A stretch of DNA of 64,000 nt. It comes from an uncultured Lentimicrobiaceae bacterium. Its GTDB lineage: Bacteria; Bacteroidota; Bacteroidia; Bacteroidales; F082. The stretch spans positions 19,049-83,048 of the forward strand of contig CAZDWA010000002.1 in the NCBI GenBank assembly GCA_964509065.1, written 5' to 3'. Both the position numbers and the translations under genes were made by a program. The notes below the pieces were generated by a model. That model had not been told where the DNA came from, searched no databases, and saw only the letters and a program-made list of their open reading frames with translations. Numbering within the stretch: position 1 is the first letter of the stretch; every line of letters starts with the position of its first letter. Positions 1 to 64,000 of the stretch are shown here, piece by piece.

Positions 1-1928
1 AAGCCCATGGCACTCATTATCAACCATGCCGACATTTGTCCGCAGTCTTCATTTCCGCTTAGTCCATCCGGATGATGGGTATATAATTCATCCATAATTT
101 GCCGTACGCGCTGCTGTGTTTTCCACGGGCTTCCGACAAAATTATACAAGTAAGCCATATGATGACTTGGTTCATTACCTTGGGCATATTGTCCGATTAA
201 TCCGGTGATATCTTTCATATCACGACCACCAACTTCTACCTCCGTGCCAAAAAGCTCGTCAATTTTAGCTTCAAGCTGTTCTTTCCCTCCATGAAAATCA
301 CTAAATCCTTTGATATCTTGTGGCACATAAAAGCTATAATGCCATGAGTTGGCTTCGGTAAAATGCCAGTCCACTACGGTAGGATCAAAAGGAGTAAGCC
401 AGTTGCCGTTCAATTTAGGACGCATAAAGCCGGTTTGCGGATCGAAAATATTCTTCCAATACTGTGCTCTTCTTATGAATTCACGATATACATCATCACG
501 CCCAAGGTCTTTTGCCATCATGGCGATACACCAGTCATTGTATGCATATTCCAATGTTTTAGAGATGGATTCATGCTCTTTATCTCCGGCAATATAACCG
601 TCTTGCCTGTACACATCCAGCCCAAATTTATCCGTATTTGCACTGTGTAACATGGCATCCAAGGCTTTATTGCCATCAAAATTGCGTATCCCTTTCATCC
701 ATGCATCGGCAATAACGCTTATGCTGTGATTCCCTATCATACAATAGGTTTCATTGCCTGCCAGCTCCCAAATGGGAAGCAGCCCGCCTTGTTCATACAT
801 TCGCATCATGGTATGTATGAAATCGACTGTTCGCTCTTGCTCAATAATTGTCATAAGCGGATGCCAGGCACGATAAGTATCCCAAAGCGAAAACACGGTA
901 TAATGTGTAGCCCCATCCGATTGATGAATCTCCCGGTCCATTCCTCTATATCTGCCGTCGACATCCATAAAAGTATTGGGCTGCAGCATGGCATGATACA
1001 TAGCAGTATAAAACACTTTGTTTTGTGTATTTGCGCCGGCTTTTACTTTAATCTTGCTTACTTCCTTATTCCAGCTGTCAAAAGCCTGCTTACGCACTTC
1101 TTTAAAATTCCATTCAGGTATTTCGGCATGCAGATTTTGTAATGCACCGGCTTCATCCACGGCAGAAAGCGATACTTTCACTTCAATAACTTCATCTGCT
1201 TCGGTTTGAAAACCTACAAAAGCTTTAATATTCGTTCCATCAGCTTTTTCAAGGCCTTGCTGCAAAACATCATTTATTGCAATGCCTTTTGTTTCAAATG
1301 GCTTGGAAAATTCCATATGAAAGTACCAAATCATGTCTTTTGCCCAATTGCTTGAGCGACGCATACCGCGTATTTCGGTAGGACTTACAAATTCAAACCA
1401 CGAATCCAACACAAAATCACGATGTTGGAGGTCAATAATTATATTGGCTTGTGCTGTTTCAGGGAATGTATATCGATGATATCCCACCCGGGTGCTAGCC
1501 GTCATTTCAGCCAAAACCTGTGGTTTATCCAAAAATACACTATAATATCCGGCTTCGGCTTTTTCATTTTCTTTTTGGAAAGGAGAATTGTATTCCGTAT
1601 TTAAAAACACCGGCTCTCCCACTAAGGGCATCAATAAAATATCTCCGTAATCGCCAACTCCCGTGCCATTAAGCGCAGTATGCGCAAATCCGTAAAGTAT
1701 GTTATCGGTATAATGGTATCCTGAACAGCCATCCCAGCCATCGAGTCGCGTTTGAGGGCTTAGCTGTACCATTCCAAAAGGCGTGGTGGCACCCGGATAA
1801 GTGTGTCCATGTGCATCAGTCCCAATGAAAGGGTCAATATAGGATGCAGGCTCCATCTGTGGCTGCTCTGCGCAGGAATAGATGAAAAATATACTGAAGA
1901 AAATGAAAATATGTGCGAATCTGTTCAT
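1..1928 (-). CDS. GH92 family alpha-mannosidase (lipoprotein); the 3' end runs off the window
   Basis: The minus-strand reading frame is open from the ATG at 1928 to the window edge. It is absent from the ORF track because no stop lies in the window. My translation starts MNRFAHIFIFFSIFFIYSC (lipoprotein-type signal). It contains DPFIGTDAHGHTYPGATTPFGMVQLSP and ends ...HPDGLSGNEDCGQMSAWLIMSAMG, both hallmarks of GH92. Confidence 0.85.
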   Translation of the reverse strand, partial: MNRFAHIFIFFSIFFIYSCAEQPQMEPASYIDPFIGTDAHGHTYPGATTPFGMVQLSPQTRLDGWDGCSGYHYTDNILYGFAHTALNGTGVGDYGDILLMPLVGEPVFLNTEYNSPFQKENEKAEAGYYSVFLDKPQVLAEMTASTRVGYHRYTFPETAQANIIIDLQHRDFVLDSWFEFVSPTEIRGMRRSSNWAKDMIWYFHMEFSKPFETKGIAINDVLQQGLEKADGTNIKAFVGFQTEADEVIEVKVSLSAVDEAGALQNLHAEIPEWNFKEVRKQAFDSWNKEVSKIKVKAGANTQNKVFYTAMYHAMLQPNTFMDVDGRYRGMDREIHQSDGATHYTVFSLWDTYRAWHPLMTIIEQERTVDFIHTMMRMYEQGGLLPIWELAGNETYCMIGNHSISVIADAWMKGIRNFDGNKALDAMLHSANTDKFGLDVYRQDGYIAGDKEHESISKTLEYAYNDWCIAMMAKDLGRDDVYREFIRRAQYWKNIFDPQTGFMRPKLNGNWLTPFDPTVVDWHFTEANSWHYSFYVPQDIKGFSDFHGGKEQLEAKIDELFGTEVEVGGRDMKDITGLIGQYAQGNEPSHHMAYLYNFVGSPWKTQQRVRQIMDELYTHHPDGLSGNEDCGQMSAWLIMSAMG

Positions 1929-1962
1929 GCTAATAAAGGTTTTAAAACTGTGTTTTTTACAA

Positions 1963-3081
1963 TTATTTCTTTTCCAACTCATTCACTGCGAAGGCATATG
2001 CTCCCAATGCAATAGCTTTATTGGTTCCCAACACCGAACTGCCGATACCTACCCATTTCAAGGGGGAATATGCTACAGTTTTCTCGGAAAAAGGAACGGG
2101 AATTTGTTTTGAAGTTTGTTTTAATATTGCTTTTACCGTTTGTTCGTCATCGAGATTCACGGCTACCGACTCAAGGCGGGTCACTTTATGACCTTTTTCT
2201 GTTTCATAAAAGCCATTCACAACCTCTACAGCCTTTTCCAAAAATAAGGGCGCCGCATTTGCAACCCCACCTCCTATCACAATTATCCCATCGGTAAGTG
2301 TGATTAGCTCGGCCATCACCAAGCCCAAGGCTTCACCCAATAAATTAAAGGATTCGAGGGCTGCATTTCTGTTTCCGGATTTTTGAGCTGTAGCAATTTC
2401 ATAAATATCGCGCGGCTGCAATTCTTCTGTCTCTTCAATGCCACTTAATCGATAATAATTGTTTGTCACCGCCCTGATGCTGATACTTTCTTCTGCAAAT
2501 AGGCTAGCATTCAAGGGGTTACGCATTAGCCACACTTCGGCACCCGCTCCATTGTCACCAAGCCATAATTCGTTGTTACGCACCAAGCCACCGCCAAAAC
2601 CAGTACCGATAGTCAATCCCATCAGGTTGGAGAATTTTTTATTGCTACCGTTCTTTTCCAACAAAGCGTTTAGCACAGGTAATAACCCATAACGAGCTTC
2701 ACCGTATGCGAATAAATCACCGTCATTATTAATAAATACCGGAATATTAAAATGTTCCTCCAGCATAGGCCCAAGGGCAACGCCTCCTCGGAAAGCCGGC
2801 AGATTTCCCAAATCACCAATAATACCCGCCGCATAATCGGCCGGTCCCGGAAATGCAAAACTAATTGCCGAAGCCGATTTGCCCAGCTTTTCATACACGC
2901 TTTCAAAACCTTGAATAATTGTGTGTAAACATTTCTCGAGATTATCGGCATTTGAAGGAAATGTAACGGGGGAAACAACCTCTTGCGCATCTCGAATTGC
3001 AGAAAAGACAAAATTAGTGCCACCGGCATCCAATGTCATCACGGTAGGCGAAAAAGATGTGGGTTTACTCATAGTACTCAT
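1963..3081 (-). CDS. ROK family sugar kinase (glucose/mannose/hexosamine kinase-like)
   Basis: 372-aa ORF. Motifs are TLDAGGTNFVFSAI (phosphate-1), FINNDGDLFAYGE and GLTIGTGFGGGLV. I saw no ROK zinc CxCGxxGC motif. It lies directly upstream of and co-oriented with the GH92 gene. Confidence 0.7.
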   Translation of the reverse strand: MSTMSKPTSFSPTVMTLDAGGTNFVFSAIRDAQEVVSPVTFPSNADNLEKCLHTIIQGFESVYEKLGKSASAISFAFPGPADYAAGIIGDLGNLPAFRGGVALGPMLEEHFNIPVFINNDGDLFAYGEARYGLLPVLNALLEKNGSNKKFSNLMGLTIGTGFGGGLVRNNELWLGDNGAGAEVWLMRNPLNASLFAEESISIRAVTNNYYRLSGIEETEELQPRDIYEIATAQKSGNRNAALESFNLLGEALGLVMAELITLTDGIIVIGGGVANAAPLFLEKAVEVVNGFYETEKGHKVTRLESVAVNLDDEQTVKAILKQTSKQIPVPFSEKTVAYSPLKWVGIGSSVLGTNKAIALGAYAFAVNELEKK

Positions 3082-3317
3082 TTTGAATGGAGTAGCTTTA
3101 TAATTAAAGATGTTACCAAGCTAAAAGTTCCATTGAACAATGGCAAAAATACAAAATATCTAAACCGATTTAGTCAATTGATGAATATTTTTTATTCACT
3201 ATCCAAAAAAAGAATTTTAACAAATTTTTGCTTTTTCAGGGAATTAGCCGTACTTTTATTTCGCAATTGAAAGTATTTCATTTATAGGAATTTAAACCAA
3301 AATTAAAACAAGCACAT

Positions 3318-4775
3318 ATGGCAAAAGTAGTAGTACTTGGCGCCGGCATTTCTGGACATACTGCAGCGGCTTTCCTAAAGAAGAAACTAGGCAAGAAGCA
3401 TGAAGTAGTTGTTGTCAGTCCGGCTTCATATTATCAATGGATTCCATCCAATATTTGGGTAGGAATCGGGAAGATGAGTGTGGATCAGGTGCGGTTTAAG
3501 TTGAAGCGCGTATACGACCGCTGGAAGATCGACTTTAAGCAAGCCAAAGCGACGGCCATCTATCCGGATGGCTGTGCCGAGCTGGACCAAGCATGCGTAG
3601 CTATCGAATACACATCTCCCGAGCGAAAGGGAGAAACGGAACTTGTGAGTTACGATTTTCTTGTGAATGCCACCGGACCTAAATTAAACTTTGCGGCAAC
3701 CGAAGGTTTGGGACCCGACAAGCATACTGTTTCCGTTTGCTCATACGATCATGCTGCACATGCGTGGGAGCAACTGCAACTATGTATTGAACGGATGAAA
3801 CAAGGTGAGCATCTTAAATTTTTAATAGGCACAGGGCATGCCACAGCCACTTGTCAAGGTGCAGCATTTGAGTATGCACTGAATGTGGCGCACACCATCA
3901 ATAAGCTGGGTTTGCAAGATAAGGCAGAGATTACTTGGATTTCCAATGAATATGAACTGGGCGATTTCGGTATGGGGGGCGCTTTCATCAAGCGAGGCGG
4001 CTATATTATTCCCACCAAAATATTTAGTGAATCTATTTTTGCAGAATACGGCATCAAATGGATTAAACGTGCAGCAGTCAATCGCATTGAAAAGGGTCTT
4101 GCACACTATGAAACCCTCGACGGGGAATTCAAATCCGCAGCTTTTGATTTTGCCATGCTGATACCTCCTTTTTCGGGAGTAGATATAAAAGCCTTTGCAA
4201 AAGATGGAAGTGATATCAGCGATAAACTATTTGCTCCCAACGGATTTATGAAAGTAGATGCCGATTACAGCCCGAAAGATTTTGAAGACTGGAACGTAAA
4301 TGACTGGCCATCCACCTATCAAAATCCCGATTATCCCAATATTTTTGCTGCAGGGATTGCATTTGCGCCTCCGCATGGAATTTCAAAGCCGCTCAAAAGT
4401 CCGAACGGCACGCTTATTACGCCCGCACCGCCAAGGACAGGAATGCCTTCAGGTGTTATTGGCAAGATTATTGCACTAAATATTGTAGGATTAATTAAGC
4501 ATAACCGCAAAGAATTTAAGCATAAAGCCTCCATGGGGCGCATGGGTGCAGCTTGTATTATCTCGGCCGGCTACGGCATGCTGAAAGGAAATGCAGCTAC
4601 CATGACAGTATTCCCCATCGTGCCGGACTGGAAGAAATATCCGGACTGGGGACGCGATTTAAGTTATACAATTGGTGAAGCAGGACTGGCAGGACACTGG
4701 GTCAAAATCTTCCTGCATTATATGTTTATCCACAAAGCAAAAGGCTATCCGTTTTGGTGGCTTATTCCGGAATAA
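3318..4775 (+). CDS. FAD-dependent pyridine nucleotide-disulfide oxidoreductase, sulfide:quinone oxidoreductase (SQR)-like
   Basis: 485-aa ORF. The N-terminal Rossmann motif is VVVLGAGISGHTAA. ATCQGAAFEY resembles the SQR redox-Cys region, with PPRTGMPSG and GAACIISAG further on. A DUF302 gene is nearby. Confidence 0.6.
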   Translation: MAKVVVLGAGISGHTAAAFLKKKLGKKHEVVVVSPASYYQWIPSNIWVGIGKMSVDQVRFKLKRVYDRWKIDFKQAKATAIYPDGCAELDQACVAIEYTSPERKGETELVSYDFLVNATGPKLNFAATEGLGPDKHTVSVCSYDHAAHAWEQLQLCIERMKQGEHLKFLIGTGHATATCQGAAFEYALNVAHTINKLGLQDKAEITWISNEYELGDFGMGGAFIKRGGYIIPTKIFSESIFAEYGIKWIKRAAVNRIEKGLAHYETLDGEFKSAAFDFAMLIPPFSGVDIKAFAKDGSDISDKLFAPNGFMKVDADYSPKDFEDWNVNDWPSTYQNPDYPNIFAAGIAFAPPHGISKPLKSPNGTLITPAPPRTGMPSGVIGKIIALNIVGLIKHNRKEFKHKASMGRMGAACIISAGYGMLKGNAATMTVFPIVPDWKKYPDWGRDLSYTIGEAGLAGHWVKIFLHYMFIHKAKGYPFWWLIPE

Positions 4776-4808
4776 TTAATAAATGAATTTTAAATAATAA
4801 GAAATATC

Positions 4809-4967
4809 ATGGCAAAAAATATAGTTAGAGGATATTACGAAGAATCCTATCCGCCCGTACCTACCCGGCAAACCCGCTTTTGGCGACGCAATGTATTATG
4901 GCAACTATGGCGATTCATAGTACTGAACCTCAAGATGATGCGCATTATTGTTGGAGGACACTCTTAA
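4809..4967 (+). CDS. small hypothetical protein (52 aa) following the SQR-like gene
   Basis: Below the cut-off of the ORF track. Hand translation is MAKNIVRGYYEESYPPVPTRQTRFWRRNVLWQLWRFIVLNLKMMRIIVGGHS. The ATG lies 33 nt after the SQR-like stop on the same strand. The C-terminal half is hydrophobic/amphipathic. Confidence 0.25.
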   Translation: MAKNIVRGYYEESYPPVPTRQTRFWRRNVLWQLWRFIVLNLKMMRIIVGGHS

Positions 4968-4983
4968 AATATAATTAAAAAAT

Positions 4984-5014
4984 AAATGGGCAAAGTCACT
5001 AACTTTACCCATTT
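4984..5014. terminator. possible hairpin terminator between convergent genes
   Basis: AAATGGG (4984-4990) pairs with CCCATTT (5008-5014) around a 17-nt loop. The long loop makes this a weak call. Confidence 0.3.
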
Positions 5015-5042
5015 CGTATTAATCTAATATATTTACTAATTC

Positions 5043-5522
5043 TTATTTAGAAAGAAGTACATCAATGATTTCACCGCTTTCGCGAGAAGCATCTTTCATA
5101 ACTTCCGGCACTACACCGCTCATCAAGCTTCCCATAAGTCCGGTATTCATCCATGAGACATATACTTTTCCGTCTGATTTTTCATAAATGGAAACGCGGC
5201 AAGGCATCATGGAAGTTACAAGTCTTTCTTGATCTTGCATTAGTACTTTATTGGCATGTTCGGGATGACAAAGTTCAAAAACTTTCACTTTATTTACCTT
5301 ATGGCCGTGTTTTGCCATGGTAGCTTGCAAATCATGCACTGTAGGAATGCTCCATCCTTTACTTACAGTAGTAGATTCAAATAATTCTACTGCTTGTTCA
5401 AAATTAAGATTAAGCTGTTTTTCTTTCATCATCATGGACTCCGCACTCATGTATAACACAAGAAACGTAATTAGAATACCAACAAGAAGTCCAATTAATC
5501 CATAAATAACAGTCTGTTTCAT
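5043..5522 (-). CDS. DUF302 domain protein with N-terminal membrane anchor
   Basis: 159-aa ORF. It has an N-terminal TM segment (VIYGLIGLLVGILITFLVLY). The DUF302-like core contains ELCHPEHANKVL and MMPCRVSIYEKSDGKVYVSWMN. Confidence 0.75.
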   Translation of the reverse strand: MKQTVIYGLIGLLVGILITFLVLYMSAESMMMKEKQLNLNFEQAVELFESTTVSKGWSIPTVHDLQATMAKHGHKVNKVKVFELCHPEHANKVLMQDQERLVTSMMPCRVSIYEKSDGKVYVSWMNTGLMGSLMSGVVPEVMKDASRESGEIIDVLLSK

Positions 5523-5632
5523 AACATTAAATTTTTTGATTTTTATCTTTTAATTTCCGGCTGCAAAGTTAAGATGTCACAGCATCATAAGCACTTATAC
5601 ATGTATTACAATAAAATGGCTTATAGGCTTGG

Positions 5633-5658
5633 ATTTGATAACAAAAAGCTTATCAAAT
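5633..5658. promoter_or_regulatory. perfect 9-bp inverted repeat (candidate operator) between the divergent DUF302 and Crp/Fnr genes
   Basis: ATTTGATAA (5633-5641), an 8-nt spacer, then TTATCAAAT (5650-5658). It contains TTGAT...ATCAA half-sites, but with wider spacing than a classical FNR box. Confidence 0.35.
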
Positions 5659-5713
5659 CATAATTTTTGCTTATTTTTGACTTGATATCACATCATAATA
5701 TCTCCTTGTATCT

Positions 5714-6379
5714 ATGGATATTCATCAAACAGCGCATTGTTTCACCTTTTTAAATAAGCAGGAAAGGGATTTTCTCGAAAATAAGAAAAATCAAATTTCT
5801 TATTTGAAGAATGAATTGATTTTCAAGCAGAATGCATTAAATCCAAATGTATATTTTGTATTATCGGGTTTTATCAAAATTTACATAGAAACCGGGAAAA
5901 ATAAACGCCTTACAATTCATATTGCTTCGGCAGGTGAGTTTTTGGCTTTATCCGGCTTATTTGCCCACAACAAACACCAATGCTCGGCGAGTGCGCTTAC
6001 GGATGCGACTGTTTGTTTACTTGATAAAAACGGATTGCAGGAGCTTTTAAATAATAATAAGCAGTTTCTGCTTTTTTTAACAAACAAAACGCTTGAACTT
6101 GAACAGCGTTTGATTGAGGTCATTAAAAATGTCACCTACAAACAAATGCGTGGTAAATTAGCTTCTGCGCTGCTTTACTTAAGTACCATAAACCATGAAA
6201 AAGGCAATGTAACCCAGCTTATGAGCCGTCAAGAAATTGCTGATTTTTCAGGCATCACACTTGAAAGTGCAGTGTCTTTCATCAAGGAATTTGCAAATGA
6301 GCACATCATTTCACTTAATGGTAAAGCCATTGAAATTAAAGACAGAAATAAGCTGGAAATGATTTCGGAAAAGGGCTGA
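5714..6379 (+). CDS. Crp/Fnr family transcriptional regulator
   Basis: 221-aa ORF. It has an N-terminal cNMP-binding-like beta-roll and a C-terminal HTH (SRQEIADFSGITLESAVSFIKEF). Confidence 0.8.
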   Translation: MDIHQTAHCFTFLNKQERDFLENKKNQISYLKNELIFKQNALNPNVYFVLSGFIKIYIETGKNKRLTIHIASAGEFLALSGLFAHNKHQCSASALTDATVCLLDKNGLQELLNNNKQFLLFLTNKTLELEQRLIEVIKNVTYKQMRGKLASALLYLSTINHEKGNVTQLMSRQEIADFSGITLESAVSFIKEFANEHIISLNGKAIEIKDRNKLEMISEKG

Positions 6380-6635
6380 GTTTCGCAAGCTCATTTACCA
6401 CAAAAACAAGAAAAAGCTTAGGGCTTTTTTTGGAGTGCTTTTGTTTTATTCGTCTATTACAACTGCTCACACTTACTCGCAGAAAAGCATTGTAATAGCT
6501 TTTCCATCCTGATATTAAATCATTACGTATTATTGATAAAAGGGCATTCTTAAAACTATATTATCTCAAAACATTAGTAGTGTTTAAGTTGAAAAAAACA
6601 ATAACTTTACACCATGAAAAGAATGCAAAAGCTAC

Positions 6636-8750
6636 TTGCCGTTTTTTTGTTGCTGTTTTCACTACCAATTAATTGGAGTAAGTGCAAATGACACAACTTT
6701 TGTTTGGCCTGTTAAAGGGGAATCGGTCGGATTAAATATTTTGTATAAACCGAACGATTATCTGTCAGGTGAACATATTTTTAGCGATTTAATTATTGCT
6801 ACACATTTAAAGGACACTATTATTTCTCCTGTGGATGGCATTATAACAAGTTTTCATTTCACTTATAAGCACTCTTTGAGTAGCGGTGTTGCATATGATC
6901 CGGCATATTATTTCGATAAAAAGGCAGATTCAGCTTTGAATAACAATAGGAATCTTGAAATACAAGGCTCAAAGTACTTTACAGCCACAATTGCATTATT
7001 GAATAAAGATGGCAGAAAAATCTACCTTACCGGTTTTATCCCCTACAGATGGTTTAAAACCGGTGAAAAGCTTCGTAAGGGAGATATTCTCGGAAACGCA
7101 TCTTATGCCTACCATAAAATCTCTGAGCCATGCATATTTATCAGCATATCAAAAAATGCTGTTCCGGATGACCCTATGACTCCTTTCGGTTTAAAAACCT
7201 CCTTTAAAGCAGTTAAGAAAAACAATAAAGTGATGATTTCTGAGACTGAAATGCTTGAAGATATGAAGATTTTAGAAACATCACTTAGGGAAGGGCACCC
7301 CGGGCTTTTTGATTATTTGAGTAAGTCCGAGTTTCAGCTGGCAATTGAACGTTTGAGGCAAAAAACAAGTACAATTACCAGTATACAGGAATTTAAGAAG
7401 CAAATTGATGGTTTCTTACGATTAATAAGAGATAGCCATTTATCTGTAATCAATACAGAACAAATGGTTGTTCCTCCATTTACAACCTGGCCGGCTGTGA
7501 GCTTTGGATTCCTGAATGATAGTTTGATAATAGACAGAGCTGCAGCAGAGTTTACTGATTATCTTGGTCGAAGAATCAGTCAGGTGAATGGTTTTGAACC
7601 AGATACAATCAAACAAGTTATTAAACGGACTATAGGTGAGCATGATGGGTATGTTGAAAGCTATCCGGATTTTGTACTGTTGACCTTAACAAGTATCAGG
7701 TTTTTCCGTGAGTTTTTTCCTTCCGAAGAATCCCGTGATTTGATGATAAGGTTTTATGATGGTGAAACAGTGGAATTTAAAGGAGAAAGGCATCGTAGCA
7801 ATTCTTGTATTAAATATTATCCTTCAATTAGAGAGTATTATATTTATCCTAAAGAAAAATTCTTTACTAAGATGATTTCAGATTCTGTTGCGCATATTGC
7901 TTTGGGTACTTTTGATCTGAATGATATTGAAATGATTGAAATACAAGATTTTATACATTCATTAAATACTAAAAACTGTACAAACCTGATTATCGATTTA
8001 CGAAACAATTACGGTGGAAATTCGGAGAATCTTAACACACTTTTTGATCTTATTTCGCCACACTCTTTCAGTGAAGGTGATCAGATGGTTGTTAATAGTA
8101 ATACAGGCTATTCATTCTTTCAGTACACAGATAATTACAATATAAATGATTCATTGTTTAAAGATTACTATTCAATTGATGGTAAAAGTGGTTACTTCTT
8201 TGATACCAAACTCATAGAAAAGAAATTCAGTGATGATCAAACATTTAAAGGAAACGTATTTGTTTTAGTGAACGAAAGATCTTTTTCAGCCTCAGCTGTA
8301 TTTGCCGGATTGGTTAAAAAATATAAACGTGGATTAATTATAGGAAGAGAAACGGGTTCAACTTATTATCAAATTAACGCATCGCGTTTTGCAAATCTTA
8401 TGCTTCCTAATTCAATGATCAAAGTACAGATTCCTCTTATTAAAATCGTTTTCGATTCTGTAATAAGACATGGGATACCTTGGGGTAGAGGTGTTATGCC
8501 TGATTATTATATTGATTTTACTTTAGATGAACTGGCATGGGAGCATGATACGATTTTAAATGCAGCAATTAGCTTTGCAGGTTTACCTTACAATGCATTT
8601 GACAACCAAATAGATGAAACTGAGTCATTATTATCGGAAGAAGTGACTCCTCAATTCAGCTTTACAAGAAATCACAAGTATTTAGGAATTGCCATTATCA
8701 GCCTTATTGTACTTTCTCTATTTTACTTTAAGTTTAAAAAGAAAGTTTAA
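6636..8750 (+). CDS. S41 family peptidase with C-terminal TM anchor; the true start is unresolved because the signal peptide lies in another frame
   Basis: 704-aa ORF that begins only at a TTG. The S41 core contains LIIDLRNNYGGN and VFVLVNERSFSASAVFAG. The N-terminal part (VWPVKGES...ISPVDGII) looks like a degenerate M23/LytM fold with no HxxxD seen. The C-terminal TM segment is LGIAIISLIVLSLFYF. The ATG at 6614 encodes a good signal peptide, but in a different frame. Confidence 0.7.
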   Translation: MPFFCCCFHYQLIGVSANDTTFVWPVKGESVGLNILYKPNDYLSGEHIFSDLIIATHLKDTIISPVDGIITSFHFTYKHSLSSGVAYDPAYYFDKKADSALNNNRNLEIQGSKYFTATIALLNKDGRKIYLTGFIPYRWFKTGEKLRKGDILGNASYAYHKISEPCIFISISKNAVPDDPMTPFGLKTSFKAVKKNNKVMISETEMLEDMKILETSLREGHPGLFDYLSKSEFQLAIERLRQKTSTITSIQEFKKQIDGFLRLIRDSHLSVINTEQMVVPPFTTWPAVSFGFLNDSLIIDRAAAEFTDYLGRRISQVNGFEPDTIKQVIKRTIGEHDGYVESYPDFVLLTLTSIRFFREFFPSEESRDLMIRFYDGETVEFKGERHRSNSCIKYYPSIREYYIYPKEKFFTKMISDSVAHIALGTFDLNDIEMIEIQDFIHSLNTKNCTNLIIDLRNNYGGNSENLNTLFDLISPHSFSEGDQMVVNSNTGYSFFQYTDNYNINDSLFKDYYSIDGKSGYFFDTKLIEKKFSDDQTFKGNVFVLVNERSFSASAVFAGLVKKYKRGLIIGRETGSTYYQINASRFANLMLPNSMIKVQIPLIKIVFDSVIRHGIPWGRGVMPDYYIDFTLDELAWEHDTILNAAISFAGLPYNAFDNQIDETESLLSEEVTPQFSFTRNHKYLGIAIISLIVLSLFYFKFKKKV

Positions 8751-8957
8751 CAATTATAAGATTAAGGCATTCTATTGAAAAATCTATTTATGCTTACTTT
8801 TATCTTATAAGATATAAATATACTAATTCGACAAATTAGCACGAATATTCTAAGTTGAAAACCCAATAATTCTCAACATTTTTTTTCAGAACTCTCTCTA
8901 AAAAAACTTAGGTTGTACGTTCTTACTAGGTTTTATCCAACCATAAATCTATTCGCT

Positions 8958-11252
8958 TTATTCCACCACTATTTCACTAATAAATATCCAAGAAGGCTCG
9001 CCTGCACTGGAGTGTTCTTTGGGATTTACCCCACGGTTTTTAGCTGTAACTCTCAAATAACGAATGTTTTGTGCTTTTTTGTCAATACGGAATGTCTTGA
9101 GCAGTTTTCCGGTAGCCATTGCGGGCACATCATTTTCTTTTCTTGCCCATTCTTTGAAATTTTCGCCATCAGGGCTTATCTCCACTATGACTTCGGTGGG
9201 AAAGAAAATCCATGAGCCGGTTTGCTGCAAGGCATGTACCTCCACCGTACGCACTTTCTGTTGGGCTCCCAAATCAATGGTCGCAATCATATCATCACCC
9301 TGAAAACCTTTCCATAAGCCATCGCTAAAACTGCTTGAACCAAATACTCCGTCCACCAACCCGAATTCTCCTTGGGCATCGTAACGCTCCGCATTTGGAT
9401 GTGTAAGCTCCAGTTTTGAAGCAAATGCTTTGTGTACAAGGTAATCGCGTTGCATACTAGCTCCTTTTTTGCCTTTTTCATCAAAAATAGCAGCTTTAAT
9501 ACGTGTGGTTTTGTTAATGCTGATTGGCTCTTTATAAAGCTTATCGTGTACAGTAGGTTCTTTTCCGTTTAAAGTATATCGAATTTCAGGATTGTATGCT
9601 TCGGACATCAGTTCGATAATCAGCTGATTATTGGCGGGATTGGTCCGGGTATGTGCCGTCACTTGAAACGCACTTATCGAATAATTGATGTTGTCACGCT
9701 CGTAACGCTTGTATTGTGTTTCCATACGTGCGGAAAAGTTACCCCAATCACGCACTTCCTTTGGCGACCAAACTACTTCAGACAAGGCGGATACACGCGG
9801 GAAATACATATACTCAACCATGTCGGGACCGGTGATGAATTCTGTCCACAAGTTTCCTTGTGCCCCTAAAATATATTTATGGAGTTCAGGGCTTAATGCG
9901 TCCGGGACAGGTTCATATCCGTATACTTTTCTCAATGGAGTGTATCCCCCGATTGCAATAGGCTCTACATCGGGATCTCCCTGATAATAATTAAGATAGC
10001 AATAATCGCCGGGTGTCATCACCGCAAAATGATGCTGCTGGGCGGCAGCAATCCCCCCTTCTTCGCCTCTCCACGACATTACGGCAGCATTGGGTGCCAA
10101 GCCGCCTTCTAAAATCTCATCCCATCCCAGCATCTGCCTTCCCCTTTTATTCAATACTTTTTCAATGCGTCGCATAAAATAGCTTTGCAAGTCTTCTTCA
10201 TTTGCGAGGCCTTCATCTTTTATACGCTGCTGACATTTCTCGCAAGATTTCCATTCGGCTTTATCGGCTTCATCACCTCCAACATGAATAAGTGTTGAAG
10301 GGAAAAGGTCCATCACTTCTGTCAGTACATCTTCCAAATAATCGAATGTGGCATCATTTCCGGCACAATATATATGTGAAATGGGCCAAATTCCACCGGG
10401 AGCTACTCCCAGGTTTTCGCCGGTACAGCTGTATTCCGGATAAGCTGCCAAAGCCGACATCACATGTGCAGGCATTTCAATTTCGGGTATGATGGTAATA
10501 TTACGCTCGGCTGCATAATCAATCAGTTTTTTTATTTCTTCTTGCGTATAAAAACCGCCATAGGTAGCTTCTTTGCCGGGAGCTAAAGGGCGTGCGTCCC
10601 AATGTATGTCTTTCATATCGTGACGCCAAGCTCCAACTTCGGTCAACTTAGGATATTTCTTGATTTCAATGCGCCAGCCCTGATCATCTACCAAATGCCA
10701 GTGAAATACATTCATTTTGTGCTTTTCAAGCTGATCCAACAACTTGTAAATTAACTCAATAGGCATGAAATGACGTACTACATCCAAATGTATCCCACGG
10801 TAGCTGAAACGCGGATAATCCGTAATATTTACTGCAGGAAAACCTTCTCCTTCCGCATCAGCAAGTTGCAGCAATGTTTGGAGTGCATAACGAAAGCCGG
10901 GAATAGCATTTGCTTGAATAACAATTGCATCATTGTCCAGCTGTAATTTATAGCCTTCCATACCTATTGCCAAATCCATCGGCTTTTGAAATGCCAATAA
11001 TATCACATTCTGCAATGTTTCATGGCTGTGATATACGGGCTGTTTATCTTCAATCTCCAGCTTTTCGATAAACAAATTTGCCAAAGGCACTAAATCCGGA
11101 TGGTTGTAATAAACTTTTGTATTGGCATTTAAGCGGAAGCTGCCTTCAGTTTGTTCCAGTTGAGCCGGATACGGGATTAGCGGCAGTTGTGCATTCAATA
11201 TGAGGCTGCCCAAAAGCAGCATGATGGCGATGGAAAATCTTTTTACAGTCAT
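8958..11252 (-). CDS. GH20 beta-N-acetylhexosaminidase with C-terminal F5/8 type C (discoidin)-like domain
   Basis: 764-aa ORF with a signal peptide. Motifs are HWHLVDDQGWRIEIKKYPKL and the catalytic IHVGGDEADK. The C-terminal ~150 aa are discoidin-like. Confidence 0.9.
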   Translation of the reverse strand: MTVKRFSIAIMLLLGSLILNAQLPLIPYPAQLEQTEGSFRLNANTKVYYNHPDLVPLANLFIEKLEIEDKQPVYHSHETLQNVILLAFQKPMDLAIGMEGYKLQLDNDAIVIQANAIPGFRYALQTLLQLADAEGEGFPAVNITDYPRFSYRGIHLDVVRHFMPIELIYKLLDQLEKHKMNVFHWHLVDDQGWRIEIKKYPKLTEVGAWRHDMKDIHWDARPLAPGKEATYGGFYTQEEIKKLIDYAAERNITIIPEIEMPAHVMSALAAYPEYSCTGENLGVAPGGIWPISHIYCAGNDATFDYLEDVLTEVMDLFPSTLIHVGGDEADKAEWKSCEKCQQRIKDEGLANEEDLQSYFMRRIEKVLNKRGRQMLGWDEILEGGLAPNAAVMSWRGEEGGIAAAQQHHFAVMTPGDYCYLNYYQGDPDVEPIAIGGYTPLRKVYGYEPVPDALSPELHKYILGAQGNLWTEFITGPDMVEYMYFPRVSALSEVVWSPKEVRDWGNFSARMETQYKRYERDNINYSISAFQVTAHTRTNPANNQLIIELMSEAYNPEIRYTLNGKEPTVHDKLYKEPISINKTTRIKAAIFDEKGKKGASMQRDYLVHKAFASKLELTHPNAERYDAQGEFGLVDGVFGSSSFSDGLWKGFQGDDMIATIDLGAQQKVRTVEVHALQQTGSWIFFPTEVIVEISPDGENFKEWARKENDVPAMATGKLLKTFRIDKKAQNIRYLRVTAKNRGVNPKEHSSAGEPSWIFISEIVVE

Positions 11253-11293
11253 GAAATAAAATTTAGGTCGTTATCAATTCTTGTGTTACTAGC

Positions 11294-13111
11294 TTATTTA
11301 TAATTTTCGATTTTAAATGTCCATGCGGCATGATGTGGTATTTCTGCATATCGAATAGCATTCAAATCAATGATTAACTGATTGTTATCATATCTCCAAT
11401 TCAAATATCCCTCACGTCCAAGCAGGCTTATTTTGGTACCTTCTGCAGGCTTTGGTATCGGCAATTGCAGTGTTTCTCCGGGCCATTCCAAACAAGTGGC
11501 GTACAAATTACCGTGATTATGGGTATATGCCACTGTTTGCTTCATGGAACTGTAGGTCGCCTTCAGCCCTTGTGGGGCGTCTGTGCTGTTTTCAATGAAG
11601 AAAAAGTCCGAAGCAATAATCTGCTCTTCCATGGATTTGCTTGACCAGTACAGCTGTACCGAGGCTTGCAGAAGTTCTTCGTGATACTCAATGCGTACAG
11701 GATACAGCACATCTTTTTTCATTTTAAAGGTGTTTTTCTTGGCTTTTTTCTTTTTCACTTCAGCTTCTTCCTCTTGTTCCCATTGGTCCAAAACCAGTTG
11801 TCCGTCAATATAAAGCCTCACCCCATCGTCCGCTTTGGCGCTGAAGTTAAAGCTTTCAGTTGCAGGTGCTTTCAGATAACCTGTCCATACGGCTTTGAAA
11901 TGATCTTCCGAGATACCCGGTGCAGGACTGTTGCGTACCCAGTCGAAATCAATATTTGGATCTATTCTTTCAAAACTTATCTCACGCTCTTCGGCCGATT
12001 TTGTCCAAGCAGTGGAACCATATATCGCTTCTTCGTTGATTGCTATCCATTTGCCCAAGTCTTTCAGGCGCTCTTCTTGCATCAAGGGTATTTTTCCATC
12101 GGCTGCGGGACCTACATTAATCGTAATACCTCCTCCGTTAGCTACGGTACGTATAAAAAAGCGAATTAATTCTTCAGAAGTCATATAAGCTTCCAGCTTT
12201 TCATTTCTGTTTAGTCCAAAAGAACGTCCCAACCCACGCACTTCAGCCCAAGGGCGATCGGTTTTCAGACCGCCGGCACTGTATTCGGGAGTGATATAGC
12301 CGATATCGGCGCCATGTCCCCAACGGTCGTTTACTATCGCATCCGCCCCAACCGTATTGTAATAAAACGAAATCAGCTCTTGAGTATGCCAATCTTCAGC
12401 CGAATGTGTCCAATCGCCATCCGCGAACAGCAGGTCAGGCTTAAACGTAGTAATCAACTCCTTGAACTGCGGTATCATATAGTTCTCCACATAGGTATGG
12501 ATGGAGTCGTGCGGGTCGTTATCCCATTTGTGTAAGGCATTGTTCCATTCAGGCAATGAATAGTATAATCCGAAGCGGATATCCTGTTTTTTTACCGCTT
12601 GTGAGAGCTCTTCAAGTATATTTCTTTTTGGTCCCACATCCACGCTATTCCAGCCGGGAGCAAACTTACTTGGCCACAGACAGTATCCGTCATGATGTTT
12701 GGAAACGAGTATGATATATTTGGCTCCGGCACTTTTAAAAATAGAAGCCCATTCGTCCGCATCAAAAAGCTCGGCTTTAAAAAGTGGTGCAAAATCGTTG
12801 TACTCAAAATCTTCGCCCCAGTTTTTCTTCATAAACTCCAGCCTGCTTTGTGTGCCAACTTGAAGTCCCCTCAAATACCATTCGCCATATGCTTCGGCAG
12901 CACCGTAGGAAGGAACGGAATAAATACCCCAGTGGATGAAAACACCTAATTTGGCATCCTTAAACCATTGAGGATACGGACGGCTCCGTAAGGCTTCCCA
13001 AGTTTGTATTTCATCTTGAGCCAAAACCGGCTGAGCAAGAAAAAGAAATGCAAATACAGCCAACAAGTGAAAAACCGAAAATCTAAAACGTTTTAATATA
13101 CTCATAATCAA
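11294..13111 (-). CDS. GH29 alpha-L-fucosidase with an internal PA14-like domain
   Basis: 605-aa ORF with a signal peptide. GH29 motifs are GVFIHWGIYSVPSY and SKHHDGYCLWPS. A PA14-like segment follows (FKAVWTGYLKAPATESFNFSAKADDGVRLYIDGQLVLDQW). Confidence 0.85.
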   Translation of the reverse strand: MIMSILKRFRFSVFHLLAVFAFLFLAQPVLAQDEIQTWEALRSRPYPQWFKDAKLGVFIHWGIYSVPSYGAAEAYGEWYLRGLQVGTQSRLEFMKKNWGEDFEYNDFAPLFKAELFDADEWASIFKSAGAKYIILVSKHHDGYCLWPSKFAPGWNSVDVGPKRNILEELSQAVKKQDIRFGLYYSLPEWNNALHKWDNDPHDSIHTYVENYMIPQFKELITTFKPDLLFADGDWTHSAEDWHTQELISFYYNTVGADAIVNDRWGHGADIGYITPEYSAGGLKTDRPWAEVRGLGRSFGLNRNEKLEAYMTSEELIRFFIRTVANGGGITINVGPAADGKIPLMQEERLKDLGKWIAINEEAIYGSTAWTKSAEEREISFERIDPNIDFDWVRNSPAPGISEDHFKAVWTGYLKAPATESFNFSAKADDGVRLYIDGQLVLDQWEQEEEAEVKKKKAKKNTFKMKKDVLYPVRIEYHEELLQASVQLYWSSKSMEEQIIASDFFFIENSTDAPQGLKATYSSMKQTVAYTHNHGNLYATCLEWPGETLQLPIPKPAEGTKISLLGREGYLNWRYDNNQLIIDLNAIRYAEIPHHAAWTFKIENYK

Positions 13112-13255
13112 TTACTTATCTAAATAAGACAATTCTTAATGTGAAGAGGTAAAGTTATAGAAATTTTACGAATAGCCAAAGCTCAAGTTTCTAGGGGAAA
13201 TAGGATAAATATCCGTGTTTATTTAAGCCTATTTTGTAATTTCAATGATATAAAA

Positions 13256-13283
13256 AAGCCGTCTTTCTTTAGATTGACGGCTT
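13256..13283 (-). terminator. rho-independent terminator downstream of the C69 peptidase gene
   Basis: AAGCCGTC (13256-13263) pairs with GACGGCTT (13276-13283) around a 12-nt loop. Read on the minus strand, the hairpin is followed by TTTTTT. Confidence 0.6.
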
Positions 13284-13315
13284 TAATTACATTCTTATAT
13301 TTTCAAAGCTTGTGG

Positions 13316-15088
13316 CTAATCCTTATCGCTTTCGATTACTTTTAGCTTATCTCCGGTATCTTCCACGATTTTGCGTAAAAACTCCTTGCTGTAACCTGCA
13401 AATTCCACTTTTGGAATAGTTGAACCTTCTTGACGGGTTTTTACGTTTCCATCCATATATTTCATAAACAGCTCTTGGTAAAGATGTTTATAGCTGTTGA
13501 AAGTGCGATTTACCTGATCATGACTAAAATCAGTCAAAAATTCAACCGCTGCTTCTTTATTATCTTGATGTAAGACCCGTGCTGCCGCATCAATAGCAGG
13601 CACCAGTTTGATAAAGGTTGCTTCCAGTCCATCCCTTACTTCTGCCACATCTGGCTGAATCCGATTGTAGCGAGTATACGATAAGTTCGACACCATATTG
13701 GTAATCCAAAAGAGCGAAGTTTCGGACCATTCCATCAACGCACCGTTCCCTTCTTCAATAGGATGCGGACTGGTTGTCATGCTACTATATAATGGCATAT
13801 ATGCACCGGCATTGGCATCGTCCACTCCCCACCAAATAATACCGCCAATTTCATCGGGCAACCAAGAGCGTGACTGGGTAACAAAGGAAAAACCGGTTTG
13901 CTGTGTGACGGTAGCTCTCTCATTTACATAACTTACTCCATCCACTTTCCATGTAAGCGGGCGCCAACGATAAGGCAGTTCAAACGGCTGTGCACCAAAA
14001 TCTTTTGTCATATCCAACTCAGTGCCTTGCAGATAATCGCGCATAAACATCATCATATCGTGTAATGATATCTTTTTATTGGGCTTTACCCAAAGTGGCA
14101 TACGGTTGGTGGCATAGTTGTTTGGATTTGGACGGCCATCTTCAAAAGTGCCTTCATGTTTAATATGTCCTTTTACATAATCCCAATACTTATCCATTCT
14201 GTCGGTTACCTTATTAAACATGGTCCACACACGGATATCGCAAAAACGTGCTCCGCCAAAATCAACGGGTGCATAGGTATCCGAAAAGCTAAATCCGCTA
14301 TCTTCGCCTACAAACCAAGCTTTTTTACGTGCAAAACTGATTACATCTTCCGCATAAATCACTTCAACCTCTTTGTTGAAAATCTTGTCCATATCTTTTG
14401 AAGTGATCGAACGTTTGCCATCAGCCAAAGGGAAGGTTTGTATGCGCGCTTGATTCGCATGTGCGCTTACATAGCCGTCAGGGATACGCATTGCCACCCA
14501 TACGATACCTTTATCCGCATTATATTCTTTTTTGGTTTTTCTGTCGACTTTAAGATCAGTGCCCTTGCCGATAAGTTCCATTATCCACACCTCATCTTTA
14601 TCGGCAATGCTGAAAGATTCTCCTGAGCTGCGATATCCGTATTCGGAAAGCAGTTCTACTATGGTTTTTATGGCTTCACGCGCTGAGCGGGAACGCTGCA
14701 AGGTGATATAAATAAGGCTGCCATAATCCAAAATACCGGTTTTATCAACCAATTCCGAGCGTCCGCCAAAAGTGGTCTCACCAATGGCAAGCTGGTATTC
14801 ATTCATGTTTCCCACCACATTATAGGTTTGGGAAGCTTGTTTAATTTGTCCGGAATATTTTCCCGAATCCCATTCAATAATATCCAACATGCTTCCTTCG
14901 GGATGTTGTGCTGCGGGCCAATGATATAACTCACCATACAACTCATGCGAGTCGGCAGCATAAGTCACCATAATTGATCCATCTACCGAAGCTCCTTTGG
15001 TAACGATATAATTCGTACAAGCCTCAGCATGAAGCGGCACAAGGCTCAAGGCAACAAATGCCGAAATGACATAAAATAATTTCTTCAT
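13316..15088 (-). CDS. C69 family dipeptidase
   Basis: 590-aa ORF. A signal peptide is followed directly by the nucleophile Cys context HAEACTNYIVTKGASVDGS, typical of C69. Confidence 0.85.
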   Translation of the reverse strand: MKKLFYVISAFVALSLVPLHAEACTNYIVTKGASVDGSIMVTYAADSHELYGELYHWPAAQHPEGSMLDIIEWDSGKYSGQIKQASQTYNVVGNMNEYQLAIGETTFGGRSELVDKTGILDYGSLIYITLQRSRSAREAIKTIVELLSEYGYRSSGESFSIADKDEVWIMELIGKGTDLKVDRKTKKEYNADKGIVWVAMRIPDGYVSAHANQARIQTFPLADGKRSITSKDMDKIFNKEVEVIYAEDVISFARKKAWFVGEDSGFSFSDTYAPVDFGGARFCDIRVWTMFNKVTDRMDKYWDYVKGHIKHEGTFEDGRPNPNNYATNRMPLWVKPNKKISLHDMMMFMRDYLQGTELDMTKDFGAQPFELPYRWRPLTWKVDGVSYVNERATVTQQTGFSFVTQSRSWLPDEIGGIIWWGVDDANAGAYMPLYSSMTTSPHPIEEGNGALMEWSETSLFWITNMVSNLSYTRYNRIQPDVAEVRDGLEATFIKLVPAIDAAARVLHQDNKEAAVEFLTDFSHDQVNRTFNSYKHLYQELFMKYMDGNVKTRQEGSTIPKVEFAGYSKEFLRKIVEDTGDKLKVIESDKD

Positions 15089-15200
15089 AAACTATATTTA
15101 ATTGATTAACAAATTCAACAAGCAAAGATATAAAAACCTAAAGCAAGTTTTGATTGACTGCAACAAGCAGCTTTCAGCTTACTCGGCAAAAGTCCACTAA

Positions 15201-16139
15201 CTATTCATGCTGTTTTGACAACAGCTGAAGAGCCATTTCCTTATCACGTTGCAGCTGTTTTTTCAAGGCATCTATCCCATCAAATTTTATTTCGGAACGG
15301 ATGCGGTCAACAAAACGCAAGCATACGGTTTCACCATACATTTCTTGATCGAAATCAAACAAATGTACTTCAGTAGAAAGCCCATCATTCCCTACTGTAG
15401 GGCGATAGCCAATATTTGCCATCCCTTTATATTCTTTTCCTTTAAAATCGACCAAGCACGCATAAACCCCTTGAAAACTGATGAGTTTGTAAGGTAAATC
15501 GGTATGTATGTTTGCTGTTGGGAAGCCCAACTCACGACCGAGCGCATGCCCATGTATCACCGTCCCGCAAATTGAATACTGATATCCAAGCCATTTATTG
15601 GCTTTTTTGACATCACCTGCTTCAAGTGCCTTTCTGATTTTTGTGCTGCTAATAGCAATATTCTCAATATCTTGTGCAGGGATACGTTCAACTTTAAACT
15701 GGTACTTTTGTCCTAAGTCATACAGCAATTTAAAATCTCCCATGCGGTTTTTTCCAAAATGATGGTCGTATCCAACCACCAGCTTTGCTGCGTTTATCTT
15801 ATCAACAATTATTGATTTAATAAAACTTTCGGAGCTCATACGCGAAAACTCCTTTGTAAAGGGGATTACGATAACATGGTCGATACCAATCTCTTCCATG
15901 ATTTCCATCTTTTTGTCTTGTGTGGTGATAAAGCGCAAATTATCGCTATTAATATTCAGCACCACGCGCGGATGGGGGAAAAAAGTCACTACCACGGTTT
16001 GTCCGTCAATTTTACGAGCATCTTGTATCATCTTGTTAAAAATAGCACGATGACCCAAATGTACGCCATCAAAGGTGCCAATGGTAACCACCGCATTTTT
16101 AACCGGCACAAACTGATTAATATCTGTATAAATTTTCAC
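15201..16139 (-). CDS. ribF: bifunctional riboflavin kinase / FMN adenylyltransferase
   Basis: 312-aa ORF. Motifs are GTFDGVHLGH and a C-terminal riboflavin kinase part (GFPTANI, GMANIGYRPT). Confidence 0.9.
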   Translation of the reverse strand: MKIYTDINQFVPVKNAVVTIGTFDGVHLGHRAIFNKMIQDARKIDGQTVVVTFFPHPRVVLNINSDNLRFITTQDKKMEIMEEIGIDHVIVIPFTKEFSRMSSESFIKSIIVDKINAAKLVVGYDHHFGKNRMGDFKLLYDLGQKYQFKVERIPAQDIENIAISSTKIRKALEAGDVKKANKWLGYQYSICGTVIHGHALGRELGFPTANIHTDLPYKLISFQGVYACLVDFKGKEYKGMANIGYRPTVGNDGLSTEVHLFDFDQEMYGETVCLRFVDRIRSEIKFDGIDALKKQLQRDKEMALQLLSKQHE

Positions 16140-16197
16140 GTCAACTTTTGGCTTTTTACGGCTGCGAAACTACTGAATTTCTTGATGCTATCGAAAA

Positions 16198-17205
16198 TTA
16201 TTGGATGATTCCTCTTTTTCTGTCCATTATTGCCATGGCAATTTGGATGGCATTGGTGGCAGCACCCTTCCGAAGGTTATCCGCTACAATCCATAGGTTC
16301 AAGCCATGTGCAATGCTTTCATCCACACGAAGGCGACCCACGAAAACTTCATCTTTGTTTTGTGCAAATAAAGGCATGGGATAAATATTCTCATGAGGAT
16401 TATCCTGCAATATCAATGTCGAACAATTTAAAATCGCTTCACGAATGCTATCAAGCTGAAACGCATTTTCAAACTCAATATTCACACTCATCGAATGACC
16501 TCCTATCACAGGCACTCGTACAACCGTTGCAGTAACGGCAAGCCGGGGCTGTTGTAAAATCTTTCGTGTCTCAAATACCAGCTTCAATTCTTCTGCTGTA
16601 TTCCCTTTTTCATCAAATGCTCCGCCATGCGGGATTACATTTCGATGTATTGCATGCGGATAAGCCGGATTCGGGGATTGTTTACCGGCTTCTTCAAGCT
16701 CCAGCTGGTGAATCCCCTCAAGCCCGCTCCCGCTAACCGATTGGTAAGTCGAAACGACAATACGGCGGATAGGACTCACAGCTTGCAGACATGCCAATAC
16801 CATCACAAGTTGAATTGTGGAACAATTGGGGTTTGCAATGATTCGATGTTCAGGCTTCAGCTGATGCATATTAATTTCAGGTACCAAAAGAGGGACTGAA
16901 TCATCCATACGCCAAGCCGAGCTGTTGTCGATAACGATACATCCTGTTTCTGCAAATTGCTTGGCATAGCGGAGTGAAAAATCGCTGCCGGCAGAGAAAA
17001 GTGCGATATCCGGGCGTGCTTTAATCGCTTCTTCAACGCGAATTACTTCAATTTCGTTGCCATTAAACAGCAGCTTTTTCCCCTGCGAACGTGCTGATGC
17101 CACAGCAATCAATTCCACATCCGTCAGCCCGCGTTCTTCCAAAACACGAAACATCATTTGCCCCACTAAACCGGTAGCCCCCACAACAGCAATTTTAGTT
17201 TTCAT
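16198..17205 (-). CDS. asd: aspartate-semialdehyde dehydrogenase
   Basis: 335-aa ORF. Motifs are VVGATGLVGQ, the active-site ANPNCSTIQ, and SVSGSG. Confidence 0.9.
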   Translation of the reverse strand: MKTKIAVVGATGLVGQMMFRVLEERGLTDVELIAVASARSQGKKLLFNGNEIEVIRVEEAIKARPDIALFSAGSDFSLRYAKQFAETGCIVIDNSSAWRMDDSVPLLVPEINMHQLKPEHRIIANPNCSTIQLVMVLACLQAVSPIRRIVVSTYQSVSGSGLEGIHQLELEEAGKQSPNPAYPHAIHRNVIPHGGAFDEKGNTAEELKLVFETRKILQQPRLAVTATVVRVPVIGGHSMSVNIEFENAFQLDSIREAILNCSTLILQDNPHENIYPMPLFAQNKDEVFVGRLRVDESIAHGLNLWIVADNLRKGAATNAIQIAMAIMDRKRGIIQ

Positions 17206-17264
17206 TTATCTCCTAAATAAATTATTACTTTTACAAACCTAATACGTTACAAAAATATAAAATA

Positions 17265-19853
17265 ATGAAGCGTTTACTGCTAATTCTGCTATTTCTTCCC
17301 TTATTGGGCTACGCACAACTGTTTGAGGATTTTTCCGACGGCAACTTCACTCATAATCCGGTTTGGTCCGGCACTACAGAAAACTATATCATCAATGTAG
17401 CTTTGCAATTACAACTGAATGCTTCGGAGGCGGGCAACTCATGGCTTAGTACGCCATACACTAATCCGGGAGGAAATGTTGAATGGAACTTTTGGATACG
17501 ACTGGCTTTTGCGCCTTCGGCAAATAACCTGAGCGAAGTATATTTGATTAGTGATCAAGCTGATTTAACTTCTGCGCTGAACGGCTATTTTTTACGTTTT
17601 GGAGAAGCCGGCTCGGCGGATGCCATTGAATTATACCGAAAAGAAGCAACGCAAGTAACCAGAATATTTAGAGGAGAAGACGGATTGATTGCCGGCTCAT
17701 TCCAGCTGTTTGTAAAAGTGATACGTACCGAAAGTGGCGGATGGTCGTTATTTGTGGACCCGAGCGGAAGCGGAATTTATTCTTTGCAAGCGTCGGGAAT
17801 AGATAATAGTTTTGAGCCGGGAGGATATTTCGGGTTTTATGGTAAATATACCGTGAGCAACAGCACAAGAATGTATTATGATGATATTCGTATCGATACG
17901 GAATACCAAGATACCGAACCGCCATTTTTACTAAGTGCCCAGGCCACAGATCCTTTCAGCATTCATCTGGTATTTAACGAAGGCATTACCGAAACTTCTT
18001 TGTTTAACAAGCAAAATTATCATATCGATAATAATATTGGAAGACCCATGGAAGTAGTGGCAGGAATGTCGGCAGCACAAGCTGTATTACAACTTTCGAG
18101 CCCATTAGATAATGGTCAGATGTACACTTTGACAATTAAAAACTTGGAAGACTTTGCCGGAAACATCATGGAAGATACTTCCGTCAACATAAGTTATTAT
18201 GAAGCACAATATGCTGATGTGGTTATCAACGAAATAATGGCTGACCCAAGCCCGCCGGTGGCACTTCCGGATTGGGAATATATTGAACTCTACAATACAA
18301 CAAATATCCCCATCAGTCTTGATGGCTGGAAACTGATGATAGGCAATACCGAGAAAATTATTGGTGCAATACAAATCGAGCCGGAAGCTTATTTATTGCT
18401 TGCACATGAAAATGCAGCTCCTGAGTTAACTGAATATGGTCCATTTTATGGATTTAGTAGTTTTCAACTGGCAAACAGTGGTGCTTCGCTACGTTTAATT
18501 GCAAAGCAGGGACAAGTAATTTCCTCGGTCAGCTATACAGACAAATGGTATAATGACAATAACAAAAAGGACGGGGGCTGGTCCATAGAGCAAAAAGACC
18601 CCGGCAATCCTTGTGGCGGACGCAACAACTGGACAGCATCTGAAGACAGCCGTGGCGGGACACCGGGGAAAATAAATTCGGTATATGAAATATCTAGTAC
18701 GGGAGCTCGTGCAGAGCGACATAAACTAATCGGCAATCAAATTATTCAACTGTGGTTCGACCAACAAATGGATGCCGTGAGCATGGGAAACAAAGCGCAT
18801 TATGAACTTATTCCGGGAGTCAGTAAAGTATTGGAAGCCACGCTGAACCCGGCTGAACCTGATTTTGTAGAGCTGCGATTTGACAAAGCTTTCAGCAGTG
18901 GATTAATTTATCAATTACATATTTCGGAGGCAGTGCTAAACTGCGTGGGGCGTCCCGTAGAGCCAAATAGTTTTATCGAATTCGGCATACCTGATGTGGC
19001 CGTAGAAGGCGATATCGTCATTAATGAGATATTATTTAACCCTTTTGCTGACGGAGCCGATTTTGTTGAATTGTACAACCGCAGTGATAAAATCATCAAT
19101 TTGGAAGAGCTGCGCTTAGGTGCTGTTAGGCAAAGCATTCCAAATCCGCCTGATACCGTATTACGTGAGATAAGTCAGACAACTCGCTTGATAATGCCCG
19201 GCACCTATGTATTATTAAGTGCCGATACTGCCGCAGTAACACGACATTACCAAGCCCCATCCAAAGAAAATTATATTGAAATGGAAAGTTTTCCGTCATA
19301 TCCCAACGAAGAAGGGACGGCTATATTGACTTTGCGCAATCGTTCGGTATTGGATGTATTCAGCTATCATGAAAAAATGCATTTCCCGCTATTAAATTAT
19401 GTAAAAGGTGTTTCGTTGGAACGTATTTCCCCCGACAGGCCTTCCGATGAGTCTGAAAACTGGCATTCTGCTGCGGAAACGGTTGGTTTTGCAAGCCCGG
19501 GCTATCAAAATTCGATGTTTGTTCAAGATATTCCTTCAAACGATATACTGGAAATAGATCCGGAGATATTTTCTCCCGACGGGGACGGATACAATGATGT
19601 AACAAGCATACGCTATCGCTTTGATGAAGCCGGTTACACCCTAAATATATTCATTTACAATGCATCAGGATTACGTGTGCGGCACCTTACAAAAAGCATG
19701 TTGGCAGCACAAGAAGGTGCAATCAGCTGGGACGGCTTGGATGACCGCCACCAACGATTACCCACCGGGATTTATATCGTACATGCTGAGATATTTAAAG
19801 AAGACGGCACCGTAAAAAATCTTAAAAAAGCAGTGGTTATTGCAAGTCGATAA
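17265..19853 (+). CDS. protein with two lamin-tail domains (LTD) and a T9SS type-B (CHU_C-like) C-terminal sorting domain
   Basis: 862-aa ORF with a signal peptide. The two LTD motifs are VVINEIMADPSP...EYIELYNTTNIPISLDGWKL and IVINEILFNPFADGADFVELYNRSDKIINL. The C-terminus (IFSPDGDGYNDV...ISWDGLDD...PTGIYIVHAEI) matches the gliding-motility type-B C-terminal domain (CTD) pattern. Confidence 0.7.
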   Translation: MKRLLLILLFLPLLGYAQLFEDFSDGNFTHNPVWSGTTENYIINVALQLQLNASEAGNSWLSTPYTNPGGNVEWNFWIRLAFAPSANNLSEVYLISDQADLTSALNGYFLRFGEAGSADAIELYRKEATQVTRIFRGEDGLIAGSFQLFVKVIRTESGGWSLFVDPSGSGIYSLQASGIDNSFEPGGYFGFYGKYTVSNSTRMYYDDIRIDTEYQDTEPPFLLSAQATDPFSIHLVFNEGITETSLFNKQNYHIDNNIGRPMEVVAGMSAAQAVLQLSSPLDNGQMYTLTIKNLEDFAGNIMEDTSVNISYYEAQYADVVINEIMADPSPPVALPDWEYIELYNTTNIPISLDGWKLMIGNTEKIIGAIQIEPEAYLLLAHENAAPELTEYGPFYGFSSFQLANSGASLRLIAKQGQVISSVSYTDKWYNDNNKKDGGWSIEQKDPGNPCGGRNNWTASEDSRGGTPGKINSVYEISSTGARAERHKLIGNQIIQLWFDQQMDAVSMGNKAHYELIPGVSKVLEATLNPAEPDFVELRFDKAFSSGLIYQLHISEAVLNCVGRPVEPNSFIEFGIPDVAVEGDIVINEILFNPFADGADFVELYNRSDKIINLEELRLGAVRQSIPNPPDTVLREISQTTRLIMPGTYVLLSADTAAVTRHYQAPSKENYIEMESFPSYPNEEGTAILTLRNRSVLDVFSYHEKMHFPLLNYVKGVSLERISPDRPSDESENWHSAAETVGFASPGYQNSMFVQDIPSNDILEIDPEIFSPDGDGYNDVTSIRYRFDEAGYTLNIFIYNASGLRVRHLTKSMLAAQEGAISWDGLDDRHQRLPTGIYIVHAEIFKEDGTVKNLKKAVVIASR

Positions 19854-19930
19854 GGATTTATTAGCTAAACACTTGCTTTTTAATCCTATTTAATTGTAAT
19901 TTTGATAAAACAAATTTAATGAAATAGCTT

Positions 19931-20476
19931 ATGAAATCATTTTACCGAATTATATTACTGGTTTTTGTTGTAGGATTTATTACTACATCTTGTGAAAAAG
20001 TTGTCAGCTTGGCGGATGTGAAATTCGATAGCACTTTCAAAACGGATTTGGACTTCGACTTTTCCACCAACAACTTGAAAACAAGCACCAATGGCACTTT
20101 TTTCGTGGAAGCAGAAATTGACCCTGCCTTGGATGAAGAATATGAAAAATACTTTGACAAGATTAAGGAAATCAATATTAAAAGTGCTCGAATTGAGGTG
20201 ATTTCAATCGATCCTTCCGTTGTAAATCTACTTCGCGCACATTTGTTTTTCAAAGCTGAAGGGCACGAAGCTATAGATTGGAAGTTCGAAAACATCGAAT
20301 TTTCTGAGGGAGCCTATTTGGAATTAGGTGAAAATAAATGGCCCGATATCTTGGCTATTTTAAAAGAAAAGCTTCCTTTTAAAGTAACTCTATCCGGAGT
20401 TACAGATGTAGATGAAGGCAGCTGTAAAGCAAGACTTATTTTGACTGCCGGAATAGTAGCCAATCCATTAGAATAA
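19931..20476 (+). CDS. hypothetical lipoprotein
   Basis: 181-aa ORF. It has a signal peptide with a lipobox-like ITTSC. I recognise no family. Confidence 0.5.
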   Translation: MKSFYRIILLVFVVGFITTSCEKVVSLADVKFDSTFKTDLDFDFSTNNLKTSTNGTFFVEAEIDPALDEEYEKYFDKIKEINIKSARIEVISIDPSVVNLLRAHLFFKAEGHEAIDWKFENIEFSEGAYLELGENKWPDILAILKEKLPFKVTLSGVTDVDEGSCKARLILTAGIVANPLE

Positions 20477-20480
20477 AAAA

Positions 20481-20498
20481 AGTCCGGCTTGCCGGACT
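20481..20498. terminator. bidirectional hairpin terminator between convergent genes
   Basis: AGTCCGG (20481-20487), loop CTTG, then CCGGACT (20492-20498). An A-run precedes it and a T-run follows, so it is flanked by U-tracts on both strands. Confidence 0.6.
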
Positions 20499-20530
20499 TT
20501 AGACTGAATTTATAAAAAGCTGAAACCCTT

Positions 20531-20887
20531 TTATGCGGTTTCTACAGCTTGCGTATTAGGATAAAAAACCAAAAAGTCACTCGCTTGTATTTCTACGGTA
20601 TAGCGTTTATTGCCATCTTTGTCTTCCCAGCTGTTGCTGGTAATTTTTCCGGTCACTGCCAGCTGCTGACCTTTTTTCACTACCTTTTCTATACGCTCGG
20701 CAAGCTTGCCAAAAGCTACAATACGGTGCCAGGTGGTTTCATCCACGCGCTCGCCCTTATCATTATAATAATACTCATTCGTTGCGAGCGTAAAGCGTGC
20801 CAGCTGGCGATCTTTAGAAATAGTTCTTACTTCAGGGTCAATGCCTGCGCGTCCAATTAATTGTACAGAATTTCTCATTGTTGTCAT
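20531..20887 (-). CDS. ssb: single-stranded DNA-binding protein, short form without the acidic C-terminal tip
   Basis: 118-aa ORF. The OB-fold pattern is NSVQLIGRAGIDPEVR...RFTLATNE...ETTWHRIVAFGKLAE...KGQQLAVTGKITSNSWEDKDGNKRYTVEI. It ends ...NTQAVETA with no D-D-D-I/L-P-F type tail. The start may be the internal MRNS. Confidence 0.8.
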   Translation of the reverse strand: MTTMRNSVQLIGRAGIDPEVRTISKDRQLARFTLATNEYYYNDKGERVDETTWHRIVAFGKLAERIEKVVKKGQQLAVTGKITSNSWEDKDGNKRYTVEIQASDFLVFYPNTQAVETA

Positions 20888-21045
20888 GATTACAAGTGTT
20901 TAGTTAATAAATGGGTGAACAATCAATGATGCAAAACTACATCCGGCAGTAGCATGTAGTCGTATCACGAATAAGTAGATACGTATATAAGTGTTGTTAT
21001 ACGGTTAGGAACGGGTATATGGTTGATTTACTATATATTAAATAA

Positions 21046-21174
21046 TATAGGGTTGACAATGAAAAACAAAGAATTTAAACCATGCCAATCTCCGTTCACG
21101 CACACCACGGCTTGGTAGACGGCTACCATGTGGGACTGTTTATATCGCACTTTCAAGAGTTGATGAATGGGTAG
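21046..21174 (+). pseudogene. relic of the 3' end of a type-A chloramphenicol O-acetyltransferase (CAT) gene
   Basis: Hand translation of 21082-21174 is MPISVHAHHGLVDGYHVGLFISHFQELMNG*. This matches the conserved CAT C-terminus (..P.S.QVHHA..DG.H...), including the catalytic His region. An in-frame TAA lies just upstream and the first ~180 codons are absent. Confidence 0.6.
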
Positions 21175-21191
21175 GTGGTGGGAATTATGAA

Positions 21192-21665
21192 TTATTTAAT
21201 CAGCAATGTTGATTTTGCAGAAAGAGCTTGTTCAACTTTTTTCAGGCCGTAAAATTGAGTAATCTCTTCTTTTTCTTCTTTGTTTCCTCTCTCAAAGACT
21301 CTTTTGATGATAGAATTGGCATAGCTTTCCCAATCTAATTTTTCAACATCAGTATCCCAGAATAATGATTTTCTAATTTTTCGTAAATCAGGAGTTCTTC
21401 TTGGGAGTTTTAACTTTTCTCTTTCAATATTAAAATAAGCCTGTAATAATACTAACTCACCCTCATTTAATCCGAGTTCTTTTTCAATCTTTAAAGCCAA
21501 AGAAGTAGGCAAATTTCGTTTGCCTTTTATAATTGCATTAAATGTTTGAGGGAATTCACCCACCGCCATTGAAAATGGTCGCTGTTTTAGCCCTCTTTTC
21601 AACAGTTCTCTCCCAAGAACAATTCCCGGATGAATGCCTTTATATTTCTTACTTAAAGATTTCAT
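21192..21665 (-). CDS. XRE/HigA-like HTH protein (antitoxin-like) with a C-terminal extension
   Basis: The track ORF is 21192..21767. I prefer the internal ATG at 21665 (MKSLSKKYKGIHPGIVLGRELLKRGLKQRPFSMAVGEFPQTFNAIIKGKRNLPTSLALKIEKELG), which is typical of HigA/VapI-type HTH proteins. A 9-bp palindrome sits just upstream. Confidence 0.7.
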   Translation of the reverse strand: MKSLSKKYKGIHPGIVLGRELLKRGLKQRPFSMAVGEFPQTFNAIIKGKRNLPTSLALKIEKELGLNEGELVLLQAYFNIEREKLKLPRRTPDLRKIRKSLFWDTDVEKLDWESYANSIIKRVFERGNKEEKEEITQFYGLKKVEQALSAKSTLLIK

Positions 21666-21672
21666 TTTGCAA

Positions 21673-21694
21673 ATATAAGCATTTTTGCTTATAT
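21673..21694. promoter_or_regulatory. perfect 9-bp inverted repeat immediately upstream of the HTH gene start (candidate autoregulatory operator)
   Basis: ATATAAGCA (21673-21681), loop TTTT, then TGCTTATAT (21686-21694). It lies 8 nt from the preferred ATG at 21665. Confidence 0.4.
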
Positions 21695-21797
21695 ATTGAA
21701 ATTTTAATTGATTTTGTCCATCACACTCAAGTTTTTCTTTTAGCGCTAAATGCCTGGTTATGTTCATTAATTTTTAAAACATAGATTAGATTAATCT

Positions 21798-21873
21798 ACT
21801 ATTCTAGTTTTTAGTCAAAAAGTAGAATAATAATGCTCACTATTCTATTTTTCTTGAATAAATTAGAATAGTG
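21798..21873. promoter_or_regulatory. two tandem copies of an inverted-repeat site, ACTATTCTA-N16-TAGAATAGT
   Basis: Site 1 is ACTATTCTA (21798-21806), a 16-nt spacer, then TAGAATA (21823-21829, 8/9 match). Site 2 is CACTATTCTA (21838-21847), a 16-nt spacer, then TAGAATAGTG (21864-21873, perfect 10 bp). The two sites are 40 bp apart. Confidence 0.45.
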
Positions 21874-22032
21874 AAGAAAGAACTTTCAGCCCTACCCCAA
21901 CACCCCCCTTCTTATCAGCTTTATCCGGACTTTGTGCTTAATCTGACAGCAGTTTTCTACACATAAAAGACTTATACCCGGAAACATCTTTAGTTCAATA
22001 AGTTATGATAAGATTAAAAATAAATTCATCTA

Positions 22033-22063
22033 TTGACTTTATATGTTTCTCATCGTATATTTG
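22033..22063 (+). promoter_or_regulatory. putative Bacteroidota-type promoter for the 22081 operon
   Basis: TATATTTG at 22056-22063 fits the TAnnTTTG -7 element. A TTG lies at 22033-22035, about 21 nt upstream. The ATG at 22081 follows 18 nt after the motif. Confidence 0.35.
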
Positions 22064-22080
22064 TTGAATAATATGTAGCC

Positions 22081-23901
22081 ATGCCACCAAAACCAAAAAA
22101 AACAAAGAAAGCTGGCAATGAAACTGTATTGTTTCGTTTAAAATACAGAAATACAGCAAACAAGTGTTTGATTGCCGTCCTTCAAAAACCGATTGTAGTC
22201 GCCAACCAGCAAAATCGGATACCTAATTTTTTATCAATTATCATAGCCACAGGCTTAGTGGTTTTTTGTTCCTTTCTAGGCTTTAGCCAAGATTTGGGAA
22301 GCATAGCACAACAAAAGCCTTTCAAAATCAGAGGAAACATTGGCACGAATTTCATCGGCTATGGGTCCAACGCAATTGATAACCAAATGCAGCCTTTTTC
22401 GGCTCTACTTGCTTCCAATGCCACTGCGTATGTGTACGGCATGGCGATTCCGTTTTCAGTTCGCCTACACAACCGAAATCTGGATTATAGCCAGCCATTC
22501 AATCAAGTTGGGCTGAGCCCTTCCTATAAATGGGCAACTGCTCATATCGGATATAGCAGTGTTAATTTCAGTAATTTCACCTTATCGGGGCATCGTTTTC
22601 TTGGGGGCGGTGTGGAGCTTAAGCCCGGAAAATTTCGATTCGGCTTGATTTATGGAAGGTTCAAAAAGGCTACTACTGCATTTCAACATGCAGTTGATAC
22701 GGCACAAAGCCTGACGCGGAGAGGATTTGGAGCAAAAATAGGAATTGGCTCGGAGCAGACTTATGTGGACCTGGTTGTACTAAAAATAAAAGACGACAGC
22801 AGCAGTGTGATTGACCCGCTTTCTCCGGCCTACCTGCCATCCGAGGAAAATCTTGTGACAGGCATCAATACGCGCATCAAGCTGTCAAAAAGCCTGAGCT
22901 TTGAGTCGGAAGCGGCAGCCAGTATTTACACCACCGACATAAAGGCTATGGGTTTTGAGGGGGGCGATCAAGATGAGTTGCTTGAAACAATCAACAAGAT
23001 TATCAAGCTGAATTTATCCACTGAACTGCTTACTGCAGTCCGGGCTTCGCTCAATCTGCGCTTGGGAAAGGTGAATACCAAAATGGAATACCGCCGTATT
23101 GACCCCGGATACCGCTCAATGGGTGCCTATTTCATGAACAACGACTTAGAAAATTTGACTATCAGCCCTTCCGTGAGTTTGTTCAAACGCAAACTAAATC
23201 TGAGAGGAAGCATTGGCGTGCAACACGATAATTTACGCAATGTGAAACGTGCTACTTCCCTGCGCACCATTTCGGCCATTCATGCTTCTGTGAACCCTTG
23301 GCCTGTTTTCGGGCTTGATGTAAGTTACAGCAATTACAGTTCAAACCAGCGCCCGGGAAGGGTGCCGCTGATTGACTCACTGAAATTGTATCAGGCGACA
23401 AGCAATTTAAATATCACACCCCGGCTGATGTTCAACGGACAAAAATACAACCATATGGTAATGTTGGTGCTGAGTAATATGGGCTTGCGCGACTTCAACG
23501 ATTACACCCGAAGACATAATGAGAATAAGGCTTTGATTGCCAATCTTACCTACAGCCTCAATCTGGTGAAGCTGAAAGCCAATCTGATGGCAGGAGCGAA
23601 TTACAACCGACTCGAAAACTATCTAACGACCACCACAGCAAGCGGAATCATGGTCGGTGCTTCGAAAAATCTATTGAATGACAGAATAAATCTGGGATTC
23701 AACCATGCTTTTATCAGAATGAGCTACCAAGAGGGCAATGGCAGCACACACAACACCACCCTTACTTCATCCTATGCCCTAGCAAAACAGCATGCCATGC
23801 GGCTGAATGTATATTTTATCAATGCAAATTATCCGGACAAAGAACTTTTACCGGCTTTTAATGAAATTAAAGGAGACCTGAGCTATGTCTACACTTTTTA
23901 A
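22081..23901 (+). CDS. predicted outer-membrane beta-barrel (porin-like) protein, family not recognised
   Basis: 606-aa ORF. Alternating hydrophobic/polar strand patterns run through the whole length, with many G/Y/N/S turns. It ends GDLSYVYTF (terminal aromatic, OMP beta-signal-like). The hydrophobic signal-like segment (FLSIIIATGLVVFCSFLGFSQ) is preceded by an unusual ~50-aa basic extension. Confidence 0.55.
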   Translation: MPPKPKKTKKAGNETVLFRLKYRNTANKCLIAVLQKPIVVANQQNRIPNFLSIIIATGLVVFCSFLGFSQDLGSIAQQKPFKIRGNIGTNFIGYGSNAIDNQMQPFSALLASNATAYVYGMAIPFSVRLHNRNLDYSQPFNQVGLSPSYKWATAHIGYSSVNFSNFTLSGHRFLGGGVELKPGKFRFGLIYGRFKKATTAFQHAVDTAQSLTRRGFGAKIGIGSEQTYVDLVVLKIKDDSSSVIDPLSPAYLPSEENLVTGINTRIKLSKSLSFESEAAASIYTTDIKAMGFEGGDQDELLETINKIIKLNLSTELLTAVRASLNLRLGKVNTKMEYRRIDPGYRSMGAYFMNNDLENLTISPSVSLFKRKLNLRGSIGVQHDNLRNVKRATSLRTISAIHASVNPWPVFGLDVSYSNYSSNQRPGRVPLIDSLKLYQATSNLNITPRLMFNGQKYNHMVMLVLSNMGLRDFNDYTRRHNENKALIANLTYSLNLVKLKANLMAGANYNRLENYLTTTTASGIMVGASKNLLNDRINLGFNHAFIRMSYQEGNGSTHNTTLTSSYALAKQHAMRLNVYFINANYPDKELLPAFNEIKGDLSYVYTF

Positions 23902-26900
23902 CAAAATAACAAACACCAAACGACTGAAACACTCCATACATCAGTTCATGATTTTAGTGCTTTTGCTAATTCCAGTTTCGGTCTTCAGCCAGTTTGCGCC
24001 CGTGCAAATCAATGTGGCACTCAGCCCGCCTTATTCCAATAAGATAAGTGATTACACTTCCCAGCCCAATAAGGTCATGGTCACATTACACAATCTTTCG
24101 CCGGATGCTTCCACATTGAGAGTGTATCTTCAAGCAGAGCTATCGGGGCAAAGTGGAGTCCGTATCTTTACCAATCCCAACCGCAAGCCCACTTCTCCCA
24201 TTATTTTACAGCCGGGCTTCCCTTATACCCTCAGGCTGAATGATGTAGAGGAAATATTTTCCGGCAGTCAGCTGGCATTGGAGGGCATCACGGAATATGA
24301 GTTGCTTTACGGCAACGGCTTGCCCGAAGATGAATATGTCTTTTGTGTACGCGCTTTCGATTTTGATACGGATGAGCCCTTATCCGACGAATCACCTTTT
24401 GGTTGCAGCCCGCCCATGATTATCGGCTATTTTGAAGCACCCATTATCACTTCACCTTGGTGTGAAGAAGAAATAGAAGCTACAGAACCTCAGAATATTA
24501 TCTTTTCGTGGATACGGCCTGCCGGTGCGCCATTAAATATTTTTTACAAATTAAAGATTGTAGAAGTATTTCCGCCTGAAGCCAATATAAATGATGCCAT
24601 GAATTCGGCTGCACATCCTATATTTTTCGAAACGAATGTTCCCTCAAACAGTTTTATTTATGGTGCTGCCCAACCGGCATTGGTCACCGGAAAAACCTAC
24701 GCATTTCAAGTTACGGTAGTGGACCCGAGCGGTAAAACGGCATTCCGGAATGAGGGTAAAAGTGAGGTGTGCAGCTTTAGGTATGTGGAGGGCGAGGGCT
24801 TTTATACAATGACAGACCCCATTCCTCCGGTAATAATTAGTCCGCCAAATGTATTGCCCGACGATTTTGAGCTTAAGCCGCCCACCCATATCAGCGGAAA
24901 TATTCTGATTAAATTTCCTACCAATCCCCACGACTCGGTATATATAGGTGATTTTCCAGGTCTTGGTGGTGGTCAGATTCAAATTCCAGGCTTTGGAGGA
25001 GGTCAGATTCAAATTCCGGATTCTCTGCCCGGGGGCACAGGTAGTGGATTCAACTACAACCAGATACACCAAATGGCTAATGCGGTGGGAAGCAATATCA
25101 ACCTGCACAACAATTCAAACGGAACGCAGCAAAGCTCGGGAAGCGCCAACACTCCATTTATAAATGAAAACTTCGGTTGGGGTTTGCCCCTTATTGATTT
25201 AATGAACAGCAAAAAATACGTGTTTGAAAGTACAGAAAGCAATAAATTCACCAAGCCTTTGGCAAATATGCGTATTCGATTGGTGGCACGCTTTGCTTCC
25301 TATGAAGAACTTGACTACACACTTGCCGAGCACACCTTTGGACTTGAACATCCTACCTATGATGTCAATTTATCAAGTAGTGGGTTTGCTTCCATACAAG
25401 GGCTCGACTTGACGCATACATATTATGGAGATGCCTATCGCTATCTGAACATCGTATTGGATGAAACCACCACGGATGAATTTGGAAATTACAGCTTCGA
25501 CTTCACAAATGATTTCTGGACAGGTATTTTAAAAGCCGACATCATCGATGGGCACAATGTGCCGGCTGCAGGACCTCAGGCTCCGGGCCAAATCATATTC
25601 GATCCAATCAACTCCATTGTCTTTCCCGGTGCAGTATTGAATCCCGGACAATTCAATCCCGCTGCAGGCAAAATCAATGTTTTTGGAGAGCACACACCAC
25701 AAAAAGTCAATGTGCATGCAGCACCACCGAATTTGATTTCCGGTCATAGTCACTATGGCTATGTATGCTTGAAAATTGAAGTCGTCAACCAAAAATTTGC
25801 CAGTCCCGATATTGATATTTTCGCCATGCCGGGAGATAATCTCCAAATACCGACACAAATGGCGAAGCTGAAAACTTACAATATGATTGTTCAGGTAAAT
25901 GCAAACGATCAGCCGGAGCAAATTCTTGGCGCAAACAGTCCCATACCCGGTGCCCGAGTGAGTATATTCAGAGATAATGCCAAGGTGGGGCAAGAAGTAC
26001 CGGCAATTATTAAATACGAAGGACAAAAATTAGACAGCAGAACATTTATAAACAATGCTGAATTCAAAAATATTGCCATAGATACAACCAACCTAAATGG
26101 CACAACTGTATTTTATAATCTGGTACGCCATGCATATTTTAATCCTCAATACAGAATTCAAGTTTTAACACGAGCCGGGGAATTAGTGGATGCTGATTAT
26201 GAAAATACATTTTATAATTATAAGGAACGATTTGAAAAGCTTTCAGATGAGCAAGTCTACGCCATACAAACTACTTCTGACAAGGTGATTTACAATCATC
26301 AATACGAGATTCCAATAATTACCAGGAAGTATGAACTCAAACCGCTTCCGCCCGAGATAAAAGGGCGTACCATGGCCATGTCGAATCTGGAAAACATCGG
26401 AATACCCGGCGTATCAATCAGTCTCCTTAATCAAAATGGAGCTGGTTACGTGAATGATTATTTTGATTTTTGGATCAAATGCAATACACCTGAGAATAGT
26501 ATGCAATCCATGGAAAACGGCTTTTTCCGCTTCCCGAATTTAGCGGTAAAAAATACGCACGGTAATCGTATTTATCGCCGCTTATTGATTAGCCATCCAC
26601 TTTACAAATCCAGGATTTATCCGCCCATAGGAACGCAGGCTAATGGAGGACAAAAGCCATACAACTTATCGTTAGGCGAGCTGGTAGACATAAAAGATGT
26701 GAATCTGGAGCCAAAGGAGTTAGTCAATGGTTATGTGGAAGATGAAGATGGAAATCCGGTAACAGCATATGTGCGATCGGGAGATTCGCCCTATTATAAA
26801 ACGGAGCTGAAGCACGTTATCATAAATCCTTTCCCGCCGACCGTAACCGTAACTCGCGAAACTTTTTCGGTACCGGCTGAACCACAGGAGTTGGTAGAGC

Positions 26901-29900
26901 TCGAAGTGCGGCCATTGTCCACTAAATATTTTCCGCAAGACACCGCCTATTATCCCGGGGCAACAGCTGCAAAGATTACTGTATATCGTCGTTTGCACCG
27001 ACCGGAAATCACTGTTTTAAACGAACAAGGGCAGCCTGTATTCGGAGCAACAGTAAATATAGGCGGATTTGAAGCAACAACGAACAATTTGGGGGTTGCA
27101 AGGTTCAAATTTGCAGCGGCTGCAGATCAATTCATACTCAAGATTACACCTTCACCGGCTTATGCACCCATACAAGTACCTATAGAAATACCTGTCAGCA
27201 AGCATACGATTGCATTGGAACCGTTTATTTTAAAAAAGGCAAAATCACTACAAGGAAGGGTTACGGTACAATCGAGCTTTCTTCCCGTAGAGGGCGCCTT
27301 GGTATTTGCTGAACTGCTAACTACCGATGGCTCGCCTTTGTATATTGAAGCCACCACAAACGAACAAGGCAATTATTTGCTCCAAGGCATACCTAGCGAT
27401 ATGACCGGTTTGATGGTGCAAGTTATAAAAGAAGGAAGCAAACCAAGCTATATAGGAACCGGTGAATATATAAGCTATCCGCAGACCAATCCTTTGCTAC
27501 CCATGACAAAGAATTTCAGTCTACGGGCGGTTACCGATTGGGATTTGTCTACACTTTGGAAATATCCGATTGCAGTAACAGATTTGACAGAGCGAACGGA
27601 GTACGGAGAAACACGCTATTTTATCTCAGGTTATTTGAACTCTCCCAATCCACTTGGTGATTTAGCGCTCTTGCAAAGCGATTTGAAAATTCCTTTTGCC
27701 ACGGTACAAGTAAATAAGGGAAATAACAACAAACCCGAACCGCTAACCGAAAAGCTCACGCTCGAAACCATGGAAATCCCCTTGCGTGTAGGGGCTAGTT
27801 ATACGGCTACATTGTACAATTATGGAAGTGCCAATTTATATGGCATATTCCAAAAGAAATTTTTAGAGTTACATAAAATAACCGCCGGTATGGGAGGAGG
27901 GCGGATTGATGGTCATCTGAAGTTAAATTTATCAAGCTTTGAGCTTGAGCACCAATTCAGTGGACAGCTTTTCATTGGTGATGACACCACTTCGAGTCGC
28001 ATTACTGCGTTTAATACGGCATTTCCATATCCACAGCAAAATATACGTTATCCGATATTCAGCATAAGCCGTTTCCTAAATCCGGTAGCAGTCAAGTCGT
28101 ATAAAGTATTTGGATTTAATGCCAGTTCCGACTTGAGCAACAGCTTTTTACAAAATGATGTCATACGGTTAAAAACTATTTTGCATACCCAAATCCCCGG
28201 TGGAGGTCCCAACTCAACACTGGATTTAAAAATACCGGCTGGTGCTCTCGTGATAAAGAATACCGAAATAAACTTTGAAGAAACCCCAAGCAGTTCGATG
28301 GTATTTGATTTGGAAAAATGGAAAGTTCATACCACCAAACCCTGGCGATTCGATATCAATGAAAATGCCATTGTACTTCCGGAAGTTCTTATCATTACCG
28401 GGCAGGGGGTGGATGCCAAAGTAAAGAATATGAAGGTACGGCCGACTTCATTGCACGAAGGGCAAATTCAACTTGAGGGAGGGCTTACCCTGGGAGGCAT
28501 TGCCAATGTGGAACTTTCGGGCAGTTTGGAACCAATGTTTAATTTCGACAGCAGTATCGGGCATTATCGAATCAGTCTGGTAGGAAGTACAAATACTGCC
28601 GCTGGAGTTGTAAAAAACCTGATGCATACCGATCCTCCCCAATTGGAATTTGAATCTATAGGAATGCTCAGCAATCAAACCGAAGCAATTACTATCAATC
28701 AGACGGTACGCTATTACAATGTGATGGACTTCTACATACAAAGCATCATGACCGGTCCGGGTTTCTTCTCGGTAAAAGGAAGCCCGGAACTAAATATTCC
28801 GGGATATTATCCACCAAATATCGTGGTGAATTATATCAAAGAAAACAAGAAACTGATGCCCAAAATAGATCCGTTACAGGGAACAGTTGAAGCACACGGA
28901 AATGTGGAATTTGAATTAATGCATGATACTGAAAGACAGCATTTTGAGCCCAATCTTTTTACCACATACGGAACAATTCGTATCAAGCCGGCAGCTGATG
29001 AAGAAGGTCCGCCGGTATCATTTACCGGCTTTTTAACCAAAACGCCCGAAGCTTGTGATATTGAAATTATTAAAGTGGACAAGAATAATTTCAAAGGGAA
29101 CGAAATGCAAATGATGCCTGCCGGAATAAACAAAATGCCTGTAGCGGAAGGCTCGATGCATGTAGTGGGTAATGCCTGGGATATTTTATCCTATAAAGCA
29201 TATACCACACAAATCGAAGGAATGGAAGAAAAGTTGCTCGATTTCAAAGTATATGGAGCCATTGATGTCAGCGGAGAAGATATACAAGTGAACAATATCA
29301 ATACTCCGCTTGGAGGATTAAGAATGGTATACAACTTCAAGGAGGGATCCATGCACGGTTCATTGAACATGAGAAATCTTCCATTGGGATTTGCCACAAT
29401 TTATAAAGGCACCGCTTCCGTACGTTTTGATAATCGTGGATACTATTTTCTGTTAAATTTGGAAAACTTTGGTTTAGGACCCGGTGGAGGGATGCCCGAT
29501 TTTAAAGGCGCTTTTCTTGTTGGAAAAGCCAGCCCGGTCAATCCGGAAGATTTGGCAGCAATTCAGGGTAATTTCCGTTATCCTTTACCTGACTTCAGCA
29601 ACTTCAAAGGCTTTTATATAATGGGAGAAAGAGTAATTGTGAATTTTACAACCAGTTTGCTAGGAGTTGCAGATATTCATGTTCTTGCCGGATTAGGATT
29701 ATTTGCAAATGTCAATTTTGGCGAGTCAACTTATGGGATTGGTGGCTATGCGTATGGTGAAATAGAGGGAACAAAAACATATGGTATTGACGAAACCTTA
29801 GGCCTATACTGTACAATAGGAGCAGGAGGACATTTGAATATTGATATACTTGGTCAATATAAAAACAATCAGCTGACAATTACTTCTTGTGGTGAAGCGG

Positions 29901-30058
29901 GAATTCATGGAATTATTGAAGGGCTTTGTGAAAAACCTATTCCAAAAGATATATTAGACCTGATTCGCAGCGGTGTAAAAATTAAAGTTGAAACAGGATA
30001 CAACTTCACAAATAATAAATGGAATTTGGGTGTTGATTTATTCAAAAGTTGTCATTAA
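23885..30058 (+). CDS. 2057-aa secreted or surface giant protein of unknown function with several carboxypeptidase-regulatory-like beta-sandwich modules
   Basis: The start overlaps the upstream stop by 17 nt. The signal peptide is FMILVLLLIPVSVFSQ. CarboxypepD_reg-like segments include VNGYVEDEDGNPVTAYV and LQGRVTVQSSFLPVEGALVFAELLTTDGSPLYIEATTNEQGNYLLQGIP. The last ~250 aa are Gly-rich. No T9SS type-A or type-B CTD is visible. Confidence 0.7.
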   Translation: MSTLFNKITNTKRLKHSIHQFMILVLLLIPVSVFSQFAPVQINVALSPPYSNKISDYTSQPNKVMVTLHNLSPDASTLRVYLQAELSGQSGVRIFTNPNRKPTSPIILQPGFPYTLRLNDVEEIFSGSQLALEGITEYELLYGNGLPEDEYVFCVRAFDFDTDEPLSDESPFGCSPPMIIGYFEAPIITSPWCEEEIEATEPQNIIFSWIRPAGAPLNIFYKLKIVEVFPPEANINDAMNSAAHPIFFETNVPSNSFIYGAAQPALVTGKTYAFQVTVVDPSGKTAFRNEGKSEVCSFRYVEGEGFYTMTDPIPPVIISPPNVLPDDFELKPPTHISGNILIKFPTNPHDSVYIGDFPGLGGGQIQIPGFGGGQIQIPDSLPGGTGSGFNYNQIHQMANAVGSNINLHNNSNGTQQSSGSANTPFINENFGWGLPLIDLMNSKKYVFESTESNKFTKPLANMRIRLVARFASYEELDYTLAEHTFGLEHPTYDVNLSSSGFASIQGLDLTHTYYGDAYRYLNIVLDETTTDEFGNYSFDFTNDFWTGILKADIIDGHNVPAAGPQAPGQIIFDPINSIVFPGAVLNPGQFNPAAGKINVFGEHTPQKVNVHAAPPNLISGHSHYGYVCLKIEVVNQKFASPDIDIFAMPGDNLQIPTQMAKLKTYNMIVQVNANDQPEQILGANSPIPGARVSIFRDNAKVGQEVPAIIKYEGQKLDSRTFINNAEFKNIAIDTTNLNGTTVFYNLVRHAYFNPQYRIQVLTRAGELVDADYENTFYNYKERFEKLSDEQVYAIQTTSDKVIYNHQYEIPIITRKYELKPLPPEIKGRTMAMSNLENIGIPGVSISLLNQNGAGYVNDYFDFWIKCNTPENSMQSMENGFFRFPNLAVKNTHGNRIYRRLLISHPLYKSRIYPPIGTQANGGQKPYNLSLGELVDIKDVNLEPKELVNGYVEDEDGNPVTAYVRSGDSPYYKTELKHVIINPFPPTVTVTRETFSVPAEPQELVELEVRPLSTKYFPQDTAYYPGATAAKITVYRRLHRPEITVLNEQGQPVFGATVNIGGFEATTNNLGVARFKFAAAADQFILKITPSPAYAPIQVPIEIPVSKHTIALEPFILKKAKSLQGRVTVQSSFLPVEGALVFAELLTTDGSPLYIEATTNEQGNYLLQGIPSDMTGLMVQVIKEGSKPSYIGTGEYISYPQTNPLLPMTKNFSLRAVTDWDLSTLWKYPIAVTDLTERTEYGETRYFISGYLNSPNPLGDLALLQSDLKIPFATVQVNKGNNNKPEPLTEKLTLETMEIPLRVGASYTATLYNYGSANLYGIFQKKFLELHKITAGMGGGRIDGHLKLNLSSFELEHQFSGQLFIGDDTTSSRITAFNTAFPYPQQNIRYPIFSISRFLNPVAVKSYKVFGFNASSDLSNSFLQNDVIRLKTILHTQIPGGGPNSTLDLKIPAGALVIKNTEINFEETPSSSMVFDLEKWKVHTTKPWRFDINENAIVLPEVLIITGQGVDAKVKNMKVRPTSLHEGQIQLEGGLTLGGIANVELSGSLEPMFNFDSSIGHYRISLVGSTNTAAGVVKNLMHTDPPQLEFESIGMLSNQTEAITINQTVRYYNVMDFYIQSIMTGPGFFSVKGSPELNIPGYYPPNIVVNYIKENKKLMPKIDPLQGTVEAHGNVEFELMHDTERQHFEPNLFTTYGTIRIKPAADEEGPPVSFTGFLTKTPEACDIEIIKVDKNNFKGNEMQMMPAGINKMPVAEGSMHVVGNAWDILSYKAYTTQIEGMEEKLLDFKVYGAIDVSGEDIQVNNINTPLGGLRMVYNFKEGSMHGSLNMRNLPLGFATIYKGTASVRFDNRGYYFLLNLENFGLGPGGGMPDFKGAFLVGKASPVNPEDLAAIQGNFRYPLPDFSNFKGFYIMGERVIVNFTTSLLGVADIHVLAGLGLFANVNFGESTYGIGGYAYGEIEGTKTYGIDETLGLYCTIGAGGHLNIDILGQYKNNQLTITSCGEAGIHGIIEGLCEKPIPKDILDLIRSGVKIKVETGYNFTNNKWNLGVDLFKSCH
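24959..25018 (+). repeat. in-frame 2 x 30-nt tandem repeat inside the giant gene
   Basis: Unit 1 (24959-24988) encodes GLGGGQIQIP and unit 2 (24989-25018) encodes GFGGGQIQIP. The core GGTCAGATTCAAATTCC is identical in both units. Confidence 0.9.
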
Positions 30059-30097
30059 AAAAATGCGTGATATTTCAATGATTAATAATAAAAAACC

Positions 30098-31609
30098 ATG
30101 AAAAAACTTGTATTTATATATTTCCTCCTCGGGCTTTCGGTTGCTCTGCAGGCACAGCACATCAAAGCCTACAAGAGCAGCAGCCAGACCGATGCCCCAA
30201 ATCTTGAATGGATTATCACAGACATCCAAGACAGTATTTCCAAACTGGACATATTCCGTGCTCCGCATGATGCACAAGCATTCGAGCAGATTGAAACACA
30301 AACATATTTCTTTAACTCTGCTGATACGCTTTTGGTGGGTATCATTGATACCACACTGACCCAAAAAGGAGTCTGGAAATATTATATCCGCGTCCCCATG
30401 CCGGGAAAAGATAATATCAACTCAGACATGATGTTTGCGCACAATATGGGCTATCTGGCTCCTCCCGAAGTGTACAATCTGCAGACGCATTCTGTTAGCG
30501 ACCATAAAGCAATAGAATTGAATTGGGAAGTTCGCAATCCGGCAACCATACTTTCCCAATCCATTTACCGCAGCCGAAGCTACGAAGACGGATATGAGCT
30601 TATTGCTCGATTGGCAGCAGATACACGCTCATATATTGACGAGGTAGACCGAGCCAATGAAGCATGGTTTTATTTCATATTGATTCATGATTATTTCGGA
30701 TACCAGCCTCCAAGTGCGCGCATTCATGGAATCAGCACCTATGCCGAAGCACCGCTCACACCTTTTGGGTTTACAGCAGTTAAAAATGGCAAGGATGTAG
30801 TGATGAACTGGAAAAAAACAAGCGAAAACACCTTCAGTTACCGCATTTATCGCCGCGAAAACGAGAAAGGCAGGTTTTATCCTGTCGGAGAAGCTTTTTA
30901 TCTTCCCGGAGACCATCTCAGTCGCACAGACAGCAATATAATCAATGACAGTATTACAAGTCTGGAATATTATTGCACTGCCATAAGTGACGGATATATC
31001 GAAAGTTTGCCTACGGATACGGCTTATCTTTATTTTCCGGAAAATATTGTGGTAAACCCTCCTGCCGAGTTAGACTATGTATTAGAACCCGATGGGCAAA
31101 TACGATTGTTTTGGACAGCAGCTGACATATTTTCCAATATAATCGGTTACAATCTTTTTAAGCAGGATAACTCCGGTAATGCCATAAAACTAAATATGGA
31201 GCCCATTACGGAAAACAGTTATTTGGATAAGCCGAAAGTGCAAGAAGAAATCATTAGGTATCAGGTAGAATCACTGAATCCGGGCGGCAAGCCTTCTGCA
31301 ATACGAACCAGTGTTGAAGTGGAAATCGTAGTACCACATCATCAATTAGTGTTATCCTGCACGCAAAAAGAAGATGCAATCGTATTAGAATGGATTCCAT
31401 TGAAGCTAGAAGGAATAAAACAGCTACAGATTTTGCGACAAAGCAATGAAAAGGAAGCAGAAGTTATTGCCCGTGTTTCAAATGCAAGCAGTTCGTATAC
31501 CGATCGACAAATAACAGCCAAAACCACTTATGTATATTCCGTTATTGCCGAAATGGAAGATGGTCAACTGATTTTAGTCAATAGCGGTGTAGTGGTTCGC
31601 AAATTGTAA
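30098..31609 (+). CDS. secreted protein built from 4-5 fibronectin-III-like modules, function unknown
   Basis: 503-aa ORF, 39 nt after the giant gene. The signal peptide is LLGLSVALQAQ. The recurring module signature is W...(Y/F)xIYR...Y.D....Y.Y.V.A, for example LNWEV...SIYRS..., MNWKK...YRIYRR..., LFWTA...YNLFKQ... and LEWIP...LQILRQ...YVYSVIA. Confidence 0.6.
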   Translation: MKKLVFIYFLLGLSVALQAQHIKAYKSSSQTDAPNLEWIITDIQDSISKLDIFRAPHDAQAFEQIETQTYFFNSADTLLVGIIDTTLTQKGVWKYYIRVPMPGKDNINSDMMFAHNMGYLAPPEVYNLQTHSVSDHKAIELNWEVRNPATILSQSIYRSRSYEDGYELIARLAADTRSYIDEVDRANEAWFYFILIHDYFGYQPPSARIHGISTYAEAPLTPFGFTAVKNGKDVVMNWKKTSENTFSYRIYRRENEKGRFYPVGEAFYLPGDHLSRTDSNIINDSITSLEYYCTAISDGYIESLPTDTAYLYFPENIVVNPPAELDYVLEPDGQIRLFWTAADIFSNIIGYNLFKQDNSGNAIKLNMEPITENSYLDKPKVQEEIIRYQVESLNPGGKPSAIRTSVEVEIVVPHHQLVLSCTQKEDAIVLEWIPLKLEGIKQLQILRQSNEKEAEVIARVSNASSSYTDRQITAKTTYVYSVIAEMEDGQLILVNSGVVVRKL

Positions 31610-31645
31610 TAGATAAGCTGCTCACAAATTACTACCATAAAATAA

Positions 31646-31676
31646 CGGTCGGGACTTTACAACAAAGCCCCGACCG
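31646..31676. terminator. hairpin terminator between the convergent operon end and the T9SS cargo gene
   Basis: CGGTCGGG (31646-31653) pairs with CCCGACCG (31669-31676) around a 15-nt loop. Read on the minus strand it is followed by TTATTTT. On the plus strand an A-run follows instead, so it fits the minus-strand gene better. Confidence 0.5.
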
Positions 31677-31700
31677 AAAAACATCTAATTTAAGTAATGC

Positions 31701-34664
31701 TTATTGCACAATAAATTTCCGTACTACAATGGTATCAGAATAATGTATCAGTACAAAATAAGCTCCTTTTTTATAGTTTTCCAATGAAATATTCGTGTGC
31801 TGCAAGTTTGTGCTGTTAAATGCTTGCACCAATCTGCCGGACATATCCATCACTTTTATGCTACCACCCTCGCTAATTGCAGAACTGATAGTTATAGAAG
31901 AACTTGCCGGATTTGGAAATGCCACAAAAGAGCTTGTTTGTATTTCCTCTACATTTACATAGCCTGTTGTAAACTCAAGCATCTCGGACTGCTCTGACTC
32001 TTGACCTGCAGCATCAACGGTAGTAACAAACACCTGATATTCAGTATCTTGCTCGACATCGAGTATGATTTGTGTTCCTTCAGCTTGGTTTGTAACCGTG
32101 GTTGAATTCACATACACATTAAAATGACCGGGATCATTAATTGGAGGCATATCCCAAGAAACGGGTGCATACTGACCTTCCCGGATGATATCTTCATCCA
32201 CTCGCAGGTTTTCAGGTGCAGGAGGCACTTCATCCGTAGCATAATAATTCAAAACCCCATAATAAGTGGGGGTAAATGTAACATCATTATCTGCAGGCCA
32301 TTTACCGTCCCAAACGGTTTCCACAGCATCGCGTACAAAAAGGAATATACCGCTTGTTTGATCCGCTCCGGGGCTTATTTGCCAGTCCTCATCACCAAAA
32401 GGCAGCGCAAATTCAGCTATCTGACAGTCATCCGTCATAGAAAATGCTATATGTTGTTCCGGCAAATACATGGTTTCACCTACACCACCGGTATTATAAA
32501 TGGGGCGGTAACGGATACTGTGACCTGAGCTGCCATAATACATCCAATAATTACCTTCTGAATCATCATCAGGCTCAGGAAAAACTCCATCATTATTGTC
32601 ATCAATATAAAATGCCACCCCATCATTATCATGGAATGCCAAATCACGATAATTCTCTGAACATACATATAAGAAATCATCATCCATTTTAAAATAAAGA
32701 ATAGCTGTTCCCATTGGTATATCTTCCAAATAGTTCGACACATCTACCCTAAATGCATCATCCCATTCGCCGGCTGATTTAATTCCGTCAATGGTGGGTG
32801 CTGCACCAACATACACATCAATTTCATTAATAATTGCAGAGGTGGAAACATATCCTTGTACCGCAGGGGCAAAAGGTGTCTCCAAATCTTCCGACAAACG
32901 GGCGGTAACCGAATAATAATAACTAGTAGTTGGCACAGCAGCTTCATCCAAAAACTCAGTTGTTTCGGGTCCAATTACTGCAAAAGGATCGCCAAAAGGT
33001 GCATTCTCCGCCACTTTTCGATAAATACTATAGCCGGAAGATGCTTCTGCATGTGCATCCCATATCAATCGTACATAGTTATAAGCTCCTTGCGATGCAA
33101 ATAAATGCTGTACAGCCTCTCCGGCCGCTTCCATGGCAACATCTAAGTTAGTGACTTCACCATCAGAAATTACAACATCATTAATTGTTTGAGGATAATA
33201 GCCGGGAATACTGAAATTCACGCTATAGCTTCCTTCGGGAACAAATCTAATTGTATAAGATCCGTCTTCAGCCGTGGTTTCAAAATAATCATCAATGCCT
33301 TCAATCACTACTTTTACACCACTATGGTCATCAGCAATATCCAAATTCACGGTACCACTCAAAGTACCGGAGTTTGTTGGAACACAATTCACGAGATACG
33401 CATTTCCTCCGGAGCCCATCTCACGGGCATGTGTAGCTTTTCCTCCAATAAGGCAGCGTGTTCCGTCAGCCGACATATCAATACTCCATAAAGAACCTGG
33501 AGTATTCAAATCGCCTATGGGAGAAGTACTTTGTTTGCGGAAAAGATAAAAGTCCGGTGTAGAATGATTCATTGGACCATATGTTACACAGCCTATAATA
33601 CTTCCATCGTCAGACATGGCGACCTGATGCACCTCATCACCCATATTTTCAAATACCCAAATAGGTTCGGGGGAGTAGTTATTAAATAAATACAAGCAGC
33701 CATTATAGCCATTGCTCACGAAATCCAAGGTGCCGATTGCAATATATTTCCCGTCCGCAGAAATTGCCTGCCCTGAACCCCAGGTAGAAGAAGCACCCGG
33801 ACCTGCAATATTTGCTTTCCACACATATTCATACCTGCCATCCTCCCAACGCAATAAGCTTGCCGTACCGGAAAAATCGCCAAAAGCAAGGTATTCAGCA
33901 TTAGCACTAACAGCAAGTGTTTGCGATGGTGAGTTGTTGTAATAATAAATATCATCTTGCAACACTTCGCCGGTTTCGGGATTTAGTACCCAAATTGCTT
34001 GCTCGGGTCCGGCAAAAGCAGCAAAAAGCCTGCTGTCGTCACGTGGAAGCGTAAGACTTACGATATGGGTGGTCAACTCCTTGACAGACCACAAAGGCGT
34101 GCTGCCATCAATGGCATAATAGGATAAAGTAGTCGTATTATTCTCAGGAAAAGTGATATAAAATCCGGTCCCATCTTCTCTTACAGCCACTGCACGCACA
34201 TGCTCCGGGAAGCTGAGGTGATGTATGCTCTCGCCTGTGCTTGGATTTAAAATATTCAATTCCGTATCATCCACCACCACACAAGCTGTTCCGGCTTCAT
34301 TAGCATGATTGAGAGCCCAAGTGTCCTCAGTCCCAAACGCCCATTCTTCAACATTGGTGGCTCCGTACAAAGCTACCCTTTGGTCGTTCAACTGCCAGTT
34401 TACATAGGATTTTTCAGTATTAGGTGAATAAAAAACTTCTCCGGTTGTTGCACCGTCTTCAGGCTTATGCCATAAAATATCTAAGCCTGTAATAGCTTTG
34501 CTTGGAACCGCTGTCTGATTCCAATTCTCAATAAGTTCATAATTTCCCTTTACGGGATCGCTAATTGTCCTGGTTCCTTTTTGAGAAAAACCACTAAGCC
34601 CGACAAATAGCAATGCGGTTAATAGTAAAATAAATCTGTTCATAATTGTAAATTTTGGTAACAC
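31701..34664 (-). CDS. T9SS type-A CTD cargo protein with beta-propeller-like repeats, CarboxypepD_reg-like, Fn3-like and CBM9-like regions
   Basis: 987-aa ORF; the likely start is the internal MNRFILLLTALLF. The last ~80 aa (FPNPASSSITISS...IKVMDMSGRLV...GAYFVLIHYSDTIVVRKFIVQ) fit the Por secretion tail. Confidence 0.8.
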   Translation of the reverse strand: MLPKFTIMNRFILLLTALLFVGLSGFSQKGTRTISDPVKGNYELIENWNQTAVPSKAITGLDILWHKPEDGATTGEVFYSPNTEKSYVNWQLNDQRVALYGATNVEEWAFGTEDTWALNHANEAGTACVVVDDTELNILNPSTGESIHHLSFPEHVRAVAVREDGTGFYITFPENNTTTLSYYAIDGSTPLWSVKELTTHIVSLTLPRDDSRLFAAFAGPEQAIWVLNPETGEVLQDDIYYYNNSPSQTLAVSANAEYLAFGDFSGTASLLRWEDGRYEYVWKANIAGPGASSTWGSGQAISADGKYIAIGTLDFVSNGYNGCLYLFNNYSPEPIWVFENMGDEVHQVAMSDDGSIIGCVTYGPMNHSTPDFYLFRKQSTSPIGDLNTPGSLWSIDMSADGTRCLIGGKATHAREMGSGGNAYLVNCVPTNSGTLSGTVNLDIADDHSGVKVVIEGIDDYFETTAEDGSYTIRFVPEGSYSVNFSIPGYYPQTINDVVISDGEVTNLDVAMEAAGEAVQHLFASQGAYNYVRLIWDAHAEASSGYSIYRKVAENAPFGDPFAVIGPETTEFLDEAAVPTTSYYYSVTARLSEDLETPFAPAVQGYVSTSAIINEIDVYVGAAPTIDGIKSAGEWDDAFRVDVSNYLEDIPMGTAILYFKMDDDFLYVCSENYRDLAFHDNDGVAFYIDDNNDGVFPEPDDDSEGNYWMYYGSSGHSIRYRPIYNTGGVGETMYLPEQHIAFSMTDDCQIAEFALPFGDEDWQISPGADQTSGIFLFVRDAVETVWDGKWPADNDVTFTPTYYGVLNYYATDEVPPAPENLRVDEDIIREGQYAPVSWDMPPINDPGHFNVYVNSTTVTNQAEGTQIILDVEQDTEYQVFVTTVDAAGQESEQSEMLEFTTGYVNVEEIQTSSFVAFPNPASSSITISSAISEGGSIKVMDMSGRLVQAFNSTNLQHTNISLENYKKGAYFVLIHYSDTIVVRKFIVQ

Positions 34665-34835
34665 ATCAATCCTTCAAAGATACTATTTTTAAAATACAAA
34701 TCATAATAGAAAATTCTCATAATAAATAGGATAGGAACTAAAAAAAGTCGATAGGTTGTTAAGAAAACAGCTAAATCAATTTGTCGTTATAAAGAATGCT
34801 TTTTGTATTTTCGCAGTTTATTGGTATAAAACAGC

Positions 34836-35714
34836 ATGAAAGAAGAGCGATTTCATAAAAGACGATTAACGGGTTCATATATCACTTCCGTAATAAGCAT
34901 CGGTTTGGTTTTATTGTCTATCGGGCTTTTTGGTTTGGTATTGCTGAATGCTCACAAACTTTCCGAACTAATACGTGAAAATATCGGCTTTGAAATTATC
35001 ATGCATGATACCAGTAAAGAAGCCACAATTTTAGCGCTTCAAAAGCAACTTGATGAAAGTGAATATGTTAAATCAACAAATTATATCACACGCGAAGTAG
35101 CTACCAAACAATTGGCAGAAGATTTGGGAGAAGATTTTATTCAATGGCTAGGCGAAGAAGAAAATCCGCTCCTTCCATCAATTGATGTAAAATTTAATGC
35201 TGCTTGGGCAAATAACGACAGTCTGATGAAGTTGGAACAACAGCTTTCTTCAAATAAACACATCAAGGAAATTTATTATCAAAAATCGCTTATCCATCTG
35301 ATTGATCAAAATATAAACCGCATAAGTATTATTTTGCTTGGCTTTTCGGTTTTATTGTTAATTATTGCCATCGCATTGATTAATAATACCATAAGGCTAT
35401 CAATCTATGCCAAGCGTTTTCTTATCCGTAGCATGCAGCTTGTGGGAGCAACTGAAAAGTTTATCCGAAAACCATTTCTGGCACAAGCCGTGCTACAAGG
35501 AATTATCGGAGCACTTATTGCCTTACTGCTGCTGGCAACATTAATTTATTTTGCATTAAAAAATATTCCTGAGTTGCTGCAGTTACAAAATCAAATGGGC
35601 ATATTGATATTATTTGCAAGCATTCTTATTTTAGGTGTTGTACTCACCTCTTTTGCAACTTTTCTGGCAATTCGAAAATACCTGCGTGCAAAAACCGAAG
35701 AACTATTCGTTTAA
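34836..35714 (+). CDS. ftsX: cell division permease-like protein FtsX
   Basis: 292-aa ORF. The topology is one N-terminal TM segment, a periplasmic loop, then three C-terminal TM segments. It sits in the conserved Bacteroidota ftsX-DUF3098-uppP arrangement. Confidence 0.8.
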   Translation: MKEERFHKRRLTGSYITSVISIGLVLLSIGLFGLVLLNAHKLSELIRENIGFEIIMHDTSKEATILALQKQLDESEYVKSTNYITREVATKQLAEDLGEDFIQWLGEEENPLLPSIDVKFNAAWANNDSLMKLEQQLSSNKHIKEIYYQKSLIHLIDQNINRISIILLGFSVLLLIIAIALINNTIRLSIYAKRFLIRSMQLVGATEKFIRKPFLAQAVLQGIIGALIALLLLATLIYFALKNIPELLQLQNQMGILILFASILILGVVLTSFATFLAIRKYLRAKTEELFV

Positions 35715-35767
35715 TTTATTCGAATAGCTTACATTTGCCAAAACATAGAATCTTAACCTCATTCAAC

Positions 35768-36028
35768 ATGACAAAAAATAAGGCTAATCCCACAACAGAA
35801 CAAAATACAAGTCAGTTTCCGCTGACCCGTACAAATTATATTTGGGTGCTTATTGGACTGGCCTTCATCGTAGTAGGATTTTTATTGATGGCCGGCGGAG
35901 GCTCAAAAGACCCGGCAGTTTTCAGTGAAAAAATATTCAGCTTCAGGCGCTGGACACTTGCTCCACTGCTTGTATTGGCAGGATACGTCATTGAGATTTA
36001 TGCCATCATGAAAAAATCGGATGACTAA
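35768..36028 (+). CDS. DUF3098-like small membrane protein
   Basis: The track ORF starts at TTG 35735; I prefer ATG 35768 (MTKNKANP...). It has two TM segments (YIWVLIGLAFIVVGFLLMAGG and LAPLLVLAGYVIEIYAI). The position between ftsX and uppP is typical. Confidence 0.65.
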   Translation: MTKNKANPTTEQNTSQFPLTRTNYIWVLIGLAFIVVGFLLMAGGGSKDPAVFSEKIFSFRRWTLAPLLVLAGYVIEIYAIMKKSDD

Positions 36029-36159
36029 GTTTTATCCGGATATTTTGCATTTCAATACAAGCAGCGATAAGGCTGCTTCATTTGTTTTTGCATTTTTCCA
36101 CAGTGAAAACAATGATTTTGAAAAGGCTAATCACTTAGATACTTGTAACAAACAATATT

Positions 36160-36942
36160 ATGAATTGGATTGAAGCACTTATCCTTGGGCTTATACAAGG
36201 CTTGACCGAGTTTCTTCCGGTTAGCAGCAGTGGTCATTTGGAGCTAGGTAAATTTCTCCTTGGCGTAGAAGCTGAAGAAGGATTATTCTTTACCGTGGCA
36301 GTGCATGGTGCCACCGTATTAAGTACGCTGGTAGTTTTTCGAAAAGACTTGCTGGAAATTTTTAAAGGCTTGTTTGAATGGAAGTGGAATGAATCTTGGA
36401 AATTTGCGGTACGTATCGCTATTTCAATGATTCCCGTATTGATTGTAGGTTTGTTTTTTGCTGATTTCGTGGAATCTTTTTTTAGTGGCAACATTCGTTT
36501 TGTAGGTTCCATGCTGCTTTTGACAGCATTATTACTTGCTTTCACTTATTTCAAAAAATCAAATACCAAGCCCATCAGCATGTCCGATTCATTAATTATC
36601 GGTATTTCTCAAGCTTTTGCGGTACTGCCCGGTCTTTCTAGGTCCGGAGCCACAATTAGCACCGGCCTAATGTTAGGAAACAAACGTGAATTAGTGTCTC
36701 GGTTCTCATTTTTAATGGTTATCATCCCCATCCTTGGAGCAAACCTTTTAATGCTGCTGAAAAGTGGAGGAACTTCAAGTGTTTCAGTTGGAGCAGTGCC
36801 CTTACTAATCGGCTTCCTGACAGCCTTCGTATCCGGCTTGCTTGCTTGTAGGTGGATGATACGTATTGTTAATAAAGGAAAGCTGATATATTTTGCGATA
36901 TATTGTGCTGTCATCGGCGGTATCGCTGTACTCTTCGCATAA
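36160..36942 (+). CDS. uppP: undecaprenyl-diphosphate phosphatase
   Basis: 260-aa polytopic ORF. Motifs are GLIQGLTEFLPVSSSGHL and PGLSRSGATI. Confidence 0.9.
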   Translation: MNWIEALILGLIQGLTEFLPVSSSGHLELGKFLLGVEAEEGLFFTVAVHGATVLSTLVVFRKDLLEIFKGLFEWKWNESWKFAVRIAISMIPVLIVGLFFADFVESFFSGNIRFVGSMLLLTALLLAFTYFKKSNTKPISMSDSLIIGISQAFAVLPGLSRSGATISTGLMLGNKRELVSRFSFLMVIIPILGANLLMLLKSGGTSSVSVGAVPLLIGFLTAFVSGLLACRWMIRIVNKGKLIYFAIYCAVIGGIAVLFA

Positions 36943-36967
36943 ATTAAAGCCCTAAAACACGCATCTT

Positions 36968-37684
36968 ATGTTTAACTTTTTAGAAGGTGAACTGCTGTTG
37001 ATTGATAAACCTATTGAATGGACTTCATTTGATGTCGTAAACCATCTGCGTGTATTTATTCGTAAGCAAGTTGGCATTCAAAAGCTAAAAGTAGGTCATG
37101 CCGGCACACTCGACCCACTTGCAACCGGTTTATTGATTGTTTGCACCGGTAAAATGACCAAGCAGATACAGTTTTTACAAGACCACGACAAGGTATATAC
37201 CGGCACTATGCGGCTGGGCATGACAACACCTTCCTATGATTTAGAAACCGAAGCCGATGCCTATTTTCCGGTGGAGCACATCAAGCCGGAAGATATTGAA
37301 AAGCTAGGCCTCCAGTTTTTAGGCGAGCAAGAGCAATTACCACCAATTTATTCTGCCGTAAAGATAGACGGCAAACGCGCTTTCAAATATGCCAGAAAAC
37401 AACAAGATGTAGAACTTAAAACACGAAAAATTACTATTTCAAAGTTTGAGCTGGACATGTCCGCATTTCCGGATATACACTTTGAAGTGCACTGTAGCAA
37501 AGGCACTTATATCCGCAGTTTGGCACACGATTTCGGACAAAAGCTTGGCAGCGGAGCCACACTCACCGCTTTGAAAAGGATTCAATCCGGTCCATACAGC
37601 TTAGATGATGCACTTAGCTTAGACGAACTCAAAGATGCCATTAGCAAATTTGCTGCCAAAACGGATACAAACAGCCCTAAATAA
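36968..37684 (+). CDS. truB: tRNA pseudouridine(55) synthase
   Basis: 238-aa ORF. Motifs are KVGHAGTLDPLATGLL and YSAVKIDGKRAFKYAR. Confidence 0.9.
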   Translation: MFNFLEGELLLIDKPIEWTSFDVVNHLRVFIRKQVGIQKLKVGHAGTLDPLATGLLIVCTGKMTKQIQFLQDHDKVYTGTMRLGMTTPSYDLETEADAYFPVEHIKPEDIEKLGLQFLGEQEQLPPIYSAVKIDGKRAFKYARKQQDVELKTRKITISKFELDMSAFPDIHFEVHCSKGTYIRSLAHDFGQKLGSGATLTALKRIQSGPYSLDDALSLDELKDAISKFAAKTDTNSPK

Positions 37685-37826
37685 GCCATTATTTTCTTGA
37701 CGGAACAGCTTTCTTTTGAGTTAAGGGCTTGACAAAAGCTCTCTAATTGGTTACCTTTGTGTAACTCACGATACAGTGGTGAAAATTATTTAGGAAATAA
37801 AATTATATAAATTAATGTTTTTGCGA

Positions 37827-38876
37827 ATGAAATTATCACAATTTAAGTTTAACCTTCCCCAAACTCTAATTGCAAGCTATCCCCCAAAAAACCGTGACGA
37901 ATCACGTTTAATGGTACTCCACAGAAAAGACAAAACTATTGAGCATCGAATTTTTAAAGACATCCTCGAATATTTTCAGGACGGCGATTTATTTGTACTC
38001 AATAATACACGCGTCTTTCCTGCTCGCTTGCACGGTGAAAAGGAAAAAACCGGAGCTAAGATCGAAGTGATGTTGCTTCGGGAGCTAAACCCTGATAGCC
38101 GCCTTTGGGATGTGCTTGTTGACCCGGCACGAAAAATCAGAATCGGTAACAAGCTATATTTTGGTGAAGATGAATCACTGGTTGCGGAAGTCATTGACAA
38201 TACCACATCGCGCGGACGTACCTTACGCTTTTTGTTTGATGGTTCGTACGAAGAGTTTAAGGCAACGATTAACCGCTTGGGCGAAACACCTCTGCCAAAG
38301 ATTCACGAACGACCGGTTGAACCGGAAGATGCCGAATGGTATCAAACGATTTTTGCGAAACATGATGGTGCAATAGCTGCACCCACCGCAGGTATGCACT
38401 TTAGTCGCGAACTGCTGAAACGCCTTGAACTGCTTGGAGTTGATTTTGCGGAACTTACATTACATCCCGGAATGGGTAACTTCCGCGAGATAGAAGTGGA
38501 AGACCTGACCAAGCATAAGATGGATTCGGAAGACATGTCGATTGATGTCGATAATGCGCAAATCATCAATGATACAAAACAGCGTGGAAACATGGTTGTT
38601 TCAGTTGGCACAACTACAATGAAAGCATTGGAAACTGCCGTTACCATCCCGGGCAAGATACAGCCGTTTAATGGATGGTCAAACCGCTTTATTTTTCCAC
38701 CTTATGAGTTTTCGTTGGCAGACGCCTTAATAACGAATTTCCACTTGCCCAAGTCACCCATGATGATGCTGGCAGCAGCTTTTGCCGACTATGACTTTTT
38801 AATGAAAGCATATAAAATTGCCATTAATGAAAAGTATCAGTTCTTCTCATATGGTGATGCAATGCTTATCATTTAA
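37827..38876 (+). CDS. queA: S-adenosylmethionine:tRNA ribosyltransferase-isomerase
   Basis: The track ORF starts at 37815; the likely start is [11 protein letters not shown] at 37827. Motifs are [14 protein letters not shown] and [10 protein letters not shown]. Confidence 0.9.
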
Positions 38877-38896
38877 TGGTAATGGATTTATCATAA

Positions 38897-39123
38897 CCTG
38901 CATAATTCACCAATTCATAAGCTTGTCAATCAATATTTATTGTAATTGATTTGTGATCAATCTGTTAGAATGTTTTGCAGTGATTTAAAAAAGTGCTAAT
39001 TATAAAATGAATTTTGATTTAATTTTGGCAATTTTTACGTTATGAGCTGTTCGCAGTAGTTGGCTACAGCTTCACAGCTCACGCCTGAAAATCTCTCAAA
39101 ATTAAATTCATGAATTAAGCAGG
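38897..39123 (+). mobile_element. MITE-like element, full copy A (227 bp)
   Basis: The left end is CCTGCATAATTCA and the reverse complement of the right end is CCTGCTTAATTCA (12/13 terminal inverted repeat). It is flanked by ATAA on both sides (38893-38896 and 39124-39127). It lies between convergent queA and the thioredoxin-like gene. Confidence 0.75.
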
Positions 39124-39135
39124 ATAAACTAAAAA

Positions 39136-39152
39136 AGCCGGAAAATCCGGCT
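39136..39152. terminator. bidirectional rho-independent terminator
   Basis: AAAAA-AGCCGGA-AAA-TCCGGCT-TTTTT. The stem is flanked by an A-run and a T-run. It lies 9 nt from the stop of the minus-strand gene at 39161. Confidence 0.65.
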
Positions 39153-39160
39153 TTTTTAGT

Positions 39161-40270
39161 TTAATCTTCCAGCATTTCCGCAACTTTTTCCCGGAGATCT
39201 TTGCCCCTGAGATTTTTTGCAATAATAATTCCGTCAGCATCCAATAATACAGAATGAGGAATAGATTGTACGCCATATAATTTGCCGGCAGCATTTCCCC
39301 ATCCGTTTAAATCCGACACTTGTGTCCAAGTTAAATTATCTGACTCCACTGCAGCCAACCATTTTTCACGATCCGTATCAAAAGAAACACCAAATACATC
39401 AAAGCCTTTGTCGTGATAATCGGCATAAATTGAAACAATATTTGGGTTTTCGGCACGGCAGGGTCCACACCAAGCCGCCCAGAAATCAACAAGCAACAGT
39501 TTTGAACCTACCTTGGATGAAAGGCTTGTCATAATACCTTCCGGGTCTTCCTGAGAGAAATCCCTAAATGGCATTCCCACAGCAACGCTTTTCAATACGA
39601 GTACCCGTTCTTGTAGTGAAGTTAAATAAGATGAACTAACCTCCGAATCGAAATTGGATACCAATGATTCCAGCTCATCCAACTCAAATTGATAACTGTT
39701 TCTATATAAAATATAATGGGCTACCACATCTTTATCATTTTGTGAGATGAAGTCGGTCAAAAACTTGTTCTTTTCTACTTCTAACTTGTTAAATGCTTCA
39801 TCAGCAGCTTCTTTTGCCAGTTCATCACCGGATTCTTCTGCCGCCATATAATCCTTATAATGCTCGTACAATAACTCATCAAAACGATTTGATTTTTCGG
39901 TAAAACCAAGATAACGCTCATGTACATTGGAGCCGGAAATTACCGCATCGCGCATATCAGCTTGATTGATTTGGATTGTAATATCGGCCGGTTCGGCAAA
40001 AAATGGAATACTGCCACGCACATCTTCCAAATCAAGGAAAAGCATCTCCTCCTCATCCAAAAAACCTTGCAATACAAGTTGTCCGTTTTCAACCTGAGCC
40101 GAATCCAAAACAACCCATGAATCATCAAGCCTGCGTTGTACCTTTATCGTTTTCCCCTCGAAATCGTCAACGGCAATAAATAATTTGAACTGATCTGCCT
40201 TTTGCTCGGGCGATACAGCACATGAACTTAAAATGAAAATGGATAAGATGACTCCAATTAATTTTCTCAT
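39161..40270 (-). CDS. TlpA/AhpC-TSA family thiol:disulfide oxidoreductase lipoprotein
   Basis: 369-aa ORF with lipobox ILSSC. The C-terminal thioredoxin fold carries DFWAAWCGPC. The N-terminal ~230 aa resemble the accessory domain common in Bacteroidota TlpA-like proteins. Confidence 0.8.
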   Translation of the reverse strand: MRKLIGVILSIFILSSCAVSPEQKADQFKLFIAVDDFEGKTIKVQRRLDDSWVVLDSAQVENGQLVLQGFLDEEEMLFLDLEDVRGSIPFFAEPADITIQINQADMRDAVISGSNVHERYLGFTEKSNRFDELLYEHYKDYMAAEESGDELAKEAADEAFNKLEVEKNKFLTDFISQNDKDVVAHYILYRNSYQFELDELESLVSNFDSEVSSSYLTSLQERVLVLKSVAVGMPFRDFSQEDPEGIMTSLSSKVGSKLLLVDFWAAWCGPCRAENPNIVSIYADYHDKGFDVFGVSFDTDREKWLAAVESDNLTWTQVSDLNGWGNAAGKLYGVQSIPHSVLLDADGIIIAKNLRGKDLREKVAEMLED

Positions 40271-40405
40271 ATCGAAATTTTTTAATTATAACCTACAAAA
40301 CTATAAATAAATCGAACTTAGGACTTCACTCTATTCCGAATTTAACAAATAATTAAGGACTTAGCCGGGCTTTGGCTAATTAGCGATGTTTTAGACAGAA
40401 ATGTT

Positions 40406-40918
40406 TTATGATGAAGACCTCGAAACAAAAAAATAACTCAGCAACAGAATGATAATAATGGATGCAATACTGCTCAATGCAATACGAAGCAAGGTAAAAC
40501 CAAATCCATAAAAGCTAAAAACTTCCAATATAAACAGACTAAAATGATGTATGACCACCATGGTAAGCGTATAGGAAAGCCACCAACGGTCGCCCATTTG
40601 CGATAAGGAAGGAGCACCAATGTTTTCGGGCTCAAGACGGCCCGTAACCAAACGAATTACGGAAGGTCGGGCAAAGGCCATTAATACGGATGCTGCGGCA
40701 TGAAGTCCCGCTGTAGACATAAAGGAATCCATCAATAAGCCGGTGCCAAAGGCTGCTATCAACAACAACCAACCCGGGACACTAAAAGGCAGCATCATGA
40801 TGAATAAGATGTAAACAAAAGGATTTACATAGGCACCCAAATACATCTTATTCAGTATCCAAACCTGCAATAACATCAAGCCGGCAAAGCGTAATATCGG
40901 TATTATCACTTTATTCAT
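40406..40918 (-). CDS. mreD: rod shape-determining protein MreD
   Basis: 170-aa polytopic membrane ORF. It overlaps the end of mreC by 8 nt, in the mreB-mreC-mreD order. Confidence 0.7.
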   Translation of the reverse strand: MNKVIIPILRFAGLMLLQVWILNKMYLGAYVNPFVYILFIMMLPFSVPGWLLLIAAFGTGLLMDSFMSTAGLHAAASVLMAFARPSVIRLVTGRLEPENIGAPSLSQMGDRWWLSYTLTMVVIHHFSLFILEVFSFYGFGFTLLRIALSSIASIIIILLLSYFFVSRSSS

Positions 40919-41732
40919 TTGAACGAATTTTTGATAATTCTTCCAATTCTTCCTTATCCGAATTATAGATTACAAATGCATGCCGTAAGCTATTAAAATC
41001 GGTAGCAAAACGTATGCGTGCCGAGTTGAGACTCCCCTGTTCCGAAGGAATAAATTCCTCTACCGTGCCAACGACCATCCCCTCGGGAAACACAAACGAA
41101 TGACCGCTTGTAACAATCGTATCTCCCTGATTTAGCTCAACATGCGTGGGGATATCCACCACTTCGGCATAGCGATAATCACCTCCTTTCCAAACTAAGT
41201 TGGCAATTTGATTATCATGTTTTATACGTACACTCAAATTGGCATAACGGTGTAAAAGCGAAATAGCCGTTGCATATTTATTGGACACTCCAATAATAAT
41301 CCCGGCAACACCATCCGGACCAATCACCCCCATATCTTTTTGTATGCCGTCCTTTAAACCTTTATCCAAAATAAAATAATTATTTCGTTGCTGCACCGTG
41401 TTACTGACAACCCTGCATGGGATATATTCAAAAACTGCCGAATCCCCAATACTGTCATATACGGGAACAACTTCTTGCGCATAAAAGCTTAGCTGACGCT
41501 GCAGTTGGGCATTTTGCTCCTGTAATAATTGATTTTGCTTACGTAAACCAAAATAAGATTGAAAATTGGCGTTAACCGAATAAATTCTACCTGTCACGCT
41601 GTTTGAATAATTTGACAATACCGCCCGATGGTAGGTATGACTTCTGCTAAGTAATACTATAGATATCGCTTCCAACAGAATAAACAACAATATAAAATGA
41701 TGCTTCTGAAGAAATCGTAGCAAATTATTCAT
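40911..41732 (-). CDS. mreC: rod shape-determining protein MreC
   Basis: 273-aa ORF. It has an N-terminal TM segment, a coiled-coil region (QNQLLQEQNAQLQRQL) and beta-rich C-terminal domains (GDTIVTSG). It lies directly downstream of mreB. Confidence 0.85.
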   Translation of the reverse strand: MNNLLRFLQKHHFILLFILLEAISIVLLSRSHTYHRAVLSNYSNSVTGRIYSVNANFQSYFGLRKQNQLLQEQNAQLQRQLSFYAQEVVPVYDSIGDSAVFEYIPCRVVSNTVQQRNNYFILDKGLKDGIQKDMGVIGPDGVAGIIIGVSNKYATAISLLHRYANLSVRIKHDNQIANLVWKGGDYRYAEVVDIPTHVELNQGDTIVTSGHSFVFPEGMVVGTVEEFIPSEQGSLNSARIRFATDFNSLRHAFVIYNSDKEELEELSKIRSNE

Positions 41733-41754
41733 AACAGGGGCATATTTCCTTCAA

Positions 41755-42777
41755 TTATTTAATCAGGAAGGGGAATTTATCAAAGTTTTTCAATGCAATA
41801 CCTGTTCCTCTTGCCACTGCTCTCAGCGGGTCTTCAGCAACGTGTACGGGCAATTTGGTTTTTTGGTGAATTCGCTTATCCAGACCTCTCAGAAGTGAGC
41901 CGCCACCTGCCAAATAAATACCGGTACGGAAAATATCGGCAGACAGCTCGGGAGGCGTAAGCTCCAACGCATTTAAAACTGCCGTTTCAATCTTTGAAAT
42001 ACTTTTATCCAGACAATTTGCGATTTCGGTATAGTTTACCTTGATTTCCTTTGGAATACCCGTTAACATATCGCGTCCATGAACAGGAAATTCATCCGGC
42101 GGATTATCCAGTTGCGGTATTGCCGCACCAATTTCCATTTTAATACGTTCTGCCGTGCGCTCTCCAATATTGATATTGTGCTGTTTACGCATAAAATCAA
42201 TAATATCGGTATTAAAGTCATGGCCCGCAATGCGTATGGATGTGTTATTCACGATTCCGCCAAGCGCAATCACTGCAATTTCACTTGTTCCTCCTCCAAT
42301 ATCGATAATCATATTACCATTTGGCTCCAACACATCAATCCCGATACCAATCGCAGCAGCCATTGGTTCATGAATCAGGCGCACCTCTTTTGCACCGGCC
42401 TGCTCTGCCGAATCTTTTACGGCACGCTCCTCTACTTCTGTAATACCTGAAGGAATACAAATAACCATTTTTAAAGCCGGCGGAAATAGCCTGCTTTTTA
42501 TTCCAATCATCTTAATCATTTCACGCAGCATAAATTCGGCTGCCTGAAAGTCGGCTATAACACCATCACGCAAGGGGCGTATGGTTTTAATATTTTCATG
42601 CGTCTTACCGTGCATCATCATCGCTTTTTTTCCAACCGCGATAATTCGTCCGGTATTACGTTCAACAGCAACAATTGAAGGCTCGTCTACCACTACCTTG
42701 TCGTTGTACAAAATAATGGTATTGGCCGTGCCAAGGTCGATGGCAATTTCTTTATTTAGGAAAGATAAAAGTCCCAT
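41755..42777 (-). CDS. mreB: rod shape-determining actin-like protein MreB
   Basis: 340-aa ORF. Motifs are IAIDLGTANT, DIGGGTSEIAVI and YLAGGGSLLRGLD. Confidence 0.95.
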   Translation of the reverse strand: MGLLSFLNKEIAIDLGTANTIILYNDKVVVDEPSIVAVERNTGRIIAVGKKAMMMHGKTHENIKTIRPLRDGVIADFQAAEFMLREMIKMIGIKSRLFPPALKMVICIPSGITEVEERAVKDSAEQAGAKEVRLIHEPMAAAIGIGIDVLEPNGNMIIDIGGGTSEIAVIALGGIVNNTSIRIAGHDFNTDIIDFMRKQHNINIGERTAERIKMEIGAAIPQLDNPPDEFPVHGRDMLTGIPKEIKVNYTEIANCLDKSISKIETAVLNALELTPPELSADIFRTGIYLAGGGSLLRGLDKRIHQKTKLPVHVAEDPLRAVARGTGIALKNFDKFPFLIK

Positions 42778-42801
42778 AACTTTATAAAAAAGATAAGTTC
42801 G

Positions 42802-44316
42802 TTAATGTTTAAAATGTCTTATTCCGGTAAATACCATAGCCAGATTATTTGCATCGCAATAATCTATTGACTCTTGGTCTCGAATAGATCCGCCGGGTTG
42901 TATAATTGCCTGAACTCCTTCTTTATGAGCCAATTCTATTGAATCGGAAAAAGGGAAGAAGGCATCCGATGCCATGACGGCACCATTCAGGTCAAAGCCA
43001 AATTCTTTTGCTTTGGCGACAGCCTGTTTCAGGGAGTCAACCCTTGAGGTTTGTCCCATGCCGCTTCCTACAAGCTGTTGGTCTTTCGAAAGCACAATCG
43101 CATTGGAGCGGGTATGCTTAACAACTTTTAGTGCAAATAATAAATCTTGAATTTCTTTTTCATCGGCTTGGCGCTGCGTCACAAAAGTCAAATCAGCATC
43201 AGTTTCTATTTTTAAGTCAGACTCTTGCTCCAATATGCCATTCAATATGCTACGATATTGTTTTGTCGGCAATGCAAAAGGCTTCAACTTCAATATGATT
43301 CGATTTTTTTTGCTTATAAGCAGCTCCAGAGCTTCCGGCTCATAGTCAGGTGCAGCCAATATCTCGAAAAACAGGGAATTCATTTTTTCTGCGGTAGGCA
43401 GATCTATTGTTCTGTTTGCAACCAATACCCCGCCAAAAGCCGAAACCGGATCGGCATTAAATGCGGCTTCATATGCTTTGTCAAGACTTTCACGAATAGC
43501 CACACCGCAAGCATTATTATGCTTAAGAATGGCAAAAGCCGTTTGCTCAAACTCACTAATCAGCTTTAAGCCGGCATCCAAATCCAACATATTGTTGTAG
43601 GAAAGTGCTTTCCCGTTCAGCTGTTCAAACCATTCGTCGGCTTTTCCGAAAAACACAGCCTGCTGATGGGGGTTTTCTCCGTAACGCAAAAGCTGTTGAT
43701 TACGATAACTTACACGAAGTTCCTCCGGCTTGCCGTCCGAAAACCACTGATAAATAGCGGAATCATAATATGAGCTTTCCGCAAACGCATATGCTGCAAA
43801 CTTTTTACGTGCTGCCAAATTCGTGGCACAAGCTTGGCTTTCGAGCAATGCGAAGAGTTCATCATAATATCTTGCCGAGGCTACAATCAGCACTTCATGA
43901 AAGTTTTTTGCAGCAGCACGAATCAGTGAAATACCTCCAATATCTATTTTTTCGATAATTTCATCCGCATTTTGTGTTTTGGCAACCGTTTCTTCAAAAG
44001 GATATAAATCGACAATTACCAAATCGAAGGCAGGTATTTCGTATTTTTCCATCTCCTTGCGGTCACTTTCTTCGGAAAGGCGACCCAGGATACCTCCAAA
44101 CACTTTTGGATGCAATGTTTTTACTCTGCCGCCTAAGATAGACGGATATCCGGTAAGATCTTCAACCTTTTCAGCCGGTAAACCTAATCCTCGCAAAAAA
44201 TCATAGGTTCCACCGGTAGAAAATAAACGAACACCATGCTGGTGCAACAGCTTGGCGACAGGCTCCAAACCATCTTTGTAATAAACAGAAATTAAAGCAG
44301 TTTCAATCTTTTTCAA
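42802..44316 (-). CDS. purH: bifunctional AICAR transformylase / IMP cyclohydrolase
   Basis: 504-aa ORF. Motifs are ALISVYYKDGL, LFSTGGT, GGRVKTLHPKVFGGIL and the C-terminal GIRHFKH. Confidence 0.95.
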   Translation of the reverse strand: MKKIETALISVYYKDGLEPVAKLLHQHGVRLFSTGGTYDFLRGLGLPAEKVEDLTGYPSILGGRVKTLHPKVFGGILGRLSEESDRKEMEKYEIPAFDLVIVDLYPFEETVAKTQNADEIIEKIDIGGISLIRAAAKNFHEVLIVASARYYDELFALLESQACATNLAARKKFAAYAFAESSYYDSAIYQWFSDGKPEELRVSYRNQQLLRYGENPHQQAVFFGKADEWFEQLNGKALSYNNMLDLDAGLKLISEFEQTAFAILKHNNACGVAIRESLDKAYEAAFNADPVSAFGGVLVANRTIDLPTAEKMNSLFFEILAAPDYEPEALELLISKKNRIILKLKPFALPTKQYRSILNGILEQESDLKIETDADLTFVTQRQADEKEIQDLLFALKVVKHTRSNAIVLSKDQQLVGSGMGQTSRVDSLKQAVAKAKEFGFDLNGAVMASDAFFPFSDSIELAHKEGVQAIIQPGGSIRDQESIDYCDANNLAMVFTGIRHFKH

Positions 44317-44434
44317 GGCATTGTTTTGTAATGGTTACAATTTTGCAAGATTACAAAAAAAACATGGTTTTATTCACTAAATTGCAAGCATATTTAATGA
44401 ATGATTACTTTTACAGAATATTTGAGGATTTTTT

Positions 44435-45679
44435 ATGCTCATTCTGTTTCGTCTCATATCAGAAAGCTTTCTTTTTGCCATGGTGGCACTGATGGTAAAT
44501 AAAGTGCGTACCATCCTGTCATTGCTTGGAATTACGATTGGTATTTTCTCAATTATTGCATTGTTTTCGTTATTTGACAGCATGGAAGGAGCGATACGTG
44601 ATAACATCAGCTCATTGGGTGACAATGTCATATACATTCAAAAATGGCCTTGGAGCACAGGGGGCGATTATCCGTGGTGGAAATATTGGCAGCGCCCCGA
44701 AGCCAGCCTGCAGGAAATGATGGATTTAGAAAAACGCAGCCATACTGCGGAAGCAATGAGCTTGTTTGTACAAACAAACCGAAGCATGTCCTATGGCTCA
44801 GCCAGCTTGCCAAGGGTCTCGATACAAGCCGTATCGCATGCACATCCCGAAGTGATGCCTTTTGATTTGGATGAAGGACGTTATTTTACTGCCCTCGAGT
44901 CGCAGGTCGGTCGAAATGTGATTATTATTGGAGCAGATGTGGCAGCGGAATTGTTTCAAGGAGAAAATCCAATAGGAAAAACAGTAAAAGTATTCGGCAG
45001 ACGGTTGGAAGTAATTGGTCTTATTAAAAAACAAGGGGGCAATTTGTTTGGAAATACAAACGACAATTCTGCAATTATTCCACTAAATTTTGTTCGAAAT
45101 GTAATGGATATACGTGAAAGAGGCACCACTATTGCAGTAAAAGCCAAAGACCATATCAGCAATGAAGAGTTAAAAGATGAACTCACGGGTATCATGCGTT
45201 CGTTGCGAAAACTCAAACCAATGGAAGAAGATAATTTCTCAATTAATGAAATGGATATTATCAATAAATCCTTCGATCAGTTGTTTGGTATTATCGCAAT
45301 AGTTGGATGGATAATTGGAGGCTTTTCATTATTGGTGGGAGGTTTTGGCATTGCCAATATTATGTTTGTGTCGGTAAAAGAACGCACTGCTCAAATAGGA
45401 ATTCAAAAATCATTGGGTGCAAAAAACTACTTTATACTGTTGCAGTTTTTATTTGAGGCAGTCTTTTTATCTATTATTGGTGGTATTGTAGGTTTATTGA
45501 TTGTATGGCTTTTAAGCCTCGCCATCACAAACTTAAGTGAGTTTGCATTGGTACTTTCCGCTAAAAACATCTTACTTGGCTTGAGTGTTTCGGCATTAAT
45601 AGGCTTGGTTTCTGGTTTTATCCCGGCTTGGTCGGCATCACGCCTCGACCCGGTAGAAGCAATGCGATCAAGTTTTTAG
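44435..45679 (+). CDS. ABC transporter permease, MacB/FtsX-like
   Basis: 414-aa ORF. It has an N-terminal TM segment (NKVRTILSLLGITIGIFSI), a large periplasmic domain and a C-terminal FtsX-type 3-TM bundle (ERTAQIGIQKSLGAKN). Confidence 0.8.
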   Translation: MLILFRLISESFLFAMVALMVNKVRTILSLLGITIGIFSIIALFSLFDSMEGAIRDNISSLGDNVIYIQKWPWSTGGDYPWWKYWQRPEASLQEMMDLEKRSHTAEAMSLFVQTNRSMSYGSASLPRVSIQAVSHAHPEVMPFDLDEGRYFTALESQVGRNVIIIGADVAAELFQGENPIGKTVKVFGRRLEVIGLIKKQGGNLFGNTNDNSAIIPLNFVRNVMDIRERGTTIAVKAKDHISNEELKDELTGIMRSLRKLKPMEEDNFSINEMDIINKSFDQLFGIIAIVGWIIGGFSLLVGGFGIANIMFVSVKERTAQIGIQKSLGAKNYFILLQFLFEAVFLSIIGGIVGLLIVWLLSLAITNLSEFALVLSAKNILLGLSVSALIGLVSGFIPAWSASRLDPVEAMRSSF

Positions 45680-45762
45680 TTTTTTGCATAAGGTTTATCC
45701 TAAGCAATCAATCAAAAAAACAGAAAAGATTAAGTTGGTTTGTTTAAAGGGATTAGTGTAAA

Positions 45763-46313
45763 CTAAAGTTTTACTGAAATGCCTATGTTCATTTCTTTAT
45801 AATATCCAAGTTTCATGGGGTCTGTGAATGGCAAATCATATCCGTATTCAAAATATGCACCCACATGTCGAGTGAAGTAATAGGCTGCACCTATTCCAAA
45901 ATAATACCTGGCCAAACTGTTTGATTTGCATTTGTTTGAAAATATTTCACCAAGCCAAGCTTTCCGGAAAGGTAGGTTTCAAAACGAAGCTTCTCTTTGT
46001 CAATTATTAATGGAAGAAAATGCCAGTTGCCAACAGCTCCAAAGTTGAGAAAGCCATGGGTGTACTCATCAAATCCTTTATAAAGCGCAGTTGAAAGTCC
46101 GGCTTCAAATAATTTGTGCAAACGCCTGTTCAATTGCAGTTCGATATGACCCCTATGAAACACACGGTTATTATCAACATATTCGGGCCAGCCGGAGGCT
46201 TTAATATACCAATGAGCAGCTGGCTGCGCTTCTTGTGCTTGTAGTTTACCGGCAAAAAGAAGAAAGATAAAAGTGATTGTAAAAAACCTACGGAAAAATT
46301 GCTGTTTTTTCAT
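45763..46313 (-). pseudogene. small outer-membrane beta-barrel gene apparently split by a frameshift
   Basis: The 140-aa ORF 45891..46313 has signal peptide FIFLLFAGKLQAQ and stops at ...VWPGIILE*. The next frame continues YYFGIGAAYYFTRHVGAYFEYGYDLPFTDPMKLGYYKEMNIGISVKL* to 45763. That continuation looks like terminal beta-strands. Confidence 0.45.
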
Positions 46314-46644
46314 CTTACAATATTTTTAAACTGTGGTTTAATAATCTTACCTGCTATCAATTTTGAAATTCATCATATCAAAAACACCTTGTAAACTCAA
46401 TAATAAATTTATATGGCAAATTGCAGATTCAACATATCGAATTCAAAAAGTAGAAGAAATAAATGCCATCCTTATCATTTAATCTAATAAACAGGGTTTT
46501 TACGGATTCTTGAAATGAACACCAACAATATCATTATGATATGTTCTTTTTTTATCAACGCATAAACTAAATGAAGATTGTTTAATCCCTTCAAATGGGT
46601 TCAATAATATTTTTTAGACTAACAAATGTGGGTTACAAATCAAC

Positions 46645-46710
46645 GTATAGCTACCACTTCACAGCTCACGCCTGAAAGTTTCTCAAAATTAAATTCATGA
46701 ATTAAGCAGG
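46645..46710 (+). mobile_element. truncated MITE copy B (right-end ~65 bp only)
   Basis: ...CTACCACTTCACAGCTCACGCCTGAAAGTTTCTCAAAATTAAATTCATGAATTAAGCAGG matches the right end of the full copies nearly base for base. There is no left end. Confidence 0.65.
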
Positions 46711-46968
46711 CAAAGGCTAAAACTTGGCTTAAAAAGTGTTTTATTTATGGCTATTTGAAGAGGTTTTCTATCCAAAGTTAGGAGTTTATAGAATAAAATT
46801 ACTGATATTCAATAGGATAATAAAATATACAATAATTTTTGTTATCTTTCAAAGCAGATTTGGCTTAATTAAATGTGTTTCAGTGTTTTAGATATATTTT
46901 TAATTTTGAATTAAAATTCATTTTTTTTGTCTGCCGAATCTTATTATCTTTACAAATTAAACAGGAGA

Positions 46969-48756
46969 ATGATGGAAAGCAGGTGGATTTTGAAGCAACA
47001 GGGTGATAGTGAGACGATAAAGAAACTTATGGATGAATTATCGGTTAGTAAAACTATTGCCAATTTGCTTGCTCAACGGAATATTTCCACCTATGAGGAG
47101 GCAAAACAGTTTTTTCGACCTGATTACACCCAACTCCACGATCCATTTCTGATGAAGGATATGGATGCAGCCGTTGCGCGCGTCCTTCTTGCAATCAAAG
47201 AAAGTCAGAAAATTTTAATTTACGGCGATTACGATGTGGACGGAACCACTTCGGTTGCCTTGGTTTATTCATACTTAAAAAAGTATTTCAAAAAACGTAT
47301 CGAATTTTATATACCGGACAGATATGAAGAAGGATACGGTATTTCATATAAGGGAATTGACTATGCTGCCGCCAATAATTTCCAACTGGTAATCGCATTG
47401 GATTGCGGCATTAAAGCAGTGGAAAAGATTGAATATGCCAATGAAAAAAAGGTCGATTTCATCATATGCGATCACCACCGCCCGGGTGATGAGCTGCCAA
47501 ATGCTGTGGCAGTACTCGACCCCAAGCGTACCGATTGCGACTATCCTTTTAAAGAGCTGAGTGGATGCGGTGTGGGATTTAAACTTATTTCAGCACTTGC
47601 CAAACATCAAAACGTATCATTTAAAAGCTTGCTTCAATACCTTGATTTTGTTGCAATTAGCATTGCAGCAGACATAGTCCCCATCACAGGAGAAAACAGG
47701 GTGTTGGCATATTACGGACTCAAACTGCTCAATACCAAGCCTCGAGCAGGGATTGAATCTGTGCTTAGCTTTTCGCAAGTGCTGCGCCGCGATGATTCAT
47801 CCGAAGAAAGCAATCTGGCGTTTAACCGAGAGCTGAATATAAGCGACTTGGTGTTTCTTATCGGACCACGAATTAATGCCGCCGGACGGATCGAAAGTGC
47901 TTGCGATTCGGTACGCCTGCTTTTAGCCGACAGGCTAAGCCATTCCGATAAACTGGCACTCACCATAAACGATTTAAATACCGAAAGACGAAATCTCGAT
48001 AACCAAATAACAGAAGAAGCACTTGCATTAATTGAAGCCGATCCCAAGCTAAAAGAAGCTAAAAGCACGGTGCTGTATAATCAAGATTGGCATAAAGGCG
48101 TGATAGGAATTGTGGCATCACGATTAACAGATCATTATTACCGTCCCACAATCATCCTCACCCGTTCAAATAATTATATCACAGGCTCGGCACGCTCTAT
48201 CAAGCATTTTGATATTTACGATGCCATCGATCATTGTTCAGATCTTTTAGAGCATTTCGGCGGTCATAAGTACGCAGCAGGTTTATCCATGAAGCCCGAA
48301 AACTTGGAGGCTTTTCGGAATAAGTTTAACGATTACGTAAACCAACATATCACAAAAGAAATGATGGTTCCTGAAATTGAGATAGATGCATATCTGAAGT
48401 TTGAAGACATCAAACCAAAGTTTATGCGTATTCTCAAACAATTTGCACCATTTGGACCGGGCAACCTATCCCCTATCTTTCAAACCGACCGTATGATAGA
48501 TACCGGACGCTCACGCATTGTAAAAAAGAACCATTTGAAGCTGGAAGTCGTACAGCTTACCTCACGTAGCGAACCTATATCGGGAATTGCATTTCAGCAA
48601 GGGCACCATTACAGTAAAATGAGTAATAATGAAGAATTTAGTGCCGTCTACCATCTGGAAGAAAATCAATGGATGGGAAAAACAAATCTTCAAATTAATG
48701 TGAAAGACATTAAATTTGAAAGCGATTTAGACGGACAAAGCAAATCGCGAGAATAA
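46969..48756 (+). CDS. recJ: single-stranded-DNA-specific exonuclease RecJ
   Basis: The track ORF starts at TTG 46927; I prefer ATG 46969 (MMESRWILK). DHH motifs are YGDYDVDGTTS, LDCG and ICDHHRP. The DHHA1 motif is GGHKYAAG. Confidence 0.9.
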   Translation: MMESRWILKQQGDSETIKKLMDELSVSKTIANLLAQRNISTYEEAKQFFRPDYTQLHDPFLMKDMDAAVARVLLAIKESQKILIYGDYDVDGTTSVALVYSYLKKYFKKRIEFYIPDRYEEGYGISYKGIDYAAANNFQLVIALDCGIKAVEKIEYANEKKVDFIICDHHRPGDELPNAVAVLDPKRTDCDYPFKELSGCGVGFKLISALAKHQNVSFKSLLQYLDFVAISIAADIVPITGENRVLAYYGLKLLNTKPRAGIESVLSFSQVLRRDDSSEESNLAFNRELNISDLVFLIGPRINAAGRIESACDSVRLLLADRLSHSDKLALTINDLNTERRNLDNQITEEALALIEADPKLKEAKSTVLYNQDWHKGVIGIVASRLTDHYYRPTIILTRSNNYITGSARSIKHFDIYDAIDHCSDLLEHFGGHKYAAGLSMKPENLEAFRNKFNDYVNQHITKEMMVPEIEIDAYLKFEDIKPKFMRILKQFAPFGPGNLSPIFQTDRMIDTGRSRIVKKNHLKLEVVQLTSRSEPISGIAFQQGHHYSKMSNNEEFSAVYHLEENQWMGKTNLQINVKDIKFESDLDGQSKSRE

Positions 48757-49326
48757 TCAATCTACCAGCTGCTTCGTCAAGCGATACAGATTTATGCTGA
48801 ACCAGATAAGTACAATGCCATAAAACAAGGCTAGTACACCACTCATAGTTACTAGAAACTCGGCAACCCGAAAAGGATTATACAACATCAGCACTCCAAA
48901 AGCCATGGTGATTAAAGCATTGAAAAGCATGAAGTTTTTAAACCTAAAAACCGGATTGATATTTACCAGCACAATCAGTTGCAACACGCCCACAATCAGT
49001 GCCAGCACCCCCATGCTTATTACAAAAAACCGAATAGCTTCCTGAGTATATAACAGTATTAACGTGCCCGCAGCAATATATAGCACGGATTGTAATAATA
49101 TCCAGAAATAATCCTGCTTTTTTCGAATCCGATTCACAGTAACCAATAGCATTAACACTCCACTCAAAAGGATGACAAATCCGGCATACCAACTCAGTGT
49201 CTGCAAAGTTTCAAACGGGACAAACAATGCCAACAAGCCATAAAGAACAGCAATGATGCCATTAAATAAATATATATACCAGTTTTTAATAAAAATTCCG
49301 CTCATGAGTTTGCTTTTTTGAATCAT
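48757..49326 (-). CDS. HdeD/DUF308-like polytopic membrane protein
   Basis: The track ORF extends to 49368, but that ATG lies inside the terminal repeat of MITE copy C. I prefer ATG 49326 (MIQKSKLMSGIFIKNWYIYLFNGIIAVLYGLLALF). It has six predicted TM segments. Confidence 0.6.
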   Translation of the reverse strand: MIQKSKLMSGIFIKNWYIYLFNGIIAVLYGLLALFVPFETLQTLSWYAGFVILLSGVLMLLVTVNRIRKKQDYFWILLQSVLYIAAGTLILLYTQEAIRFFVISMGVLALIVGVLQLIVLVNINPVFRFKNFMLFNALITMAFGVLMLYNPFRVAEFLVTMSGVLALFYGIVLIWFSINLYRLTKQLVD

Positions 49327-49361
49327 TCGTTCACAAAGGTAAATAAACAAATGAGCTTTAG

Positions 49362-49590
49362 CCTGCATAATTCACCAATTCATAAGATTATCAATCTAAC
49401 TTTATCGTAATAAGCTTATGATCATTGTGTTAGTAAGTTTTAGTAGGATTTTTAAAAAGCGTTTATTATAAAATGAATTTTGATTTAATTTTGGCAATTT
49501 TATACGTTATGAGCTGTTCGCAGTAGTTGGCTACAGCTTCACAGCACATGCCTTAAAATTTCTCAAAATTAAATTCATGAATTAAGCAGG
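49362..49590 (+). mobile_element. MITE-like element, full copy C (229 bp)
   Basis: It has the same termini as copy A. It is flanked by a perfect TTAG duplication (49358-49361 and 49591-49594). It lies in the divergent intergenic region between the HdeD-like gene and the GH109-like gene. Confidence 0.75.
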
Positions 49591-49768
49591 TTAGCACAAT
49601 TCAGCAAATTAAAAAACAAGTTTACATTATCCGATTATAATTGTTTGTATAACACACAAGCCTCATCGAAGCATTGTTTTCACATGGATTAAAGTATTTT
49701 CTGCTGAACCGAATTTTTCCACAAAGTTTCATTATTTTTGAACTTTCATAACCCTAAAGCAGACACCC

Positions 49769-51115
49769 ATGAAAAGATCCGAATTTCTCAAATTAAGTGC
49801 GTTCACCGGAGCAGCTTTCACCATTTTACCTTCAGGACTTGTCTTTGGAAACTCCAACAGTAAGCTTCGAATGGGCTTTATTGGAACCGGCTTGAGAGGG
49901 CAGGAATTGCTACGACTGAGCCTTCAACGCGATGATACTGATGTGGTTGCCATCTGCGACATCCAGCAAGTGATGATTGACAGAGCCCTTCGTCTTTATG
50001 ATAAAGCGAACAAGCCACATCCGGTGATATACAGCAAAAATGAATATTCTTATCGCGATTTACTAGCCCGAAAAGATATAGATGCAGTAGTTATTTCCAC
50101 CCCTTGGGAATGGCATTATCCGATGGCTATGGAAGCAATGGACGCAGGAAAACACGTTGGTTGTGAGGTGATTATGGGAACCACCATTGAAGAGCATTGG
50201 GATATTGTCCGTAAATCAGAAGAAACGGGCATGCAGTACATGATGTTGGAAAATGTGTGTTACCGCCGTGATATAATGGCAGTATTGCAATTGGTTCGTC
50301 AAAATATTTTTGGAGAACTAATCCATTTGCAAGGAGGTTATCAGCATGATTTGCGAGAAGTGAAATTCAACGACGGCAAACAAGCCTATGGTGGTGGTGT
50401 GGAGTTTGGAGAAAAAGGATTTTCTGAAGCGCAGTGGCGCACCCAACATTCCATCACTAGAAATGGGGATTTATATCCCACACATGGTGTAGGACCATTA
50501 TCAAAAATGCTGGGAATCCATTCCGGCAACCGTTTTACACGACTCGTTTCCATGGCGTCCAAAGCAAGGGGTTTACATGATTATATTGTACAACACGGAG
50601 GCAAAGACCACCCCAATGCAGCCATTGATTTTAAATTGGGAGACATAGTAACCACCATGATAAGTACCGAAAACGGAGAAAGCATTTTATTGCAGCATGA
50701 CACCAATCTGCCGCGCCCTTACTCACTCGGTTTCAGGGTTCAAGGCGTAAAAGGCTTATGGATGGACATCAACCGTTCAATCCATATAGAAGGAATGTCG
50801 GAGCCGCATCGTTGGGAAATAACTGATTCGTGGTTTGAGAAATTTGATCACCCGCTTTGGCAAAAATATAGTCAAGATGCCCTGGGCGCCGGTCATGGAG
50901 GAATGGACTTTTTTGTTATCAATGGCTTTGTTCAAGCCATAAAACGTGGGGAACAAGTGCCTATTAATGTGTATGATTCAGCGGCTTGGAGTGTTATAAC
51001 CCCACTTTCAGAAATGTCCATAGCAAATGGATTTACCGCTGTGGACTTCCCCGACTTTACAAACGGAAAATGGAGGACCATGCCCGACTTATTTGCCAAT
51101 AATGAATTATATTAA
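49769..51115 (+). CDS. Gfo/Idh/MocA family NAD-dependent oxidoreductase with Tat-like signal (GH109-like)
   Basis: 448-aa ORF. The N-terminus is MKRSEFLKLSAFTGAAFTILP, followed by the Rossmann motif RMGFIGTGLRGQ. This architecture is typical of Bacteroidota GH109-like proteins. Confidence 0.7.
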   Translation: MKRSEFLKLSAFTGAAFTILPSGLVFGNSNSKLRMGFIGTGLRGQELLRLSLQRDDTDVVAICDIQQVMIDRALRLYDKANKPHPVIYSKNEYSYRDLLARKDIDAVVISTPWEWHYPMAMEAMDAGKHVGCEVIMGTTIEEHWDIVRKSEETGMQYMMLENVCYRRDIMAVLQLVRQNIFGELIHLQGGYQHDLREVKFNDGKQAYGGGVEFGEKGFSEAQWRTQHSITRNGDLYPTHGVGPLSKMLGIHSGNRFTRLVSMASKARGLHDYIVQHGGKDHPNAAIDFKLGDIVTTMISTENGESILLQHDTNLPRPYSLGFRVQGVKGLWMDINRSIHIEGMSEPHRWEITDSWFEKFDHPLWQKYSQDALGAGHGGMDFFVINGFVQAIKRGEQVPINVYDSAAWSVITPLSEMSIANGFTAVDFPDFTNGKWRTMPDLFANNELY

Positions 51116-52185
51116 TGGAATCAAGGCAGCGGAAAGAAACAAAAATTCCTTTGGAGGTATTACAAGGATTTGGTTTACGAGCAGAAGATGAAATAATAGC
51201 CTATGGCGAAGGAATCATCCAAAACACTTATGCCGTAAAACGTTCAGGACAAGCAATTTATATATTGCAACGAATTAATACTCAAGTATTTAAACATCCA
51301 CACAAAATTGCCGAAAACTGGAAGCTTGCTATGGCACATATCCGACAGCATGCAGCGGAATATCCATTTGTTGCGTTTAAAGAAACAATTGAAGGCAAAC
51401 CATATGTAGAAGATAAATTGGGCAGCTATTGGCGCCTTCAAGATTTTATCCAAAACAGCTGCAGCTTTACAACTCCTTCCGGACCCACAATGGTACGTCA
51501 AGCAGCAGCTGCATTCGGTAGATTTGCCGCTGTGATGACAACTGCAAACAGCGAAACATTTCATCATATCATACCGGATTTTCACAACTTGGAGCTGCGC
51601 CAAAACCAATTTGATTTGGCAGTGGAAGCTGCCGGAATCGTGCGTAAGAAGCAAGCAGACAACTTGGTAAAAAAGCTAACAAATTACCGCCAAATCACGG
51701 AAATCTACAAAGAAGCCGTGCAAAATATGCCTTTGCGCATACTCCATATGGATGCAAAAATGGGCAATATCTTATTTGACTGTAACAGCTTGGAATTCAA
51801 AGCAATTATTGACTATGATACATTAATGCCTGCATATATTTTCTCTGATTTAGGAGACTTAATACGAAGTATGAGCTGTATGGCAGACGAAAATGAAATT
51901 AATTTAGAAAAAGTAAAAGTTCAAAAAGACTATTTAGATATCTTATTCAACACCTATTTGGCTGAAGTGAATGAGTTTTTAACTGATGCCGAAAGAAAAT
52001 ACATCCGATATGCAGGACATATATTGGTATATATGCAGGCTTTACGCTTTTTAACCGATTTTTTACAAAATGATATTTATTATAAAATCGCGTATCCGGA
52101 GCACAACCTTAATCGCGCACAAAATCAAGCTAAACTACTGGAAGAGCTTATATTAGTAATGGGATTTAAATGCATCAGCCCCTGA
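51115..52185 (+). CDS. aminoglycoside phosphotransferase (APH)/choline-kinase-fold protein, possibly a sugar 1-kinase
   Basis: 356-aa ORF. Its ATG overlaps the upstream TAA by 1 nt (TTAATGG). The kinase catalytic loop is LHMDAKMGNILFD, followed by IIDYDT (DxD metal site). Confidence 0.6.
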   Translation: MESRQRKETKIPLEVLQGFGLRAEDEIIAYGEGIIQNTYAVKRSGQAIYILQRINTQVFKHPHKIAENWKLAMAHIRQHAAEYPFVAFKETIEGKPYVEDKLGSYWRLQDFIQNSCSFTTPSGPTMVRQAAAAFGRFAAVMTTANSETFHHIIPDFHNLELRQNQFDLAVEAAGIVRKKQADNLVKKLTNYRQITEIYKEAVQNMPLRILHMDAKMGNILFDCNSLEFKAIIDYDTLMPAYIFSDLGDLIRSMSCMADENEINLEKVKVQKDYLDILFNTYLAEVNEFLTDAERKYIRYAGHILVYMQALRFLTDFLQNDIYYKIAYPEHNLNRAQNQAKLLEELILVMGFKCISP

Positions 52186-52876
52186 TGGCAATTTCTTTCA
52201 GCTTGTCCAAATTTAATATTTCAATTGATTTTCCATCAATCGAAATAATATCTTCTGATTCAAACTCCTTGAGTATACGCGTGGTGCTTTCTTTTGTCAT
52301 ATTTGACATTTCCCCCATCTCATGACGTGTGATATTAAGCGTGAAAGCCAAATCTTTAAACACAGTATCACTGAGATAAATCAAGGTGTCGGCCATGCGC
52401 CCATGCATCTGCTTCTGGGTTAAACTGATTAAACGGTCAAAGTTAACCGTGCTATTATTGTTACAATAACGTAATACTGCTTCCGAAAAATCCGGATTGG
52501 AACGAATGACTTTCCGCACATTTTCAGTAGGAATAAAACAGGCAACACTATCTCCAATTGCAGCTACACTATATTGATAACGCATATCCGTAAAAACACC
52601 CGGACCACCAAAAAACTTAAATGGAATCAGGATATCAAGAATAAGATTCTTTTTGTCAATCCCTTCCAAATACAATTTTGCCATCCCATTGATGAGCATT
52701 ATCATATGTGAGGCAGCCGTGCCTTGTTTTATAATGTTTTCTCCGGCATTAAATTGCACTTCAAACCTGCCGTCATTTATCATTTCCAACTCATCATTGC
52801 TAAGCATATTAAACAAGGGCGAACGTTCGTTACAAGTCGCACAGTTTAAACAGTATTCTGACCTTTTGCTAAGCAT
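52175..52876 (-). CDS. Crp/Fnr family transcriptional regulator with a Cys-rich N-terminus
   Basis: 233-aa ORF. The N-terminus contains YCLNCATCNERS. It has a cNMP-like beta-roll and a C-terminal HTH (TRHEMGEMSNMTKESTTRILKEF). Confidence 0.75.
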   Translation of the reverse strand: MLSKRSEYCLNCATCNERSPLFNMLSNDELEMINDGRFEVQFNAGENIIKQGTAASHMIMLINGMAKLYLEGIDKKNLILDILIPFKFFGGPGVFTDMRYQYSVAAIGDSVACFIPTENVRKVIRSNPDFSEAVLRYCNNNSTVNFDRLISLTQKQMHGRMADTLIYLSDTVFKDLAFTLNITRHEMGEMSNMTKESTTRILKEFESEDIISIDGKSIEILNLDKLKEIAIRG

Positions 52877-53055
52877 AATTTGAAGTTGATATTATTATTT
52901 ATCTATAAAGATATTGATTTAAAATACAAAAGTAAGTGATTTATCTTACTTATAAAAAAATTAATTTTCGCCATAAGATGTAGATTTCACATTCTTTTGG
53001 CTTCAATATTTAAACAATTTTCATGCCTTTATGTTTTTGCAAACTCGTATTTACC

Positions 53056-53087
53056 ATCATGAATAAGCGAGTAAGTGAATTAAGCAG
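53056..53087 (+). mobile_element. possible degenerate solo right end of the MITE family (copy D)
   Basis: TCATGAATAAGCGAGTAAGTGAATTAAGCAGG ends with the 12-nt GAATTAAGCAGG terminus and is followed by ATAA, as in copy A. This is only a short match. Confidence 0.3.
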
Positions 53088-53218
53088 GATAAAATCATTG
53101 GTTTCAAGTAAATAAATTGTCATAACAGATAAAAATGGCGATAAATTTTGTTAAAATTTTTATTCATCTGAATTAATCAATTAGGTTTACATCATATTTT
53201 GGAACCTACTGCTGCAAT

Positions 53219-53968
53219 ATGGTTTTTAATAGCTACTTCAAAAAGTCATCAGTTTTCTCGCGCTTTGTTTTTGTATTAAGTTTTTTGTTCATCCTCAATC
53301 AATTACAAGCCCAATCTTTACAAAGCGACATCCATCTTCGGGCAGGATTGTCTCAGCCTATCTTGAAATATGCGTCAACGAATTTATCCGAAGGCGGTTT
53401 CACATCGAGTGGTTTTAGTGGGTCTTTGGCAATAAACAGCTTGATAAACAACAAAATAGGCTTGCATATACAAGGTGGATTACAATTACATCCGTTGGAT
53501 GTGAGCGAGTTAGGCTATGCATTGGTACAAAGTGATCCATTTTTGACTGATGTGTACATACGCTCTGAACCTTATCGTATCATACATTTTACTGCAGGAC
53601 CCGTATATCGCATGAAGCTATTGAAAAACACAAGCTTGGATATGCGCTTGATGGGAGGCATCTTCAACAGTTACAGCCCCTATCAGCTTTATAAACCGGT
53701 TTATTATTTACACGGACCGCCCTATTATGAGATTACCACTTCCCTTTCGCGAACATTTGCATACGGTGGAGGGCTTTCTATCATCCAAAACTTAGGTGGC
53801 TGTTATTATTTGGCACTGGAGACTGATTTTTTATATTCGAAAGCACAGTTTCAGTTTTATGGCTCCGGCGGATTACGTACTGATAGTCAACATATAAGCT
53901 TTATAAATACACATATTTCATTACATATTGTATTGCCAGACATCCAATTGTCCAGGCAGAAAAAATAG
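53219..53968 (+). CDS. hypothetical outer-membrane beta-barrel-like protein
   Basis: 249-aa ORF. The signal peptide is FVFVLSFLFILNQLQAQ. Amphipathic strand patterns are rich in G/Y/S. I recognise no family. Confidence 0.4.
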   Translation: MVFNSYFKKSSVFSRFVFVLSFLFILNQLQAQSLQSDIHLRAGLSQPILKYASTNLSEGGFTSSGFSGSLAINSLINNKIGLHIQGGLQLHPLDVSELGYALVQSDPFLTDVYIRSEPYRIIHFTAGPVYRMKLLKNTSLDMRLMGGIFNSYSPYQLYKPVYYLHGPPYYEITTSLSRTFAYGGGLSIIQNLGGCYYLALETDFLYSKAQFQFYGSGGLRTDSQHISFINTHISLHIVLPDIQLSRQKK

Positions 53969-54032
53969 CACCGCTTCAGATAGTTCATCATGATAAATTG
54001 CATTCGACATATTTTATAATTTTGTAAACTGT

Positions 54033-54671
54033 ATGAAATATTTTCGCTTTATCCTATTTGGTTTCTTTTTTAGTCTATGCACGCTGAGTGTATTGGCTCA
54101 AGACCGCATGTGGGTTGAAGGCGAAATATATACGGCTGACAGCTTGTTGCCCATCAAGAATGTACATGTCATCAGTCGGTTGAACCGACGGGGTACCATT
54201 AGTGATGAGGCAGGGAAATTTAAGCTTCCCGCCCGAACAGTTGACACCATTATGTTTTCTGCCATCGGCTTTCAACGATCCATTATGGCATTTGACAGTA
54301 CGATGACCGCAGATGGGAAAGCTTGGAAAATTTTACTTCGAAAAGATACCATATGGATGGATGAGGTAGTGGTGCGTTCCTTTTATGACTGGCCAACATT
54401 TAAACAGTTGTTTGTCAATATGCAGCCGGTAAAACCCGTGAAGCTAGATAATATTCAAGATGATTTAAAAGATATACTGTTGTATATGGACCCCGCTCCT
54501 ATGACGATAAAAGGTCCTATTCAAGCATTGTATGATATATTCAATGATGCGGCACGGCTGCAGAGGCGCCTGCAGCGTAACAGAAGGGTTTATAACGAAC
54601 AACTAATGAAAGAAGGGCGCTATGACGAATTGATACCCGAAGAGCCCGAGCACGAACGTCAAGCGCCATAA
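54033..54671 (+). CDS. carboxypeptidase-regulatory-like domain protein, function unknown
   Basis: 212-aa ORF with a signal peptide. The N-terminal module is VEGEIYTADSLLPIKNVHVISRLNRRGTISDEAGKFKL...IMFSAIGFQ. Confidence 0.5.
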   Translation: MKYFRFILFGFFFSLCTLSVLAQDRMWVEGEIYTADSLLPIKNVHVISRLNRRGTISDEAGKFKLPARTVDTIMFSAIGFQRSIMAFDSTMTADGKAWKILLRKDTIWMDEVVVRSFYDWPTFKQLFVNMQPVKPVKLDNIQDDLKDILLYMDPAPMTIKGPIQALYDIFNDAARLQRRLQRNRRVYNEQLMKEGRYDELIPEEPEHERQAP

Positions 54672-54674
54672 AGT

Positions 54675-57188
54675 TTAAAGCTTTTTATCAGGATACATCA
54701 TATTCCATTTTCCGGGCTGATTTTTTAGTTCCTTTTCGAACCAAGCCATAATGGTATTATGCCATTCGATACGCTTTTTGTAATCCAAAATATGATGATC
54801 TTCACCGCTAACCAACACCATTTCCACATCCTTACCCAATATTTTTAAAGCTGCATAAAACTGTAAGCTTTCTCCGACAGGAACATTGGTATCCTCCGTT
54901 CCATGCAGCAATAATATGGAGTTTTGAAATTTATCTGCATTAAAAAGCGGGCTGTTTTCTACATAAATATCTTTTCTGTTCCACGGATAGCTTCCTTTAG
55001 TAGCTCCGGCACTGTAGGAATATCCCCAATAACCTTCACCCCAATAGCTTGTGATATCACTAATTCCGGCATGCGAAACAGCAGTTTTGAATATATCGGT
55101 TCGGGTTTGCAGCATCATGGTTGTAAAACCTCCGTAAGAAGCGCCGATACAACCTACATTTTCAGCATCAGCGGAAGGATGCGCAGCTAAAAACTGCTTT
55201 GTTCCTTCAATGATATCATCAATAGCTTCGGCACCCCAGCCATTGACATGCAAAGCAGAAAAATCTTGTCCAAATCCGGTGGCTCCACTCGGCTGCATCA
55301 CATAAACAATATAATCGTTGGCTGCCCAGATATTTTTTGGATAACGTCCTCCAAAAGTACGGTCGGTAGGTGTTGTGCCCCCATAAAAGTTGACAATTAC
55401 CGGATATTTCTTTGCGGGATTATAATCCAATGGATAATACACCCTGCCATAAATTGTCGTACCCGCTTCATTTTCAAAATTCCAGTCTTCAGTAGCTCCA
55501 AATTGAACAGCTTTCAATTGTTGCTCCTTAGGATATAGCAACAAATTGGATTTGCCTGTCGTCAAATCCAATGAATACAGCTTATGCGGGCTGTCAATAC
55601 TGCTTCCGTTAAATGCTGCCAAGGCTTTTGAAGAAGCATAATCAATTGAACTAATTACTTCTTCGGGCACTTCTATCTTGGTGAAATTTCGCTTTTTTAA
55701 ATCCAATTTATACAAATTGACATAATCTTTTTCAACCACTGTCATATACACCAAGCCGTCTTTTGCCCAATATGCATTTCGTATCGCCGGGTCGAAGTCA
55801 CGCGTCAATGCTTCTACCGTTTTATCTTTTAAATCAAATAAATACAACTGTCTGTCGCTTACATTCGGGATTCTCCCTTCGCTCACATTAACTCCCAAAT
55901 CGCCGAAGCTTTCGGGGCTTCCTGATACCAAAAGTTTGTTTCCATCCGCCGAATACTGGCAATAGGCGCCATATCGTTTATCCTGCCAAATGGTGTCGAG
56001 CTGCATGCTTGTCAAATCCATCTCAAACAAATCTTGTGTTGAAAAAGGAATGCCTGTATAGTCGGTTTTTGAGATTGAAAACAATATCTTGCTGCCATCG
56101 GGTTTAATGGCATGCAAGGATGCCGAAAGATTTCCCGCTGTGAGCTGTTGTACATGCTTTGATTTTAAATTATAAGCATATAAGTGCGTGCGATTTCGAT
56201 TATTGGGTATTCTGTCATCATTTGTAAACACCCGTTTCAAATCGCCTGTTTTATCTGCTTTCAGCGTTTTTGAAAACACAAAAAAGCTCTCATCCTCCGC
56301 CCATACAATTCTGCCAGGATTACTTAGTGCTTCTGCCACACGCAACTCCTCGCCTTTTTGTACATCAAACACAAAAATATCAGCCAATTCGCCTTTTTGC
56401 TGTTTATAAAACAGCTTATCGCTGTTTGGAAGCCAAGATGCATACAATGCTGAATTTCGAAGCATCATGATAGTGGCTTTCTTTTCCATATCATAAATAC
56501 GCGAATAACGCTGTGTGATGCCGCTTTCCGCCAGCACTTCCGACATATTCAGCAATAAATATTTACCCGAAGGAGATAAACTTGCCGAGCTTACTGATTC
56601 ACCTTCCAATACATCATGTATCGACAGCTTTCGCTGCGGATTGCTATTCCAGCTGATAAGCGCTTCGGATTCTTTGTCGGCAGTGCTAAGCTCCGCTTTG
56701 AAATAAGCTGAATCATTGACAGCCAACATCCTGATTAGCATATAATTATCGCCATTATCAACGGTTAAATCCGTGAGCACGGCTTTTTGAGAAACTCGGC
56801 TTTGTGTTTTTATCTTTTTTCCATTCAGAGAAACATCAAAAATTGTGTTGGATGAAATGGAGAGGCTCAATTTTGCCCATCGGTCTATCGAAAAGAATCC
56901 GGCAAGTTGTACCAAGCTGTTTTCTTCTTTTATATCATAAAGCAGGCTGTCTTGGTCAAATTGCAGCTCTTTCCAATCGAATATATCATGATAGCTGACA
57001 TGCACCGACTCCAACAAAGAGGCTTGGTCAAAGTCTTTACCGTCAACTGTTTGAATATCGTTAAAGGCAGGTAAATATACTTTTTGCGGATTAGATATTT
57101 TCCATTGATCACAACTGATTGTTTGTTGTGCCATACTAAGCTGTCCGACAACTAATAACAAAAGCAAGAGGCTGAATAGTTTTTTCAT
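54675..57188 (-). CDS. S9 family serine peptidase (prolyl oligopeptidase/dipeptidyl-peptidase type) with N-terminal beta-propeller
   Basis: 837-aa ORF with a signal peptide. The catalytic Ser context is GCIGASYGGF, with LLLHGTEDTNVP (Asp) and GEDHHI (His). Confidence 0.85.
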   Translation of the reverse strand: MKKLFSLLLLLLVVGQLSMAQQTISCDQWKISNPQKVYLPAFNDIQTVDGKDFDQASLLESVHVSYHDIFDWKELQFDQDSLLYDIKEENSLVQLAGFFSIDRWAKLSLSISSNTIFDVSLNGKKIKTQSRVSQKAVLTDLTVDNGDNYMLIRMLAVNDSAYFKAELSTADKESEALISWNSNPQRKLSIHDVLEGESVSSASLSPSGKYLLLNMSEVLAESGITQRYSRIYDMEKKATIMMLRNSALYASWLPNSDKLFYKQQKGELADIFVFDVQKGEELRVAEALSNPGRIVWAEDESFFVFSKTLKADKTGDLKRVFTNDDRIPNNRNRTHLYAYNLKSKHVQQLTAGNLSASLHAIKPDGSKILFSISKTDYTGIPFSTQDLFEMDLTSMQLDTIWQDKRYGAYCQYSADGNKLLVSGSPESFGDLGVNVSEGRIPNVSDRQLYLFDLKDKTVEALTRDFDPAIRNAYWAKDGLVYMTVVEKDYVNLYKLDLKKRNFTKIEVPEEVISSIDYASSKALAAFNGSSIDSPHKLYSLDLTTGKSNLLLYPKEQQLKAVQFGATEDWNFENEAGTTIYGRVYYPLDYNPAKKYPVIVNFYGGTTPTDRTFGGRYPKNIWAANDYIVYVMQPSGATGFGQDFSALHVNGWGAEAIDDIIEGTKQFLAAHPSADAENVGCIGASYGGFTTMMLQTRTDIFKTAVSHAGISDITSYWGEGYWGYSYSAGATKGSYPWNRKDIYVENSPLFNADKFQNSILLLHGTEDTNVPVGESLQFYAALKILGKDVEMVLVSGEDHHILDYKKRIEWHNTIMAWFEKELKNQPGKWNMMYPDKKL

Positions 57189-57392
57189 TTGTTTAAAATT
57201 TTGCTTGGATATAATTTAAGCCCGAAAGTTACATTAAAAGATGCATTCAAATGCGAAAAACCAGTTTTTGGTATACTAAATTCAGCATATGGCTGCAATA
57301 CATCAAACTTAATGTGTAAATCACAGCAACTTAAAAGTAAGAAAGAAAAAATCTGTGTATTAGACCAATTTTAAAGGAAAAAGTTGAGGAAT

Positions 57393-59162
57393 TTATCTGT
57401 GAAACAACAACTGATAATCTTTTTCTTTGGCTTTCTTCCAATATTTTTTAGGCTTTATTTTCCAGTTATCCAGTAATTTAGGAGCAACAAGCTGCTTTTC
57501 TTCAATCCATTTCATCAGATAAAACCGCAAGTCTTTTTCTGTCGAGCTAAGGATTCTTTTGCTGAGCTCAGCTTGTGGAATACCTGCGCCTCGAGTCAAA
57601 TGACCACCTCCTCCATTGGCACGGTATGAATTGACCGCCACCTTGTATTTTTGTTCGAGCTCAAACGGTTTTCCGTTTACAAATCGCTTGATTTTTACTC
57701 TGCTCCCAATGGATTTTCGAACATCTACAGTGTAAATAATGCCGGCTGCCGATTCATAATTATAATATCGCGCTGTCAATTCGGGCGATTGTGTGCGTTC
57801 ACTAAAAATAATTTTTCCACTCTCATCGGTATTAAACCGCAGCAAATGATCCGATTTCTTATGCATTTGATTAAACCATGCCGCATAGGAGTATTCCAAA
57901 TAATCTTGAATCTCCTTCCCGCTCAACTCAATGGTATACAACAAGTTTTCAAAGCTGTACAAATCGAACATATCCTTCACTTGTATGCTTCCTTTTTCAA
58001 TTGTTGCATTAAAAGAAAGCGGTGCGGTAAATGAAATATCCGCATCCGTCAGTTCAAGTTGTATATTATGTATTAAATCCACGAATTTTGAGGGTCCAAA
58101 AAGCGCTTCACGCGAATAAAGTGTTTCTGTAAATTCTCCGATAATACGACCTACATATGCTTTTACTTCCTCCTGCTTTTTTCCGAATTTTGCCATAAAT
58201 TCAGCATCGGGACTATAATCTGCCATGCTTATCAAGCTACCTGCCACAGCAGTTTTAGAATAGCTTTTTCCGCCATCACTCGATTCCAAGTCGATATCGG
58301 CTACCGCCACATTTCTAGCACCCGAAGTAGTTCCTAAAATCAATACGTCTTGGTCATCACTGTTTTTTGTTTCAAAATTCCATCCGCTATGATCATGCCC
58401 CACAAAAACTATATCAAATCCGGGAACTTGCTCCGCAACTAAGCGAGAGGCATTTTCATTTTTATAACCTTCTTTTGTGCCACCACCATACGTATAATCC
58501 ACTCCGGCATGAAATAGCCCTATCATTAAATCGGGTTGCTCGCTTTCCATAATATATGGAACCCACTTTTTAGCCGTTTCTATCATATCTTCAAAATGCA
58601 TTCCGGCATAAAGATTTTCGGGCAACCAGTTTGGGATGGAAGGCGTTACAAGCCCAAGAACTGCTATTTTTACACCTCCCCTTTCCAGCACATGATAAGG
58701 CGCAAAATAGGATTTGTCGTCTGCAGTATGAATGGCATTTGCCGCTAGCCAAGGAAAGTTGATGGTTTCCCTGAATTTATCGTATACCGGATGCCCGGTT
58801 TCCACATCATGGTTGCCAACTGTTGCCACATCATATTGCATGAAATTCATTACCTCGGCATATAAATGCGGCTCGTCAGTTTTTTCAAAATTGAAATAAT
58901 ATACCACAGGGGTGCCCTGAAGTATATCACCATTATCTACTAAAAATACAATCTGACTGGTGTCAGCCCGTTGTTCTTTGATATAGGTTGTTACATGTGC
59001 CAAAGAAGCATTCAGCGGTCGTTCTTTAATGAAATTATACGGGAAAACAGCTCCGTGCACATCAGAAGTTTCAATGATTTTTACATGTTTTGTTTGGGAA
59101 AAGACTGAAAACCAGGCAAAAACAAATAAAACTAAAAAGGAAAGTCGTAGGTTATTCAACAT
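57393..59162 (-). CDS. bifunctional metallophosphatase / 5'-nucleotidase (UshA-like)
   Basis: 589-aa ORF with a signal peptide. Metallophosphoesterase motifs are ETSDVHG, DNGDILQG, GNHDVETG and VGHDHSG. A C-terminal 5'-nucleotidase domain follows. Confidence 0.8.
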   Translation of the reverse strand: MLNNLRLSFLVLFVFAWFSVFSQTKHVKIIETSDVHGAVFPYNFIKERPLNASLAHVTTYIKEQRADTSQIVFLVDNGDILQGTPVVYYFNFEKTDEPHLYAEVMNFMQYDVATVGNHDVETGHPVYDKFRETINFPWLAANAIHTADDKSYFAPYHVLERGGVKIAVLGLVTPSIPNWLPENLYAGMHFEDMIETAKKWVPYIMESEQPDLMIGLFHAGVDYTYGGGTKEGYKNENASRLVAEQVPGFDIVFVGHDHSGWNFETKNSDDQDVLILGTTSGARNVAVADIDLESSDGGKSYSKTAVAGSLISMADYSPDAEFMAKFGKKQEEVKAYVGRIIGEFTETLYSREALFGPSKFVDLIHNIQLELTDADISFTAPLSFNATIEKGSIQVKDMFDLYSFENLLYTIELSGKEIQDYLEYSYAAWFNQMHKKSDHLLRFNTDESGKIIFSERTQSPELTARYYNYESAAGIIYTVDVRKSIGSRVKIKRFVNGKPFELEQKYKVAVNSYRANGGGGHLTRGAGIPQAELSKRILSSTEKDLRFYLMKWIEEKQLVAPKLLDNWKIKPKKYWKKAKEKDYQLLFHR

Positions 59163-59236
59163 TATATTTGGATTTTAAACTGCAAAAATAAGATTATGTA
59201 GTGTATTTCAGTCAGTTCACGCCGAATCAATCTTAA

Positions 59237-59463
59237 CCTGCATAATTCACCAATTCATAAGCTTGTCAATCTAATTTAATCGTAATAAGCTTATAATCAT
59301 TTCGTTAGCAGAGTTTAGAAGTGACTTAAGCAAGTCTTTATTATAAAATGAATTTTGATTTAATTTTGCAATTTTTACGTTATGAGCTGTTCGCAGTAGT
59401 TTACTACAGCTTCACAGCTCACGCCTGAAAATTCCTCAAAATTAAATTCATGAATTAAGCAGG
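59237..59463 (+). mobile_element. MITE-like element, full copy E (227 bp)
   Basis: It has the same termini as copy A. The flanks are TTAA (59233-59236) and CTAA (59464-59467). Its right end supplies the last codons and the stop of the gene at 59448..59903. Confidence 0.75.
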
Positions 59464-59903
59464 CTAAATTTAATGCCGGCTATAAAAAACATCAAAGCGG
59501 AAATAAAGAGCGATGAACCCAACACCATATAAAAAAGCCCTTGCAGATAAAATGGGATTAATTCAAACTTTAACAAGAGTATTCCCATGCTTATCATAAG
59601 GAGAATGAGCAAATAACTTTTCCAACCAAAAAACGCAAACAGACAAGGTTTATCAGTCGGCAAATCAATAATACGTTGTATATATCTTTTGCTGATTTTG
59701 TAAAACAGAAACCGAAAGAAAAGGGCTGTACCGCCAATCCCCCATACAATCAGCAGCCATAAGGACCATTGGACTCCAGCCAAAAAACTAATTGCCAGCT
59801 TCCATACCCGAAAGGCTGCATATGCCCACACAAAAGCGCCAATAAAAAAGAGCAGTCGCTTGGGCAGGGCGGGTTTACAATTTTCAATAAACTTATTCAT
59901 CAA
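59448..59903 (-). CDS. hypothetical 4-TM membrane protein whose C-terminus is encoded by the MITE terminus
   Basis: 151-aa ORF with four hydrophobic segments. The final ...SLLNS* codons are read from CCTGCTTAATTCATGA, which is the element's right terminal repeat. Confidence 0.5.
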   Translation of the reverse strand: MMNKFIENCKPALPKRLLFFIGAFVWAYAAFRVWKLAISFLAGVQWSLWLLIVWGIGGTALFFRFLFYKISKRYIQRIIDLPTDKPCLFAFFGWKSYLLILLMISMGILLLKFELIPFYLQGLFYMVLGSSLFISALMFFIAGIKFSLLNS

Positions 59904-60026
59904 CTTTTAGTCACAAGCATTTTTATTGTGAATTCAAATAATCCTCACAATCATAAGTTCCACAAACTTAGAAGGCTATCATTTAGCCTTTTCATAACTA
60001 TTCAAGCGGTCTTGCTTAAAGTTATC

Positions 60027-60824
60027 TTATAAATCAAGGCTCATGCTGAGCAGTTCGGCAATATCGAAATTACGCATCCGCTCTTCCTGATTTGTATATT
60101 TAATTCCGTCCGTAAGCATTACCATGCAAAAAGGACATGCCGTGGCAATGATATCGGCTCCGGTAGCTATTGCTTCTTCGGTACGTTCAATGAATATTTC
60201 CTTGTCTCCTTTTTCGGCTTCTTTAAACATTTGTCCGCCACCCGCACCGCAACATAATGCACGGCTTTTGTTACGTGGCATTTCCACTTTTTGAGAAGTG
60301 ATACGATTTAATATATTCCTAGACGATTCATAGTCATTATTCGCACGACCTAAATAGCAAGGATCATGAAACACAATGGTATTGTCCTTAAATAAATCCG
60401 ATTTCAGTTCAATTTTTTGCTCATCCATCAGTTTTTGCAAAAAGCGTGTATGATTCCACACTTCATAGTTTCCGCCCAGGTCGGGATATTCATTTTTAAA
60501 TGTGTTATAGTCATGTGGATCACACGTAACAATCTTTTTGACTTCATACATATCAAAAATCTGAATATTAGTCAATGCCTGCATTTGAAACAGCATTTCA
60601 TTACCTGCTCTTCGTGCAATATCACCGCTATCGGATTCTTCTGTTCCAAGGACGGCATAATCAACTTTAAAATAGGTGAGCAGCTGCACAAAGGCACGTG
60701 TCACCCTTTTATATCTATCGTCAAAAGCACCTGCCGAGCCCACCCAAAAAAGCCATTCGGGCTGCTTGCCTTGCGCAAACAATTCGGCAATTATCGGAAC
60801 TTCAATTTTTATTTTTTCACTCAT
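60027..60824 (-). CDS. cysteine-rich (CCG) domain protein, HdrD/GlpC C-terminal-half-like
   Basis: The track ORF starts at 60908; I prefer ATG 60824 (MSEKIKIEV), 24 nt after the upstream stop. The CCG-type motifs are VTCDPHD, HDPCYLGR, RALCCGAGGG and ATACPFC. Confidence 0.75.
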   Translation of the reverse strand: MSEKIKIEVPIIAELFAQGKQPEWLFWVGSAGAFDDRYKRVTRAFVQLLTYFKVDYAVLGTEESDSGDIARRAGNEMLFQMQALTNIQIFDMYEVKKIVTCDPHDYNTFKNEYPDLGGNYEVWNHTRFLQKLMDEQKIELKSDLFKDNTIVFHDPCYLGRANNDYESSRNILNRITSQKVEMPRNKSRALCCGAGGGQMFKEAEKGDKEIFIERTEEAIATGADIIATACPFCMVMLTDGIKYTNQEERMRNFDIAELLSMSLDL

Positions 60825-60847
60825 GCTAATCTGTTTTTTTGGGGTTG

Positions 60848-62155
60848 TTATCCGTTGATATAAAGATTTTCGGCCCAGTTGAGGCGGTCTTGTGGTGAAA
60901 ACTGCCAAGGCGCACCATTGTTTTCAATATTTGAGAATACCGTATTCAATCCTGCCGGAGCAGCCGATTTTTCCAGCACCAAATAACGGCGCATATCCAT
61001 AATTAATGAAGGCTGATGGATATTCACCGGGCACTCTTGAGCACAGGCATTACACATGGTGCATGCCCAAAGCTCTTCTTCGGTAATATAATCGCCTAAT
61101 AAGGCTTTTCCATCTGTATATGCAGCTCCTTCTTTGTGAAGCCCGGGACCTTTTTCCTTCATTCGGGCTCGAAGGTCCATCATAATCTTACGTGGAGAAA
61201 GCAGTTTGCCGGTAATATTTGCAGGGCAAACAGAGGTACAACGACCACATTCTGTACAAGCCAAGGCATTCATATAATTCACCCAGCTAGTATCATCCGC
61301 ATCGGAAACACCAAACTTTTCTGGCACCGCATCAGAAGGCTCGAATGCAGCTTGTGGATCAAGCATCAGCTTCACTTCATTGGTGATACTTTCCATATTT
61401 TCTACATATCCCAACGGGCTGATACGGCTTACAAACACATTCGGTATCGACATAAAGACGTGGAAGTGCTTGGAGTAAGGCAATATATTGGCAAAAATAA
61501 ATATCAATACAATATGTGCCCACCAATAAAAGCCGTGCCAAAATGCAATTGTTCCGGGATTGCTGCTTCCTATCATACTTGCCAGCCAGGCACTCACGGG
61601 ATACACCCCTTTCAGCAGGCCGCCATTGAGCCGCACCCCCGCCACATAATACACATTCATCCCGATGAGGCTTATCATTAAAAGCAATATCATGCTTAAG
61701 GCAAGATTGGCGTCTGCCTTCGACACCGGCTTCATCTCCGTACCATAAAAACGTTGCACATGCATAAATACACGCCGAATAAGGAATACAACGATGGCAA
61801 TGAGCACGATAGCGCCAAATAGGTCGCCTACACCAATAAGGAAGCTATAAAGCGGTCCCAGCACCGCCAACACACGCTCTGTACCAAACAAACCGTCAAT
61901 GACCATTTCGATGCTGCCAAAAAGTATGACCACAAAGCCCCAAAAGACGAGCGCATGCAAAATACCGCTAATAGGGAAACGGAAAATCTTTGACTGCGCA
62001 AAAGCCACTTTAAGCGTAACCCTAATACGTTCAGGGATATTGGTTAAAGGCTGCTTTTTGGTAAATTTAAAATTATAAAAAATACGGCGCATGGTATACC
62101 CAAAAACTAGAAGGGTAATAAGTAAAACCAGCGCAAAAATGATTTGCTCTATCAT
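60848..62155 (-). CDS. membrane-bound (Fe-S)-binding protein: NarI/DsrM-like TM domain fused to a 2x[4Fe-4S] ferredoxin domain
   Basis: 435-aa ORF with about 5-6 N-terminal TM helices. The two cluster motifs are CTECGRCTSVCP and CTMCNACAQECP. Confidence 0.75.
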   Translation of the reverse strand: MIEQIIFALVLLITLLVFGYTMRRIFYNFKFTKKQPLTNIPERIRVTLKVAFAQSKIFRFPISGILHALVFWGFVVILFGSIEMVIDGLFGTERVLAVLGPLYSFLIGVGDLFGAIVLIAIVVFLIRRVFMHVQRFYGTEMKPVSKADANLALSMILLLMISLIGMNVYYVAGVRLNGGLLKGVYPVSAWLASMIGSSNPGTIAFWHGFYWWAHIVLIFIFANILPYSKHFHVFMSIPNVFVSRISPLGYVENMESITNEVKLMLDPQAAFEPSDAVPEKFGVSDADDTSWVNYMNALACTECGRCTSVCPANITGKLLSPRKIMMDLRARMKEKGPGLHKEGAAYTDGKALLGDYITEEELWACTMCNACAQECPVNIHQPSLIMDMRRYLVLEKSAAPAGLNTVFSNIENNGAPWQFSPQDRLNWAENLYING

Positions 62156-62409
62156 AATATTTTGGTTTTAGAGTCCTCTTACTGCAATATTACAGATTTT
62201 TTGATTTTAAACATCTACTTTTTATCCCCTAAAAAGATTTACTTATATAAAAGTCGAGTATTTTTAAGTATAATATACTGATTATTAGCCGATAACATCC
62301 CTATTTGATTCCTTTCCAAATTAGATAATCTTCAAGCCGAGACCTTACTTCACCACAGATAATCAAGTATTACCTACTTTTGCCATCATTTAATTAAAAA
62401 TTACATCAT

Positions 62410-62733
62410 ATGAACTGGCTTATACTGATTATTGCAGGTCTTTTTGAAACCGGTTTTGCAGCTTGCTTGGGCAAAGCCCATCAAACAAAAGGCGCTGAAT
62501 CAATGTGGTGGTTTATAGGCTTTTTAGTTTCTTTGACAATCAGCATGGTATTGCTGTACAAAGCCACGGAAAGCTTACCCATAGGGACTGCTTACGCCGT
62601 ATGGACCGGCATTGGCGCAGTAGGGACTGTGTTATTCGGGATTTTCTTCTTAAATGAACCCACCGACCTGTGGCGGATGTTTTTTATCAGCACCTTGATA
62701 TTTTCAATAATCGGCCTGAAAATGGTTTCATGA
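62410..62733 (+). CDS. sugE: SMR family small multidrug/guanidinium exporter (SugE/Gdx-like)
   Basis: 107-aa ORF with 4 TM segments. The N-terminus MNWLILIIAGLFETGFAACLG contains the essential membrane Glu. Confidence 0.85.
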   Translation: MNWLILIIAGLFETGFAACLGKAHQTKGAESMWWFIGFLVSLTISMVLLYKATESLPIGTAYAVWTGIGAVGTVLFGIFFLNEPTDLWRMFFISTLIFSIIGLKMVS

Positions 62734-62788
62734 GGTGAAAAGGGAGACTTCATTTCAAAACCGTATCTTCGCATTTTAAATTGTTCCC

Positions 62789-63553
62789 ATGAAAATCATC
62801 AGTTACAACGTAAATGGTATTCGTGCCGCCATCAATAAGGGCTTTTTGGATTGGCTTTCCGATGAAAAGCCGGATGTGATTTGTTTGCAGGAAATTAAAG
62901 CCATGCATGAACAAATTCCGCTATTAGATTTTGAAGCTTTGGGTTATCATCATTATTGGTATCCGGCCGAGAAAAAAGGATATAGCGGTGTTGCCATCTT
63001 ATCATTACAAGAGCCCGATCATGTGCAAATCGGCATGGGCTTGCCCGATTACGACCGTGAAGGGCGTTTTGTAAGAGCCGATTTTGGTGCGTTATCGGTG
63101 GTGTCCGTGTATCATCCTTCGGGGAGCAGTGGCGATGCGCGACAAGCATTTAAGATGAAGTGGCTGAGTGATTTCGAAAATTATGTGGCACAGCTACGAA
63201 AAGAACGTCCCCAACTGGTGTTGTCGGGCGATTACAATATTTGTCATGAAGCAATTGACATTCACGATCCGGTACGCAACTCAAAGGTGTCCGGCTTTTT
63301 ACCCGAAGAGCGAGAATGGATGACACAGTTTCTCGATCAAGGCTTTATCGACAGCTTCCGGCATTTGCAAAAAGAGCCGCACAACTACAGCTGGTGGAGT
63401 TACAGAGCAAATGCACGAGCAAACAACAAAGGCTGGAGAATTGATTATAATATGCTGACTGACAATTTATTACCCAGATTAAAAAATGCAGGCATCATGC
63501 CGGAGGTTGTCCACTCGGACCATTGTCCGGTTTGGGTTGAGTTGGAGGACTAA
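62789..63553 (+). CDS. xth: exodeoxyribonuclease III
   Basis: 254-aa ORF. Motifs are MKIISYNVNGIRA, CLQEIK and the C-terminal SDHCPV. Confidence 0.9.
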   Translation: MKIISYNVNGIRAAINKGFLDWLSDEKPDVICLQEIKAMHEQIPLLDFEALGYHHYWYPAEKKGYSGVAILSLQEPDHVQIGMGLPDYDREGRFVRADFGALSVVSVYHPSGSSGDARQAFKMKWLSDFENYVAQLRKERPQLVLSGDYNICHEAIDIHDPVRNSKVSGFLPEEREWMTQFLDQGFIDSFRHLQKEPHNYSWWSYRANARANNKGWRIDYNMLTDNLLPRLKNAGIMPEVVHSDHCPVWVELED

Positions 63554-63927
63554 TATTTCTCAAGTACAACCAGTGCACTTGCCATTTCTTTCACATGCGA
63601 AATACTCAGGTGAATATGTCGTATCCCGTGCTGCGCAATAAATTCACTTACTTTACCATGTGTGATGATGGTTGGTTTACCTAATTCATCATTCACCACT
63701 TCAATCTCATGAAATGCCATCCCGTAGCGATAGCCGGTTCCTAAAGCTTTGAAAAAGGCTTCTTTGGCAGCAAAACGTGCTGCATAATGCTGGTAAATGG
63801 TGCTGCGCTCATCGGAATAAGCTTGTTCACGTGAAGTAAATAATTTATCACGCAACTCTTGGCTTTGCGATAAACGTTGCTCCATACGAGCTACCTCAAT
63901 AATATCGGTACCAATACCAAAAATCAT
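63550..63927 (-). CDS. acpS: holo-[acyl-carrier-protein] synthase
   Basis: 125-aa ORF. Motifs are GIGTDIIEV, FAAKEAFFKALG and SISH. Confidence 0.9.
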   Translation of the reverse strand: MIFGIGTDIIEVARMEQRLSQSQELRDKLFTSREQAYSDERSTIYQHYAARFAAKEAFFKALGTGYRYGMAFHEIEVVNDELGKPTIITHGKVSEFIAQHGIRHIHLSISHVKEMASALVVLEKY

Positions 63928-64000
63928 GTTTTAAAATTTAATGCAAATGTAGGCATTTCCCGGGGATGGCATAAAAAAATACGGCAGCACTTTCATAAAA

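Follow-up and report, generated by a model that had tools for sequence, protein, structure and literature searches.

A predicted wide outer-membrane barrel paired with a TANFOR giant and an Fn3-array protein in a conserved three-gene module of Bacteroidota

Does a barrel encoded next to a giant secreted protein serve as its dedicated partner in the outer membrane? This question is raised by three genes in a 64,000-nt stretch of DNA from an uncultured Lentimicrobiaceae bacterium (the window in what follows), which the first-pass annotation had read as a compact unit that resembled no known system. The three ORFs are indeed present on the plus strand: ORF1, the barrel gene, at 22081-23901 (606 aa), ORF2 at 23885-30058 (2057 aa, a Sec-exported TANFOR-family giant that is all-beta where modelled) and ORF3 at 30098-31609 (503 aa, a predicted secreted tandem Fn3-array protein). 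The 17-nt overlap between ORF1 and ORF2 (23885-23901, plus strand) was confirmed, with the ATG of ORF2 embedded in conserved ORF1 codons (S-Y-V-Y-T-F-stop, cTATGTCTACACTTTTTAA), and it likely reflects translational coupling; the distance of 39 nt from the ORF2 stop to the ORF3 start was also as described. Upstream of ORF1, a promoter-like site (22033-22063, plus strand; TTGACT-17 nt-TATATT) overlaps a TAnnTTTG motif of the Bacteroidota type (TATATTTG, 22056-22063) located 18 nt upstream of the first ORF1 ATG, and the start of this motif falls inside the best-scoring sigma-70-like match (22033-22061) in the region. The motif noticed earlier is present, but the site is only suggestive because the total of promoter-like matches across the region is not above that of shuffled sequences. 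Downstream, the hairpin that had been claimed (31646-31676, with a 14-bp stem) lies between ORF3 and a convergent T9SS-cargo gene, and is probably a bidirectional terminator that marks the end of the operon. Two T9SS cargo genes were identified by domain scan on either side of the trio, at 17265-19853 (CHU_C) and 31701-34664 (Por_Secre_tail). The best explanation for this arrangement is that ORF1 to ORF3 form one operon for a conserved envelope module of Bacteroidota.

ORF1 had been interpreted as a beta-barrel over its full length, and its AlphaFold2 model (mean pLDDT 85.9) agrees with this, presenting about 26 antiparallel strands and ending in ...SYVYTF, with neither a plug nor a periplasmic domain. 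Periplasmic turns are short in the model and all turns and extracellular loops have 29 aa or less. ORF1 also contains a signal peptide (...FLGFSQ/DLG), and it is confidently predicted to be a very wide outer-membrane beta-barrel of about 26 strands. Sequence and profile searches placed it in no family known to Pfam, NCBIfam or the PDB sequences. The top Foldseek match of the model was MtrB (6r2q_B, TMq 0.53), with SlpA, FimD/PapC and LptD next, the likeness to FimD/PapC being confined to the barrel (TMq 0.27-0.46). In MtrB (around MtrA), the FimD/PapC ushers and LptD (with LptE), the barrel surrounds a protein or lets one through. The number of strands, the short loops, the plug-less model and these protein-enclosing structural neighbors together suggest that the ORF1 barrel would need a partner. 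Because its homologs have only ~560 aa, against the 606 aa of the ORF, the first ~30-44 residues are probably untranslated and the true start probably lies downstream of 22081, for example at the candidate TTG at 22168. The barrel family comprises 3031 representative clusters, with relatives in at least 542 GTDB species genomes; it is unannotated, and such a barrel partner is absent from discussion in the literature that we searched.

The giant had been left unassigned, but it is a TANFOR domain-containing protein, a class published in 2020 (Jana, Salomon and Bosis 2020, PMC7073777). Its N-terminal segment resembles a cleavable signal peptide and is directly followed by the TANFOR domain (24002-24421, plus strand; aa 40-179, with Cys154 and Cys174), which matches TIGR02542 over profile positions 4-143 of 145 with an E-value of 2.2e-11 and 43.9 bits, below the curated cut-off of 67. 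Other barrel-linked giants score 21-51 bits with this profile, and a giant from Tannerella sp. with the same gene neighbors reaches 952 bits in four copies. JGI labels close homologs of ORF2 as TANFOR, and the founding Tannerella giants match the window giant in both architecture and neighbors. In T. forsythia, WP_052449025.1 has a 548-aa gene upstream at a -17 junction and a gene for a 665-aa secreted protein downstream; this giant was detected in a vesicle proteome, which leaves the side of the membrane unspecified. A second conserved module (24419-24784, plus strand; aa 179-300, with Cys193 and Cys296) forms, together with the TANFOR domain, an N-module of ~300 aa that is common to all the barrel partners, so that the signal peptide and the Cys-bracketed N-terminal modules recognized earlier both hold. 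The following Gly/Asn/Gln/Ser-rich low-complexity linker (24785-25204, plus strand; aa 301-440), in which GGGQIQIP is duplicated, is not universal, a comparably biased stretch being found in only 7 of 66 giants.

Several carboxypeptidase-regulatory-like sandwiches had been proposed in the giant. One of them gave a significant match (27245-27406, plus strand; aa 1121-1174, a transthyretin-like CarboxypepD_reg beta-sandwich, PF13620, E 3.9e-9) and Foldseek local matches to transthyretin and CnaB folds; with this single match and an all-beta model (AlphaFold2, aa 1101-2057, pLDDT 85.5) the claim is only partly borne out, though further sandwiches are plausible. The C-terminal ~880 aa (27422-30055, plus strand; aa 1180-2057), all-beta in the model, are conserved, and a family HMM spans them end to end in most giants. 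No structural relatives of the giant C-terminus were found in PDB or BFVD, with a best global TM-score of 0.17 or less. This region includes a Gly-rich meander (29348-29923, plus strand; aa 1822-2013) that has nine beta-strands of 12-21 residues by DSSP of the model and is more hydrophobic (Kyte-Doolittle +0.26) and less charged than any other part of the protein; its strands are apparently amphipathic, and the Gly content of 15-17% in aa 1801-2000 agrees with the Gly-rich C-terminus described before. BLAST clustering indicated that the C-terminal 350 aa are shared with a larger giant (3080 aa) that follows its barrel at -17 in locus L051, in line with orthology to the founding Tannerella giants.

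ORF3 carries a type-I signal peptide without a lipobox Cys. No Pfam match was obtained for the window protein; Pfam fn3 is matched by 28 of the 55 members of its family, and the family profile matches the Fn3 arrays of titin and fibronectin (E 1e-48). Both the family members and the profile are in line with the Fn3-like array proposed earlier, and indicate that ORF3 is a tandem Fn3 array.

To look beyond the window, the module was defined as a gene for a ~560-aa barrel, a gene with a signal peptide and the ~300-aa TANFOR N-module, and an Fn3-array gene, with a junction of -20 to about +40 nt between the first two. The window trio matches the three family HMMs (barrel 2e-250, N-module 1e-136, ORF3 4e-181). 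A TANFOR-N ORF is directly downstream of the barrel gene in 74 of the 75 loci with enough sequence downstream of it to be informative, and an ORF3 homolog follows 56 of the 59 complete giants. As this order is repeated in independent loci, the arrangement is beyond chance, and the conserved gene order argues for the trio being one unit; the doubt raised at the outset, that homologs might not be neighbors in other genomes, is answered by the same counts. The -17 junction is found in 32 of 76 barrel-giant junctions, from several orders, and also in Tannerella forsythia and Dyadobacter (supplemental table of PMC7073777). Syntenic loci come from Lentimicrobiaceae, other Bacteroidales, Prolixibacteraceae, Sphingobacteriaceae, Chitinophagaceae, Cytophagales, Flavobacteriaceae and Tannerella, with one more from an Ignavibacteria MAG. 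The trio occurs in hundreds of Bacteroidota species, which are a minority of the phylum.

Conservation within the module is uneven. The barrel (median identity 37%, detected in 82 of 82 loci) and aa 36-300 of the giant (38%, detectable in 78 of 82) contrast with the giant middle, the giant C-terminus and ORF3, which are ~23% identical and often undetectable by BLAST; furthermore, the N-module retains 40-54% identity in homologs whose bodies are only 21-25% identical. Judged by these alignments, the barrel and the N-terminal ~300 residues of the giant are the conserved core. What follows the N-module can change completely, as in a locus (L021) where the barrel gene overlaps by 20 nt a gene for a 929-aa protein in which the N-module is joined to a CHAT protease that replaces the giant body, or in another (L017) where a single barrel is upstream of three short N-module proteins. 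The N-module is also found joined to a TNT toxin domain, or to Fn3 only, and in two loci (L005 and L086) stand-alone N-module proteins have no adjoining barrel within the locus. Flanking genes vary by locus: among ~80 clustered loci the largest recurrent family, response-regulator-like, is present in 31 and the next one in 16, and no PUL-like gene family is among those that recur.

TANFOR proteins have been proposed to be polymorphic toxins of Bacteroidetes, carrying many C-terminal toxin domains that necessarily act outside the cell, and their secretion route was left unexplained, T9SS being the guess of the authors (Jana, Salomon and Bosis 2020, PMC7073777). Supplemental Data 1 of that work already contains giants with a ~550-570-aa gene upstream and a ~660-aa Fn3 gene downstream, from T. 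forsythia, Dyadobacter, Mucilaginibacter, Sphingobacterium and Lentimicrobium saccharophilum; its main text never uses the words barrel or porin, and where it mentions upstream or outer membrane, this gene is not the one meant. ORF2 is like this class in its N-terminal TANFOR domain after a Sec signal, its restriction to Bacteroidota and its adjoining Fn3 gene, but differs in having neither a toxin domain nor an immunity gene and in a C-terminal ~880 aa that is conserved instead of polymorphic. We considered whether the window giant could itself be a polymorphic toxin and rejected this, since that C-terminal region is conserved across most giants. Profile scans found no toxin family in ORF2 or in ten divergent giant C-termini, and the small extra ORFs of four variant loci matched no known family. 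No immunity gene is located right after the giant, where the conserved Fn3 gene stands instead (56 of 59).

From comparative genomics and the predicted structure we infer that the barrel exports and/or anchors the giant, and we propose how docking, direction of transport, surface exposure and the role of ORF3 could fit together. The reading that we prefer, with a probability of roughly 0.55, is that the barrel is a dedicated outer-membrane export pore and/or anchor to which the TANFOR N-module docks, two-partner-like in principle but with parts that are not homologous to known systems. ORF1 would sit in the outer membrane as a ~26-strand barrel that its own 560 residues could not close, and ORF2, its translation coupled to that of ORF1 by the 17-nt overlap, would be exported by Sec. 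The N-module (TANFOR plus the Cys-bracketed second domain) would then recognize and dock to the barrel, which would act as a dedicated outer-membrane conduit and/or anchor for the giant. The 24-strand pore of ushers passes folded Ig-like pilins, and a ~26-strand pore would be comparable or larger. The beta-sandwich chain of the giant, ending in the Gly-rich meander, would pass through the barrel and be displayed on the surface, with ORF3, a fast-evolving secreted Fn3 array, as a co-exported or surface accessory subunit. Elsewhere, the same barrel and N-module would carry other payloads, and polymorphic toxins that contain an N-module may rely in trans on a barrel of this kind.

The pairing of barrel and N-module is supported by the synteny in 74 of 75 loci, their matched conservation, the modularity of the payloads and the fact that no other route is evident. 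Several observations point away from it. TANFOR is found in 4-5 tandem copies in Tannerella giants, as would be expected of a repeat in a stalk or adhesin sooner than of a single docking site, and the Gly-rich C-terminal meander, instead of the N-module, could be the end associated with the membrane or the barrel. The stand-alone N-module proteins of L005 and L086 have no barrel beside them, and nearly all TANFOR genomes carry a T9SS, whose cargo genes are enriched close by and also flank the window trio.

The first-pass annotation had held that the trio is not SusC/D, T9SS, TamAB, an usher or a two-partner system, and Pfam, NCBIfam and PDB searches agree, as none of these was matched; likewise, profile and structure searches placed the trio in no known partnered family. 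Two-partner secretion (type Vb; TpsB/TpsA, CdiB/CdiA) is similar in that a barrel adjoins a very large Sec-dependent substrate with a conserved N-terminal module and a variable C-terminal payload, toxins included. However, the ORF1 barrel is not of the Omp85 type, with ~26 strands instead of 16, no POTRA and no profile match, and the N-module is not a TPS/Haemagg_act domain (no Pfam match to Omp85, POTRA or Haemagg_act in the trio). The ushers FimD/PapC share a wide barrel of similar strand number, a comparable pore and an Ig-like beta-sandwich substrate, but ORF1 has no plug and no N- or C-terminal usher domains, and it would serve one giant polypeptide instead of polymerizing pilins; Pfam detected no usher (PF00577 and related) or PapD-like chaperone, ORF3 being an Fn3 array and not PapD-like. 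MtrB-MtrA-MtrC and LptD-LptE resemble the trio in a large barrel with its lumen filled by a separately encoded partner. The 26-strand MtrB is the closest structural match (TMq 0.53), a likeness of fold only, with no sequence similarity; CXXCH haem motifs are zero in the three proteins, and Pfam gave no match to MtrB_PioB, LptD or OstA. PorP/SprF barrels also adjoin giant surface proteins in Bacteroidota with T9SS cargo genes nearby, but the window barrel is much larger and has no PorP_SprF match, and its partner lacks a type B CTD.

This last likeness leads to an explanation that we regard as unlikely, in which T9SS would export both the giant and the TANFOR toxins, and the barrel would only tether the giant afterwards, as PorP/SprF for SprB-type cargo. 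T9SS core genes are found in over 95% of TANFOR genomes, and the neighborhoods of TANFOR genes are enriched in SprB and Por_Secre_tail domains (PMC7073777); T9SS cargo genes also flank the window trio, and in another locus (L006) an SprB/CTD gene lies between ORF3 and a TANFOR protein. As T9SS is nearly universal in these lineages, its co-occurrence carries little information. Moreover, Pfam and NCBIfam detected no T9SS C-terminal domain of type A (TIGR04183/PF18962) or type B (TIGR04131/PF13585) in the giant or ORF3 at E <= 1, in a scan that does detect these domains in both flanking genes, and the barrel matched neither PorP_SprF nor any other T9SS family in Pfam. About 26 strands far exceed what an anchor needs, and Sphingobacterium sp. 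30C10-4-7, a single draft genome, has the trio but counts of 0 for SprA, 0 for SprB and one CTD protein in the table of PMC7073777.

It is quite doubtful that the module captures nutrients or ligands, with a barrel for uptake that would be fed by two surface binders, the giant and the Fn3 protein, SusCD-like in principle. Some loci are beside glycoside hydrolases and SusD genes (L003), many adjoin two-component systems with Y_Y_Y-type sensors, and CarboxypepD_reg and Fn3 modules are common in polysaccharide-utilization proteins. However, the barrel has no plug, TonB box or TonB-dependent-receptor profile, and a ~26-strand channel would be unselective because it is unplugged; neighbors differ between loci with no recurrent PUL-like family, and the toxin and CHAT protease payloads of the N-module would be left unexplained. 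A SusC/TonB-dependent transporter proper was rejected, as Pfam showed no TonB_dep_Rec, Plug or SusD match, and ORF3 has no lipobox Cys. Finally, it is very improbable that the giant is a periplasmic or envelope-spanning protein that the barrel retains at the outer membrane, as an AsmA/TamB-like lipid-transfer protein or tether: its weak C-terminal Foldseek matches are mostly to long beta-sheet or lipid-handling proteins such as LptD and ApoB100, and its last ~200 aa are hydrophobic and Gly-rich with apparently amphipathic strands, but those TM-scores are 0.17 or less, there is no AsmA, TamB or DUF490 match in Pfam or NCBIfam, the N-terminal segment resembles a cleavable signal peptide and not a membrane anchor, the model consists of discrete short-stranded beta modules, the body (~23% identity) evolves fast in comparison with housekeeping machinery, most Bacteroidota lack the module, and relatives of the N-module carry nucleases and other toxins acting extracellularly (PMC7073777). 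This alternative, also raised in the first-pass annotation, thus finds no support, and an outer-membrane partner dedicated to a giant surface protein, with the Fn3 protein as accessory, is still the best reading, on the basis of the synteny and of the lack of a known partnered family.

More tentatively, it is possible that the barrel family and the TANFOR N-module constitute an unrecognized Sec-dependent secretion and display pathway at the outer membrane of Bacteroidota and their relatives, whose barrel is plug-less, has ~26 strands and is unrelated to Omp85, ushers, SprA or secretins. If this is true, the pathway would export the adjacent giants and, in trans, polymorphic TANFOR toxins. The trio may be the missing outer-membrane route for the TANFOR toxins and surface proteins published in 2020 (PMC7073777).

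The three genes of the trio, which the first-pass annotation had already read as co-oriented, encode the barrel (ORF1, 22081-23901, 606 aa), the giant TANFOR protein (ORF2, 23885-30058, 2057 aa) and the Fn3-array protein (ORF3, 30098-31609, 503 aa), all on the forward strand, and they are syntenic across the Bacteroidota, as a check proposed in that annotation had asked. When GTDB was scanned with each species represented by a single genome, relatives of the barrel were found in at least 542 species genomes, and 79 barrel loci were fetched and all their ORFs scored with HMMs for the barrel, the giant N-module (its first ~300 aa, with the TANFOR domain and a second Cys-bracketed domain), the giant C-terminus and ORF3. 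An ORF carrying the N-module lies immediately 3' of the barrel in 74 of the 75 loci with more than 600 nt after it, and an ORF3 homologue follows 56 of the 59 complete giants having room downstream. The barrel-giant junction is exactly -17 nt in 32/76 cases and falls between -4 and +37 in most others. These loci belong to Bacteroidales, Sphingobacteriales, Chitinophagales, Cytophagales and Flavobacteriales, together with one Ignavibacteria MAG, and two distant N-module giants (loci L087 and L088) likewise have a barrel upstream. When BLAST identity to the proteins of the window was measured in 82 loci, with hits required to cover >50%, the barrel was detected in all 82 (median identity 37%) and residues 36-300 of the giant in 78 (38%), while the middle of the giant (aa 441-1180) was detected in 21 (24%), its C-terminus (aa 1181-2057) in 40 (23%) and ORF3 in 48 (23%). 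The co-conserved core of the trio consists of the barrel and the TANFOR N-module. Overall, the genes around the trio differ among the loci, and we consider it very probable that the three genes form one functional unit.

In the window, a sequence check agreed with the reported 17-nt overlap, in which the ATG of the giant falls inside the final codons of ORF1 (...S-Y-V-Y-T-F-stop), and with the 39 nt that separate the ORF2 stop from the ORF3 start. The hairpin noticed after ORF3 has a 14-bp stem (31646-31676) and lies between ORF3 and a convergent gene. The TAnnTTTG motif (TATATTTG) is present at 22056-22063, where it overlaps the region's top sigma-70-like match, but its promoter role is suggestive at most because sigma-70-like matches in the region do not exceed shuffled-sequence frequency. 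The first ~30-44 codons of ORF1 (22081-22212, MPPKPKKTKKAGNETV...) have no counterpart in the homologues, which are ~560 aa long, so that this part of the annotated N-terminus is probably an artefact, and translation probably starts immediately ahead of the signal peptide, at an internal non-ATG codon, for instance the TTG at 22168. Upstream of ORF1, at a distance of 313 nt, is a divergent gene with HTH_3 and DUF6922 domains (21192-21767, reverse strand), which close relatives retain in their contigs but which does not belong to the flanking families that recur in other loci. The region is also flanked by two T9SS cargo genes, one encoding 862 aa with Lamin-tail, Big_5 and CHU_C domains (17265-19853, forward) and the other 986 aa with CarboxypepD_reg and Por_Secre_tail domains (31701-34664, reverse), which match the published enrichment near TANFOR genes although other loci do not keep these two neighbours. 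The window derives from an uncultured Lentimicrobiaceae bacterium, and the same locus is found in a GTDB genome of that family, with a barrel 96% identical to that of the window, and two metagenome contigs encode an identical giant with the same neighbours.

ORF2 homologues are named 'TANFOR domain-containing protein' by JGI, and residues 40-179 of the giant align over the full length of TIGR02542 with an E-value of 2.2e-11, the score falling short of the curated cut-off. With this model the Tannerella-type giant reaches 952 bits, and it is placed behind a barrel at -17, so the founders of the TANFOR family belong to the trio; as judged from sequence, ORF2 is a member of that family by orthology with them. 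TANFOR proteins have been proposed as one class of polymorphic toxins in the Bacteroidetes, ~87% of them with Sec signals and with Fn3, SprB and Por_Secre_tail domains enriched near their genes, and their route across the outer membrane was left open, with the T9SS offered as a possibility (Jana, Salomon and Bosis 2020, PMC7073777). Supplemental Data 1 of that work lists giants in exactly this gene context: in Tannerella forsythia ATCC 43037 (giant of 3078 aa, upstream protein of 548 aa at -17 nt, 665-aa secreted protein encoded by the second gene downstream), Dyadobacter sp. AR-3-6 (1945 aa, upstream 544 aa at -17 nt, 706-aa secreted protein from the second gene downstream), Mucilaginibacter sp. 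OK283 (2152 aa, upstream 572 aa at +4 nt, downstream 668-aa Fn3 protein), Sphingobacterium wenxiniae (2717 aa, upstream 570 aa at -4 nt, downstream 656-aa Fn3 protein) and Lentimicrobium saccharophilum (1861 aa, upstream 563 aa at +49 nt, downstream 520-aa secreted protein) (PMC7073777). The words 'barrel' and 'porin' do not appear in its main text, and none of its passages with 'upstream' or 'outer membrane' concerns the barrel gene (PMC7073777). The Tannerella giants carry 4-5 TANFOR copies, and proteomics of vesicles has detected that of T. forsythia (PMC10682907). We found no description of a barrel partner of TANFOR proteins in the literature searched, largely outside the subscription journals; the family of the giant is published, and the barrel family, the trio and their coupling are described neither in that literature nor in Pfam or NCBIfam.

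We also considered whether the giant of the window could itself be a polymorphic toxin, and rejected it, as its C-terminus is conserved family-wide and it has neither a toxin domain nor an immunity gene. Its C-terminal ~880 aa are homologous across most giants, so it is not polymorphic at this end. No toxin families were found in the divergent C-termini of 10 other giants, nor toxin or immunity families in the extra ORFs of four variant loci (L032 17321-17983, L045 17148-17675, L056 9981-10607 and L061 17769-18824). These ORFs, of 175-351 aa, lie between the giant and ORF3; the four giants have a distinct C-terminus in common, and neither it nor the extra ORFs matched a Pfam family.

ORF1 had no match at E <= 1 in Pfam and NCBIfam profile scans, and PDB sequence and profile searches with ORF1 and the giant returned nothing below E 0.07. 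A structure model of ORF1 built with 55 homologues is a confident barrel (mean pLDDT 85.9), consistent with the first reading of a beta-barrel ending in ...SYVYTF, whose last residue is aromatic; ~26 strands were counted, one of them weakly defined (aa 98-105), assuming that both termini are periplasmic as in outer-membrane barrels. The periplasmic turns have 2-4 residues and the extracellular loops up to 29, and the model contains neither a plug nor a periplasmic domain. Its top Foldseek match is the 26-strand MtrB (TMq 0.53), followed by SlpA, the ushers FimD/PapC and LptD. An exhaustive profile search retrieved 3031 representative clusters (defined at 50% identity) at E <= 0.001 and 1617 at E <= 1e-30, and the best 150 of the 3031 matches are all single-domain proteins of 424-601 aa.

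As for the giant, the proposed signal peptide (its N-terminus resembles one), Cys-bracketed N-terminal modules and Gly-rich end were recovered, and of the several carboxypeptidase-regulatory-like sandwiches just one is significant (Pfam CarboxypepD_reg). The second Cys-bracketed module reaches ~aa 300 and is followed by a low-complexity linker, which includes the duplicated peptide GGGQIQIP-GF-GGGQIQIP (24935-25024, aa ~351-380). This linker was discarded as a general pore-threading element, a comparably biased stretch being present in just 7/66 giants. The model of residues 1101-2057 is all-beta (pLDDT 85.5) and ends in nine long strands within a Gly-rich, relatively hydrophobic segment, which by our reading of the sequence appear amphipathic. 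It has no global Foldseek relative in PDB or BFVD (TM <=0.17), and its sole matches are local, to transthyretin/CnaB-like sandwiches. The ORF3 family consists of tandem Fn3 arrays, in accordance with the first-pass annotation: 28 of 55 members match Pfam fn3, and the family profile matches titin and fibronectin at E 1e-48.

The trio resembles two-partner secretion or the usher systems in combining a single private barrel with a Sec-dependent substrate whose N-terminal module is conserved and whose C-terminal payload varies, and it appears to work like them. However, every defining feature of these two systems that was tested is absent from the trio, which places it outside both, and the same is true of T9SS cargo, MtrB, SusC and TamB, so that the first-pass annotation, which did not recognise the trio as a SusC/D, T9SS, TamAB, usher or two-partner system, is supported on this point. 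We rate it as partnered outer-membrane secretion or display from non-homologous parts. Known barrels of ~26-strand size either enclose a partner protein, as MtrB does MtrA and LptD does LptE, or let folded Ig-like subunits through, as ushers do. As modelled, a barrel of ~26 strands with short loops would be unable to close itself. The gene that is probably coupled in translation to the barrel always starts with the N-module, which is as conserved as the barrel and also carries payloads that would have to act extracellularly. We therefore read ORF1 as a dedicated pore and/or anchor in the outer membrane, to which the giant would dock by its N-module. The giant would then form a long surface fibre of beta-sandwich modules, with ORF3 as a co-exported accessory. 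Alternatively, the Gly-rich C-terminal meander, instead of the N-module, may be the end of the giant located at the barrel. Export or anchoring of the giant by a dedicated outer-membrane partner, as first proposed, is kept as the preferred reading on synteny, conservation and the model, with a probability of roughly 0.55; that it represents a genuinely new secretion pathway, also serving TANFOR toxins, is a more tentative proposal.

Export of the giant by the T9SS, with the barrel as its anchor, would agree with the co-occurrence of T9SS and with the T9SS cargo genes nearby, but no C-terminal sorting domain was found in Pfam or NCBIfam searches and a trio-bearing Sphingobacterium genome scores 0 for SprA in Jana's table (PMC7073777), which makes it unlikely. 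Slightly less likely still is an uptake complex, suggested by some PUL-like neighbours and Y_Y_Y sensors, since the barrel has neither plug nor TonB box and the N-module carries toxin and protease payloads. The AsmA/TamB-like periplasmic bridge considered in the first-pass annotation has weak Foldseek echoes in its favour (TM <=0.17) and no profile match, and we regard it as improbable. PADLOC and PHROGs scans gave no matches, hence nothing that points to a defence system or a prophage.

Payload swaps on the N-module occur adjoining the barrel. In locus L021 (2897-10420) the barrel overlaps by 20 nt a gene for a 929-aa fusion of the N-module to a CHAT protease, followed by a 998-aa protein with MORN repeats and a caspase domain (Peptidase_C14), and in L017 (9884-18958) one barrel precedes three N-module ORFs (931, 573 and 550 aa) in which no known C-terminal domains were found. 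L018 (9995-15827) has two N-module ORFs (311 and 1062 aa), and a second barrel gene that starts ~250 nt past ORF3 in L025 (20732-21469) suggests tandem modules. Other N-module proteins stand alone, with no barrel adjacent: that of L005, which carries a TNT toxin domain, and those of L086 and L006. In the last locus (1-13933, Catalinimonas sp.), whose sequence begins downstream of where the barrel gene would lie, the order is giant, ORF3 homologue, a 2027-aa SprB/Por_Secre_tail protein, a 1193-aa protein with N-module and Fn3, 6 kb downstream of the giant and ORF3 homologue, and a 115-aa ORF; a toxin-type TANFOR gene thus shares the cluster with them. Frameshifts have probably split several of the giants that look short, like that of L028 (1640 + 530 aa).

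Two-component systems, with Y_Y_Y/Reg_prop or 7TMR-DISM sensor kinases and LytTR or GerE response regulators, are often found directly upstream of the barrel (L001 4533-8467, L087 108-3211 and the flanks of 31 clustered loci), suggesting that expression of the module is regulated; in the window, the immediate flanks of the trio contain none. In 16 loci (including L047 8411-9922) a gene just before the barrel, on the same strand, encodes a ~574-aa lipoprotein. In 10 loci (including L028 20112-21641) a lipoprotein of ~459 aa, in which we suspect an IPT/TIG-type domain, is encoded on the same strand either just before the barrel or just behind ORF3. These lipoproteins may be extra components of Sphingobacteriia-type modules.

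Taken as a family, the barrel is a large group of outer-membrane proteins without a Pfam or NCBIfam model, and a gene of this family almost always stands immediately before those of the founding and largest TANFOR proteins. How TANFOR proteins leave the cell can now be addressed by experiment in species that are in culture, such as Tannerella forsythia, Pedobacter and Sphingobacterium. Should the barrel prove to be the translocon, this would be a new outer-membrane secretion route whose parts have no relation to known systems; even as just an anchor or channel, it would leave the trio a widespread, regulated surface module in environmental, gut and oral Bacteroidota.

Follow-up and report, generated by a model that had tools for sequence, protein, structure and literature searches.

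A recently mobile, non-coding MITE family with 4-bp target-site duplications in uncultured Lentimicrobiaceae

Results and discussion

Copies of the element and their setting

The window, a stretch of 64,000 nt from a contig of an uncultured Lentimicrobiaceae bacterium, comprises three full copies of a repeat of about 227 bp and a fourth, truncated one, the latter upstream of recJ (Table 1). Copy 1 is located where queA and a thioredoxin-like gene converge, with a terminator-like hairpin just downstream of the copy. Copy 2 is located in the divergent intergenic region between a DUF308/HdeD-like gene and a GFO_IDH_MocA/GH109-like gene. The right end of copy 3 encodes the final five codons (SLLNS) and the stop of a 151-aa gene on the minus strand (59448-59903). 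This gene belongs to a conserved type of membrane-protein gene of about 150 aa, the last codons and stop of which were replaced by the element.

Table 1. Positions of the element copies and their conserved parts in the window
Feature	Position	Strand	Remarks
MITE copy 1	38897..39123	+	227 bp; flanks ATAA (38893-38896) / ATAA (39124-39127)
MITE copy 2	49362..49590	+	229 bp; flanks TTAG (49358-49361) / TTAG (49591-49594)
MITE copy 3	59237..59463	+	227 bp; flanks TTAA (59233-59236) / CTAA (59464-59467), 3/4 match
Copy 4, remnant	46649..46710	+	right ~60 nt only (model positions 167-228); upstream of recJ
Left terminal block, copy 1	38897..38920	+	CCTGCATAATTCACCAATTCATAA; same in both subfamilies; two AATTCA hexamers
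Right module, copy 1	39009..39123	+	core box GAATTTTGATTTAATTTTGG, imperfect palindrome (34 pairs) and invariant 29-nt right end
Right modules, copies 2 and 3	49475-49590 and 59350-59463	+	equivalents of the copy 1 module

The 25-nt left end was found three times and the 25-nt right end four times in the window, compared to zero matches for either of them in 100 shuffles, while a profile search with nhmmer revealed no further remnants in the window. A preceding reading of the sequence alone (hereafter the sequence-only reading) had delimited the three full copies exactly, and its flanks ATAA/ATAA, TTAG/TTAG and TTAA/CTAA were reproduced. Its statement that all copies are intergenic or located at gene ends was borne out, but in the case of copy 3 the gene end itself was exchanged. 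The common orientation it described was also found, with all four copies on the plus strand, though this is not significant because the chance of such an arrangement is 1 in 8. Likewise, its claim that the window holds no transposase gene agrees with the domain analysis, since a transposase domain was absent from all 45 non-overlapping ORFs that reach 100 aa or more (scanned or with precomputed Pfam hits). Eight of these 45 ORFs showed no match to Pfam or NCBIfam at all.

Structure of the element

Copies of the element are usually 225-230 bp long. The terminal inverted repeats (TIRs) are imperfect and comprise about 21-24 bp (CCTGCATAATTCAccAATTCA.../...TGAATTAAGCAGG). For the copies in the window, the termini CCTGCATAATTCA and TGAATTAAGCAGG showed an inverted match of 12/13 and of 16/20 across 20 nt, identical to the values initially read from the three copies. 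The ends are conserved among 47 copies falling into two subfamilies, and the left block CCTGCATAATTCACCAATTCATAA of copy 1 presumably represents the TIR bound by the transposase. About 25-35 nt on the left and 115-125 nt on the right are conserved, whereas the centre is variable, which corresponds to the pattern described before (left ~35 bp, right ~125 bp, variable centre). ORFs within the copies do not exceed 43 aa and none is common between copies. Besides the usual form, derivatives with identical ends were observed, namely short forms of 126-134 bp, a mini-element of 41 bp and composites of ~572 bp, in most of which the target duplication was kept.

The right part of the element, about 110-115 nt, forms a long imperfect palindrome, the basal stem of which is built from the internal core box and the inner right TIR. 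In this palindrome 98.1% of the cells were paired, compared to at most 59% in slid controls, and the folding of the hairpin gave z-scores of -3.8 and -4.6. Between the two subfamilies 8 pairs were changed on both sides, compared to 0-3 in the controls. With these compensatory changes the palindrome is a candidate for a cis-acting module and may have a role of this kind. However, the compensatory changes trace essentially to one subfamily split, and a concerted evolution of the arms could yield them without any function. Furthermore, the palindrome has been deleted repeatedly and variants without the hairpin persist. The deletions removing it are located exactly at the hairpin base, which suggests an extrusion of the hairpin in vivo.

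Copy number and target-site duplication

Counting the copies in genomes, as proposed in the sequence-only reading, yielded 56 or more further loci, distributed over three Bacteroidota MAGs. Both an uncultured lineage of Lentimicrobiaceae, which includes the window, and the Flavobacteriaceae MAG CAZBXQ01 contain the family in abundance. An exact duplication of the 4-bp flank was determined for 38 of the 47 copies with two ends, whereas permuted flanks gave 5.5 on average and never more than 13 in 2000 trials. The TA-centred 4-bp target duplications initially seen at the three copies hold true for the family. For lengths of 2, 3, 5 and 6 bp no enrichment was observed. The perfect 4-bp duplication was missing in 9 of the 47 copies, two of which fit a duplication of 5 bp. 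While the flanking tetranucleotide differs between the copies, it agrees on both sides of each copy. The target consensus is T-YTAR-A, and CTAA (11), TTAG (5) and TTAA (4) make up 20 of the 38 exact duplications. Regarding the surrounding genes, none of 46 copies was located inside a long ORF, and the orientation of these 46 copies relative to neighbouring genes was unbiased.

Empty and filled sites among strains

A Lentimicrobiaceae MAG that is 93-97% identical to the window served for comparison. Copy 2 is absent from the corresponding contig of this MAG (93-95% identical in this stretch), where the empty site is free of gaps and comprises a single tetranucleotide, TTCG. Copy 3 is polymorphic: it is absent from three related assemblies (L148, L149 and L150), in which the gene terminates with ...AGIKFGLK and the stop, and present in two others (L152 and L154). 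The empty allele of copy 3 shows an additional difference of 11 nt beside the site, beyond the loss of the element and one duplication. The result for copy 2, a gapless orthologous site with one tetranucleotide, agrees with what the sequence-only reading had required for its interpretation to stand.

In contrast to these two copies, copy 1 was found in every recovered assembly that reaches the site, including an orthologous copy in the MAG (L038/L138). Its right end coincides with contig ends in Logan assemblies from 7 samples, and the element interrupts short-read assemblies precisely at its ends. At the site of the remnant copy 4, the MAG and three Logan samples contain a full-length copy joined to a truncated upstream gene. 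In 80 metagenome loci with orthologues at no more than 81% amino-acid identity no copy was present, these loci being too diverged for the recognition of empty sites at the nucleotide level. The family has moved since the divergence of strains that are ~95% identical in nucleotides, and it marks sites of deletion between such strains.

Nature of the repeats

The family shows what is generally expected for a MITE, i.e. a short non-coding sequence, TIRs, a duplication of constant length and dispersed copies with insertion polymorphism and empty sites. With a probability of about 93%, the three repeats of ~227 bp represent true copies of a recently mobile, non-coding MITE, presumably moved in trans by a DDE-type transposase whose gene lies elsewhere. 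The sequence-only reading had likewise proposed a dispersed, non-autonomous transposing element bounded by TIRs, and this proposal is supported by the duplications, the empty site of copy 2, the polymorphism of copy 3 and the lack of an Rfam match. Since an autonomous parent sharing these ends was not recovered, both the mobilisation in trans and the class of the enzyme are inferred. According to the proposed mechanism, the DDE-type transposase would act in trans on the ~227-bp copies and introduce 4-bp staggered cuts at T-YTAR-A targets, and the repair of the resulting gaps would then duplicate the central tetranucleotide.

The long hairpin of the right half, which is kept via compensatory changes, could also be expected for genes of structured small RNAs or cis-regulatory RNAs that keep fixed positions and are not mobile. 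A TAnnTTTG motif, which is the -7 box of Bacteroidota promoters, is present in each arm of the palindrome. However, the target duplications and empty sites demonstrate insertion, by which a structured RNA gene at a fixed position, named at the outset as the finding that would speak against transposition, is ruled out as an alternative to mobility. In addition, Rfam gave no match in the window at either the gathering score or the E-value threshold, and the matches below the threshold fall on the adjacent terminator. The orientation shows no bias relative to genes, folding of the reverse strand is as good or better (consensus energy of -19.2 compared to -12.6 kcal/mol), no -33 TTTG is correctly spaced from the -7-like motif, and variants without the hairpin persist. 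Altogether, RNA genes of this kind are highly improbable.

A large conserved palindrome adjoining one end, together with the deletions at the hairpin base and the extrusion in vivo which they suggest, is also reminiscent of hairpin-dependent single-strand transposons, i.e. palindrome-associated elements derived from IS200/IS605 or REP/BIME-like elements moved by an HUH transposase. To our knowledge, palindrome-associated elements of the IS200/IS605 type and REP comprise neither TIRs nor a target duplication, whereas both are present here and statistically robust. Moreover, the hairpin is found at one end only, compared to subterminal hairpins at both ends in such transposons, and the chance that the repeats belong to them is close to negligible.

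Other candidate readings of the hairpin and the ends were dropped. For a promoter, TAnnTTTG occurs in each arm, but a properly spaced -33 TTTG is missing and the orientation relative to genes is unbiased. An asymmetry between the strands in G·U versus A·C pairs was rejected, given that folding is no weaker on the reverse strand and that G·U pairs are not favoured in rare variants. An outward promoter of the sigma-70 type at the left end is irrelevant to Bacteroidota promoters.

Origin of the transposase

A parent insertion sequence with matching ends was found neither in the window nor in ~1.5 Mb of fetched DNA (159 loci). When the 3 kb preceding each right end were searched, motifs of the left end belonged only to neighbouring copies (e.g. 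L020, L017), and an all-against-all blastn of the loci revealed no multi-copy DNA of at least 350 bp except for composites related to the MITE. Pairs of CCTGC...GCAGG at a distance of 600-3500 bp were chance pairs only. The pattern scan of IMG/VR gave 0 matches, and no match was obtained in plasmid and phage collections.

Based on the 4-bp duplications at YTAR-like targets, the sequence-only reading had guessed an IS5-group parent. IS5 elements duplicate 4 bp at YTAR-like targets, and in this respect the guess fits. It is further favoured by the known MITEs of Bacteroidota, i.e. those of Porphyromonas gingivalis, all of which pair with IS5-family elements (PMC4596501). The termini, however, do not agree: IS5A of E. 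coli K-12 begins with GGAAGGTGCG, the ends of E. coli IS5 being GGAAGGTGCG...CGCACCTTCC (GG...CC), whereas the element described here begins with CCTGCAT, has CC...GG ends and lacks the 5'-GG/GA termini of IS5-like elements, which leaves the guess unconfirmed. The ends of the IS5-family elements of P. gingivalis, GAGACC... or ACGTCAG..., are also unlike CCTGCAT (PMC4596501). A tblastn search with the E. coli IS5 transposase against the fetched loci yielded nothing, which is weak evidence because the choice of these loci did not aim at the parent. An IS5-group parent is considered possible but doubtful.

Somewhat better than even are the prospects of another family with 4-bp duplications, which could be IS1380-like (related to piggyBac), IS701-like or an undescribed group. 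In the family table of ISfinder, IS1380 is characterised by ends beginning with CC and a duplication of 4-5 bp. The 5'-CC termini and the 4-bp duplications with two cases of 5 bp would be compatible with these features. Members of IS701 duplicate exactly 4 bp, but the end consensus ---YACT-Y--YR does not match CCTGCATAATTCAC, although according to the same source this consensus is not family-wide (PMC2266710). For neither family was an autonomous member with the ends described here recovered, and the same holds true for a candidate element from an undescribed group. Judged by these features, IS701 and IS1380 would appear to fit at least as well as IS5.

A more far-reaching proposal, which is regarded as rather unlikely, combines two assumptions. 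The transposase would belong to an undescribed group, possibly a prokaryotic relative of IS1380/piggyBac, characterised by CC...GG ends, AATTCA repeats within a TIR of ~24 bp and a duplication of strictly 4 bp at T-YTAR-A. The covarying palindrome, which hides the inner half of the right TIR, would be a functional hairpin in ssDNA or RNA, acting in cis to tune transposition or the expression of neighbouring genes, and not a passive by-product. For the assignment of the responsible transposase, the sharply defined ends and target of the MITE family offer a precise handle.

Comparison with known bacterial MITEs

MITEs are a well-known kind of element, and the general understanding of them is unchanged by the family described here, which itself is previously undescribed. 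It represents an abundant mobile element with recent activity in metagenomic Lentimicrobiaceae and Flavobacteriales, lineages in which mobile DNA is almost unstudied, and the C-terminus of the membrane protein rewritten by copy 3 shows that it changes gene termini. The family resembles the Correia elements of Neisseria, RUP of Streptococcus pneumoniae and ERIC, which are likewise small, non-coding, AT-rich and multi-copy with TIRs and target duplications, lie between genes or at gene ends, form long hairpins and are able to remodel gene ends. However, the sequences are unrelated, and the hairpin is located wholly in the right half instead of being formed from the two ends. Correia elements comprise 26-bp TIRs and duplicate TA, compared to 4 bp at T-YTAR-A and TIRs beginning with CCTGC in the present family.

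Within the same phylum, the MITEs of P. gingivalis (BrickBuilt, MITEPgRS/MITE464, MITE239 and MITE700) are also intergenic and non-autonomous, are present in 10-20 or more copies and are tied to rearrangements between strains (PMC4596501). Their TIRs (GAGACC..., ACGTCAGTTCGA) correspond to IS5-family ISPg elements but differ from CCTGCATAATTCA, and while they show irregular duplications and internal tandem repeats, the family described here contains a palindrome instead (PMC4596501).

Copies and target duplications

The window comes from a Bacteroidota genome of about 40% G+C and is unremarkable chromosomal DNA. Its genes include queA, truB, mreBCD, purH, recJ, ribF and asd, and it also encodes glycosidases and type IX secretion system cargo proteins. 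The sequence-only reading had claimed three copies of a MITE-like element, and their coordinates were confirmed exactly (table), as were, by direct reading, the termini with their inverted-repeat matches (12/13 and 16/20) and the three flank pairs. Alignment bore out the described pattern of conserved ends and a variable centre, and the claimed lack of a transposase also held, since none of the 45 non-overlapping ORFs carries a transposase domain. Three occurrences of the 25-nt left end and four of the 25-nt right end lie in the window, with zero matches to either end in shuffled sequence. The fourth right end belongs to a truncated copy (copy 4). A profile from 43 full copies detects these four copies and nothing further in the window.

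Copies of the element and other features of the window
Feature	Window position	Strand	Flanks	Remark
Copy 1	38897-39123		ATAA/ATAA	
Copy 2	49362-49590		TTAG/TTAG	
Copy 3	59237-59463		TTAA/CTAA	
Copy 4	46649-46710	+		last ~60 nt only
Retained part of outer-membrane-protein-like gene	46084-46649			566 bp
Copy 4 locus with split outer-membrane-protein-like gene	45763-46710			140-aa and 50-aa ORFs
Site in left terminus of copy 2 (terminus read backwards: ATGCAGG)	49366-49368	-		
Surroundings of the copy 3 insertion	59180-59500			
Nucleotidase gene	57393-59162			589 aa
Site matching the ~8.7-kb island of relatives	62733-62789			L148 10378-18794, L150, L151
Tandem units	24954-25013			two of 30 bp, 87% identical
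ORF with tandem units	23885-30058			2057 aa

A scan of the genome collection with the 22-nt right end returned at least 56 loci; among the matches listed, about 36 lie in a Lentimicrobiaceae MAG, about 19 in a Flavobacteriaceae MAG and one, merely a solo end of ~25 nt, in a Weeksellaceae MAG. The two-ended copies are mostly 225-230 bp long. An identical tetranucleotide was found on both sides in 38 of 47 two-ended copies, compared to 5.5 on average and at most 13 when right flanks were permuted among copies (2000 trials), and duplications of 2, 3, 5 or 6 bp showed no enrichment in this set. Since the tetranucleotide varies among copies (CTAA 11, TTAG 5, TTAA 4, TTAT 4, TAAA 3, further TACA, ATTC and TTTT), it represents a genuine duplication rather than element sequence. 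The reconstructed targets share the palindromic consensus T-YTAR-A. None of the 46 copies examined falls within a long ORF, and their orientation shows no preference relative to neighbouring genes.

Empty and occupied alleles

Contig CAZQBU010000016.1, from a MAG labelled 'uncultured Lentimicrobiaceae', is 93-97% identical to the window. Via MreB, which is identical in both, 21 kb of MAG contig (L138) were fetched. The MAG carries copies 1 and 4 and is without window 49379-49590 (copy 2). Its junction reads ...AAATGAGCTTTCGCACAATTCAGC..., and the window after removal of the element and one TTAG reads ...AAATGAGCTTTAGCACAATTCAGC...; the alignment is gapless and contains the tetranucleotide once, with one base substituted between the two. 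This outcome supports transposition; the sequence-only reading, in proposing an empty-site check, had named empty sites without a single copy of the 4-bp flank as its refutation.

For copy 3, relatives were found via an identical small multidrug resistance (SMR) family protein in the MAG (L150) and in two long contigs of Logan sequencing-sample assemblies (L148, L149). Copy 3 is absent from all three, and there the nucleotidase gene is separated from the 148-aa gene by 49 bp. Contigs from two other samples (L152, L154) start with the final 24 nt of the element and therefore carry copy 3. The empty allele is not clean, as the window exceeds it by 11 nt (ATCAATCTTAA) on top of the element and the duplication. 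Loss of the sequence between two AAT microhomologies on either side of the insertion would yield this allele exactly, and an unrelated indel would do so equally. The reconstructed target region resembles the element's own right arm, with a local alignment score reached in 6 of 2000 shuffles. Either an old remnant or a footprint of excision may lie behind the 11-nt difference and this likeness.

The right end of copy 1 sits at contig ends from seven samples, so that every recovered assembly reaching the site carries this copy. Short-read assemblies break precisely within the element ends: Logan contigs L137, L139-L147, L152, L154 and L159, all of this organism, start or stop 24-28 nt inside them, which makes the element a systematic assembly breakpoint.

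Element structure and derivatives

The Lentimicrobiaceae and Flavobacteriaceae subfamilies show ~62% identity overall, with three blocks identical in both: the left 24 nt (CCTGCATAATTCACCAATTCATAA), an internal 20-nt core box (GAATTTTGATTTAATTTTGG) and the right 29 nt. In inverted orientation the core box pairs with the subterminal stretch of the right end, and this pairing makes up the base of an imperfect hairpin of 34 pairs. Among 35 distinct sequences, 98.1% of cells were paired, compared to at most 59% with partners slid. The inner stems are almost wholly different by subfamily yet paired (GAGCTGT/ACAGCTC versus GAAATCC/GGATTYC; GTAG/CTAC versus ATAG/CTAT). Both sides were changed at eight pairs, against 0-3 in slid controls, although these compensatory changes amount essentially to one phylogenetic contrast, with some within-subfamily variation at pairs 39-72 and 40-71. 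Folding is equally good on both strands, so the data are silent on RNA versus DNA and on the strand.

In four short copies of 126-134 bp, from both subfamilies, exactly the hairpin is deleted, and AAAAT direct repeats at the hairpin base bound the deletion, which would be the expected outcome of slippage across an extruded palindrome. The hairpin is therefore dispensable for persistence. Further derivatives are a 41-bp mini-element (L020) and ~572-bp composites (L030, L021) whose left end is CCTGCATTCC and whose duplications are TTAG and CTAT. Pairwise identity in the Lentimicrobiaceae set averages 87% (range 74%-100%), indicating a family that is old but still active.

Other small repeats in the Flavobacteriaceae MAG include a palindromic insertion of ~160 bp inside one copy (L035), with ends GAGGTTATTTAAACTTT...AAAGTTTAAACCACCTC, and a repeated module upstream of copies with the inverted repeat GTCATTTCGA...TCGAGATGAC (L021, L025, L030, L056).

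Mode of transposition

Duplications, terminal inverted repeats and insertion polymorphism were all observed directly. They are best explained by a non-autonomous element on which a presumed DDE transposase, supplied in trans, would act, cutting the target with a 4-bp stagger. Zero Rfam matches, together with the empty sites and the duplications, rule out a fixed family of structured-RNA genes. Inverted repeats and duplications also rule out a hairpin-dependent single-strand transposon.

Regarding the enzyme family, IS1380 elements have ends beginning with CC and duplications of 4-5 bp in the ISfinder table; the termini here start with CC, and two copies are compatible with 5 bp, so this family may be a candidate. 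The IS5 group, the parent guessed by the sequence-only reading, agrees in target and duplication length, but IS5 ends are GG...CC versus CC...GG in the element, and the IS5-family ends of P. gingivalis are also unlike (PMC4596501). IS701 elements duplicate exactly 4 bp, but the ends here do not match the published IS701 end consensus, which according to its authors does not cover the whole family (PMC2266710). No candidate mobilising element was recovered from ~1.5 Mb of fetched DNA. Searches of Rfam, of the plasmid and phage collections and of IMG/VR gave no match to the element. It differs from described Bacteroidota MITEs (PMC4596501) and is a new family of an already well-known kind; the only features that might hold something new are the covarying palindrome and the unusual CC...GG ends with the YTAR target.

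Neighbouring genes and local rearrangements

Copy 3 lies 15 nt before the end of a conserved membrane-protein gene, and the C-terminus reads ...AGIKFSLLNS-stop in the window versus ...AGIKFGLK-stop in empty alleles. Next to copy 4, the window retains part of the upstream outer-membrane-protein-like gene, which is split into two ORFs. In the MAG (L001 6115-6664; L138) these 566 bp are missing and a full element abuts the gene interior with its left end; the flanks are mismatched (ATAA/CAAA) and the fused gene is truncated to 112 aa. Since the same junction occurs in three other (Logan) samples, faulty assembly of the MAG is not its cause. Possible causes are a transposase-made adjacent deletion and recombination between two direct copies, each of which would account for the MAG arrangement.

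Read in reverse, the left terminus of copy 2 gives ATGCAGG, which lets the longest DUF308/HdeD-like ORF run 21 codons further, into the element (203 aa, versus 182 aa called in the MAG and the Logan contig), and is likely to lead to a misplaced start codon in annotation. The nucleotidase gene adjoining copy 3 is missing in the closest metagenome relative (L057 8574-11632; 81% amino-acid identity), where a dipeptidyl-peptidase gene lies directly beside the orthologue of the 151-aa gene.

Between the SMR family efflux gene and an Exo_endo_phos gene, the MAG and two Logan samples contain the ~8.7-kb island, a restriction-modification-like system (888-aa ResIII/RE_endonuc, 231-aa protein, 1020-aa MmeI-like N6_Mtase, 661-aa N6_N4_Mtase), which is absent from the window, L149 and L152-L154. 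The tandem units, read directly from the sequence, translate to a glycine-rich motif.
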